Of a stretch of 64,000 nucleotides of DNA, positions 1-64,000 are shown in pieces. Made by a program: the position numbers and the translations under genes. Source of the DNA: Octopus sinensis (Eukaryota). The notes under the pieces are model-generated. The model made no database searches. It worked only from the letters and a program-made list of their open reading frames with translations, and was not told where the DNA came from. How positions within the stretch are numbered: position 1 is the stretch's first letter; each line of letters begins with the position of its first letter. The stretch spans positions 119,164,001 through 119,228,000 of the forward strand of contig NC_043000.1 of NCBI RefSeq assembly GCF_006345805.1, in the 5' to 3' direction.

Positions 1-94
<94 letters not shown>

Positions 95-800
95 ATGTAT
101 GTATGTATGTATGTACGTATGTATATGTGTGTGTATATGTGTGTGTGTCTGTGTTTGTCCCCCCAACATCGCTCGACAACCGATGCTGGTGTGTTTACGT
201 CTCCGTAACTTAGCGGTTCGGCAAAAGAGACCGATAGAATAAGTACTAGGCTTACAAAGAATAAGTCTTCGCTGGATTTGCAATCTCAGTGTGCATATAC
301 AACAGACTGTAAGCATCTTGAAAGAAAAGTTAGGCATAAGAGGTGTCAGATGTGATGTGGAAAGAGGGAAGACTGCGTATGGAACGCGTATGGACAATGA
401 CACTTGTGTAAAGAAGCGCCAGTCTCTAACTGTGGAGGGAATCTATGGAAGAAGTAGGCCCAGAAAGACATGAGACGAGATAGTGTTGCATTGTCTTCGG
501 ATGCTGGGTCGCACAGAGGCGATGACAAGTGATCGAAACCTTTGGCGATTTGGTGTGCTTATCAAGCCAAGTGAAATCGGAGTCGTGGACAATGCCGGTG
601 ACACGTAAAAGGCATCCACCACACTCTTGGAGTGGTTGGCGTCCGGAAGAGCATCCAGCCGTAGAAACAAACCAAAGCAGACACGAGCCTAGTACAGCTC
701 TCCAGTATGCCAATTCCTATCAAGCCGTCTAATTCCTGCCAGCTTGGAAAACGTACGTTAAATGATGATGATTCGAATATACATGAATATAATGACTATA

Positions 801-1192
801 TATTCTTTTATTCTTTTACTTGTTTCAGTCATATGACTGCGGTCATGCCGGAGCACCGCCTTTAGTCGATCAAATCGACCCCCTGACTTATTCTTTGTAA
901 TCCCGGTACTTATTCTATCGGTCTTTTTTGCTGAACTGCTAAGTTACGGGGACGCAAACACACCAACATCGGTTGTCAAGTGATGGAGGTGGGTTACAAA
1001 CACAGAAACACAAACACATACATATATACATACACGACAGGATTCTTCCAGTTTCCGCCACAAATCCACTCACAAGGCTTTGGTCGGCCCAAATCAATAG
1101 TAGAAGATACTTGCCCAAGTTGCCACACAGTGGGACTGAACCCGGAACCATGTGGTTGGGAAGCAAGCTCATTACCACACAGCCACTCCTAC
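801..1192 (-). mobile_element. tRNA-derived SINE family B (internal TA/TG microsatellite); partial + copy at ~145-268
   Basis: Reverse complement of GGAGTGGCTGTGTGGTAA...GGGTTCAGTCCCACTG...TTGGGCAAGTGTCTTCTA...GACTGAAACAAGTAAAAGA. Confidence 0.85.
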
Positions 1193-1240
<48 letters not shown>

Positions 1241-1459
1241 GTATGTATATGTATGTATATGTATGTATATGTATATATACATACAGCTGAGTATACTATC
1301 ATAGAATAGACTAAAGCATTAGAAAATTTTAGCTCTTATTTCTAGCAATGTAGGTGTTTCTAACATTCTGGTCATATTTAAGTGACAATTATAGTTTTCC
1401 TATTTGGTAAAACATTGCATATTGCTGTCTGTATTAATTTTCTGTTAAATCATCCATAG

Positions 1460-1556
1460 ATTTTGGGGGTGAAAACATATATACTGACAGAGAATTCAGT
1501 CTTGTAACTGCCGAAATCCTTTCTGATGAGGCAACGGAAATTGCTGAAACTGACCG
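1460..1556 (+). CDS. Possible internal exon of an unidentified plus-strand gene (FGGENIYTDREFSLVTAEILSDEATEIAETD)
   Basis: Upstream T-rich tract ending CATAG|, 97 nt with one open frame, and a CG|GTGAGT donor. No recognisable homology. Confidence 0.3.
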
Positions 1557-1609
1557 GTGAGTATAAGGAATTCTCGATCGGTATTTTCGGGTGGTTATAG
1601 TTCCTGTTA

Positions 1610-1640
<31 letters not shown>

Positions 1641-3306
1641 TGATCAGAGACAGAAAATGGAATTCACGTGATTCTTTATTCAAAATCAGAGACAGAAAAT
1701 GGATCAGAGGCAGAAAATGGAATTCATGTGATTGTTTATTCAAAATCAGAGACAGAAAATGGATCAGAGGCAGAAAATGGAATTCATGTGATTGTTTATT
1801 CAAAATTAGAGACAGTAAATGGATCAGTGGCAGAAAATGGAATTCATGTGATTGTTTATTCAAAATCAGAGACAGAAAATGGATCAGTGGCAGAAAATGG
1901 AATTCATGTGATTGTTTATTCAAAATTAGAGACAGTAAATGGATCAGTGGCAGAAAATGGAATTCATGTGATTGTTTATTCAAAATCAGAGACAGAAAAT
2001 GGATCAGAGGCAGAAAATGGAATTCATGTGATTGTTTATTCAAAATTAGAGACAGTAAATGGATCAGTGGCAGAAAATGGAATTCATGTGATTGTTTATT
2101 CAAAATCAGAGACAGAAAATGGATCAGTGGCAGAAAATGGAATTCATGTGATTGTTTATTCAAAATTAGAGACAGTAAATGGATCAGTGGCAGAAAATGG
2201 AATTCATGTGATTGTTTATTCAAAATCAGAGACAGAAAATGGATCAGTGGCAGAAAATGGAATTCATGTGATTGTTTATTCAAAATTAGAGACAGTAAAT
2301 GGATCAGTGGCAGAAAATGGAATTCATGTGATTGTTTATTCAAAATCAGAGACAGAAAATGGATCAGAGGCAGAAAATGGAATTCATGTGATTGTTTATT
2401 CAAAATTAGAGACAGTAAATGGATCAGTGGCAGAAAATGGAATTCATGTGATTGTTTATTCAAAATCAGAGACAGAAAATGGATCAGTGGCAGAAAATGG
2501 AATTCATGTGATTGTTTATTCAAAATTAGAGACAGTAAATGGATCAGTGGCAGAAAATGGAATTCATGTGATTGTTTATTCAAAATCAGAGACAGAAAAT
2601 GGATCAGAGGCAGAAAATGGAATTCATGTGATTGTTTATTCAAAATTAGAGACAGTAAATGGATCAGTGGCAGAAAATGGAATTCATGTGATTGTTTATT
2701 CAAAATCAGAGACAGAAAATGGATCAGTGGCAGAAAATGGAATTCATGTGATTGTTTATTCAAAATTAGAGACAGTAAATGGATCAGTGGCAGAAAATGG
2801 AATTCATGTGATTGTTTATTCAAAATCAGAGACAGAAAATGGATCAGTGGCAGAAAATGGAATTCATGTGATTGTTTATTCAAAATTAGAGACAGTAAAT
2901 GGATCAGTGGCAGAAAATGGAATTCATGTGATTGTTTATTCAAAATCAGAGACAGAAAATGGATCAGAGGCAGAAAATGGAATTCATGTGATTGTTTATT
3001 CAAAATCAGAGACAGAAAATGGATCAGAGGCAGAAAATGGAATTCATGTGATTGTTTATTCAAAATTAGAGACAGTAAATGGATCAGTGGCAGAAAATGG
3101 AATTCATGTGATTGTTTATTCAAAATCAGAGACAGAAAATGGATCAGAGGCAGAAAATGGAATTCATGTGATTGTTTATTCAAAATTAGAGACAGTAAAT
3201 GGATCAGTGGCAGAAAATGGAATTCATGTGATTGTTTATTCAAAATTAGAGACAGTAAATGGATCAGTGGCAGAAAATGGAATTCATGTGATTCTTTATT
3301 CAAAAT
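1641..3306 (+). repeat. 60-bp minisatellite (27 full units from 1681 plus a partial unit) with internal 18-bp subrepeat and a 600-bp higher-order repeat
   Basis: Unit CAAAAT(C/T)AGAGACAG(A/T)AAATGGATCAG(A/T)GGCAGAAAATGGAATTCATGTGATTGTTTATT, directly visible at 60-nt line periodicity. Confidence 0.97.
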
Positions 3307-3789
3307 CCCTGCTATAGTTTCGACTCATCTTGCATCTATACCGCACAGGTAAGGTGCTGTACAATCGTCTTGCATCATAGATGCAGATTAAGTCTCCTCG
3401 AGTGGCTTTTTGAAACAAGTATCTCACTTTTTCGTCACTCCATATTACATAGCTCTATTAAGATATATGTCTAGATTGCTGCTGCATTCTAGCAGTTTCC
3501 ATGAGAAACTGAGAGAGAAGTCAAACTTCTCTTCAAAAACGTAGTACAATGAAATACACCGATAAAACGTAGATAAATACATACATAATATCAAAACGTC
3601 AAAGCATACATAATATAAAAACATCAAACCGGATATATATGAATAGTTCTATCAAAACAAAAGAATTATATATACAAAAGGACGCATTAAAAACAATTAG
3701 GTCATTAAATGTATCTAGAGGAATAGAGCGCTGTTCAGCCTACTCTATGACAACCGTAAGTCTATAAGTTGGAGTTAATTTATAGCCAC

Positions 3790-4690
3790 CAAACATATTT
3801 ACATTGCGAGATAGGCCTCGAGATAAACTCGTCCAAGTCGAAAGTCGTGAACGTCAACTACGGCGCAGAGGGCTTTGCGGCCTCCTCTCGGACGTACGTT
3901 CAATACTTCACCAGGTCCAAGTGACGTCAAAGGAAAACGTCCTTATTTTTGGTTCGCTGATCATCCTGCCTGCCATTCGCCCCACCCTCAGGTCTAAGCT
4001 CCCCCAGCTTGAATGATTGACGGCAATCGATGCCCACCCAGCATTGTTCCTATTAAGAAACTGCTTCGCCATGCCGAAGCTACTGTATACCTTCCGCAGT
4101 GCCCCTTGCTACAACCACGCATCTCTCCTCACGGATCTCGACGCCTTTATTCAACGGGCCGCCGAAGGGATATGCAACGTTCGGTTTGACAGCACTACCT
4201 GGCAATAGGTTACCTTACCCATCAAATATAGCGTTCTTGGCTTTCGATCTCTGGTCCCACTGGCCTTACCGGCTTTTTTCTCGTTGGTGACCTCTTGCCG
4301 TGTCCTCATTGACAGGGTTCTTCGCAACACAACTGAACCATTTGTGATCGGGGAACGCGAAGAAGCCTACACGACATGGAACCGGCTCAGACTGCACCCC
4401 TCTGTGAATGTCCGGTCCTCACAAATGAAATAGGACGCCATTTAGTGTAACATAACCTCGGACAAGCTAATGCACCGACTTGACCAGCACATGTTTTCAC
4501 TCAACCTCCGAGCCTCACAGCGGAGCTTGGCTTAATGCGGTGCCATCACTCGTAACTGGCACTCAGCTTGATAGCAACTGCCTGCACATCAGCGCTTCCC
4601 TGAGGCTTGAGCTTCAACAATATCGATGCGAATCCATTTTGGATTCTTACGGCCTCCACCCACAGTCATGCCGTCATTATGCTATGAGAA
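3790..4690 (+). mobile_element. Decayed CRE-like non-LTR retrotransposon fragment (RT C-terminus to Cys/His motif)
   Basis: Peptides LFLLRNCFAMPKLLYTFRSAPC, PHSGAWLNAVPS..GTQLD...HISASLRL and C.SILDSYGLHPQSC resemble CRE-clade ORFs (recalled similarity). Multiple stops and frameshifts. Confidence 0.6.
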
Positions 4691-4750
4691 ATGTTTCCAT
4701 ATTGTGAGAAGCAAGCACACAAATATATATTCATGTGTGCATATATGAGA

Positions 4751-4871
<121 letters not shown>

Positions 4872-5026
4872 CGGCTGAAAAGATGCTTAGAGTCTATAAG
4901 ATCGAAAATTACGGTTAAAAAAGTAAATAAAGTTGAAAAAGGCAGAAAAATATATTTTAGGGAATGTTTAATATTTTTGTAACTGAGTGATTTAAAATAT
5001 AACCGGTTTCGATGTATTCATGTGTG

Positions 5027-5059
<33 letters not shown>

Positions 5060-5320
5060 GTATGTACTTTTTTTAGTTTCGGCTCAGAGCTGTGGCCATG
5101 CTGGGGCACCGCCGTTATGCTACATTGTTATTATTGAGAGCCACCTCTGATATGTGGCATTTGGTGAATAAGGGAATTTGGTGTTGCACCTCTTGCCACG
5201 AGGTAGGTTCATCTGGGACTCTCGACAAGGATCTTCCAAATGTATATTACCGCATACCCCTCCCGCCTGTATGTATATATATATATATATATGTGCATAT
5301 GTACATACTTACATCTATAC

Positions 5321-5397
<77 letters not shown>

Positions 5398-5725
5398 TAT
5401 GCGGGCACAGGACGTCACGAAACTTGTAGAACAAAAACACGAAGTACGAGTACATGGATTATGAACTATTTTTTCGAACAACGAAAGACACAAATGGAAA
5501 ACAAAACAAACATCACAAGAAAACGACCCTTCACTAGTTGTTGGCTGTTTTTTTGCTCTCGTATTTCGAGCATTTAACATTTGTTGCCACTAATGTCGTT
5601 TAATTTTAATGTTGTCTCTGATGTGAACTCACCCTCTAGTATTATATATAATAAATTCATGGGATATTGTGTTATATGATGAATTAAAGTGCATTGCATA
5701 TGTTATAAGCTATATGGTATGGTAT

Positions 5726-5960
5726 GTAGCGAGCTGGCAGAATCGTTAGCACGCCGGGCGAAATGCTTTAAGGTATTTCGTCTGCCGTTACGTTCTAAGT
5801 TCAAATTCCGCCGAGGTTGACCTTACCTTTCATCCTTTCGGAGTCGATTAAATAAGTACAAGTTACGCACTGGGGTCGATATAATCGACTTAATCCGTTT
5901 GTCTGTCCTTGTTTGTCCTCTCCGTGTTTAGCCCCCTGTGGGTAGTGAAGAAATAGGTAT
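5726..5960 (+). mobile_element. tRNA-derived SINE family A (Nin/Deu-like core)
   Basis: GCGAGCTGGCAGAA..GTTAGCACGCCGGG head, GTTCAAATTCC B-box, CCTTTCATCCTTTCGG.GTCGAT core. Confidence 0.85.
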
Positions 5961-6470
5961 GTGGTATGCTACATGTAATTACTATCCTATGGAAACTCCT
6001 GCCTTGTTAGTCTGACTTCATCATGTTTTTTGTGATTAAATTATTTGTCCCTTTTTATGACGTTCTACCCTACTAATCATATTATGCATTTTGTAATGGC
6101 TTTTATGTAAGTAAGACTCCTAATTTCATAGCCCTGTGAAACTATAAAATTATGTGTGTAATAGCACCTGTAACTGTACAACTTATAAAATGCCCTTTCG
6201 GTCTGAATACCTCCAGTTGCCCTCACTGCTCCTATACCCATTGCTTCTTCTTTGAGGTTATCTTTATCTCTTCCCTACCTCAAATTTCAGTACTCTGTCT
6301 CCTTAAAATATGTTAAATATATTTTCTTACTATTCTCTATAATTTCTTATTATTTTGTTTTCTTATTTTAATATCTTTACCTATTAACCTCTTATCCCTT
6401 TTAAGTTGTAACTGTTCTTAAATAGAGATATGAACTTTCTAGTTAATTAAGTCTATGAGAGTTGATTATA

Positions 6471-7027
6471 TTGGGTTGTCCGGAAAGTTCGTGCCGATTT
6501 TTAAAGAAAATGGTCAATAAATACTTGCCATTACATTTTTTATCAGCCAAATATGAAAACTTTTGTTGCACGATGCGTCTCCATCTTTCCTTTAACTTGA
6601 AAATACCCTCTTCCCAGAATTGTGGTGGTTTCGTGGCAAAGAATTCATCAAGATATCTTTTTATGTCATCCAAGGAATTGAAATTTTTACCATTAAGACT
6701 TTTCTGCTGAGACCTGAATAAGTGGAAATCCGAAGGAGCAATATCTGGTGAATATGGAGGGTGGGGTAACACATCCCAGCCGAGCTGCAGCAATTTTTGT
6801 CTGGTTCCCAAAGTATCAAGTGCCGAAAATGGACTTACCTTCCATTTTAAAGGGTTACAGAATTAACACAGATTATAGGAACATAAACCTTCTTCCACGA
6901 AAAGATAGCTTAAACTGTGCTCTAAATGGAGGTGTAGTCAAATCCTATTTTATGGACTCAATCATGTTCTAAAATAAGCTGAAAGGTAAGCTACTATAAA
7001 TCGGCACGAACTTTCCGGACAACCCAA
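6471..7027 (-). mobile_element. Internally deleted mariner DNA transposon
   Basis: Perfect 30-bp TIRs (TTGGGTTGTCCGGAAAGTTCGTGCCGATTT at 6471-6500 and its reverse complement at 6998-7027), TA on both sides, and transposase C-terminus GWDVLPHPPYSPDIAPSDFHLF. Confidence 0.95.
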
Positions 7028-7453
7028 TAATATATCCATAATAAACTATAAATATTTGTGTATATTTGAATGTGTGCACATAGTTAAATATGTATGTGCA
7101 TCTGTACACAACTTTTTTCCGATTTTTTCTGATTCTTAGCTTATAATTAATATAATAGTTAAGATGAGAGAAAATATCAAGACATCGGAAATTATTCATT
7201 TTAACCCAGTTACCAATTTTGCCCCACTTCCATGTAGTTATTTCAAGTGTTTGACAGAAGGACGAAAAATATAGGAAATAAAATAAGTAAGAAAAAAGGT
7301 TCCATTTAATGAAACATTTGAATATATATGCAATAATTCTAAAGCTGAAAAAGAATGGTTTTAACTGTTGAGAGATGTAATTTTATAATTAAAACTAATT
7401 TCAATTTTTTTCTATATTTACTTGCTATCTAGAAGTAGAAGCACGCGTGCGCG

Positions 7454-7491
<38 letters not shown>

Positions 7492-9299
7492 TGTATGCGT
7501 GCGTGTGTACTTTTAACTGCTGCTGGTCAAGCCACAGGTCAAGCTCAGTCATGCGTTGAACATTTTTCTATCAATCTCTTTATACATTCATACTTTAGAG
7601 ACACACAAGCACTCACACACTAGCAGATACATACATACAAACATACATACATACATACATACATAAATACATACATACATACATACATACATACATACAT
7701 ACATACATACATACATACATACATACATACATACATACATACATACATACATACGCACACACATACATAGGAATATCCTGTTGTTTCCCTGTTGTGTCTG
7801 TCCCCCCAAAAGCAGCTACAAATTTTTAATTGAATTACTTGGTGTCTCTTAAGTGACAAAATCTATTTTTTAATGATAAAAAGTGGATCCATTACAGTTT
7901 TTAAGAAGCCAAGACACTTTTACATATTGATTGCTAGGAGGTGAGGCGCGCCTAGCCTTCTTAGCAGGGGGCTCCAATATCGAGATACCTTGGGCAATTG
8001 CCCCTTCTGGGCCCCTATAAATCCTTTGAAATATATATATACACACACACACAAATAATGACGTAAACTGATTTGGTCACTTAAACGATATGAATCTCTT
8101 TTTATGAAATTACCAATTTTCAATACCCATTCCCCCCACTACAACTTCGCTTTGTCTAAAGCAAGATACGACAAGGAAATTACTTTTCTTAGTCCTGAAA
8201 GTACAGCACTTAATTATAGAGAAAGTAATGAGATTTTAAGTGATAGACGGATTACAAACTTACTTGGTCGGGAAAACATACCAACTAGAAAAGCATCCAG
8301 CTAACCCATCAATTTGAATTTTAAAAAAATAAGCAACAACAGGAAATTAGATGCTACAACAAGTAAGAACTTTGGTTTAGATAATAAGGGTAGTGGAGGG
8401 AATGGACAAGTTGCTTGAACCTGTAAGCATATGAAAAATACTGGTAATAGAGTCATACCTAATAATCAAGTCAAGATTTTGAAAGGCGTTGAGAGAACAG
8501 GTAGATTCCGCCCTTACATGCGCCGTAAGTCTGAAAATAAGGACTTGATCTGGTATAACGTTCCCTTCAACTGTGCCATATCCATAAACATATAATGGAA
8601 ATCTATGACAATTTTAGAAAAAAACTTTCCTGCTTCCCATAGATACAACAGAATTTTTTCCCGTAAGAGAGAATTTCATACTCTACTCTCCCAAATATGG
8701 GTACCATCATAGCAAGGTTAAATAAAAAGGATATTAAATTAGCAAGAGGTGGTAATAATAATAATGTTAGGAGAGTATTGTAGTTCGCTTGAAGCATTGT
8801 GTATTGTTTGTAAAGAATAAAAAGTTTTGAATGGTATAACAATGCACTATAATACAAGCAATGGGCTATATATCATCCATAGTCTGATATGATATTTCGG
8901 AATAATATTCCTTCTTCAGATATTCTTAGATGGAGTCGCTGCTATAATCGGTTTTCCAACGGCTTTTCTTTTTTCTTTTCTTTTTTTTTGAAGCGTCTCA
9001 GCAGTGGTCTCACGATGCTCCTTCCGGAATTCCTCATGAGAAGTGCATGAGGTTGGCCATGTCTCAATCTCGTGTGTGCTGGTGCATCCGTAGCGCTGCT
9101 TCTAAGTTACGTATTATACGTATTATACGCAGCTTCCTTTTTTCCCTTCTTTTTTTCTTTTTTTTTTGTTATAAACAACAGATGAACATATTATCAAAAG
9201 TGAACCTACACGCATCCAGATGTATCTAAATAATGTATTGATTACCAATCTCCAGCCTGTTGTTAATTTGGGGCCCTAGTCTGCGTAAGAGTATAACTT

Positions 9300-9555
9300 C
9301 CTTAATTCTTAAATTACCCAAAATGTCTTTCCTTGGCCTCAATTGTGACTGTTATGCTTTTGTCGGTGTTCCGGCATCTGGCTAGATGTTTTCTGAAGGA
9401 GGAAGCTCTCGTGTTCAGATGTTCTTTGATGCGGACGTGTAACGATCTTGTGCTACTCACATAGAACTTGTTGCATTTGTTACATTGTATTCTGTACACA
9501 ACATTAACCCGTTGGCATAAATCTGTCACGGATGGGACAAGTTTGTTAGTGTACG
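9300..9555 (-). mobile_element. Opposite-strand Penelope GIY-YIG fragment nested in the above; second copy at ~23510-23765
   Basis: NVVYRIQCNKCNKFYVSSTRSLHVRIKEH (ORF 9314..9529). Confidence 0.75.
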
Positions 9556-9986
9556 TTGATTGTTGTCCCTTGTCAACACTAACTTGAACCCCTCCAATGT
9601 GAATAATAATATTAATGGTGACGTAGAAAATAGAAACAGCAGTACCAATGCTTCTAATATATACAATATAGACTGTAGCCCTGAGGTCTATACTAGCACA
9701 GGGATTACTGATTCGCCTGATTATGCTGGAATGAGTGTGAATGATACAACAATTGAAGGATGGAGAGATATAGCCGGATATGAAAATTATACATACAATA
9801 TTAGTAGCATGGTTAATATTAATAGTAATGTTAATAACAATAATGGTATGAATATCAATAATATTAATAGTAGTAATTTTCCTAGTTGTAATTGTAGGGT
9901 TAAATCTGACTGTCCATTATTAGGCCGATGTCTAATCCAAAACGTAATCTATATGTGTACTATCACAACTGTAGCTGGTAACTGTA

Positions 9987-10115
9987 GCTTCTTCCTCCTC
10001 CTCCTCTTCTTCTTCTTCTTCTTCTTCTTCTTCTTCTTCTTCTTCTTCTTCTTCTTCTTCTTCTTCTTCTTCTTCTTCTCCTCCTTCTTCTTCTCCTTCT
10101 TCTTCTTCATCATCA
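9987..10115. repeat. (CTT)n microsatellite (second copy at ~24205-24310); other trinucleotide arrays: (ATT)n at 41540-41630 and 61570-61680, (TAG)n at 62985-63135
   Basis: Directly visible. Confidence 0.95.
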
Positions 10116-10964
10116 TTATATACAGGATATTCAATAAATATGAAAAAATGCATTAATAACCATTTTTCATCTTTTAGGCTCAAAAATAAGGCCAATTGTA
10201 CGTCCTTATCTAGCAAGATTTGGGAAATGAAGGAAAGCGGAATCGGATTTAGCTTTAAATGGGATAGTATAAAGAAAGCGCAACTTTATAGAGACGGTCG
10301 GTATGGGTGCGAGCTGTGCTCTATGGAAACTTATGAAATTTTTAAGTATAGGGACAAGAGCAACTTGGTTAATTATAGATTATACCTAAGGGTATCATGC
10401 ATACATAGTGTTACCCGTACATTTAAGTATTTTCGAAATTAGCGTTTATAGGTGCTGCACTTGAACCTGGACACGAGAAATTAATTTTAGTGTCGTATAT
10501 GATGTGAACTTACCCTCTAGTACTATATATAATAAGTTTTATATATTTTCTTACTGTTCTCTATAATTTCTTATTATTGCGTTTTCTTATTTTGATATCT
10601 TTACCTATTAACTTCTCTTGTAAGTTATTAATGTTCATAAAGAGAAATATAAACTTTGTAGATACTTGAGTCTAGAAGAGTTGATTATAACTTGCCCATT
10701 TCTGTATATTTGCATGTGTGCACATAGTTAAATATGTGTATGTAACTATGCACAACTTATTTTTTCGATTTTTTTTTCTGATTCTTAGCTTATAACTAAT
10801 ATAAAGATAGCATGATTTATGGCACCAGTATTCAATAAGTAAATACCAAGAGCAATCTTTATAGAAATCACCTCATAAATAAATAATTAAGTACAGGTAT
10901 GAATATTAAACTAATTCTATGTAATCTTCCCTTTCTAATGTTGAAAATTGATATATATATATAT

Positions 10965-11372
10965 AGGCGCAGTAGTGGCTGTGTGGTAAGTAGCTTGTTT
11001 ACCAACCACATGGCTCTGGGTTCAGTCCCACTGCGTGGCACTTTGGGCAAGTGTCTTCTACTATAGCCTCGGGCCGACCAAAGCCTTGTGAGTGGATTTG
11101 GTAGACGGAAACTGATAGGAGCCCGTCGTATATATGTATATATGCGTGTGTGTGTTTGTGTGTCTATATTTGTCCCCCTAGCATTGCTTGACAACCGATG
11201 CTGGTGTGTTTATGTCCCCGTTACTTAGCGGTTCGGCAAAAGAGACCGATAGAAAAAGTACTGGGCTTACAAAAGAATAAGTCTCGGGGTCGAGTTGCTC
11301 GATTAAAGGCGGTCCTCCAGCATGGCAGTAGTCAAATGATTGAAACAAATAAAAGAGAGTAAAGAGTAAGAG
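10965..11372 (+). mobile_element. SINE family B full copy (second copy at 25166-25565)
   Basis: AGGCGCAGTAGTGGCTGTGTGGTAAG head to ...AAATAAAAGAGAGTAAAGAG tail. Confidence 0.88.
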
Positions 11373-12424
11373 AGATATATACACAGTTTATCTATTCTGG
11401 TTATAATATCATTTTTAGTAATCTTCAGTTTTATCTTCAACAACATAACAATATTGATTATATACAATCATCCTTTGTAACCCATGATAATTTCCTCTGT
11501 ATTAACATCATAGGTTTTATTAGCGTCTTGCCCCTTTAACTGGTAATTAACATCTTGATTTAGGGTCTTATGACCACACCCAATACTTATGACCACACCC
11601 AACAATAAACTGTCAACTCACTCTGTCTATCCAGATACACTGTCCTCTAGCCTTAGATTGGATAGTTGACTAATAAATTAAAAGTGAACCACAATCATTC
11701 ACAAGCTATGACCCTAACAAACTTCATAGTTCTTAGGAGTGTAGTATATTCTGAGTCGCATTAGTAGCAACAAGGACTTTCTCCTCCTCTTGCTGTTAGA
11801 GAATTTGAGTAAAATTATATTAATCGTCCAACTGATTAAAAATATCTACTTATTTATGAAGCTGAGAATAGCCTTGCATTTAAATTAATGTCATGATTGC
11901 ATTATTCAATTAAATGGAACCGCTTGAAACGGTTGTACTGCATCACTACTTGACATCCCGTTGCTTATTTTGATTTTATTCACCTTACTTTGAGCTGTAC
12001 GGATAACACTGCACTGGCTTGGTGCTTCGGACTTAACTCATGGCGGGGACCCATTATATATTCAGTGGACCCATTATACACAAGAATTAAAGTCTTAGAA
12101 AATTACCAAATTTAAATCTCAAAACCCATCAATTTCTAATAATTGAATTTGGTGAGTTAGCAGAGAGTTTAAATAAATGACTTAAAATATCGATTCATAG
12201 ATACACTTTTGTAAATTTCAAATTTTGCTTTTCACACATCCACTTGTGGTGTTTGAATTTTCCTTCATTGTGAAAAGTACAATGAAGGAAAGGTGAGTGG
12301 GGTAAGACTGCTTCGTTTTAATGTGAGTTTCATATGTTTCAGAATGTAGCATAAGATAAAATGACAGAAAATTACGAAAAAGAAGAAACACATTTTTGTG
12401 GTTGTTGCTGTTGCTGTTGAGCGT

Positions 12425-12787
12425 AACGGTCTTCGTCCAGTGGGAGAAGTCCGAAACGTGGTCCTTTGCTATTCATAAGACCCGCAGAAGAGAAAGCAGA
12501 TCAACCCCCGACACCGAGAGCATCGACGGATGGATGAATGCGCATCCAGGTTCGCATCCAGGTTCGGCGGTTGCGTAGGAAGTCGGGGATAAGAAACAGG
12601 AAGAAAGAGTGAAAGAAAGTTGGAGCGATAGAGTACAACAGAGGTCACCACCACCCTCTGCTTAAGCCTCGTGGAGCTTTAGGCGTTTTCGCTCAATAAA
12701 CACACACAACGCCCGGTCTGGGAATCGAAACCGTGATCCTCCGACCGTGAGTCCGCTGCCCTAACCATTGGGCCATTGCGCCTCCAC
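12425..12787 (-). mobile_element. tRNA-derived SINE family C (second copy at 26620-26981)
   Basis: Reverse complement begins GTGGAGGCGCAATGGCCCAATGGTTAGGGCAGCGGAC...GGTTTCGATTCCCAGACCGGG (A/B boxes). Confidence 0.85.
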
Positions 12788-12869
12788 TGTGGTTCTTGCT
12801 GTTACAAAAACATGATGCGCCCGCACGCGTATGTGTGTGTGTGTATGTGTGTGTGTGTGTGTGTATGTG

Positions 12870-12903
<34 letters not shown>

Positions 12904-13239
12904 ACAGAAAGAGAGAGAGAGAGTGGGGTGAAGATACCAACATTTAAAAGACAGGAATTTTAAAATTTTGTTTTTTCTTCCCTTCATTGTTTTGCAATGC
13001 GTGAAAAAAAAAGCGAGGAACACCCGACAAAAACAGGTAAAATTAAAACAACTATTTCCAAAAGTCTGTTTTTTTCCAGTTTTCCAGCCAGAGGAGGTGG
13101 GGCTTAATGAATAATATTTACTGAATCTTTGACTTTCAAGAAAATATATTTTATGTAAATGTTCACTACTTTGCCAAAACTATTTGGCAGATACACAGGT
13201 TTTATTGCCTATTAAACAAACGCTGTATTTTGTATACAA

Positions 13240-13570
13240 TGTGTGAGATCACCAGCAACACTTACTTGCAAAAAATTTGAGTGCACATCTGCACAATGCC
13301 CTTAATATTGCAATGCTATTTACAAGACCGCATCTTTCGTGAATTCTGTAACCAAAATGAAGCGGTTGAACGCTTTGTAATTCACACAGAGATAAGACGG
13401 TTATGAAAAGGTAATTATCGGTGTCATTTTGTGGCACTTTGGTATACTGTTGTCTCATTCCAAGCTAACAACAATCTCAGCCGACAATGGTTGCAGCTAA
13501 ATGCGATATATTTTATTTATCAGATATATTTGATGAAATTAATTTGATTAACAAACAGCTCCAAGGAGAA
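13240..13570 (+). mobile_element. hAT (Charlie/ZBED5-like) transposase remnant; second copy at ~27435-27765
   Basis: HQQHLLAKNL..., HTEIRRL*KG (cf. HTEVRWLS.G) and YLSDIFDEINLINKQLQG across frameshifts. Confidence 0.65.
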
Positions 13571-13899
13571 AAACTCTGATCTCCTATCCTCCTAAGGAGC
13601 TATTACTGCATTTCTAGGGTAAGTACAAATCTAGAAGATAAATATTGTATGTTATGTATTATTACAATATGTATATATATACTAATTATATACGTTTTTA
13701 TTAATTTGCAATTTACTTAATCATTGACATTTTATTGTTATTTTAATTTTAATATTTCTATTACATGTAATATTCTAGATAGTGTAATTTAATTGTTAAT
13801 TTTGAATTGAAAAAAGTGGGGGGGTTTCTAATTTTTTATATATAAATTATATTGTGTGAAATTTGATTTAGTATTTCTAAATTGAATTTTTCTCCTCCT

Positions 13900-14545
<646 letters not shown>

Positions 14546-14821
14546 CATACACCTGATAGCTTCGTCGTTTCTTTACTACTCTGACATGTATAGATGTTTT
14601 CAACATTTTTCTCCCTGTAAACACATTTAATGGAATTATGATGCAATGATCCAAGGGAGGTCCACTGCTGGGATTTTAGCAAAAACACTGGACTGTCAGT
14701 ATTTTAAATTCTAAGTTTTTTTCCAAATCGAAAAAGAGAGAAACTTTTAGGATTTAAGAAGGCGGGTGTTAAAAAAGTGATTTTTAGTTATTAGCTCGTA
14801 ATTGTATGTATACCCGTCTGT

Positions 14822-15271
<450 letters not shown>

Positions 15272-15389
15272 ACGAACACAAATTCGCAAAAAGTTTCTTA
15301 AAATTCCAGAAATGGAAACATAGGGTTTATATGGGGTTATTAAACCAGAATTCCGCTCATTTCATACATATATGGTGGTTGTCTCCTCC

Positions 15390-15560
15390 TCCTTATGCAG
15401 ACTTTGACCGCCTCCTGTACCTACTTCTTCGAACCATTATGGCTCTGATGTGGCTTTTTAAACCAGACAAGGCTCTGAAAAGACACCCACATAGATTTGG
15501 ACCACCAAGAGCTGCCGATAAGTTCTGGGTTTTTGTGGATCTTAAAACGTGGATTCTTAG
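15390..15560 (-). mobile_element. Possible 3' end of an RTE-type LINE (C2H2-like motif); second copy at ~29610-29780
   Basis: NLCGCLFRALSGLKSHIRA resembles the C-terminal Zn-finger of RTE ORFs; short match only. Confidence 0.35.
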
Positions 15561-15830
15561 ATTCGCATATTTTGTTTGATATTTATGTTCATGCAATAAA
15601 AAATTTCAGTTGATTTCTTAAGAAACAATAAGAATATATTTCTATTTTTCAATTTATTCAGTTAAGCGTTAAAACATTATCAATTAAATAGAATGTTATG
15701 GAAAGTTGATTAAAACAAAATGTAAAAAAACTCTCACAGAATGGTTAGTTCATGAGAATAAATAAATATTTAAATAGTTCAATTGTAGTCCTTAAATACC
15801 ATCACTTATTTTGTTTTTTTTTTTCACATG

Positions 15831-16778
15831 TTATGTACATTTCCAACTTTTGAATTGAGAGATATTGTTCAATGGACTGGATTCTGAATCCATTGCAAAG
15901 CTTGAGACACAGTCACAATCCATACATCTTTATTGCGAGAACACTTCTTTCAGAAATTTCTTCAATGGTTTTAAATGTTCATAAGCCATGGTGAATGCAA
16001 AAATATACCGAAAGGCGCCTTATTTTTTTGTAATGGGCGATTAAAATTTCTCTCAAGAATTGTAGAACTTCCATTGGCTTTTTAGAAACTCTGCATGCAT
16101 CAGCATTGAACAAGGACTTCCTTCTGCTATTTGTACAAACGCGTAAGTGGACTTCCCATAATCCTGGATATGATTTCTCTGGACAGAATTTAAGTGTGCA
16201 ATATTTTTTGTTAACTGGGTAATCAAGTGTAAAGGGCCATGTCGGTACCTCTGCAGTAGAAGTAACCAATCCTGTTACCATCGAACTGTCATAAGAAAAT
16301 CCATATTCGGCCAAAGTTTCGAACTGAGCATCTTTTCCCAATGCAAAAACGTGTGAGCGCATTCCTCGAATATCGTTTTCGGCAATATTTGCCCTTATAC
16401 AAAGTTCTTTGTTTCATACCAACTATTTCATTGGTATAAACCACACACGACTGGCATTCAACCAGTAACTAACGGGAAGTTTATGCGTTATACTATGAGA
16501 TGCTATCTCATGTCCATTGTTATATAATTCTTTCACGCTGTTTATAATTAGTGTATAATCGCCGGAAACAAAAAATGTTGATTTGATAGGACAGCCGTTT
16601 GGATTGGTTATGCCAGAATTAAACAATCGTCTGTAATAAGCCATATTAACCTCATCAACTCCGTCGTCAAATGTCAATAGAATTATCTGCGGAGTTGCAT
16701 ACGTTGACAGTGAGCCTGGAATTTCAGGACCAGGACATTTACAATTCGGTAACTTGCAATATTCTGGACGACAGGGAC
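15831..16778 (-). pseudogene. CDA-A1 exon 2: chitin deacetylase catalytic domain, frameshifted as assembled (pseudogene or consensus errors)
   Basis: Co-linear with 30051..30995 with the same acceptor (16779). More than ten 1-2 bp indels relative to A2 split it into ORFs 16423..16677 and 15979..16362. Confidence 0.6.
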
Positions 16779-18329
16779 CTGCAAAGTAAAAACAAAAAAA
16801 AACATCAAATCAAAAGATGGACTCTATTTTTTAATAAAGGATACGAGCACATATGTCAATAACTCTTATATGGATTGAGACCTAGAGCCATTGATCTTTT
16901 ACAATAATAAAATAGAAAATAATAAAATAAATCATGAACAGTTTCAGTAAGAAGCATTGGTACGGGGAAGGGGGTAAAAATGCAACTATGTAAAGAATAG
17001 GAGAAATCTGTGGAATCAGAGAAATCTGCACAAAAATTTCATTTGTCGTGGCGAGAAAAAATAGGGTGTCGATTTTGAAGGTTGTTCTTCAACAGAGAAC
17101 GGATGCAGAATGAGCGGTGCTTTATATACATCGTATCTGCAGGGGCGTTTTTGGAGAAGTATATTTGGAAACCATGAACTGTCATTCACGAATCTGATTT
17201 CATATAACATGTTTTGCTTATAAAGAAAAATTTCTTATAAACATAGTTTTCTAGTTTTTAAACCTATTTGGAGTCATCGTTTTCGGTGACATTTTTATAT
17301 ATGGAAAATATTACAAAAAATACTTTCATTACAAGTTTTCGCTCTCATTGCTTCCGGTGGCTTTAGTTGTACATATTTAAGACCCAAAATTCCGATTTTC
17401 AGGGTTTACTTGAGCAATAAAAAGAATATAAAGAGAATTGCTCAAGAAAACAATCTGCCCTCCAATCCGAGAATGAAGCCATGACTTAATGATTATAAGC
17501 CCCGAGTCCTAGCAACAAAAACCACGCTTTACGAAGGCACATACGGTTTTTGTTTTATTTCAAGATCAAACCAGAATTGCAATCAATGAACTAAGTACAA
17601 GGTCCTAAACTAATCAAAATTTCATACTGATACCCACTAGAAATCTAAATTGTGCTAAACGAATTAAAATTCCAATTGATATCCGTTATCCTGCAAGTTT
17701 TACGCGAGGGATTTTAATCTACAATTTTGCAATTGGCAAAAGCACGTCATTAATCCCATCATCTGGGCACGGACTAGGTACTATTTACCACTGTGTTAAA
17801 TGCCAATGTCCATTATTCGCTTACTCAGAATAAGACTGGATCATTTCTATCTCAGTTTTTCAAATTTTGAGATAAAGTGAAACATTTTCAAATTTGGTAT
17901 AGATATAATTTATAACATTGGATCTGATTTTGTTGATCACATATTCCAGAAAAAGTTTAGAAATATGTTACAGAGGTTTAAAAGTTGGATAATTTTTACC
18001 CAATCAGGAACAGGATTTGGACGTTGGCATTTTCTGTCTAATAGCTGTCTATCATAATATTACGACTACGAATTTATATTACACAAAATGAAGCGAAACT
18101 AAGGTGGAAGTTGTAAAAAGGTTGGAATTTTTAAAATGTTTTAATGAATAAAGTGAACGGTGGAATACGTATTAAACAATTTTAAAAAGAAAAAACCTCA
18201 ATGAAAAGTTTTTGTGGAAAATTACAAAAAAATAAGTCTGTACTCTATACCATAGTATAGCTTATTTCATATAAACAATACATTTTTATAGCGAAAATTC
18301 AATATGAAAATTACAATTTTCGTATCACT

Positions 18330-18790
18330 TGCGCCATAAGCTCGCAAATACGAGTCATAGAACGATGGATCCCATCGATAGACGTATGCATTCATCAAGC
18401 GTGCCCTGACTCCGAGATGGCACCGAATAAAGAAAACGTCATGTCTGGTCTCGCGACACACACCTCCAAAAACTAACTGCTCAGGTAGAAAACACCCTTC
18501 TTCGGTTGTATTTACATCTTGACTTTTTCGTCTATCTCAACAATTTTCCCAGGGACCACCTATCTGAACTGGGTTGCAGAGCAGGTCCTCCGTACATAGC
18601 TGTTGAAATAAATGTGTGCAGTTGTTCAGAACGGGACTGAAGTCAATTTCTTGACCCACGAGTAATGGAAAAGCAGTACAGTCCCAAGAGGAGGAGTGCC
18701 ACCTTCCAAGTACGCATCCTTAACTGCATCCTCTCGATTTTCAATTTCTCTAACATACTCGAAAGATTAGGTTGCTATTTAGGTTGAAAA
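18330..18790 (-). mobile_element. Merlin (IS1016/IS1595-related) transposase remnant in the CDA-A1 intron; second copy at ~32545-33000 in the A2 intron
   Basis: Frameshifted QIGGPGKIVEIDE...KYNRRRV...QLVFGGVCRETR...D..LRAY matches the Merlin DDE signature. Confidence 0.75.
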
Positions 18791-19787
18791 GGTTCAGAAA
18801 AACACTCAGTTCAAAATTATGTAAATGCGGTGGTAACGGAACAGCAACCGAAAATACCCATTTCTTAAAAAAGACACACAGGTGACAATGACAAACATTT
18901 GATAATACAAACGTTCAGAAGATAGGCACTCGTCAAAGAAAATAGACAGAATAAAATGCACATGGTTGTATTAGCAGACAATTGCATGGCTGTTACTGTG
19001 GAAACAAACAAAGTGTCTGTGGCGTTCGACTGGCTAAAATTACCCAAAATTTGCAAATTTTATAAGCTACTAACTTTTTATTTATTAAATTATAGCAAAA
19101 ATGGCTTCCAATTCCATAATTAGCATACAAAATTATATCAGTACACCAAATTTTAAAATGATTGGAAGAAAAACTTTTTAAAAATAGAAAACTGGCAGAA
19201 ACAGAAAAGATCCAAACTTCTCGTGGTTTTAGATGAAAATAACCATGCCTCAGTATCAGAACGATTAATTAGACAAATAAAAACATTTTTAAAAATCATT
19301 TCAGCATCTTTTACCATAAATGGATAAGATTTTGAAGTTTGGGAATAGAAGCTCCGTCAAAGTCTCATGCCACGCAGAAAGGAAAATGGATAAAATTTTT
19401 CTTACATTTTTTTTTTTTTAGTATTTCTGTATTTCATACAACAATAATTACGATTCTGCAAATTCCTTTCCCCCAAAATTTCAATCTCCCACAATTTTTT
19501 ACCTTCTCTACTCTTTACCTTCCCCATAAGGTATGGAAATTCGAGGAATTGCTTTTCTAAAATTCCGCCAAGAGTTTTAAATAGTGAACTCGTTAGAAAT
19601 AACATGTTACGTTTGATTACAATGTTACGTATGCTTGACATAATATATTGCTTAAATTTTCATTCCAAATGAATAACTTCAATACTTCGACGTTTTCACA
19701 AAACTCATAGCTACATATCTAACTCGTATCTAAAATCTACATGTCTACAAATCGAGCTGTATCTAAAATAATCTATTTAACATATAT

Positions 19788-20228
19788 ATGTTTCTTTATT
19801 ACCCACAAGGGGCTAAACACAGAGGGGACAAAGAAGGACAGACAAACGGATTAAGTCGATTACATCGACCCCAGTGCGTAACTGGTACTTAATTTATCGA
19901 CCCGAAAGGATGAAAGGCAAAGTCGACCTCGGTGGAATTTGAACTCACAACGTAACGGCAGACGAAATACGGCTACGCATTTCGCCCGGCGTGCTAACGT
20001 TTCTGCCATCTCGCCGCCCTAAAATATGTTTCTTTACTACTCACAAGGGGCTAAACACAGAGAGGGCAAACAAGGACGGACAAATGGATTAAGTCGATTA
20101 CATCGACCTCAGTGCGTAACTGGTACTTAATTTACGTTCTGAGTTCAAATTAAGTACCAGTTACGCACTTCGCCCGACGGCTACGCATTTCGCCCGACGT
20201 GCTAACGTTTCTGCCAGCTCGCCGCCTT
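19788..20228 (-). mobile_element. SINE family A dimer in the CDA-A1 intron (second copy at 34021-34460); one monomer rearranged
   Basis: Reverse complement of family A twice, flanked by TCTATTTAACAT direct repeats. Confidence 0.85.
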
Positions 20229-20590
20229 TCTATTTAACATGTATACAAGATCGTTAACAGGTGGAGAATTATAATTTGAACAGTAAACTCATTAATGCTT
20301 TGTACCGTTTAATATTTTAAAGAAAGGTCGTCTGTAAGATGCAAAATGCTTACATAAAACAATATATAATTGCTTGGAGTAAGAAATATTCTAAGCTTAA
20401 AAGGTAAGAGAAAGAACAGCAGTTTTGAATAAATACCAAATTCAGAGTGTTGTAAACTGGATTATATATAACTCTAGTTCGACAATCAGAGATCACTTAT
20501 TTCTTATTGAGTTACTACTGTGGCAAGAGATAAAAACTTCACTGAAAGAAGAGATTTGGTACATAAAATTCTTGAAAATATATTACTCAC

Positions 20591-21125
20591 CAGTGAGTTG
20601 TGGTTTCTTGGTAGTTTGAGGATGAGTTGATGGTTTCTTGATAGTTTGAGGATGAGTTGATGGTTTCTTTGTAGTTTGAGGATGAGTTGATGGTTTAGAA
20701 GTAGTTTGAGGATGAGTTGATGGTTTAGAAGTAGTGGTTGACAAAATTTTACTTAGTAATGAACTTCGCTTGAAAGTAACTCTGTGAGTGGTAACTACAG
20801 ACTTTGTAGGTGGTTTGGCAGTAGCTCCAACATCATTGGTGGTTTTTGACTGATCTCTCTGTGATTTGCAATGGTCAACGCCTGGCCAGACACAGACTTT
20901 AAGGCTTGGATTGAATTCTAGTCCTTTACCACAATTTTTCAATATACCGTGTTTAGGTCCTGTACAATGATAGAATTTGGAATCGTCTGTTTCATGGCAC
21001 TTATAGTCACCGGTTTCTGTACAGCTTTCCTGAGAATATGATGGAATAATAAATAAAACATGGAGCAAAATTAATGACAGCCAAAATGTGTGTTGGCGTC
21101 TCTGGTAAAAACCTTGAAAGCCCAT
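20591..21125 (-). CDS. CDA-A1 exon 1: signal peptide + CBM14 + Thr/Ser/Pro-rich linker
   Basis: ORF 20583..21125 is the same length as the A2 exon with the same G|GTGAGT phase-1 donor. It differs by four substitutions I could see (GLEF/GLAF, TIKK/TTKK and two silent). Confidence 0.85.
20600..20740 (-). repeat. 30-bp coding tandem repeat (TT[S/K]KPSTHPQ x4 plus partial), mucin-like linker; second copy at ~34835-34975
   Basis: GTAGTTTGAGGATGAGTTGATGGTTT repeated every 30 nt. Confidence 0.9.
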
Positions 21126-24100
21126 TTCGATGAACTATTTGTCAATATAAATGTATATATATATATATATTGATTAAAGTGTTAAGCAGAAAGTCTGAAA
21201 CTTAGGCTGCGACTGAAATTGTTTGATTTCTTCATCGCTTTTAAACACTTTGTAGCGTAAAACAAACCACAATGGCTATTAACGGGGAAGCGGGGGGAAA
21301 CAGGTATTAATAACCAGTCAGGAAGTATCGCCCACCATTTTCTCTCACGATCAGTGCAGAGAAGAGCCCTGTTGTAAAGAAAGATAGAGAGCAGGTGAGA
21401 GAGAGAAAGGAAGAGTGAGAGAGAGTGAAAAGGAGAGAGAAAGAGAGAGAGAGCAGGTTTGTGACAGATTTTTTCCTATTTTTGAGAAGAGAATTGCTTG
21501 AGAGTGTAAGGTAGAGTGCAATGTCATGCTTCACAAAGACGTTTTAATTGCAGAAACTACTTCTCAAAATTAGTATCTTAGTATCCTCTATACCAGTGAT
21601 TACCAAAATTTTTCAGTACCAAGTACCCCTTTTATTTGAATGAGTTTTCCAACGGACCCAATGATATTGAAAGGTTTCTCAGCTTAACGTGTTTACAGAT
21701 CCCTAGTAACTCCTTTGCGAACAACCCACATATACGATATTCTCGGGCACTGCACAATCGCATGCAGAGCCACAGGTCAAGCTCAGTCATGCGTTGAAAG
21801 AAAGAATTTGGCCTAGAGACTTAAAACATTTTTCTATCAATCTCTTTATACATTAATACTTTAGAGACACACAAGCACTCACACACTAGCAGATACATAC
21901 ATACATACATACATACATACATACATACATACATACATACATACATACATACATACATACATACATACATACATACGCACACACATACATAGGAATATCC
22001 TGTTGTTTCCCTGTTGTGTCTGTCCCCCCAAAAGCAGCTACAAATTTTTAATTGAATTACTTGGTGTCTCTTAAGTGACAAAATCTATTTTTAATGATAA
22101 AAAGTGGATCCATTACAGTTTTTAAGAAGCCAAGACACTTTTACATATTGATTGCTAGGAGGTGAGGCGCGCCTAGCCTTCTTAGCAAGGGGCTCCAATA
22201 TCGAGATACCTTGGGCAATTGCTCTTTCTGGGCCCCTATAAATCCTTTGAAATATATACACACACAAATAATGATGTAAACTGATTTGGTCACTTAAACG
22301 ATATGAATCTCTTTTTATGAAATTACCAATTTTCAATACCCATTCCCCCCACTACAACTTCGCTTTGTCTAAAGCAAGATACGACAAGGAAATTACTTTT
22401 CTTAGTCCTGACAGTACAGCACTTAATTATAGAAAAAGTAATGAGATTTTAAGTGATAGACGGATTACAAACTTACTTGGTCGGGAAAACATACCAACTA
22501 GAAAAGCATCCAGCTAACCCATCAATTTGAATTTTTAAAAAATAAGCAACAACAGGAAATTAGATGCTACAACAAGAACTTTGGTTTAGATAATAAGGGT
22601 AGTGGAGGGAATGGACAAGTTGCTTGAGCCGGTAAGCATATGAAAAATACTGGTAATAGAGTCATACCTAATAATCAAGTCATGATTTTGAAAGGCGTTG
22701 AGAGAACAGGTAGATTCCGCCCTTACATGCGCCGTAAGTCTGAAAATAAGGACTTGATCTGGTATAACGTTCCCTTCAACTGTGCCATATCCATAAACAT
22801 ATAATGGAAATCTATGACAATTTTAGAAAAAAACTTTCCTGCTTCCCATAGATACAACAGAATTTTTTCCCGTAAGAGAGAATTTCATACTCTACTCTCC
22901 CAAATATGGGTACCATCATAGCAAGGTCAAATAAAAAGAATATTAAATTAGCAAGAAGTAGTAATAATAATAATGTTAGGAGAGTATTGTAGTTCGTTTG
23001 AAGCATTGTGTATTGTTTGTAAAGAATAAAAAGTTTTGAATGGTATAACAATGCACTATAATACAAGCAATGGGCTATATATCATCCATAGTCTGATATG
23101 ATATTTCGGAATAATATTCCTTCTTCAGATATTCTTAGATGGAGTCGCTGCTATAATCGGTTTTCCAACGGCTTTTCTTTTTTCTTTTCTTTTTTTTTGA
23201 AGCGTCTCAGCAGTGGTCTCACGATGCTCCTTCCGGAATTCCTCATGAGAAGTGCATGAGGTTGGCCATGTCTCAATCTCGTGTGTGCTGGTGCATCCGT
23301 AGCGCTGCTTCTAAGTTACGTATTATACGTATTATACGCAGCTTCCTTTTTTCCCTTCTTTTTTTCTTTTTTTTTTTTCTTATAAACAACAGATGAACAT
23401 ATTATCAAAAGTGAGCCTACACGCATCCAGATGTATATAAATAATGTATTGATTACCAATCTCCAGCCTGTTGTTAATTTGGGGCCCTAGTCTGCGTATG
23501 AGTATAACTTCCTTAATTCTTAAATTACCCAAAATGTCTTTCCTTGGCCTCAATTGTGACTGTTATGCTTTTGTCGGTGTTCCGGCATCTGGCTAGATGT
23601 TTTCTGAAGGAGGAAGCTCTCGTGTTCAGATGTTCTTTGATGCGGACGTGTAACGATCTTGTGCTACTCACATAGAACTTGTTGCATTTGTTACATTGTA
23701 TTCTATACACAACATTAACCCGTTGGCATAAATCTGTCACGGATGGGACAAGTTTGTTAGTGTACGTTGATTGTTGTCCCTTGTCAACACTAACTTGAAC
23801 CCCTCCAATGTGAATAATAATATTAATGTTGACGTAGAAAATAGAAACAGCAGTACCAATGCTTCTAATATATACAATATAGACTGTAGCCCTGAGGTCT
23901 ATACTAGCACAGGGATTACTGATTCGCCTGATTATGCTGGAATGAGTGTGAATGATACAACAATTGAAGGATGGAGAGATATAGCCGGATATGAAAATTA
24001 TACATACAATATTAGTAGCATGGTTAATATTAATAGTAATGTTAATAACAATAATGGTATGAATATCAATAATATTAATAGTAGTAATTTTCCTAGTTGT

Positions 24101-27061
24101 AATTGTAGGGTTAAATCTGACTGTCCATTATTAGGCCGATGTCTAATCCAAAACGTAATCTATATGTGTACTATCACAACTGTAGCTGGTAACTGGTAAC
24201 TTAGCTTCTTCTCCTCTCTTCTTCTTCTTCTTCTTCTTCTTCTTCTTCTTCTTCTTCTTCTTCTTCTTCTTCTTCTTCTTCTTCTTCTTCTCCTTCTTCT
24301 TCATCATCATCATATACAGGATATTCAATAAATATGAAAAAATGCATTAATAACCATTTTTCATCTTTTAGGCTAAAAAATAAGGCCAATTGTACGTCCT
24401 TATCTAGCAAGATTTGGGAAATGAAGGAAAGCGGAATCGGATTTAGCTTTAAATGGGATAGTATAAAGAAAGCGCAACTTTATAGAGACGGTCGGTATGG
24501 GTGCGAGCTGTGCTCTATGGAAACTTATGAAATTTTTAAGTATAGGGACAAGAGCAACTTGGTTAATTATAGATTATACCTAAGGGTATCATGCGTACAT
24601 AGTGTTACCCGTACATTTAAGTATTTTCGAAATTAGCGTTTATAGGTGCTGCACTTGAACCTGGACACGAGAAATTAATTTTAGTGTCGTATATGATGTG
24701 AACTTACCCTCTAGTACTATATATAATAAGTTATATATATTTTCTTACTGTTCTCTATAATTTCTTATTATTGCGTTTTCTTATTTTGATATCTTTACCT
24801 ATTAACTTCTCATCTCTTGTAAGTTATTAATGTTCATAAAGAGAAATATAAACTTTGTAGTTACTTGAGTCTAGAAGAGTTGATTATAACTTGCCCATTT
24901 CTGTATATTTGCATGTGTGCACATAGTTAAATATGTGTATGTATCTATGCACAACTTATTTTTCTGATTTGTTTCTTCTGATTCTTAGCTTATAACTAAT
25001 ATGAAGATAGCATGATTTATGGCACCAGTATTCCATAAGTAAATACCAAGAGCAATCTTTATAGAAATCACCTCATAAATAAATAATTAAGTACAGGTAT
25101 GAATATTAAACTAATTCTATGTAATCTTCCCTTTCTAATGTTGAAAATTGATATATATATATATAGGCGCAGGAGTGGCTATGTGGTAAGTAGCTTGTTT
25201 ACCAACCACATGGCTCTGGGTTCAGTCCCACTGCGTGACACTTTGGGCAAGTGTCTTCTACTATAGCCTCGGGCCGACCAAAGCCTTGTGAGTGGATTTG
25301 GTAGACGGAAACTGATAGAAGCCCGTCGTATATATGTATATATATATGTGTGCGTGTGTGTGTTTGTCCCCCTACCATTGCTTGACAACCGATGCTGGTG
25401 TGTTTATGTCCCCGTTACTTAGCGGTTCGGCAAAAGAGACCGATAGAAAAAGTACTGGGCTTACAAAAGAATAAGTCTCGGGGTCGAGTTACTCGATTAA
25501 AGGCGGTCCTCCAGCATGGCAGCAGTCAAATGATTGAAACAAATAAAAGAGAGTAAAGAGTAAGAGATATATATACACAGTTTATCTATTCTGGTTATAA
25601 TATCATTTTTAGTAATCTTCAGTTTTATCTTCAACAACATAACAATATTGATTATATACAATCATCCTTTGTAACCCATGATAATTTCCTCTGTATTAAC
25701 ATCATAGGTTTTATTAGCGTCTTGCCCCTTTAACTGGTAATTAACATCTTGATTTAGGGTCTTATGACCACACCCAATACTTATGACCACACCCAACAAT
25801 AAACTGTCAACTCACTCTGTCTATCCAGATACACTGTCCTCTAGCCTTAGATTGGATAGTTGACTAATAAATTAAAAGTGAACCACAATCATTCACAAGC
25901 TATGACCCTAACAAACTTCATAGTTCTTAGGAGTGTAGTATATTCTGAGTCGCATTAGTAGCAACAAGGACTTTCTCCCTCCTCTTGCTGTTAGAGAATT
26001 TGAGTAAAATTATATTAATCGTCCAACTGATTAAAAATATCTACTTATTTATGAAGCTGAGAATAGCCTTGCATTTAAATTAATGTCATGATTGCATTAT
26101 TCAATTAAATGGAACCGCTTGAAACGGTTGTACTGCATCACTACTTGACATCCCGTTGCTTATTTTGATTTTATTCACCTTACTTTGAGCTGTACGGATA
26201 ACACTGCACTGGCTTGGTGCTTCGGACTTAACTCATGGCGGGGACCCATTATATATTCAGTGGACCCATTATACACAAGAATTAAAGTCTTAGAAAATTA
26301 CCAAATTTAAATCTCAAAACCCATCAATTTCTAATAATTGAATTTGGTGAGTTAGCAGAGAGTTTAAATAAATGACTGAAAATATCGATTCATAGATACA
26401 CTTTTGTAAATTTCAAATTTTGCTTTTCACACATCCACTTGTGGTGTTTGAATTTTCCTTCATTGTGAAAAGTACAATGAAGGAAAGGTGAGTGGGGTAA
26501 GACTGCTTCGTTTTAATGTGAGTTTCATATGTTTCAGAATGTAGCATAAGATAAAATGACAGAAAATTACGAAAAAGAAGAAACACATTTTTGTGGTTGT
26601 TGCTGTTGCTGTTGAGCGTAACGGTCTTCGTCCAGTGGGAGAAGTCCGAAACGTGGTCCTTTGCTATTCATAAGACCCGCAGAAGAGAAAGCAGATCAAC
26701 CCCGACACCGAGAGCATCGACGGATGGATGAATGCGCATCCAGGTTCGCATCCAGGTTCGGCGGTTGCGTAGGAAGTCGGGGATAAGAAACAGGAAGAAA
26801 GAGTGAAAGAAAGTTGGAGCGATAGAGTACAACAGAGGTCACCACCACCCTCTGCTTAAGCCTCGTGGAGCTTTAGGCGTTTTCGCTCAATAAACACACA
26901 CAACGCCCGGTCTGGGAATCGAAACCGTGATCCTCCGACCGTGAGTCCGCTGCCCTAACCATTGGGCCATTGCGCCTCCACTGTGGTTCTTGCTGTTACA
27001 AAAACATGATGCGCCCGCACGCGTATGTGTGTGTGTGTATGTGTGTGTGTGTGTGTGTATG

Positions 27062-27095
<34 letters not shown>

Positions 27096-28109
27096 ACAGA
27101 AAGAGAGAGAGAGAGAGTGGGGTGAAGATACCAACATTTAAAAGACAGGAATTTTAAAATTTTGTTTTTTCTTCCCTTCATTGTTTTGCAATGCGTGAAA
27201 AAAAAAAGCGAGGAACACCCGACAAAAACAGGTAAAATTAAAACAACTATTTCCAAAAGTCTGTTTTTTCCAGTTTCCAGCCAGAGGAGGTGGGGCTTAA
27301 TGAATAATATTTACTGAATCTTTGACTTTCAAGAAAATATATTTTATGTAAATGTTCACTACTTTGCCAAAACTATTTGGCAGATACACAGGTTTTATTG
27401 CCTATTAAACAAACGCTGTATTTTGTATACAATGTGTGAGATCACCAGCAACACTTACTTGCAAAAAATTTGAGTGCACATCTGCACAATGCCCTTAATA
27501 TTGCAATGCTATTTACAAGACCGCATCTTTCGTGAATTCTGTAACCAAAATGAAGCGGTTGAACGCTTTGTAATTCACACAGAGATAAGACGGTTATGAA
27601 AAGGTAATTATCGGTGTCATTTTGTGGCACTTTGGTATACTGTTGTCTCATTCCAAGCTAACAACAATCTCAGCCGACAAATGGTTGCAGCTAAATGCGA
27701 TATATTTTATTTATCAGATATATTTGATGAAATTAATTTGATTAACAAACAGCTCCAAGGAGAAAAACTCTGATCTCCTATCCTCCTAAGGAGCTATTAC
27801 TGCATTTCTAGGGTAAGTACAAATCTAGAAGATAAATATTGTATGTTATGTATTATTACAATATGTATATATATACTAATTATATACGTTTTTATTAATT
27901 TTGCAATTTACTTAATCATTGACATTTTATTGTTATTTTAATTTTAATATTTCTATTACATGTAATATTCTAGATAGTGTAATTTAATTGTTAATTTTGA
28001 ATTGAAAAAAGTGGGTGGGGGGGGGTTTCTAATTTTTTATATATAAATTATATTGTGTGAAATTTGATTTAGTATTTCTAAATTGAATTTTTCTCCTCCT
28101 AAGTATAAT

Positions 28110-28149
<40 letters not shown>

Positions 28150-28170
28150 CACACACATATATATATATAC

Positions 28171-28363
<193 letters not shown>

Positions 28364-28583
28364 TGTATATATGTATGTATATATATACATATATATCAGC
28401 CGAAATTGCGAGGATGATCCGGTTCTTGACTGAAGATTGAAGGCTTCGAATGTCCCGTCCGTGTTTTTTGTATCGTCTTCTAAATGTTTTACGTTCTTGT
28501 TCCAGTTTGTATTTTTCTACATACAATATATATATGTATGTATATATATATACATACATATTCATATATATATGTACATATAC

Positions 28584-28636
<53 letters not shown>

Positions 28637-28731
28637 TATATGTATATATATATAATTATATATAGGTATGTATATATATGCACATATATATATATGTATG
28701 TATATATATATGTATGTATATATATATACAT

Positions 28732-28774
<43 letters not shown>

Positions 28775-29246
28775 CATATATACATACACCTGATAGCTTC
28801 GTCGTTTCTTTACTACTCTGACATGTATAGATGTTTTCAACATTTTTCTCCCTGTAAACACATTTAATGGAATTATGATGCAATGATCCAAGGGAGGTCC
28901 ACTGCTGGGATTTTAGCAAAAACACTGGACTGTCAGTATTTTAAATTCTAAGTTTTTTTCCAAATCGAAAAAGAGAGAAACTTTTAGGATTTAAGAAGGC
29001 GGGTGTTAAAAAAGTGATTTTTAGTTATTAGCTCGTAATTGTATGTATACCCGTCTGTTACTCTTTTACTCTTTTACTTGTTTCAGTCATTTGACTGCGG
29101 CCATGCTGGAGCACCGCCTTTAGTCGACTTATTCTTTGTAAGCCCAGTACTTATTCTATCGGTCTCTTTTGCCGAACCCGTAAGTGACGGGAACGTAAAC
29201 ACACCAGCATCGGTTGTCAAGCAATGCTAGGGGGACAGGCACACAA

Positions 29247-29337
<91 letters not shown>

Positions 29338-30042
29338 CGACATGCTTCTTTCAGTTTCCGTCTACCAAATCCACTCACAATGCATTGGTCGGCCCGTGGC
29401 TATAGCAGAAGACACTTGCCCAAGATGCCACGCAGTGGGACTGAACCCGGAATCATGTGGTTGGTTAGCAAGCTACTTACCACACAGCCACGAACACAAA
29501 TTCGCAAAAAGTTTCTTAAAATTCCAGAAATGGAAACATAGGGTTTATATGGGGTTATTAAACCAGAATTCCGCTCATTTCATACATATATGGTGGTTGT
29601 CTCCTCCTCCTTATGCAGACTTTGACCGCCTCCTGTACCTACTTCTTCGAACCATTATGGCATCTGATGTGGCTTTTTAAACCAGACAAGGCTCTGAAAA
29701 GACACCCACATAGATTTGGACCACCAAGAGCTGCCGATAAGTTCTGGTTTTTGTGGATCTTAAAACGTGGATCTTAGATTCGCATATTTTGTTTGATATT
29801 TATGTCATGCAATAAAAAATTTCAGTTGATTTCTTAAGAACAATAAGAATATATTTCTATTTTTCAATTTATTCAGTTAAGCGTTAAAACATTATAAATT
29901 AAATAGAATGTTATGGAAAAGTTTGATTTAAAACAAAATGTAAAAAAACTCTCACAGAATGGTTAGTTCATGAGAATAAATAAATATTTAAATAGTTCAA
30001 TTGGTAGTCCTTAAATACCCATCACTTAGTTTGTTTTTTTTT

Positions 30043-30995
30043 TCACATGTTTATGTACATTTCCAACTTTTGAATTGAGAGATATTGTTCAATGGGAACT
30101 GGATTCTGAATCCATTGCAAAGCTTGAGACACAGTCACAATCCATACATCTTTATTGCGAGTAACTTCTTTCAGAAATTTCTTCAATGGGTTTAAATTGT
30201 TCATAAGCCATGGTGAATGCAAAAATATACCGAAAGGCGCCTTATTTTTTTTGTAATGGCGATTAAAATTTTCTCTCAAGAATTGTAGAACTTCCATTGG
30301 CTTTTTAGAAACTCTGCATGCATCAGGCATTGAACAAGGACTTCCTCTGCTATTGTACCAACGCGTAAGTGGGACTTCCCATAATCCTGGATATGATTTC
30401 TCTGGACAGAATTTAAGTGTGCAATATTTTTTGTTAACTGGGTAATCAAGTGTAAAGGGCCATGTCGGTACCTCTGCAGTAGAAGTAACCAATCCTGTTA
30501 CCATCGAACTGTCATAAGAAAATCCATATTCGGCCAAAGTTTCGAACTGAGCATCTTTTCCCAATGCAAGAAACGGTGAGCGCATTCCTCGAATATCGTT
30601 TTCGGCAATATTTGCCCTTATACAAAGTTCTTGTTTCATACCAACTATTTCATTGGTATAAACCACACGACTGGCATTCAACCAGTAACTAACGGGAAGT
30701 TTATGCGTTATACTATGAGATGCTATCTCATGTCCATTGTTATATAATTCTTTCACGCTGTTATAATTAGTATAATCGCCGGAAACAAAAAATGTTGATT
30801 TGATAGGACAGCCGTTTGGATTGGTTATGCCAGAATTAAACAATCGTCTGTAATAAGCCATATTAACCTCATCAACTCCGTCGTCAAATGTCAATAGAAT
30901 TATCTGCGGAGTTGCATACGTTGACAGTGAGCCTGGAATTTCAGGACCAGGACATTTACAATTCGGTAACTTGCAATATTCTGGACGACAGGGAC
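30043..30995 (-). CDS. CDA-A2 exon 2: chitin deacetylase catalytic domain (CE4 polysaccharide deacetylase, arthropod/mollusc CDA type)
   Basis: Acceptor TTTTACTTTGCAG| at 30996, phase 1, reading (G)PCRPEYCKLPNCKC...PQIILLTFDDG. Motifs present: NPNGCPI, GHEIASHSITH, RSPFL, YDSS, WPFTLD, YPGLWEVP, APFGIFLH. An extra base near 30095 shifts the last ~15 codons; the corrected end would be PVPLNNISQFKSWKCT* at 30051, giving ~492 aa spliced. Confidence 0.92.
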
Positions 30996-33900
30996 CTGCA
31001 AAGTAAAAACAAAAAAAACATCAAATCAAAAGATGGACTCTATTTTTTAATAAAGGATACGAGCACATATGTCAATAACTCTTATATGGATTGAGACCTA
31101 GAGCCATTGATCTTTTACAATAATAAAATAGAAAATAATAAAATAAATCATGAACAGTTTCAGTAAAAGAAGCATTGGTACGGGGAAGGGGGTAAAAATG
31201 CAACTATGTAAAGAATAGGAGAAATCTGTGGAATCAGAGAAATCTGCACAAAAATTTCATTTGTCGTGGCGAGAAAATAGGGTGTCGATTTTAGAAGGTT
31301 GTTCTTCAACAGAGAACGGATGCAGAATGAGCGGTGCTTTATATACATCGTATCTGCAGGGGCGTTTTTGGAGAAGTATATTTGGAAACCATGAACTGTC
31401 ATTCACGAATCTGATTTCATATAACATGTTTTGCTTATAAAGAAAAATTTCTTGTAAACATAGTTTTCTAGTTATTTAAACCTATTTGGAGTCATCGTTT
31501 CGGTGACATTTTTTATATATGGAAAATATTACAAAAAATACTTTCATTACAAGTTTTCGCTCTCATTGCTTCCGGTGGCTTTAGTTGTACATATTTTAAG
31601 ACCCAAAATTCCGATTTTCAGGGTTTACTTGAGCAAAAGAATATAAAGAGAATTGCTCAAGAAAACAATCTGCCCTCCAATCCGAGAATTGAAGCCATGA
31701 CTTAATGATTATAAGCCCCGAGTCCTAGCAACAAAACCACGCTTTACGAAGGCACATACGGTTTTTGTTTTATTTCAAGATCAAACCAGAATTGCAATCA
31801 ATGAACTAAGTACAAGGTCCTAAACTAATCAAAATTTCATACTGATACCCACTAGAAATCTAAATTGTGCTAAACGAATTAAAATTCCAAATTGATATCC
31901 GTTATCCTGCAAGTTTTACGCGAGGGATTTTAATCTACAATTTTGCAATTGGCAAAAGCACGTCATTAATCCCATCATCTGGCACGGACTTAGGTACTAT
32001 TTACCACTGTGTTAAATGCCAATGTCCATTATTTCGCTTACTCAGAATAAGACTGGATCATTTCTATCTCAGTTTTTCAAATTTTGAGATAAAGTGAACA
32101 TTTTCAAATTTGGTATATAGATATAATTTATAACATTGGATCTGATTTTGTTGATCACATATTCCAGAAAAAGTTTAGAAATATGTTACAGAGGTTTAAA
32201 AGTTGGATAATTTTTACCCAATCAGGAAACAGGATTTGGACGTTGGCATTTTCTGTCTAATAGCTGTCTATCATAATATTACGACTACGAATTTATATTA
32301 CACAAAATGAAAGCGAAACTAAGGTGGAAGTTGTAAAAAGGTTGGAATTTTTAAAATGTTTTAATGAATAAAGTGAACGGTGGAATACGTATTAAACAAT
32401 TTTAAAAAGAAAAAACCTCAATGAAAAGTTTTTTGTGGAAAATTACAAAAAAATAAGTCTGTACTCTATACCATAGTAATAGCTTATTTCATATAAACAA
32501 TACATTTTTTATAGCGAAAAATTCAATATGAAAATTACAATTTTCGTATCACTTGCGCCATAAGCTCGCAAATACGAGTCATAGAACGATGGATCCCATC
32601 GATAGACGTATGCATTCATCAAGCGTGCCCTGACTCCGAGATGGCACCGAATAAAGAAAACGTCATGTCTGGTCTCGCGACACACACCTCCAAAAACTAA
32701 CTGCTCAGGTAGAAAACACCCTTCTTCGGTTGTATTTACATCTTGACTTTTTCGTCTATCTCAACAATTTTCCCAGGGACCACCTATCTGAACTGGGTTG
32801 CAGAGCAGGTCCTCCGTACATAGCTGTTGAAATAAACATGTGTGCAGTTGTTCAGAACGGGACTGAAGTCAATTTCTTGACCCACGAGTAATGGAAAAGC
32901 AGTACAGTCCCAAGAGGAGGAGTGCCACCTTCCAAGTACCGCATCCTTAACTGCATCCTCCTCGATTTTCAATTTCTCTAACATACTCGAAAGATTAGGT
33001 TGCTATTTAGGTTGAAAAGGTTCAGAAAAAACACTCAGTTCAAAATTATGTAAATGCGGTGGTAACGGAACAGCAACCGAAAATACCCATTTCTTAAAAA
33101 GACACACAGGTGACAATGACAAACATTTGATAATACAAACGTTCAGAAGATAGGCACTCGTCAAAGAAAATAGACAGAATAAAATGCACATGGTTGTATT
33201 AGCAGACAATTGCATGGCTTGTTACTGTGGAAACAAACAAATGTGTCTGTGGCGTTCGACTGGCTAAAATTACCCAAAATTTGCAAATTTTATAAGCTAC
33301 TAACTTTTTATTTATTAAATTATAGCAAAAATGGCTTCCAATTCCATAATTAGCATACAAAATTATATCAGTACACCAAATTTTAAAATGATTGGAAGAA
33401 AAACTTTTTAAAAATAGAAAACTGGCAGCAACAGAAAAGATCCCAAACTTCTCGTGGTTTTTAGATGAAAATAACCATGCCTCAGTATCAGAACGATTAA
33501 TTAGACAAATAAAAACATTTTTAAAAATCATTTCAGCATCTTTTACCATAAATGGATAAGATTTTGAAGTTTGGGAATAGAAGCTCCGTCAAAGTCTCAT
33601 GCCACGCAGAAAGGAAAATGGATAAAATTTTTCTTACATTTTTTTTTTTTTAGTATTTCTGTATTTCATACAACAATAATTACGATTCTGCAAATTCCTT
33701 TCCCCAAAATTTCAATCTCCCACAATTTTTTACCTTCTCTACTCTTTACCTTCCCCATAAGGTATGGAAATTCGAGGAATTGCTTTTCTAAAATTCCGCC
33801 AAGAGTTTTAAATAGTGAACTCGTTAGAAATAACATGTTACGTTTGATTACAATGTTACGTATGCTTGACATAATATATTGCTTAAATTTTCATTCCAAA

Positions 33901-34823
33901 TGAATAACTTCAATACTTCGACGTTTTCACAAAACTCATAGCTACATATCTAACTCGTATCTAAAATCTACATGTCTACAAATCGAGCTTGTATCTAAAA
34001 TAATCTATTTAACATATATATGTTTCTTTATTACCCACAAGGGGCTAAACACAGAGGGGACAAAGAAGGACAGACAAACGGATTAAGTCGATTACATCGA
34101 CCCCAGTGCGTAACTGGTACTTAATTTATCGACCCCGAAAGGATGAAAGGCAAAGTCGACCTCGGTGGAATTTGAACTCAGAACGTAACGGCAGACGAAA
34201 TACGGCTACGCATTTCGCCCGGCGTGCTAACGTTTCTGCCATCTCGCCGCCCTAAAATATGTTTCTTTACTACTCACAAGGGGCTAAACACAGAGAGGGC
34301 AAACAAGGACGGACAAATGGATTAAGTCGATTACATCGACCTCAGTGCGTAACTGGTACTTAATTTACGTTCTGAGTTCAAATTAAGTACCAGTTACGCA
34401 CTTCGCCCGACGGCTACGCATTTCGCCCGACGTGCTAACGTTTCTGCCAGCTCGCCGCCTTTCTATTTAACATGTATACAAGATCGTTAACAGGTGGAGA
34501 ATTATAATTTGAACAGTAAACTCATTAATGCTTTGTACCATTTAATATTTTAAAGAAAGGTCGTTTGTAAGATGCAAAATGCTTACATAAAACAATATAT
34601 AATTGCTTGGAGTAAGAAATATTCTAAGCTTAAAAGGTAAGAGAAAGAACAGCAGTTTTGAATAAATACCAAATTCAGAGTGTTGTAAACTGGATTATAT
34701 ATAACTCTAGTTCGACAATCAGAGATCACTTATTTCTTATTGAGTTACTACTGTGGCAAGAGATAAAAACTTCACTGAAAGAAGAGATTTGGTACATAAA
34801 ATTCTTGAAAATATATTACTCAC

Positions 34824-35358
34824 CAGTGAGTTGGGGTTTCTTGGTAGTTTGAGGATGAGTTGATGGTTTCTTGGTAGTTTGAGGATGAGTTGATGGTTTC
34901 TTTGTAGTTTGAGGATGAGTTGATGGTTTAGAAGTAGTTTGAGGATGAGTTGATGGTTTAGAAGTAGTGGTTGACAAAATTTTACTTAGTAATGAACTTC
35001 GCTTGAAAGTAACTCTGTGAGTGGTAACTACAGATTTTGTAGGTGGTTTGGCAGTAGCTCCAACATCATTGGTGGTTTTTGACTGATCTCTCTGTGATTT
35101 GCAATGGTCAACGCCTGGCCAGACACAGACTTTAAGGCTTGGATTGAATGCTAGTCCTTTACCACAATTTTTCAATATACCGTGTTTAGGTCCTGTACAA
35201 TGATAGAATTTGGAATCGTCTGTTTCATGGCACTTATAGTCACCGGTTTCTGTACAGCTTTCCTGAGAATATGATGGAATAATAAATAAAACATGGAGCA
35301 AAATTAATGACAGCCAAAATGTGTGTTGGCGTCTCTGGTAAAAACCTTGAAAGCCCAT
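34824..35358 (-). CDS. CDA-A2 exon 1: signal peptide + CBM14 (peritrophin-A/ChtBD2) + Thr/Ser/Pro-rich linker
   Basis: ORF 34816..35358 starts with ATG, has a hydrophobic stretch (FWLSLILLHVLFIIPSYS), six Cys with FYHC..C..GL.FNP.LKVC.WP..C, and 10-aa TT(S/K)KPSTHPQ repeats. It ends at a G|GTGAGT donor after 535 nt (phase 1). Confidence 0.88.
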
Positions 35359-35869
35359 TTCGATGAACTATTTGTCAATATAAATGTATATATATATATT
35401 GATTAAAGTGTTAAGCAGAAAGTCTGAAACTTAGGCTGCGACTGAAATTGTTTGATTTCTTCATCGCTTTTAAACACTTTGTAGCGTAAAACAAACCACA
35501 ATGGCTATTAACGGGGAAGCGGGGGGAAACAGGTATTAATAACCAGTCAGGAAGTTTCGCCCACCATTTTCTCTCACGGTCAGTGCAGAGAAGAGCCCTG
35601 TTGTAAAGAAAGATAGAGAGCAGGTGAGAGAGAGAAAGGAAGAGTGAGAGAGAGTGAAAAGGAGAGAGAAAGAGAGAGAGAGCAGGTTTGTGACAGATTT
35701 TTTTCTATTTTTGAGAAGAGAATTGCTTGAGAGTGTAAGGTAGAGTGCAATGTCATGCTTCACAAAGACGTTTTAATTACAGAAACTACTTCTCAAAATT
35801 AGTATCTTAGTATCCTCTATACCAGTGATTACCAAAATTTTTCAGTACTAAGGACCCTCTTTTATTTGA

Positions 35870-36780
35870 ATGAGTTTTCCAACGGACCCAAGGATATTGA
35901 AAGGTTTCTCAGCTTAACGTGTTTACAGATCCCTAGTAACACCTTTGCGAACAACCCACATATACGATATTCTCGGGCACTGCACAATCGCATGCAGAAC
36001 GGTTTCGTCGTTTTTCCCGCACTATGGGCACGTGAGCAGGCAAGAAGCACTATGCCTTGCGAGTTTATCGCGACTGGTAAAGCCCCTCGGCAACATTGCC
36101 AAGCCAGAGACCTTTATAAATTATCCAAATGCCCCGGCTCGAATGCCCTTCTGAACAGGCCGGCGAGTTGAGCATCGTCGAGGCCCAGGGTCTTCCCCAG
36201 GACGTTGTCGCACTGGCCCTCTACCAACCCTCTATAGAAGAATGAAGTAGAACCCTCGACGCTGGCATTACCCGTGTAAGAGAGGAGCACGAGAGCCTGA
36301 CGGCACTCGGTTTGCCATGCTCCTAATCTTGGTCTACGCTTGATCCGCAGTTCCAGTTCATCGAAACTAGTAAACCTCGGAAGCATCAGTTTAACGAGCG
36401 GAGACCACACCTGCTCACTATCCAGATAGAGTCACAGATGCCTCAATTTCGGCGCATGTCTGCGCGACAACCAAGGCATCCCTAGCCCACCCTTTAGCAG
36501 GTGTTAGCAGTAGATAGAGCGCCTTGCAAACGGACCACTGCCCCTCTACAAAAAGCGGAAGAGCAAGCGCTCCAGCTTTCTTAACCACGAAGCGAGACAA
36601 GGGACGACGGTTATGTGGTAGGTAATCACAGATGTGATAAATACATTCGCGACCTCCGCCCTCTCTTTCAGAGATAGCCACCACTCGGACTAGGTCCGAG
36701 TTAGGCGGGTCATCCTGTTCGCCACCTTGCTCCAGTTCTTCTCTATCTGGATATCCGGTCCAAACCAGACCCCTAGCCAA
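35870..36780 (-). mobile_element. Tx1/L1-clade LINE remnant (post-RT region + zf-RVT Zn finger)
   Basis: VWTGYPD..., then LDN.*RSLAWQCCRGALPV.DKL.RH...TCP*CGKNDETVLHAIVQCP; its last ~130 bp are also present at the end of duplication copy 1. Confidence 0.7.
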
Positions 36781-36789
36781 CCTCTCTTA

Positions 36790-37460
36790 TTCCGAGGATT
36801 GAATGCTGGATCTGGCGCAGTAATGCACCAACACCGGCAATTGAAGTACCCAATTCAGCATCCTGCATCCCATGACTCGAGAATACTGTTCCGAGATACT
36901 TAAACTTCTTTATTTACCTCGGTATGTTCCGTTAACAAGCAGATTGCACTAGAAAAACTCCCTTGAGAGATCCATCATCTCAGCCTTCAGAACACCAAAC
37001 TTCATCCCTGCCTTACATCACTCGGAAGCGAACTATTTTTAATGCGCGATGTAGATCACATTCTGGTGAGTCAAGTAGCATCATGTTGGCTGGTGAAGGC
37101 CCCCGTCAATATAAATCTATAGTACTTACTTACTTGTGGCGACATTCACCCTGGGCGGGTTGAGTCAGCTTCTTCTACCATGGAAGAAGTTTCGTATGAA
37201 TATGTGGATTTCACAAGCTGTCCCCAGCAATCCCGCATGTAGAGACATCTTGCTTGCCGCAGATTGTCCGCAGACGCAGGGACAGAACGACCGAGGAGCC
37301 GCCGGTTACCGAAACAAGACACTCCGAGGATTTTCACCGTCTGCCGGGTTGTGGCCCTAATACCACTCGGTGTCAGACCAATCCGCCTTGGGTGGCCCTA
37401 TCAGGAACCGAAGTTCCCGACGGCATAGCTCTGACACTACCCATTGCCAGCGTCCCCACC
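36790..37460 (-). mobile_element. Internally deleted RTE-like LINE remnant (putative 5' UTR + late RT motifs)
   Basis: MMLLDSPECDLHRAL...GMKFGVLKAEMMDLSRE...KKFKYLGTVFSS.G.QD resembles RTE RT domains 5-7, preceded by a GC-rich structured segment. Confidence 0.6.
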
Positions 37461-37857
37461 ACAGTGAAGAGGGGATGGACTTTGTAAGTTCATTACAAGT
37501 ATCAGTTAGGGGTATGACGCAAACAAGACCTCCAAAAACTGAGTAAGAAATCACAACTAATTTTGACAAAGTACAAACAGTGTATAATTGTAAGTTTTAC
37601 TCTTTAACGTTGTGATATTTCGTGGCAAAAACTACTTCCTAGTTTCACATGAAAATTAATTCTATGTGTGAGCTGCTCACAGTAAGTTATATCAAAATCT
37701 GTCTTTCTCGTGAATGTCATTAATTCTAAATATAGTTTATGATAATAAAGGAATAGGAATCCTTTAACAGGTTCTAAATTCTATGTATAAGTACGATGGG
37801 CATTTTTTTTTTTATTTTGCTATTGATTGGCTTTGCATTATATTGTTTTATTTGAAA

Positions 37858-38510
37858 GGCGGCGAGCTGGCAGAAACGTTAGCACGCCGGGCGAAATGCG
37901 TAGCCGTATTTCGTCTGCCGTTACGTTCTGAGTTCAAATTCCGCCGAGGTAAACTTTGCCTTTCATCCTTTCGGGGTCGATTAAATAAAGTACCAGTTAC
38001 GCACTGGGGTCGGTGTAATCGACTTAATCCGTTTGTCAGTCCTTGTTTGTCCCCTCTGTATTTAGCTCCTTGTGGGTAGTAAAGAAATAGGTATTTCGTC
38101 TGCCGTTACGTTCTGAGTTCAAATTCCGCCGAGGTCGACTTTGCCTTTCATCCTTTTGGGGTCGATAAAGTAAGTACCAGTTACACACTGGGGTCGATGT
38201 AATCGACTTAATCCTTTTGTCTGTCCTTGTTTGTCCCCTCTATGTTTAGCCCCTTGTGGGCAGTAAAGAAATATATATTGTTTTATTTGAAATCAATCCC
38301 CTCTGTGTTTAGCCCATTGTCGGTAGTAAAGAAATAGGTATTTCGTCTGCCACTACGTTCTGAGTTCAAATTCCGCCGAGATCAGCTTTGCCTTTCACCC
38401 TTTCGGGGTTGATAAAGTAAGTACTAGTTACGCATTGAGGTCGCTTAATCCCTTTGTCTGTCCTTGCTTGTCCCCTCTATATTTAGCCCCTTGTGGGTAA
38501 TAAAGAAATA
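37858..38510 (+). mobile_element. SINE family A trimer
   Basis: Three head-to-tail cores; TATATTGTTTT(T)ATTTGAAA on the left flank recurs at ~38272 and ~38510. Confidence 0.88.
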
Positions 38511-38659
38511 TATATTGTTTTATTTGAAATCAACGCAATGAAAATGTCAAACATACTATGTAAAACTAAAGATTCGCGGGTTGTGAGTTCAAATTTAAAC
38601 AAGTTTTAATTGTGTTTTTAGATATGACAATCAATTCTGTATTGCTCTAGATTGTCTCA

Positions 38660-39194
38660 AAGTGGACAATACCAAGCGTGTGGCACTAAATAAAGTTGTG
38701 TGTGACCCCCTTCGATCATGGATGACCATGGGATTGCACCTAGAAAGTTACACTCCGAGGCACAAGTATGGGCAAGGTTGTTTATGGAAGACCAATAGTC
38801 GCCCATGCATACCAGCCTCCCCTCTCCACGCCACCGATGTTATCCAAGGGAAAGGCAAAGGGGCCGATACATCTCAGTGACGTCGCAGCTCATTTATTAA
38901 CGTGCAAGTGGCCGAGCACTCCACAGACACGTGTACCCTTAACGTAGTTCTCGGGGAGATTCAGCGTGACACAGAATGTGACAAGGCTAGCCCTTTGAAA
39001 TACAGGTAAAACAGAAACAGGAAGAAAGAGTGAGAGAAATTTGTGGTGAAAGAGTACAGCAGGGTTCACCACCACCCTACCCGCGCCGGAGCCTCGTGGA
39101 GCTTTAGGTGTTTTTGCTCAGTAAACACAATGCCCGGTCTGGGAATCGAAACCGCGAGTCCGCTGCCCTAACCACTGGGCCATTGTGCCTCCAC
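38660..39194 (-). mobile_element. SINE family C long copy
   Basis: Same head as 12787 plus a longer 3' tail. Confidence 0.8.
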
Positions 39195-39614
39195 ACTAAA
39201 TAAAGTTATCCGCCACGAAATAGCACAGTAACACGAAAGCGGTACATCTCAATGAGCCCTTTTGAAAACGTGAGTTATGTTCGGATCCTGTGTGGCTCTG
39301 TGATCTGTAACTGAACTAACGCCACTGGGTTTCTACTATCAAGTAGAAACTGATCTCAGAATTACAGATCAGCAAAACACTCATCAATTACACAGTGCTG
39401 CCACCACTTCCATCAGTGACTCACCGACCTATGCAACACCTTCTTAATGTGATTATATGTATTTGGCTATTAATGCAGCAAAGCTGACAGAGGCATATAT
39501 AATTCATGCCTCTTCGGCGAATAATTTTAGTGAAAGGTTACCGAAATTTGCGGTAGAGTTACAACTCTTTCTGTTCAGTGATACCAACGATGTCGTATAG
39601 AGAAAAATGATAAT

Positions 39615-39826
39615 AATAATCCTTTCTACTCAAGGCTTGAAATTTGGGGGGAGGGAGCCAGTCGATTAGATTGACCCAGTACGCAGCTGGTACTTTATTT
39701 ACTGACCCCGAAAGGATGAAAGGCAAAGTCGACCTCGGTGGAATTTGAACTCAGAACGTAGCGACGGGTGAAATAGCGCTGTATATTTTGATCGGCGAGC
39801 TAACTATTCTGCCAGCTCGCCGCCTT
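39615..39826 (-). mobile_element. SINE family A copy
   Basis: Reverse complement of the family A core and head. Confidence 0.8.
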
Positions 39827-39949
39827 AATAGGAAGAAAAATAATGGTTGCAAGACCTCATCGTCCTAAGATACAGGCCATATTTTACCCATGTGGATCAA
39901 TTAGAGATCCTTGTTTCTGTTGTATTTTTTCCCTTTTCAAGCCTAGCCA

Positions 39950-40234
39950 GGCTCATGGGCCCGGTTTCCTGGTTTCTGTGGCGTATGTGTTCCCCCTCCC
40001 CAGGTGGACGGGACGCCAGTCCTTCGCAGCGTTACTCAAGATACAGGAATAAATAGTGAGAGAAATTTGGGGCGAAAGAGTGCAACAGGGATCGCCACTA
40101 CCCGCTGCCGGAGCCTCGTGGAGCTTTAGGTGTCTTCGCTCAAAAAACACACACAACGCTCTGTCTGGGAATCGAAACCGCGATCCTCCGACGGCGAGTC
40201 CGCTGCCCTAACCACTGGGCCATTGCGCCTCCAC
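39950..40234 (-). mobile_element. SINE family C copy; further copies at ~41930-42126, ~44545-44803 and ~51480-51770
   Basis: GGAGCCTCGTGGAGCTTTAGGTG...GGGAATCGAAACCGCG...CCATTGCGCCTCCAC. Confidence 0.8.
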
Positions 40235-41562
40235 TGCTTCTGTTGTTACAAAATATTCCATAGTTGCATGACGTATTCTCTAAACAGACATTATTCCATA
40301 TATTTAGTAAGTGCAGAATGGTTAATTTCACCAAATAGAAAATTTTAACACAGATTTAGATTACGCCCTAGATGAAATCCTACCCTGGTTCAAAACAATG
40401 TTTTTGATATTTTAAGGGAAAACATAAAACGATTGGTATAAGAGTGATACGAAATTATTAACCTGGCAAGCTCATACTTCGTGAGTGTTTCATAAAACAA
40501 GTATGAGACGTGTTGGCACAGCCGTTTTGGCGTCGCTGATTCGCCGATAATTTATAACTTATTTGATTTTCTACTCTTTCTCTAATCCTCTCCCTTCTCT
40601 CCCTTCTCTACTTCTCTCCCTTCTCTCCTTCTCTCTACCCCTCTCCCTCTCTATCTTTCATTCCTAATTTTCTACTATTTCTCTAGTCCTCTCCCTTCTT
40701 CTCCCCTTCTCTCTACCCCTCTCCCTCTCTATCTTTCATTCTTTCTATCTTTGTGTATATTTCTGCGCAAACGTGCATATGAGTGTATGTTTGCATCCAG
40801 TACCAAAATGTACTGTCGCCATAACAGACTGAATTTCCAGTCAGCTATGACAAGCCATCAGCGCCTAAACAGCCGCGCCAAATCGTCTCATTCCGTTCAT
40901 AAAGTGTTTGGATATCCCAACCCAGCTATTCATTGATAGTGAAATTATACATTTGCTTTTATCTTTTATCTTTACCTATCTCAGTCATTATTCTGCGGCC
41001 ATGCTAGGGCACCGCATTGAAGGTTTTTAATCGAGCTAATCAACAACAGTATTTTTTTTTTTTTAAGCCTGTTATTTATTCTAGCAGTCTCTTTTGCCGA
41101 ACCGCTAATTTACGGGAACGTAAATGAACCAGCATCGGTTATCAAGCGGTGAGAAAAGTGTCTGTCTTCCGTCATTTCGGTTTCGCCCACCATACAACTT
41201 CATTCACCACAGCCATTACATAAAGGAAAACCTGTCTGCCCTTCCTGGTCAAAAGAGAGGCAGCGGCGTGGTCTTCACAATGGCAGCAGCCGATATCCGG
41301 ATCTGACCAACAGTGATGGCATCTGGAACAGGGAAATGTGTTTTCCTGTGTCAATGTTTGTGCATGCCGGCGAGAGTGGGGGAGAGAGAGTAAATGCAAG
41401 TGGGGAGGTAAGACGCTGGATTTGGGACTATCCACTTGGTGGTGGGTATTTTCATCTAATCGTTATGAATGCCGAATTCGATGATGTTGCTGCTACTAGT
41501 GTTACTATGAGGGTGTTGTTTCCAAGGCTTCCGCTGTGGTCTTCTTCTTCTTCTTCTTCTTC

Positions 41563-41626
<64 letters not shown>

Positions 41627-42234
41627 CATTTTTATTATTCCAATCAGGACTCACGCCATTAACCACAAAGAATAATCTCTAATTCGAGCCTACTCTAAGC
41701 TACTAAGAATGCGTGCGGCAAATTGAAGATCCACCCACCACACGCGATAGACAGGCGGTTGCACGGGCGCGAAAGCTATGTTGTTATCTTCATTCCGTAA
41801 ACGGTGGCTTTTAACGGGTGAGTGGAGAGCTGAACCATCCTGGGGTACAGAGGATTCGCAATCTAGACTAGGGTCTGAAAGTTTACCACACCATAGTGGG
41901 TTACACCATGGTTCCTCTGCTTTGTGGAAGAAGTAGGAAGAAAGAGTGAGAGAAAGTTGTGGTGAAAGAATACAGCGGGGTTCACCCCCACCCGACCCCG
42001 CCGGAGCCTCGTGGAGCTTAGGTGTTTTTGCTCAATAAACACTCATAATTCCCGGTCTGGGAATCGAAACCGCGTTCTTACGACCGCGAGTCTGCTGCCC
42101 TAACCACTGAGCCATTGCGCCTCCACTCCGCTGTGGTTGTGAGTGTGGCTGTTGCTAATGCTGATGCAGCTACAGAATTTATTGCTAATGCTCTTTGCAG
42201 CTACTTTCGCTACTGCCTCTGTTGCTACACGTTA

Positions 42235-42266
<32 letters not shown>

Positions 42267-43974
42267 TCAGCGATGATGTCGGTGGCAATGGGACCCTCCT
42301 CTCCCCTCTTTTATTTTTGATGTATGGGAATAAATCTCTGAGATGATCAATATTTCTCTACACCTGGCATCTCGGCCATCTGCTCTTCACAAATCAGTCT
42401 TAGTTCATTCCATTCGGCAAGGATATAAGTGAGTCCTGGGACCGTTTCTAAATGTTTTGGCTTTATTTGGAGAAAAACCTCCAGTGTGGTTCCAAACCAG
42501 TACTTTCACCTCGTTCTCTTCACATAAAGTTTCTCTCCCTTGAAACACTATTCATGCAAGTTCCAGCAGAGATCTAGCTCTGGTGAATACTAGTATGGTT
42601 ACCTTTGTCGCCTGTCTTCCCAAATATGTGAGTAAGAGAGGAGAGTGTTCGCTGTGGCGAGCGACTGCTGAATACTGTACTACGACGAAGCCTTTAATAT
42701 TAAATAGGACTTCAACCCTGCCGAACTGTCATGTTCTAGATATATGTTGGATGTTCTATCATACATCGTGGAAGACCTTTTCTGTTTGAGCATTGGTGAA
42801 CATCGCCAGGCAACGAGCTGTTAAACTCAGCGATATAGAACATTTTTTTAGAGTAATCGAGAACAGTTAGAGCAACTTATTTTTATACTTCAGATGAATT
42901 AATTATATTGGGTGCGCATTGATGCCGTCGAGAGGTAGGCCCCGAAACGGCGCACATTCTCTCCTAATGATCCCATACACTTGCTGGCTTCCGGTATGCG
43001 GAGTTTTTTGACTGGTAGCACTTGCATGTGCGAGTTGTTTGCAAGACATTTATAATCGAATACCAATCTATAAGAAGAATTAATAATCGCATTCCGTTGG
43101 TAGCAAAACATTCAGCATAAAGTTGTATGCAAATTACTTAGGTCATAAATGTGTTCAACTCTTTTTGTATATTTCTGAGTCCTTGACAGCTAGAAATATG
43201 TTAAAACGATTATCATTCTGATAACGACTATTGCGGTAGAAACACGTCTTCACGAGTGTATCTTCTTATCTCCAAACAAGTCGCTTGTCCTTTTTTAAAA
43301 TGGCATGTCAACTTGGGACGGTTTTAGATTTCTGAGATTATCTCTTCTGTTCATAGGGATCTTGTCTAAATTGCTATTTTTTAATCATGATGCATCGTCA
43401 AGGAGTAGATAATTCTAACAAAGAACTTAGGCTGTATGATATTTGATGCACCTGTATTTGTCTACATAAGAGTGTGTATCAAATGCATTAACCATTGATA
43501 TACATAATACATTAATACTTAATTATAGTTCAGTTAGAATATTTTTTTAATTAAAACCAAATAAGTCGAATGCAGTTTATGATTGCTGCTGACTTGTGCC
43601 GAATATTAACGCTTATGACCACTGAATACTTCGTTGATTATCTTTGGTGAAGTACACTTCATTTTCCCACCTACATCGAATAGTTGCTTAATGACAAATT
43701 ACAGAATGCAACGTCAATTACTTCAACAATGCTTAATGTGAATTTTTAATGTGTGAATTTTTAAACAAAAGCAATTACACTGAGTGTGGTTAATAAGGAA
43801 AAGAAATTAACGAACTAACTTAGCATTCTTGAGAAAATAAATATCAGAAGTTTTCTTTTCTTATAATTTTAGAACTTCATATCACCAAATTGAAACTAAA
43901 AATTATTTCTTTTGTCTTGATTCAATGCTGAGTCTGAACAACAATCGAATAAGGTGAGAGATAATTAGTAAAAA

Positions 43975-44036
43975 TGTTCGTGATTCATATTCTGTCAACG
44001 TGTTCGTGATTCATATTCTGTCAACGTGTTCGTGAT
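43975..44036 (+). repeat. 26-bp tandem repeat x2.4 (TGTTCGTGATTCATATTCTGTCAACG)
   Basis: Directly visible. Confidence 0.9.
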
Positions 44037-45752
44037 GAAGATAATTATCTTTCAAAAGACATAGGACACTCAACGGAAAATAAACACAGCGGAGTAGAAA
44101 CTACTAACGCCCTAATCAACAACGACTCTATACAACTGATAAGGAGTTCATTATTTAAATGCTGAATAAATCTGAGAAAGCTATGCACTCTGACATTCAG
44201 TCAGAGACCGGTTTCCCTATCGTCCCAATGTACTTTACCAATTGGTTCAGATTCCTGATCTGATTAAGGGCTACGTGTGATTGATGGTGTGAGCAATAGT
44301 TCAATCCACATTAAACTCATCACGTGCAGGTATTGACCCCTAGGTGATCATCTTCCTCCACTTTGAGCTATACAGCAAGGTAGCTATGACCTTTTTGTGC
44401 CATCGCCCCCACCCATGGCCACATAATACCCTCAGCGCCCCCACTCCTATTTTCATGCATAAATAGATATTTTATATTTCACTAATTTATATATACTATG
44501 AATCATTTGACATTTAATATAATATTATATAATTTGATACAATGTTTGTTCCTTCTCGAGCCATGTCTGGCTCATAAAGGCCGGTTTCCCGGTTTCCTTG
44601 ACGTATAGGTTCCCCACTTGGATGGGACGCCGGTCCGTCGCAGGTGAGCTGCAAGATGCAGGAGGAAAGAGGGGGAGAAAGTTGTGGCGAAAGAGTCAGC
44701 AGAAGTTCGCCATTACCTTCTGCAGGAGCCACGTGGAGCTTAGGTGTTTCGCTCATAAACACACACATCGCCCTGCTCTAACCACTAGGCCATGTGCCTC
44801 CACAATTTGTATACGACAAATTATAAATTCATAGCGTCTCCCAATCCACTGCCTTCCCTCAACGTCTCCTTTTTCTCTACCGGACCCCCTACCACCTCCT
44901 TAGGCACCAGCGCCCACCTGGACCGTCTCAACGTCCACGCGGGGTGGGGGCAGTAAACTGAACCTATAAGATGGATACTTTGAGAACCTATAAGATGGAT
45001 ACTTGCCATGTCTTATGTTTTATAGTGCAACATAGTCTCAGAGTCGGAAAACTCTGATTTAGACTTGTCTCACTGAATACATTATGAATTAGTGAATTAG
45101 TGTTAAATGCTATGACAATAGTGGAATGAGAGTCATATATACTCGCTCTCCAGATAGACGACATGTTTGCGTTTATTTGTAGAATTGAATTCCAGCGAAT
45201 TAGTTTCGATTTTCTGTTGTAACTAATTCTGTTTAGATTTTGTGTCTGCGACAAAGGAACTGGAACAACTGTGCTCACAACTTTAGCAGGAGTTTTTTAA
45301 TGGTGCGATTGAAGTAACTTATATCCAGGACGACATATTTAGGGGAAATATAAATAGAGAATTCTATTGTGTCTGGGGAAAGTCATTTTCTTTTTGTGCC
45401 TAATTATGTAACACACTCACCGGTAAAATTTCCACGTTTTTCTTATTTTTATTTTACTAAAATTTTCGTTGCGTCTTGCAACCTTTTCAATAGTTTTGAC
45501 CAAATCCAAAAACGAAATAAGTAGAGAAGATTCCCTGATAAAGTAGTTTTGAGGGGGAAGTTTTTGAGGAGAGCACTTATTGAGGTATAAGGGTGGGGTT
45601 GGTTGCAAGAAGAGAAAGTAGGAGAGATGAGTATTGAGAATGACTCGAAGTGAAAGAAATATGTAATTAACTAGTTCACGGGAGTAAATTCAGTTTTAGT
45701 AGCTGAAGAAGTGCATGGAAAAAATAGCGTATCTGCAAGCGTAGGGATATCT

Positions 45753-45982
45753 GTTTCTTTACTACCCACAAGGGACTAAACATAGAGGGGACAAACAAGG
45801 ACAGACAAACGGATTAAGTCGTTTAAATCGACCCCAGTGCGTAACTGGTACTTAATTTATCGACCCCAAAAGGATGAAAGGCAAAGTCGACCTCGGCGGA
45901 ATTTGAACTCAGAACGTAACGGCAGATGAAATATGGCTACGCATTTCGCCCGGCGTGCTAACAATTCTGCCAGCTCGCCGCG
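45753..45982 (-). mobile_element. SINE family A copy with 14-bp TSD
   Basis: GCGTAGGGATATCT at 45739-45752 and 45980-45993. Confidence 0.9.
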
Positions 45983-46569
45983 TAGGGATATCTTTAACCA
46001 ATATTCCAGGAGCAGTGGAATAAAATTTGTTAAATCCGAATTTGTGAAAAATTTGTTCCCTTTCGAAAAAAAGCTAACGTGAGTAACCTGACAATTTGTC
46101 CTTTACATCCAGAAAATACAAACATCTTGGAGAGGATAAAAATATCAGCTTTCTTGTGAACCGATTAATACAGAGGACAATTTGATAGTTATCTCCCACT
46201 TATTTCATTTTCTCTTTCTTTTTCTACTTTACTTCCTCTTTTTTCTTTTCTACTTTTTCTTCTTTTTTATTTTCTTTCCTTCCTTTTTTTTCCTTTTATC
46301 ATTAGTGTATTTTTATTTACTTATCTTAATCTTCAATTTTAATTTTGATTTTAAATACCTCCTCCTTTTGGGGGCTTACTTGTAATATATTCCTTTTTAT
46401 CATTCGCAATTTCTATTCCCACACATATTCTGTATATTTTTTCACTCGCTTTCACGCAGAGTTTTTCGATTCAACTATTGTTTACATTTATTTCTCCGCT
46501 ACGGTCAAATCCCAATAGCATCCAATCATACAATAAAATTTTCTCTGACACACCTACTACACGTATCGT

Positions 46570-46792
46570 ACTCTTTTACTTGTTTCAGTCATTTGACTTC
46601 GGCCAAGCTGGAGCACCGCCTTTAGTCTAGCAAATCGACCCCAGGACTTATTCTTTGTGAGCCTAGTACTTATTCTATCGGTCTCTTTTGCCGAACCGCT
46701 AAGTGACGGGGACGTAACACACCAGCATCGGTTGCCAAGCGATGTTTGGGGGACAACCACAGACACACAAATGTATACACACACACACACAC

Positions 46793-46863
<71 letters not shown>

Positions 46864-46904
46864 GTGTGTGTGTGTGTGTTGTGTGTGTGTGTATATATAC
46901 ATAT

Positions 46905-46992
<88 letters not shown>

Positions 46993-47365
46993 ATATATAT
47001 AATATATATATACATAGCGGTTACTTAGCGGTTCGGCAAAAGAGACCGATAGAATAAGTACTGGGCTTACAAAAGAATAAGTCCCGGGGTCGATTTGCTC
47101 GACTAAAGGCGGTGCTCCAGCATAGCCGCAGTCAAATGACTGAAACAAGTAAAAGAGTAAAAGAGAATACATATATATATATATATACATATGCATATAC
47201 ACGACGGGCTTCTTTCAGTTTCCGTCTACCGAATCCACTCACAAAGCTTTGGTCGGTCCGAGGCTATAGTAGAAAACACTTGCCCAAGGTACCACGCTGT
47301 GAGACTGAACCTGGAACCATGTGGTTGGTAAGCAAGCTACTTACCATTCAGCCACTCCTACGCAT
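46570..47365. mobile_element. SINE family B minus-strand copy split by a plus-strand 3' fragment
   Basis: 3' half (-) at 46570-46790, 3' half (+) at 47020-47165, 5' half (-) at 47200-47365. Confidence 0.8.
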
Positions 47366-48104
47366 ATAGATTTGGGTTTTTTTTAGCTCTATGTGAGAGT
47401 AGCATGATTTTACATTAAGAATATTTTTCATTTGGTTTCCTGAAAACTTTGTGTAACCTAATTGTTAAATTAATTGTAATAGCAAAATACTCAACGGTAG
47501 TAAAGAAGATTTTCAGGACAAAAGTTCTAAAAGTGGATGATGTTTTATTCCTTATGTTAGCTATAAATAAAATCACCAATGGCCGCATCTTAGGGAAATT
47601 ATATATGTACACAATCCTTTATCCGGAAATCTAAAATCCGAAAAGCCCCCAAAACCGACCTGTTGTGGAGCGCGTCATAACAGGGATCATTTGCTGCGCA
47701 AACAGCTGCCCACCGTGTTCCGACTCATTCAGGCATGACGTGGAAATGCTTAGCAGGTCGGCCACCACTTACCACCAAGCGTCAGTTGTGGCTCAGTACT
47801 CGTAGAGAGATGTCCAAATGCTGTTCGCTGTATTGACTTTCCGGAACCTGCGGTTGCAAGGCCTTTTTGGATTACTAATCTTTTCCGAACTAGGGATAGT
47901 CACTTCGGTCAATACACACTAGATTAAAGAAATATTAAATTTCCTTAAGTGATTAAATGAAATACAGTTACCTCTACATTAATGAAAATTAATTCGGCTT
48001 ATAAGAACTTCCGGATCATCAGTGGCCAGAAAGTCGATATCGTACTTGCACACACATACATATATATTTTTTTTTTTATATATATGCATATATATATATA
48101 CATA

Positions 48105-48267
48105 TATACGACGGGCTTCTTTCAGTTTCCGTCTACCAAATGTACTCAAGACTTTAGTCGGCCCAAGGCTACAGTAGAAGATACTTACCCAAGGAGCCAC
48201 GCACTGGGAATGAATCCGGAACCATGTGATTCGTAAGCAAGCTACTTGCCACACAGCCACTCTTACG

Positions 48268-48270
<3 letters not shown>
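48105..48270 (-). mobile_element. SINE family B 5' half
   Basis: ACGACGGGCTTCTTTCAGTTTCCGTCTACCAAAT...CCACACAGCCACTC. Confidence 0.8.
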
Positions 48271-48334
<64 letters not shown>

Positions 48335-48450
48335 ATCACGTGATCACGTCACCGACCAGTCCATCAGATGTAGTTACACATCGCTGGTCACAATGCATTC
48401 GCATTGTTTTAGCCTTCGAAGGACGCCACCCCACTGGCTAAGCGAGCAGG

Positions 48451-48547
<97 letters not shown>

Positions 48548-48786
48548 ATATATATATATATATGTGATGAACCAACTTCACGGCAGGAGGTGCAGATGAG
48601 GGCAGCTGCATCGAACTCTCTCATGCATCAGATGGCGTTTGCTAAAAAGCATCCGTGAGGTAAAATCGTGTAGCAAACCAAATGGCGGTGCCCCAGCATG
48701 GCCACAGCTCATTAGCTGAAACTGGAAAAATCAAAATCAAATCATATATATATGTATATATATATGTATATATATATATATATATG

Positions 48787-48846
<60 letters not shown>

Positions 48847-48888
48847 TGTGTGTGTATATATATATGTATATATATATATATGTATATA

Positions 48889-48929
<41 letters not shown>

Positions 48930-48948
48930 TATATATATATATATACAC

Positions 48949-49020
<72 letters not shown>

Positions 49021-49505
49021 CAATTAGAGGTTATGATAACCTCATGAAGGGATGGTGTCATCCAATGAAATACTGGTTCAATACTTAATATTTGGGGGAA
49101 AATTGATTTCCTTAGAATAATAGATTTGTATATAAACTGTAGCTTATGTTCATGTAAAGGAAGAAGAAAATGGAGATTTTGGGGGTTAATAAGAGTTTAT
49201 TATCAGCAACAAATCAGCCTTTATCCTTTAAGGCTGTTTCAGTTATGCACAGTGAAATTAATTAAATATTTAATTCATATTTCTGGGCATAATCTCTTCA
49301 GAGGGAAAAAAATATACACTTCTCGATGAGTCTTTATATAAAAGAAACTTTGTAAATAATAAGCAGAAAACGCGTTTACAGATCAACTACTTTATTAAAG
49401 CCGAGCAAAATTCAAATGAAATACATTGGACTAGATAGAATCTAGTCGAGAATAAGAAATATATAGAATGGATGAGCCAAAAGTCACGCGCCAAGACTAC
49501 TGACA

Positions 49506-49575
<70 letters not shown>

Positions 49576-49576
<1 letters not shown>

Positions 49577-51402
49577 GTTTGACTCTTGCTTTGTATTTGT
49601 ACAAGTTGGCTCCAAGTCTCACCCAGAGACCTCAAAAGCCAACAAGCTGGAAGTTCATGTTGGTGTTCTGCCTAGGGTGACATATATTTGGTTTGGTACA
49701 TAAGGTTGTTCTAGAGAATATTTAAGAAACCATAAGAAAATTATGTTTGTTTTAAAATTTGAGATTACAAAGAAAGTATTTTGCGTAGGATATGAGCAGT
49801 TCCCATGAGCACTATCTTTTGAATTTCTGCCATTTTGGGGTTTCCTGGTATCTGAGTTAGGTAACCATCAGCCCCTTTTGCTATCATTCCTAGGGCAACT
49901 ATGACAAAAGGCATTGTTTTAGTCTTCAGGTTCCACATTTTGCTAATTTCTATTTCAAGATCTTTATATTTGCTCAGTTTCCGGTAGGTCTTGACAGACA
50001 CGTTTATATCGATTGGGACACTCATATCAATGAGGAGGCATGATTTTTTTGAAGTCTCTCAATATGATGTCTGGCCTATTCGCATCTATCTTTCTGTCAA
50101 TTTGAATGGCGAAGTTCCACAGGAGTGAGATGTGATCATTTTCAAGCCCTGGAGGTGGTTTGTGTTCCCACCAATTTTTATCATGGGGCAAGTCCAGGCT
50201 TTTGCAAATTACCCAGTGAATATATTGTGCTGCTCTATCATGCCTGTTGAGATAATCTGTAGGCGCAAGAGGACTGCATTTGGAGACAACATGATCAATG
50301 GTTTCATTTCGTTGTTGACATACACGACATGTTGGGGATCTGCCGTTCTTTAATATGTTGGCCTGGTAGTTCTTTGTAGGCAGTCATTGATCTTGAGCTG
50401 CTATGATAAACTCTTCTGTTTCTGATTTTAAGCCAGAAGCCATCAGCCATTGATGGGTAAGGACTTTGTCAACATCGGCATTATTTGCTTTCTTTGGGTA
50501 TTTGCCATTGAGAGGTTTTTCTTGCCATTTATCAATCAGAATATCTAAGGCCGCAGTTTTAGCACGGGTTTTCATGCGTTTAGCTTTTTCTGCGTTTGTT
50601 TCTCGTACGTCTAATTCTGGAATTTGTTGTATTCGGAATTCACTTAGATATTCCTTTGCCTGTTTTGTTACTGAATATGATGCTTTCTTGTTTTCATGTT
50701 TTGAGACACGTTTTAACATCCAGTCATTAGAGTTTTTCAGGTAGGTGTCTATGTCAATTGTGGCAATCTTCATTGATAATGCCAGTTGTAAAAGTCGGTG
50801 GCCATCCTCTTTTCTTAGCGAGTAATTTTGGTCTATATCTGCCTTAGAGTGGTGCATTCTTTGCATTGTCAACAATCGTATTTTTCTGTCAAGATTACAT
50901 ATTTCAGTAATTGACCAAATAATGATATTGAAACTGTAAGTATTGATCACTTGGATCCTGTTTCTTGCATTCAGCTCTGCCTTGAGTATTGTCCTTACCT
51001 TACGATAACATTCGCTTCTGACCTTTTCCCTCATCACTGAATTCCGTCCCCTTCAATTACCCCTAGGTATTTGTAGCTCTCCGCTGGTTCTAACTCCTTT
51101 ATGACATTCTGCAGATCAAGGTAGACGTTGGATGTTTCTGTCATTTTCCCTTTGATAAAGGTAGTTTTTGCACATTTATCGACGCGAAATTGCATCCTGA
51201 TGTCGTCACTAGTAAGCCCTGTAGATGTTGATCATTTTTTGCAAAGAGCTTTAAATCATCCATGTAAATGAGATGATTTATATTTTTATCAAACATTTTA
51301 TAGCCGTATTGTACATCATCGAGCAATTTCGAGAGAGGTGTTAAGGCGAGATAAAAGAGGGGTGGTAATAGAGAGTCACCTGGAAAATGCCACATGAAAT
51401 TA
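49576..51402 (-). mobile_element. 5'-truncated R4/Dong-clade non-LTR retrotransposon (RT + CCHC + REL endonuclease), decayed
   Basis: GIFPGDSL, HLIYMDDLKLFAKN, KYLG, ELNARNRIQ.INT, HQWL..SGLKSETE, NRPD..IDMSVP..KYKDLEIE..MW..GALG; (TAA)n on both flanks. Confidence 0.88.
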
Positions 51403-51465
<63 letters not shown>

Positions 51466-51870
51466 GATATGAATCTTGTTCATCACGTACAAGTACGTGT
51501 ATGTTCATCATTGGCAGTCACAACTGACAAGTGCCTTAACCCCTTGGGAGTCGTTAGAGCGCTGAGCCATGCAGCATACCTAGGGCGAGAAAGTCAGGCG
51601 GAGCCCATCCCTCACCAGGCGAAACCCATTTCTGCAGCTGAGTGGACAGGAGCAACGTGAAATGAAGTGTTTTTTGTCGGGAACGCAACAGATCGCCCGG
51701 TCAAGGGATCGAAACCCCAGCCTTACGGTCGTGACTCCAACACTCTAAGCACTAAGCTACGCGTCTCCGTTTGTTCATTATTATTTTATTCAATTTTAGA
51801 AAAACTGAAACATGTCTTCGACAATTCCGGGGTTTATTGAACTTATTTTGTGCGTGAATTTTGGCCCACC

Positions 51871-52005
<135 letters not shown>

Positions 52006-52169
52006 GTGTTTATACCCCTCCAATACGTGACACCCTGTGCTTTAGATTGTCTGGTAGAATAAAATAAAGTTAATAAAAGTCGCTTAGATTAGAAATATAG
52101 AGACTCTGAGAAAAATTAGTGTATGAAAAAAAAAACGTTCAAAAGATCTGGAAAACAAACTATGTGATT

Positions 52170-53146
52170 TTAACACTTCCAAGCGTCGAAGTTTGAATTA
52201 TTTTTCATTTTCTGCGGATTCTTTATCCATTCCAAAGCCTTTGATATGCTCAATATCCAAACATTTTCTATTTCAGTAATTTCTTCTAGAAATTGTTTCA
52301 AGACTTCAAACTTATACGGTTCAGTAAGAACCCAATTCACATGAAGAAACAGACCAGCTGGAGCACGAGTTGTATAATAATTCTTGTATAACGCTTCCTT
52401 CAAAAACTTGACATATTTTTTTTTGTTGTTTGGTTGATCACAACCATCGTAGAGAGAACAAGGTTTTTTATTGTTGTCATACCAACGATTTACGGGTATT
52501 TCCCAAAGGCCAGGATAGGACTTTGTTGGGCATTTCTCATTCATACAAGCCTTGCCTGAAACGCCGGGCTTTTCTTGTTCAAGCTTACTCTTTAAAGGAG
52601 TATCTAGTGTGAATGGCCAGTACTGTTCTCTGCCCTGATCGTTGTCTGTACCCATAACTATCGAAGAATCCCAAACATACCCCAAATCTTTCAGGACCTG
52701 AAATTGAATGTCACCTCCCATTTGAAGAAAAGGTGAACGAAAACCTTTAATGTCACTTTCAGGAATGCCAGATTTTTTAACAAGGTTATTTTTTATTCCG
52801 TTTATTTCGTCTCGGTATTCATCATAAGTCTTATTACTCCAAGAAGCGACTGGAAATGCATGGGACATGGTGTGACTGGCCATTTCATGTCCATCGTTGT
52901 ACATTTCTTTTGAAAAAGTATAATTATTTTCACCAGAAATAAAAAATGTGAAGCTGATAGGACATCCGTTAGGGTTTTTTAATTCAGACTTTGACAATTC
53001 TCGATAATATTTAATATTTTTTTCAGTGAAGCCGTCGTCAAAAGTAACCAAAACTATTTGTGGAATTTCATCGCGTGAAAATCCCTTCGGCATTTCACTT
53101 GTCACGCCTTTACATTCAGGGAGTCGACAGTCGGCGACAGAAAGCC
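52170..53146 (-). CDS. CDA-B exon 2: diverged chitin deacetylase catalytic domain, intact
   Basis: ORF 52170..53105 extends to acceptor TTTTTCTCTTTCCTCTCTAG| at 53147 (phase 1). Motifs: TFDDG, NPNGCPI, GHEMASHTMSH, RSPFL, WDSS, WPFTLD, YPGLWEIP, LFLH; ends FDAWKC*. Confidence 0.93.
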
Positions 53147-53354
53147 CTAGAGAGGAAAGAGAAAAATGTATATATTATCAATATGGTACTCCGAAATTAA
53201 ATATAATACATTATGGCAAATTTAATTAAAGTATCAACAAGAGAAAACTACTTATACATTTCGTTTTTGTATTTGGTTTGCAAGATTCTTTATGAGAATT
53301 CGTGTGTTGAAGCATATTTTATTGTGTCTGAAGAGAGAGTCGTTTTCTTTTAGT

Positions 53355-53642
53355 ACCGACCAAAGTCTTGTGAGTGGATTTGGTAGACGGAAACTGAAAG
53401 AAGCCCGTCATGTATGTCTGTGTGTGTGTGTATACATTTGTGTGTCTGTGTTTGTCCCCACAACATCGCTTGACAACCGATGCTTGTGTGTTTACGTCCC
53501 CGTAACCTAGCGGTTCGGCAAAAGAGACCGATAGAATAAGCACTAGGCTTACGAGGAATAAGTTCTGGGGTCGGTTTGCTCGACTAAAGGCGGTGCTCCA
53601 GCATGGCCGCAGTCAAATGACTGAAACAAGTAAAAGAGTAAG
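53355..53642 (+). mobile_element. SINE family B (5'-truncated) in the CDA-B intron
   Basis: GACCAAAGTCTTGTGAGTGGATTTGG...GACTGAAACAAGTAAAAGAG. Confidence 0.85.
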
Positions 53643-54249
53643 TCGACCATTTTCTATATCCATCTCTTTTTTTAATACCTTCAAGCCACGAGGTATGATT
53701 TCATTTGACTATCTCTGGGAAAAGACTCGCTACATGGCAGGAACATCGTGATTTTTGGCCTCTTTTGTATCTTTCAAAGATCTGTTAAACGAAATTGTAC
53801 CTGCTAAAGTATTCTCGCTGGTTCAAAGAAATAAAATGACAGATATTAATTTCAGAGAGATTTGGTTGATATTTCTTGCAGTTTAAACAAACGTGTAGAG
53901 ATGCCCTTGATGGTTTCAGCTGTTTGTGGTTGTGTTGGGATACATTATCTGTTTCATTTGAACTCGTTTGGGATTTAGATAAGGTGATCGAACAGAGACT
54001 TTGATCACTATTTCTTACCATCAGTATAGCATCATAATAGTGGATCTTAATTTTTAATATCTAAAACAATTTTCATCATCCTTTTAGAGTGGTTTCAGAA
54101 CTTGAAGCAAATTAAACTGTCGTACTTCACCACGTTAAAAAATAATGTGGAAGTCCCGAGGTGGCTGCTTCGGTCCTTGCCTTAGCTAGAATCTAATATT
54201 TCACAAATAGATATATGTTCAATGTATACATTAAAATTTGGACCAATAT

Positions 54250-54620
54250 TGGTTTGAAATTTTGGTACGAAGGCAGCAATTTTCGAGAGGGGCAAGAATA
54301 ATAACAGTATAACCGTTGTGAACGACAAAAGCAATAAAGTCCGTTTATTGAATGACCTAAGCATACCTTGTGACCATAATATCTCGGCAAAAGAATTTGA
54401 TAAGCTCAGAAAATATAAAGATTTGTTAATCAAAATCGAAAAGATGTGGAATCTCAAACCGGTTACAATACCAGTGATTGTAGGAGCACTTGGAATGATC
54501 GAGAAAGGCACTGAAAATTATTTAAGAATCATCCCTGATTTACTATCCATGCAGGAAGCACAAAAGATTGTCTTAACTAGTACCTCACACGCATAGAGAA
54601 GAACATGGTCGCTGTGAATT
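54250..54620 (+). mobile_element. R4/Dong-clade endonuclease (3' end) fragment in the CDA-B intron
   Basis: DLSIPCDHNISAKEFDKLRKYKDL..IEKMWNLK.VTIPVIVGALG (ORF 54318..54596). Confidence 0.8.
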
Positions 54621-54804
54621 TTTCCTTCGTTTTTCCACCATCATTTTCTTTGTTTATTTTTCTATTTTTTTATGTTTTCCTTTTTCGCTTTGTCTTCTCC
54701 TTTTTTTCTATCACATGACACCGTAAAAATGATCAATCTGGTGTATTTGTTTTACTGGCCTAGCAAAGTATAAGGTTTCTCTCCCTAGGTGAAATGCTAA
54801 TGAA

Positions 54805-54887
<83 letters not shown>

Positions 54888-54888
<1 letters not shown>

Positions 54889-57435
54889 TGGAGAGAAATA
54901 TGGTCGGCGAACGCTGGAGAGAAATATGGTCGGCGAACGCTGGAGAGAAATATGGTCGGCGAACGAACAGCCAAAAAAAAGGAGTATGAAAATAACAAAC
55001 TCGGCATCTGAACAACTTTGGACCCCCATAACAACTGAAGAGGTCACCCAGGCACTGCAAAAACTAAGCAACTGGAAGGCACCTGGGCATGACAAGATCC
55101 CCAACTTCTGGTTGAAATATCTAACAGGAATGCACAAAAAGCTGGCTGAAAACTTTAACAGCATACTAGCAGAGCCAGAGACAATGCCTGAATGGCTCAG
55201 GAAGGGAAAAACCATCTTAATTCCCAAATCAAATGAAACAACAAAACCAGAAAACTACAGACCAATAACCTGCCTCCCTACTATGTTCAAGGCATTTACT
55301 GCAGTGATATCGCAAAGGCTGAACAAGCACCTGGACGAAAACAAACTGTTCCAGAAGAGCAGAAAGGATGCCGCAAGGGCTCATATGGCTGTAAAGATCA
55401 ACTAATGATTAATAAAGCCGTAACTGAAGACAGCCACAGAAAGAAGAAGGCTCAGTATGGCCTGGATTGACTACAAAAAGGCGTTTGATAGCATACCCCA
55501 CACATGGATCCTCGAAACACTAGCCATTAACCTAGTAGCACCAACAATCATAAAATTCATAGAGCACTCTATGAATAAATGGAAAACAGTCCTACACCTC
55601 CAAACAAAAGAGGGACTCATGAAAACCAAAGACATCCCCATTAGAAGAGGAATATTCCAGGGAGACACGCTCTTTCCACTCCTTTTCTGCTTGGCACTGT
55701 CACCTCTATCTGATATGCTAAATAGAACTGGATGCGGATATAAATGTTACGGCAAAACGATCAGCCACCTTTTATATATGGATGACCTAAAACTATACGC
55801 TGCAAATGACAAACAGCTGGAAACACTATTAAAGACAGTTCATGGATTTACCAAAAAAATAGATATGAAATTGGATTAGAAAAATGCGCCAAAGTAACCA
55901 TGAAAAGAGGAAAACTAGTTAAGAGTAACAACATCACACTAGATAAAACCAATGAAATAAAAGAATTAGACCAAAGCCAAACTTACAAATACTTAGGAAT
56001 CCATGAACTAGATAAGACACACACACACAAATGAAAGAGAAAATAAAAAAAGAATATTATAGACGAGTTAGATCAATACTAAAAACAGAGCTCAATGCTA
56101 AAAACAAGATAATAAGTATCAACACTTTAGCTGTCCCAGTTATAAGTTACAGCTACAATATCCTTAACTGGACACGAAATGAACTGTCCAAATAGATAGG
56201 AAAACAAGAAAAATACTGACAGGATCTAGGATCATCTCACCCAAAATCTGACATAGAAAGACATAATATACAACGTATAGAAGGTGGTAGAGGCCTTATA
56301 CAGCTGGAAACTACTATAAAAATAACCACCATAGGACTGCAAAATACCCTACTTCAGAAGGAAGGAAACTGATCCGATCCAGATAGCAGCAAAACACGAG
56401 CAAAACAAAAAACTGTTCTCAGTATTTAAGGAAGCTGACAAATACAAACAAGAAATCATAATACCACCAATAAAAAGAAACACAAAGAAGAAGAATGATG
56501 AAGAAACAACAAAAGCTATAAAAACAAATGAAATCCAAACTAAAAATAGAACAGCAACGAGCCATGATAAACGATGGCAAGAAAAGCCCCTTCATGGTAA
56601 TACTGCACTAAACTAACGCAAAAGAAATAGACAAAGAAAAATCCCAGGCAATGGTTGAGAAGCTCAGGACTCAAAGCAGAGACAGAGGGATTTTTATTGC
56701 AGCACAAGAACCAAAGCCTCCCACCACCCAAATTACCAAAAACATGTAATAAAAGAAATATTACAAGTAACTGCAGAATATGTGGAGATGGACAAGAACA
56801 CAATATCACATTATCTCTAGCTGCCCAGTCCTGGCTAAGAAGGAATATATTCACAGACATACAGAGTTGGAACCTACATACATTGGAAGCTATGCCAACA
56901 TTATGGAATAACAACAGAAAAAGATGGTATAGGCACACACCAGAAAAGGTCACAGAAAACGAGAAAGCAACCATACTCTGGGATATGCCGATACACACAG
57001 ATAGAGAAATTAAGGCCAACAGACCAGATTAGTTGTCAGAGATCATGAAGAAAAAAAAATGCTTTCTAATTGATGTATCAATACCGGCCAGATACAACGT
57101 GTCTCTAAAGAAATGGAGAAACTCTCAAAATACAAAGACCTGGAAATATAGATAAACTAGAATGTGGAACCTGCAAACAGAAACAATTCCTATCATAGTA
57201 GGTGCATTAGGATGATAAAAAAATATTCAGACAAATACATAACAAAAACACCAGACTTACAAACACATATAACATACAGAAAATTGCACTACTAGGCACT
57301 GCACACATCCTACGCAGAACACTTTCCATACAATAACCATCAGAGCATCACAACAAATCACAGGCACATACCCAAGGCACACAGAGCTGCGCTCGGTAAT
57401 GAATGAAAGCACGCTATAAAAATAAAACTACTGAA
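54888..57435 (+). mobile_element. 5'-truncated R4/Dong-clade non-LTR retrotransposon in the CDA-B intron, frameshifted
   Basis: NWKAPGHDKIPNFWLK, NYRPITCLPT, AWIDYKKAFDSIPH, GIFQGD, YMDDLKL, KYLG, CRICG..H, NRPD, KYKDL, GALG; (AAT)n at the 5' flank and a (TAA)-rich tail at ~57436-57516. Confidence 0.92.
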
Positions 57436-57539
57436 TAATACTAATAATAATATAATAATAATAATAATATAATAATAATAATATAAAAATAATAATAATA
57501 TAACAATAATAATAATGGAGATGTATAAATAGCTCCTAC

Positions 57540-57720
57540 TCTACGAAACTTTTTGTCTGTAAGTATGGGATCATGGAGAACCACAATGACTTTGAACAGT
57601 GACAATGAATCCCTAAATGCTGGAGATGTAAGAATTTCATGTGGCATTTTCCATGGTGACTCTCTATCACCACTTCTCTTTTGTCTAGCCTTAATACTTT
57701 TCTCAAAATTGCTCTTTTTG
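57540..57720 (+). mobile_element. Short R4/Dong RT fragment, same subfamily as the 49.6-51.4 kb element
   Basis: ATTTCATGTGGCATTTTCCA.GGTGACTCTCTA shared with the 5' end of the 51402 element; GIFHGDSLSPLLFCLAL. Confidence 0.7.
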
Positions 57721-57724
57721 TAAA

Positions 57725-58117
57725 TCTCTCTCTATATAAAGCTGAAGTTGTCTGTGTATGGCAAGTTCGGTAGCCTTCAACTAACACTATCTCCTCCGAG
57801 ACCCTGCGGCACAAGTCGACCAAAATTGAGAGTATGATAGAAGAAGGGTTGCTCTTCATTTCGTAGAAGAAAAAATTCAAATCGGACCATGTTAACACCA
57901 AAAATTATTTACATCAAAAAGGTGCTTTTTTTCTATGAAAATCCCTATTTTTTACGATTTGTTTTTACTGCTGTGTCGCCATTTTTCGGTGTATTTCAAT
58001 CAGAAAAATGTTCACTTAAAGAGAATATAAGCTACATAATGCAAAATTTTTACTTTTCAAAAATTCCAATTCTAAAGGGTCAGAACAAACCCGAGCAACG
58101 CCGGGCGATACTGCTAG
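57725..58117 (+). mobile_element. Non-autonomous Helitron-like element (393 bp)
   Basis: A|TC...TATATAAAG start; 3' hairpin CCCGAGCAACGCCGGG followed by CTAG|T. Confidence 0.7.
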
Positions 58118-58144
58118 TTATGAGAAAATATATTATTTACTCAC

Positions 58145-58229
58145 CGAGTGACAACGACATTGATGCACTGAGAACCACTAAAACTACCAGAAAATAGTGA
58201 GTGCTTTCTGCAGATCTGTGTCCCATCAT
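58145..58229 (-). CDS. CDA-B exon 1 (predicted): signal peptide MMGHRSAESTHYFLVVLVVLSASMSLSL(G)
   Basis: 85 nt from ATG to a G|GTGAGT donor (phase 1), matching the phase-1 acceptor at 53147. Hydrophobic core FLVVLVVL. Spliced product is ~353 aa. Confidence 0.75.
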
Positions 58230-59739
58230 TCTCTTTGGGTGGAATATTCAATTCAGGCTGATGCGAGCGCTCGAACTGAAAAAAGTAAGCAAGTTAGTTT
58301 ATATATATGTAGCTCGGAAATGTGTACGTGCATCTTATAAAAAACATGCGTATATAAACGCACGCACGCAGATAATTTACGCATGATTATTTCTTCAAGG
58401 TGTGTTTAGATATGCAAGAGTTTAGTATATAACGGATATTATGAATGCTAAAGTTGTTTACATACTTGACACTTTACAAAGTGTGTCCGTTAAATAGCAG
58501 ATTATAGACGGTGCAATTTCTTGTAATGAGAGTTTGCTACCGCATACTAATACAGTCGTGTCTGTACAAACATTTCTTTCTTCTAAGAACCCTACCTCAA
58601 CGATATTTGGTTCAATTGTCAAATAAATTTTTTTTAAGGATTGTCTTGAACTATAAACGTTCTTTTATGAGGCAGAAAAATAAATAACGAGACTTCGTGA
58701 TTGTCACAATAACTTATTTGAATGTCTACTGCTTAAAACTGTCTGATAATAACTTTTACAACAAGCGCTTTCTATTTTATTATTTTTCTTATGTGGCTTT
58801 GTGCCAAAATGAAAAACATTTGCCTTTCTCGTCGTTTTCTGTCGGCTATTATTCGCAAGTGTGAAAACACAATGTCGTAAAAAAGCCACACTTGGATATC
58901 TAACGGGCCGGAGTGAGCGAATGCCATTGGGTTCCAAGCAGTCATGCACAACACTTACTCGGTTGTGCAAGGCGAACCATGAGTCGAAATGTTAGTAGAT
59001 TTTATACTTACCTCGACGGCCTGCCATAACTTACAGGCGAGATGTTGCGAAAAGCCATTGAATTACTTGTGGTGGTGCGCGGTAGTCCAAGGTGAAAATC
59101 GCCGGCTTCGAATGGTCTGTTATTCAAATATATGCCAGACGTGTTTGGCCACGTCTTCACAGACGGCTACTGCAATTGGCAGCAGAACTGGATTGTTAAC
59201 AGTTATAAGAGGCAAGGAAAGAGCTAGTGCTGCAGAGACAGAACTCCGTAAATGATTCAATAATTGATAACCAGAATCCGTAAATCAGTGTTTAATGCTT
59301 GCCATCGATGGTTCAGTTGGGTAAGCGCAAACATTCGCCATTCTGAATATCTATCTTCAACAAACTTCACTCCAACCGATACATTATAAATAGGATGGGT
59401 AAAAAACCTGATTTCAGTGATCAATTTGGATCACTCGAATGTTTTAGATTGAACAACCATTGCCACTTAACAGCCCTCCCCAAAACAGCTGGTTTACGTA
59501 CCATTATTCGCAAGCTGAATTCTCCCAATTTACAGTAGCATTTGCATGGGTGACAGAGTGGGATCGACACCAGGGAGGAGGAAATAGGAACCACTGCACC
59601 CCCAGCTTTTCTAGGTGTACTTTTAGATTTAGAAAATACAGTATTTTATTAATTCATTGCGGCAGAAGCAATTCCGGTAGCTATAGAGGATGGTTCTCGC
59701 CTGCAGCAATATAAACACGAGTACTGGTACTGCCAAACA

Positions 59740-60420
59740 CATTGTGGGCCACTGCTTTATTGAATGCAGAGAGTTTTGAGGTTCAAATTTTCTTCATTCG
59801 ACTGCAATATTCATTAGTGATACCTGTTTTGTTACAGGTGCCATTGTAAGATATATTTTCATCCACTCCTAGATACCTGTAACATTCCTCGTCAGATACA
59901 GGGGAAACAGTTAAATCATTGACGGAGATGTCACTAGTCTGGTTTATAGTTTCCCCCTTTCAACAACCATATAATAACATTTATCCTGACCAAACTCCAA
60001 CCCGACATCCTTTGAAAATGTTGTAACTAAGTCAAGGTTCCTTTTTTATCTCATGAATATTCTTTGTTTTAAGTTATCCACAAAGAAACAGTGTGTAATT
60101 TTGGTATTACTGTTTCCTTGTGAACCAGTGAGATATCCTTCCGACTCCCTTAACATGAATGACAAGAGATTTACAGAAAGTATAAGCAACATCACAGAGA
60201 CGCTGTCTCCTTGGAATATGCCTTTGCGATATTGTATTCTATCGGTGATAATAGTCACCCTTTGTATTTAATTACAAGATGGAAGCCCACGAGGAAATCA
60301 GGTCAGTTATGGCTTTAACTATTCTCACTGGGACTTTAGCAAAATGAAGGACTTCTAGCATCCATGAATGGGAACTGAGTCAAAGGCTTTCTTGTAATCT
60401 AGCCACATTGAAACTAGGTT
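59740..60420 (-). mobile_element. R4/Dong-like RT remnant
   Basis: YRKGIFQGDSVS..L.ILSVN.LS, HCFFVDNLK, YRYLGVDENISYNG, KLSAFNKAVAHNVF. Confidence 0.75.
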
Positions 60421-61362
60421 ACTCCTATGCTCTCGCACCTCACAGTTTTGTTGATTAACAATTGCTCGGCACATCCCCAGACTCCCTGCTTCTCGGCTGC
60501 TTGTTCCGCTGTGATAATGTTATTGGTAAAATGGTACCTATTTATAGGTAAAATGAAGTCTTTTATAAAACTAAGAAAATAATATAAATATGAAATAGGT
60601 ATTATCTATAATTATAGAACAATTCAATTTATTTTTTTATTTTAGTTTATCTTCCCAACCTATTCAATATTGATTAAACCACTGAGAAATATATGCTGAA
60701 ATTTATTTCGGTAATTAATAGAATGGTGCTATGTCAGAAAATAATTAAAACAATTATGCTCCAAACGCATCACAAATATAGTCATAGAATGGGTTTAAAA
60801 TATTAAAAAATTCTACGAACAGAATCCTCAATTCACCAATTTTACTAATAATCTAATTTGAGCACTTCAAAATCTCAAACATCTCCATACAACAAAGATT
60901 GAAACTATATCGTTCATTAACATAAAGCCCAGCATATCTAACCATGTTTCATTCAATTTTCTTTTCTTTTACTTGATAAATCTTTGTAGGGAGCGAAGTT
61001 GCTGGTGCTTTATCTTTTTGGGGATGCTATGTTGATTTGCTGTGGACCCTATGTATATGTAAACTAATTGGTTATAACAGTGCGTCTATATACAATATTT
61101 TTAGTCAGGTATTTATTGTTTAGCGGGTATTAATTTTGCTTCTTACAATTGCAAAATGTCGTAAACATCGATAGAGAAAACATGTGGGGTGCATGATCGG
61201 TTATACAGTTGCTATAAGTTTTGGTACTTCGATATTTTTTACCGTTATTAACACTATTACTATTACGTGTATATGTGTAAAAGTGTAGTGTTGATGATGA
61301 TGAGTTGATGGTGATGATGATGGTGGTGGTTGTGATGTTTATGGTGGTAGTAAGGCGGTGAG

Positions 61363-61565
61363 CTGGTAGAACAGTTAGCACGCCGGAAGAAATGCTTAGC
61401 GGCATTTCGTCTGTCTTTAGAGTCTGAGTTCAAATTCCGTCGCGGTCGACTCTGCCTTTCATCCTTTCAGGGTCGATAAATTAAGTACCAGTTGCGTAAT
61501 GGGGTTCATCTCATCGACTGGCCCCCTCCCCTAAAATTTCGGGCCTTGTACCTAGAGTAGAAAAG
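61363..61565 (+). mobile_element. SINE family A variant
   Basis: GGCGGTGAGCTGGTAGAA head and CCTTTCATCCTTTCAGGGTCGATAAATTAAGTACC core. Confidence 0.75.
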
Positions 61566-62438
61566 ATTATTGTTATTATCCTTTTATCATCATCATCATT
61601 ATTATTGTTGTTATTATTATTATTATCATTATTATTATTATTAACATTATTATGATTATTATTATTATTATTATTATTTCTTTTTACCACAGGTTTTGTT
61701 GGTTTTCCTGGAGTCTTGCATGCGTAAAGAATTTTGACAGAAAGAATTTTTTTCGCTCTCCGTTTTCTTGGTCGCAGTTCACACTATTACAGCCAACAAC
61801 GGCTGCAATAAGTTGTATTACTATATAAACACCCTTGTAGGAGTGTATTTCTACTGTATTTCGTTTCCCAAGAATCCACGTAGAACTAAGTTGGATTGAG
61901 AATTTCCTTTCCAAATAACTTGCTAAATAAACAAATTTTATGAAACTGCAAAGCCCTTCTCATTTTAACATTAACGTCTGGTCTTCATGTACCAATAAAG
62001 GTGCATAAAGACCAGTAGCCTTCATGTAGCAATAAAGTACATGAAAACTCTATGCACTTTATTGTACATAATAGAGTACAATAAAGTACTTTTTCAATCA
62101 CTCAGTCCCGGATCTCGCTTCCCTTCCGCCCATCTTTTATTCTTGTAGACGTTTCTCATCAGATGTTCATCAGACTGATTTCACCAGGTGCAACATTCTC
62201 AGGTGGTTAATAAATGTTTCTAGTTATCCATCGCTTCAATGATTTCTTTAAAAATCTCCCAAGAGACGTATAGACACTCCCCAGTTGACTGGGTCAAAAC
62301 ACTTAGATACCGTCCGTTATTAACCAATTAAAACGTGTGAGAAATCGCCAAGCAACGTGATATTCTGTTCTGAAAGAGGTGCAATAATCATCTAAAATAT
62401 TCAATTTGAACCGACGCACATGATAAAACAGAGATATA

Positions 62439-62946
62439 TCTATATATATAAAACTCTAGTTGTGTGAGTGTCTGTCCCCTTCGATTTAGATTCCTAACTC
62501 CTCCCACATTTTGCGGTGCAGTTTAACCAAATTCGGGTATCTTATAGTCGTGATTCATATCGAGCCCGTCTGAGTATTAGCGCGCGTCAATGATGAGTCT
62601 ACGATTTTAAAAATAATTTAACATCATTTTTTATTCCATTTTAATGCATAAAATGCATCGTATGTCGATGGCGGCGGAGTTGGCGTCCACGCTCACAGCT
62701 GCACCTGTTTGCTTCTCCCCTTCTTCCCTCCCTCGTGAAGCTGTGGGGAAGGGAGTGTAAAGAAATCAACGTCGTAATGCGTTGTGAAGGAAACCAGCGT
62801 TCTTTTAGAACAACGACTTCATGGCTTGAAGACACCAAAACAAAAATGGCTAAGAAAGCCCGAATTTATAAGGGAAGTAACTCTCTAAAAATGCTTATAT
62901 AGTTATTTCCCTTACAAACCCGAGCAACGCCGGGCGATACTGCTAG
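62439..62946 (+). mobile_element. Non-autonomous Helitron-like element (508 bp)
   Basis: A|TCTATATATATAAAA start; identical 3' hairpin and CTAG|T end as the 57725 element. Confidence 0.75.
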
Positions 62947-62986
62947 TTAATAATAAATCTGAAAGAACAAATATTGTAATAGACAC

Positions 62987-63029
<43 letters not shown>

Positions 63030-63030
63030 A

Positions 63031-63110
<80 letters not shown>

Positions 63111-63218
63111 CTACTACTACTACTACTATTACTATTGTGTCTATTAAAATATTGCCAGTGAATCTGGCAAACCGAACCTGAAAGAAACCCATCGAATGTG
63201 TGTGTGTGTGTGTGTGTG

Positions 63219-63249
<31 letters not shown>

Positions 63250-63269
63250 CGCGTGTGTGTGTCTGCGTT

Positions 63270-64000
63270 TGTCCCTCACCCCGCCCACCATCGCTTGACA
63301 ACCGATGTTGGTGCGTTTACGTTTCCTAAACTTCGCAGGTTACAATGAATAAGTCATGGGGTCGATTTGTTCGACTAAAAGCCGTACTCCAGCATGGCCG
63401 CAGTCAAGTGACTGAAACAAGTTAAAGAATAAAAGAAAAAGAATAAAAGATCATATATATATATATATATACACATATATACATACATGTGTGTTTGTGT
63501 GAGTGTGTTTGTGTGTGCGTGCACACGTATACAACGTAGTCACTCATAAACATGACGTTCGTAGCTGGAGTACTTTTTATTATAGATCAGAATTGTAACT
63601 GTTAAGGCTAACTTGTCCACCAAAAGCACAAAAAGCTCTAATACACAGATATTAGCCACAATTATGAAAGGACGTCATCCATGCGTAGCATTTCTCACCT
63701 GAAAATACTTAACTTCTGACAAAACCCTTATTGTTACAATTCATTTAACAAGTAGTTTACGCATATCTTTCAGGAAGTCAAATCAAAAACTCGCTCACAT
63801 TAATACATGATCGTTTCTATATTACCAGGTGTGGTTCTGTGGGAAGAGGTTTGTTTCCCAACCACTTGATCCTGGGTTCAGTCCCATTGCGTGGCACATT
63901 GGACAAGTATCTTCTACTATAGCTCCGGACCAACCAAAGCCTTGTGAATGGATTTGATAGACAGAAACTGAAAGAAACACGTCTTGTGTGTGTGTGTGTT
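63270..64000 (+). mobile_element. Two SINE family B fragments (3' half at ~63270-63450; 5' half at ~63820-64000)
   Basis: CATCGCTTGACAACCGATG...GACTGAAACAAG; GGGTTCAGTCCCATTGCGTGGCAC. Confidence 0.75.

Follow-up and report, generated by a model that had tools for sequence, protein, structure and literature searches.

Secreted chitin deacetylase paralogues, with and without a chitin-binding module, clustered in the genome of Octopus sinensis

Described chitin deacetylases of similar build

The closest solved counterparts of the genes reported here are two enzymes of the silkworm Bombyx mori. BmCDA8 (PDB 5Z34), a catalytic-only gut form of insect group V, consists like the octopus gene C described below of a signal peptide and a CE4 domain only. 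The five motifs of the two align and the predicted fold of gene C matches that of BmCDA8 (TM 0.87), but identity is only 34%, gene C has an extra low-confidence loop (model residues 193-197) and just two of the four N-terminal cysteines are retained. BmCDA1 (PDB 5ZNS/5ZNT), of insect group I, aligns end to end with the CE4 domain of octopus gene B (6e-67), and the alignment takes in the C-terminal ...F-x-x-W region, which is retained in the conserved frame of B. Group I-type proteins carry CBM14 and LDLa (PF00057 and PF01607 in the Sitophilus relative P0024), whereas exon 1 of gene B has a signal peptide and one CBM14 without LDLa, i.e. the architecture of insect groups III/IV.

Among molluscs, Patella caerulea SNE40_015346 (P0053) resembles gene B in having a signal sequence, a CBM14, a long low-complexity linker and a CE4 domain, but the linker of the gastropod CBM14-linker-CE4 proteins is much longer than that of B. 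The catalytic domain of Lottia gigantea LOTGIDRAFT_116769 (P0009) is ~47% identical to that of B. Chitin deacetylases also occur in the shell matrix of molluscs, e.g. Lotgi1|181237 in the Lottia shell proteome (PMC3374290). These shell-matrix enzymes are secreted and come from a chitin-containing extracellular matrix. Since Octopus has no external shell, the structure targeted by the octopus genes must differ from theirs. Cephalopods make several structures from chitin, among them beak, radula, stylets, the lining of the suckers and the gut cuticle; the original prediction had named beak, radula, sucker cuticle and gut lining as candidate targets.

Our search of the literature found no paper on cephalopod chitin deacetylases. 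The original prediction had left open whether the locus was described, and at the database level it is: in NCBI the O. sinensis models are called 'chitin deacetylase 7-like', and their orthologues in O. bimaculoides go by 'chitin deacetylase 7' and '8', names that come from automatic annotation and not from experiments.

An octopod cluster of CE4 genes

The window, i.e. the whole stretch of 64,000 nucleotides that was analysed, corresponds to positions 119,164,001-119,228,000 of Octopus sinensis chromosome CM016862.1; its first 31,125 nucleotides (1-31125) match that chromosome with 100% identity. It contains three CE4 (NodB) chitin deacetylase loci, named A, B and C, all on the minus strand and with two exons each, and tblastn revealed no additional deacetylase exon within these 64 kb. 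We consider, with a probability of about 0.85, that the locus is an octopod cluster of secreted metazoan CE4/NodB chitin deacetylases in which C is intact, B is essentially intact and A is a ~98% copy of B with a catalytic exon unreadable as assembled, most likely because of poor long-read polishing. The three catalytic exons, the two exons joining signal peptide, CBM14 and linker, and the single exon with a signal peptide only had all been predicted, and all were recovered:

15831-16778, minus strand: locus A exon 2, catalytic exon broken in the assembly (differing from B by 12 indels and two clusters of mismatches)
20591-21125, minus strand: locus A exon 1, intact copy of the signal peptide, CBM14 and linker exon (4 substitutions and no indel relative to B)
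30043-30995, minus strand: gene B exon 2, CE4 domain, with TFDD, HSITH, RSPF, YDSS and IFLHSPW in one frame
34824-35358, minus strand: gene B exon 1, signal peptide, CBM14 with six cysteines (35101-35256) and mucin-like, T/K/S/P-rich linker of 93 aa; donor G|GTGAGT, phase 1
34827-34959, minus strand: linker repeat of gene B, a 30-bp unit x 4.5 encoding (S/K)KPSTHPQTT repeats
52170-53146, minus strand: gene C exon 2, complete CE4 domain, open frame intact, ending in ...DAWKC and a stop
58145-58229, minus strand: gene C exon 1, ATG and signal peptide only (MMGHRSAESTHYFLVVLVVLSASMSLSL-G); donor G|GTGAGT, phase 1

The predicted limits were exact as well, position 58229 being the ATG of gene C and 15831 the final base of the ancestral-frame stop of locus A. 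In A, B and C the intron is of GT-AG type, in phase 1 and at an identical position, directly before the C-x-LP-x-C stretch. Every gene is thus split alike, the targeting and binding parts lying in exon 1 and the entire catalytic domain in exon 2. Two architectures, one CBM14-linked and one catalytic-only, do adjoin at a single locus, as was proposed, and the host, O. sinensis, is indeed a cephalopod. The 'system' that had been suggested turned out to be a cluster of paralogues, without multiple parts.

The matches to the family go far beyond chance and agree with the initial proposal of secreted-type CE4 chitin deacetylase homologues. The Pfam profile PF01522 (Polysacc_deac_1) scores 35.9 bits in B and 44.2 bits in C, for a gathering cut-off of 23.1 (E-values 8e-9 and 2e-11), and CBM_14 scores 28 bits in the B-type exon 1 (cut-off 22.1, 2e-6), with six cysteines; the profile search detected neither LDLa nor any further Pfam family in exon 1 of B. 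Chitin deacetylase 5Z34 is matched at 4e-69 and 9e-55 and, taken together, the matches to 5Z34 and 5ZNS, in which all five motifs align, range from 1e-48 to 4e-69; for Octopus homologues the values are 1e-150 to 1e-209. The AlphaFold model of gene C (pLDDT 91.2) was compared with known structures using Foldseek, which gave an rmsd of 2.0 A to 5Z34 and TM scores of 0.86-0.88 to 5ZNS/5ZNT; CE4 enzymes of bacteria and fungi came next.

The spliced product of gene C has 353 aa. Its exon 1 places just 28 residues ahead of the catalytic exon, so that the signal peptide leads directly into CE4, as in insect group V; the hydrophobic core of this peptide has a Kyte-Doolittle mean of 2.84, signal peptides having been called from hydropathy and orthologue models. 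The same exon corresponds to the N-terminal end of 'chitin deacetylase 8' of O. bimaculoides (P0050; tblastn 90%), and the motifs of gene C read TFDD, HTMSH, RSPF, WDSS and LFLHVNW. Gene C is intact and orthologous to this protein (86% identity). Gene B is orthologous to 'chitin deacetylase 7' of the same species (P0001; 84%) and keeps all motifs.

In gene B the last 14 codons are shifted by a 1-bp homopolymer insertion, an extra C in the CCC run at 30094-30096. This swaps the conserved C-terminus PLNNISQFKSWKCT for IEQYLSIQKLEMYINM, with loss of ...W-K-C. The conserved ending, stop included, can be read in the +1 frame (stop at 30051-30053), and when it is used exon 2 shares 85.9% identity with its O. 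bimaculoides counterpart. If real, the frameshift would cost the conserved terminal Cys. Both A and B leave the conserved frame at one common homopolymer, in opposite directions.

TFDD, H(S/T)xxH, RSPF and LxH had been claimed for all three loci, which stands for B and C but not for A. The first two motifs (HSITH in B, HTMSH in C) align with those of 5Z34/5ZNS and are also legible in A (TFDD and HSITH). Motifs 3 and 5 are in frame in B (RSPF, IFLHSPW) and C (RSPF, LFLHVNW) and fail in A as assembled: the catalytic exon is spread over three frames, RSPF has become RSHVF, and the frame of the LxH stretch differs from that of the other parts.

Origin and state of locus A

The similarity of A and B extends far beyond their exons, and the linker array of B has its counterpart at ~20594-20726 in A. 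Three further features describe it:

7530-21767: duplication unit 1, comprising locus A, ~8.3 kb downstream of A and ~640 bp upstream of its ATG
21768-35998: duplication unit 2, comprising gene B and abutting unit 1 head to tail, without filler or Ns
15527-19901: patch of unit 1 rich in indels when compared with unit 2, spanning the catalytic exon of A and the whole intron, not exon 1

The units are 97.97% identical across 14.2 kb, with an exact head-to-tail junction. A 14.2-kb head-to-tail duplication, in the genome or in the assembly, produced locus A. An assembly artefact would mean that two haplotypes of one gene were placed in tandem and that the true locus holds C and one CBM14-type gene. 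Outside the error-like patch, the ~1% divergence by substitution and the transition to transversion ratio of 2.3 are compatible with allelic divergence, and the low-quality patch is confined to one unit. The Argonauta region that was read has only one CBM14-type gene, and a single B-type catalytic exon is found in the gappy O. bimaculoides locus. We nevertheless regard an artefact as rather unlikely, since the junction is clean and lies within a contig without Ns, and since this type is clearly expanded in Octopus (paralogue D lies just beyond the window and paralogue E is found in O. vulgaris), which makes an additional real duplication plausible.

The differences between the two units are unevenly distributed: 45 of the 82 indels lie within 3.7 of the 14.1 kb (binomial p = 4e-8), and density is 12.2 per kb in the patch vs 3.6 per kb in the remainder. 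In the wider stretch at 15.7-19.7 kb, 83% of the indels are length changes of homopolymers or tandem units, and transitions and transversions number 6:21, against 73:32 elsewhere. This pattern looks more like unpolished long-read sequence than like decay. Locus A might instead be a genuine recent duplicate turned pseudogene, whose catalytic exon decayed by slippage indels while exon 1 survived, and the 12 frameshifting indels of that exon and the loss of RSPF would fit such a history. The NCBI models also skip this exon, isoform X2 running from exon 1 of A to the catalytic exon of paralogue D. But neutral decay is expected to be even over the unit, whereas here a single patch of 3.7 kb, intron included, has an indel density 3.4 times higher. 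This patch is poor in transition-type substitutions, unlike the rest of the unit, and exon 1 has only 4 substitutions and zero indels. We find this alternative doubtful; poor long-read polishing of the patch is the most likely reason why the catalytic exon is illegible. In either case, we read locus A as a copy of B, without standing as an independent gene. Of the 'three genes' of the original prediction, what stands is an ancient pair, C and the CBM14 type; the third is a very recent and possibly artefactual duplicate with a catalytic exon broken in the assembly.

The public gene models of the region look chimeric. One has 831 aa and finishes in the catalytic exon of gene B. The other, isoform X2 (P0002), starts at the ATG of locus A exon 1 and continues into paralogue D. 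As a weaker addition to our reading, the CBM14 exon of A might serve as an alternative first exon of D, downstream. This sharing of exons is weakened by the junctions of isoform X2, which fall inside the 30-bp linker repeats and lack GT-AG.

Ancestry and putative roles of the two architectures

Both Argonauta and O. bimaculoides have orthologues with the two-exon structure of B and C. In Argonauta hians (P0052 and P0005, 60-61% identity) both types are on one strand, the C type 10.6 kb upstream of the CBM14 type. This order and orientation are shared with O. sinensis, so that the pairing of C with the CBM14 type is older than the split between Octopus and Argonauta. An extra CBM14-type copy was not found there within 10 kb. 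O. bimaculoides differs: gaps in its assembly cut short the model of the B orthologue, and the two genes seem to be in convergent orientation.

In a neighbour-joining tree of a small set of sequences, whose deep nodes are weakly supported (16-44%), both types fall with mollusc enzymes, apart from insect groups I and V. B, D and E form an octopod clade (100%), and its nearest non-octopod neighbour is the gastropod CBM14-linker-CE4 clade (44% bootstrap). Arthropod CBM14-type proteins (Gonioctena, Dermatophagoides Cda4) join the BmCDA1 clade (88%), in which BmCDA1 pairs with the Sitophilus beetle protein P0024 (86%), away from the octopus genes. This small tree, with its weak deep nodes, speaks against an orthology of B with the arthropod CBM14-type groups. 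The clade of gene C (100%) lies among mollusc sequences, with weak support, and BmCDA8 pairs not with C but with a CDA8-like protein of the crustacean Oratosquilla (78%); with the same weak support, this speaks against an orthology of C with BmCDA8-type (group V) enzymes. In the library clustered at 50% identity, the Argonauta orthologue is the sole representative more than 44% identical to C.

An independent origin of the catalytic-only form, as first proposed, agrees with this tree and with the shared phase-1 intron, though the deep nodes stand at only 16-44%. Because B and C have this intron in common and the gastropod relatives carry a CBM14, C possibly lost its CBM14 and linker. One might speculate that C represents an octopod lineage stripped of these parts of exon 1, convergent with insect group V, and kept upstream of its CBM14 paralogue since before Argonauta and Octopus diverged. 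As this adjacency has been kept for so long, the two could work jointly on one chitin structure, C being free and its partner anchored. We put this forward only tentatively.

By analogy with the family, the proteins would enter the secretory pathway, the CBM14 would tether B to chitin via an O-glycosylated spacer and C would act without a tether. The CE4 domain would strip N-acetyl groups from chitin; the metal would be bound by both His of H(S/T)xxH together with the second Asp of TFDD, and the first Asp of TFDD would serve as base and the LxH His as acid. Alignment of B and C to BmCDA8 and BmCDA1 shows an intact Asp-His-His triad in both, and the positions of the catalytic Asp and His are intact too. 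The in vitro activity of some insect chitin deacetylases is low, and for this reason intact motifs in B and C are no proof of activity. The proteins could instead be chitin-binding or structural 'pseudo-deacetylases', or act on another substrate, without making chitosan. The functions of B and C are deduced from homology alone, and the 20 most abundant transcripts of cuttlefish haemocytes include one for a chitin deacetylase (PMC7551771), which hints at roles beyond hard chitinous structures. But every catalytic and metal-binding position is kept in B, in C and across the octopod orthologues, and the solved structures nearest to them are of Bombyx mori enzymes that were deposited as chitin deacetylases. 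We hold this alternative to be improbable.

The value of these results is mainly corrective. The enzyme family is known and its octopus members were automatically named, and one 'gene' duplicates another almost identically, its catalytic exon being broken or badly sequenced. A correct map of the cluster, which tells real from doubtful copies, marks the intact ones and identifies the ancient pair, would be useful for studying how cephalopods tune their chitin materials.

Gene models and family of the cluster

A tblastn search with chitin deacetylases, those of octopus among them, puts the number of catalytic loci in the window at exactly three and that of CBM14 exons at two; every one of them is on the minus strand. 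The loci, here called A, B and C, have two exons apiece, separated by a GT-AG phase-1 intron that lies at the same site in each, directly before C-x-LP-x-C. Position p below is record position 119,164,000 + p of chromosome CM016862.1 (assembly GCA_006345805.1).

Exons of the three loci
C, exon 1: 58229..58145, minus strand; exon 2: 53146..52170, minus strand; product of 353 aa
B, exon 1: 35358..34824, minus strand; exon 2: 30995..30043, minus strand; 495 aa as assembled
A, exon 1: 21125..20591, minus strand; exon 2: 16778..15831, minus strand; unreadable as assembled

The limits set in the original prediction are exact, 15831 being the final base of A's ancestral stop and 58229 marking C's ATG. 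Three loci are there, but the claim that all of them keep all the CE4 motifs fails for A, where TFDD and HSITH are readable, RSHVF stands where B has RSPF, and the LxH stretch lies in another frame. The cluster is real and its position precise, but to speak of three genes with every motif intact goes too far.

The first exon distinguishes two architectures. In C it encodes a 28-residue signal-type leader alone, matching the N-terminus of the O. bimaculoides protein named 'chitin deacetylase 8'. In A and B a hydrophobic leader is followed by a CBM14 with six cysteines (28 bits in Pfam, over the cut-off) and by a 93-residue linker rich in Thr (25%), Lys (15%), Ser (14%) and Pro (12%), part of which is built from a 30-bp unit present in 4.5 copies. 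For both B and C, the catalytic exon scores over the gathering threshold for Polysacc_deac_1. Both also match 5Z34 and 5ZNS/5ZNT, chitin deacetylases of Bombyx mori, with E-values from 7e-48 to 4e-69, with TFDD, H(S/T)xxH, R-x-P-(F/Y), D-S-S and L-x-H each aligned to the corresponding motif. The AlphaFold model of C's catalytic exon (pLDDT 91.2, pTM 0.92) superposes on 5Z34 (BmCDA8) with a TM-score of 0.87 and an rmsd of 2.0 A, and the structural matches that follow the Bombyx enzymes are bacterial and fungal CE4 enzymes. The family is large and well populated: a HMMER search of 1.84 billion cluster representatives returned 2072 related clusters, 349 of them with E <= 1e-30. Many of these relatives (e.g. 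P0086) are 1000-2700 aa long with two to four CE4 stretches, and may be genuine deacetylases with several domains or else models in which the genes of a tandem cluster like this have been fused. No exact full-length match to C, to B as assembled or to B with the conserved C-terminus was found in a collection of 15 billion proteins.

By analogy with the family, both C and B would be secreted and would remove acetyl groups in a metal-dependent manner. B would be tethered to chitin by its CBM14 and a spacer that is probably O-glycosylated, and C would act as an untethered enzyme. The tissues for which the original prediction proposed the cluster are guesses. A literature search found no published studies of cephalopod chitin deacetylases, and deacetylases go unmentioned in the genome papers on Argonauta and Nautilus. 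The Lottia shell-matrix proteome includes a chitin deacetylase (PMC3374290), further mollusc shell-proteome and mantle-transcriptome papers mention the enzyme, and in cuttlefish haemocytes a chitin deacetylase transcript is within the 20 most abundant (PMC7551771).

Window positions 1-31125 match O. sinensis CM016862.1 at 100% identity. Together with the GT-AG introns and the octopus orthologues, this rules out contamination or horizontal transfer. The sequence has a G+C content of 32-46%, many microsatellites and zero Ns, and no RNA family reached the Rfam threshold over the window.

The A/B duplication and the breaks in A

A was presented as a gene of its own. The locus is there, yet self-comparison of the window shows that A and B belong to a single unit repeated: positions 7671-21768 and 21893-35998 are 97.97% identical across 14.2 kb. 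With low-complexity masking off, the units (7530-21767, with A, and 21768-35998, with B) abut head to tail with zero filler. The repeat may also be a falsely duplicated haplotype, as the divergence of ~1% between the units is compatible with alleles; a head-to-tail junction that is clean and within one contig speaks against this.

The catalytic exon of A differs from that of B by 12 indels and two mismatch clusters, and the differences between the units are unevenly spread. The patch is bounded at 15.8-19.5 kb for the indel counts and slightly wider, at 15.7-19.7 kb, for the transition:transversion counts.

Differences of unit 1 from unit 2
Outside the patch: 37 indels in 10.4 kb (3.6 per kb); transitions:transversions 73:32
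Inside the patch: 45 indels in 3.7 kb (12.2 per kb); transitions:transversions 6:21

The indel excess has a binomial p of 4e-8. The patch spans A's intron and catalytic exon, exon 1 lying outside it; between 15.7 and 19.7 kb length changes in homopolymers or tandem units make up 83% of indels, and many mismatches are clustered. Outside it, the differences look like real divergence of ~1%. Neutral decay of a duplicate is the less likely source of A's indels, as the pattern is patchy, homopolymer-biased and transition-poor and decay should be less patchy. Since the indels are concentrated in the patch, we favour a poorly polished long-read consensus over neutral decay. Judging from these patterns, the breaks in A are more likely to be assembly errors than biology.

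B carries a lone frameshift, probably also an assembly error rather than biology. With one C too many in the run at 30094-30096, the protein as assembled ends in IEQYLSIQKLEMYINM, and the +1 frame still encodes PLNNISQFKSWKCT up to a stop. Gene C, paralogue D (which lies left of the window) and O. bimaculoides (PLNNISQFRSWNCK) all keep this second ending. The homopolymer at which B breaks is one base long in B and one base short in A.

Public gene models and repeats

Public O. sinensis gene models of this region look chimeric (locus L003, 1-1083 and 10001-44210). One model in the assembly's gene table gives an 831-residue PF01522 product whose terminal exon is B's catalytic exon; since B alone is 495 aa, this is probably a read-through fusion of B with C. 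The other is a 34-kb gene named 'chitin deacetylase 7-like', with isoforms X1 and X2. X1 (P0003) is the fourth paralogue, D, 8-13 kb left of the window. X2 (P0002) begins at A's ATG, takes two pieces of A's exon 1 and continues with D's linker and catalytic exon. Two of its junctions had their flanks checked, at the end of the first internal gap and at the jump from A to D; both are within or beside linker repeats and neither has GT-AG. X2 therefore looks chimeric, and its value as evidence for real A-to-D splicing is doubtful. Searched by itself against proteins, the CBM14/linker exon gave zero matches, though P0002 has the same first 109 residues, and so led to no O. vulgaris orthologue of B.

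Between A and D, within the intron of the X2 model, a very regular tandem array at 1642-3307 repeats a 60-bp unit 27.8 times (96% matches) and has several open frames, on both strands. A G+C-richer block (35999-41000; ~46% at 36-40 kb against ~35% around) starts exactly at the end of duplication unit 2 and contains several short repeat families present elsewhere in the window; its two longest ORFs have no Pfam matches. Fragmented reverse-transcriptase ORFs, probably decayed non-LTR retroelements, occur within C's 5-kb intron (54794-57032, plus strand; RVT_1 at 9.5e-15 for 55457-55879) and downstream of C (49765-51400, minus strand). A short minus-strand ORF at 23525-23740, adjoined by low-complexity ORFs, has a GIY-YIG nuclease domain (5e-5, over the cut-off); it may be the remnant of a GIY-YIG-bearing mobile element within the duplicated unit, with a presumed counterpart in unit 1. 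An interspersed repeat of ~235 bp that looks SINE-like (5729-5960, 19784-20017, 34016-34250, 37859-38094 and 45747-45981; 88-95% identity, both orientations) has one copy in each of the A and B introns.

Orthologues and the age of the pair

The original prediction could not confirm whether the cluster had been described: the family is known, automatic annotation had already named it, and other octopods have orthologues. O. bimaculoides has one-to-one orthologues of the C type (86%, 'chitin deacetylase 8') and of the B type (84-86%, 'chitin deacetylase 7', with its CBM14 exon), ~26 kb apart on the same chromosome. They are apparently convergent there, in contrast to the head-to-tail order in O. 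sinensis and Argonauta, but the assembly is gappy at this place, so that a misoriented scaffold and a true inversion are equally likely. Ns take up 4.9 and 6.7 kb of the two loci (L001 and L002; CM046604.1, 137.47-137.53 Mb), and the CBM14 exon there is split. Argonauta hians has the order and orientation found in the window: a C-type gene (40,111,243-40,115,999) and, 10.6 kb downstream on the same strand, a single CBM14-type gene (40,126,618-40,136,166), each with two exons. O. vulgaris has a CBM14-type paralogue, E (P0006; OX597817.1, 48.28-48.30 Mb), with a catalytic domain 61% identical to B; in its annotated isoform X3 the first exon is another one, and the CBM14 exon, although the DNA has it, is left out.

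We placed these genes in a small, distance-based tree (neighbour-joining, 299 columns, 200 bootstraps). The octopod CBM14-type genes form a 100% clade in which Argonauta branches off before B, D and E part (96%), and the C-type genes form another (100%). Both stand beside gastropod sequences, including a CBM14-bearing Patella protein, at a weak 44% and 16%. Given that B and C share the intron and that the gastropod relatives carry CBM14, comparison of the genes suggests that C lost its CBM14 and linker. BmCDA1 pairs with a beetle LDLa-CBM14 protein (86%) and BmCDA8 with a crustacean protein (78%). The tree thus rejects the orthology with insect CDA8 that C's name would imply, and its groupings indicate that '7' and '8' are best-hit labels rather than orthology with insect groups.

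What this locus provides is a set of corrected gene models, a 14.2-kb duplication with an error-like patch, and the pairing of C with a CBM14-type gene, which is ancient.
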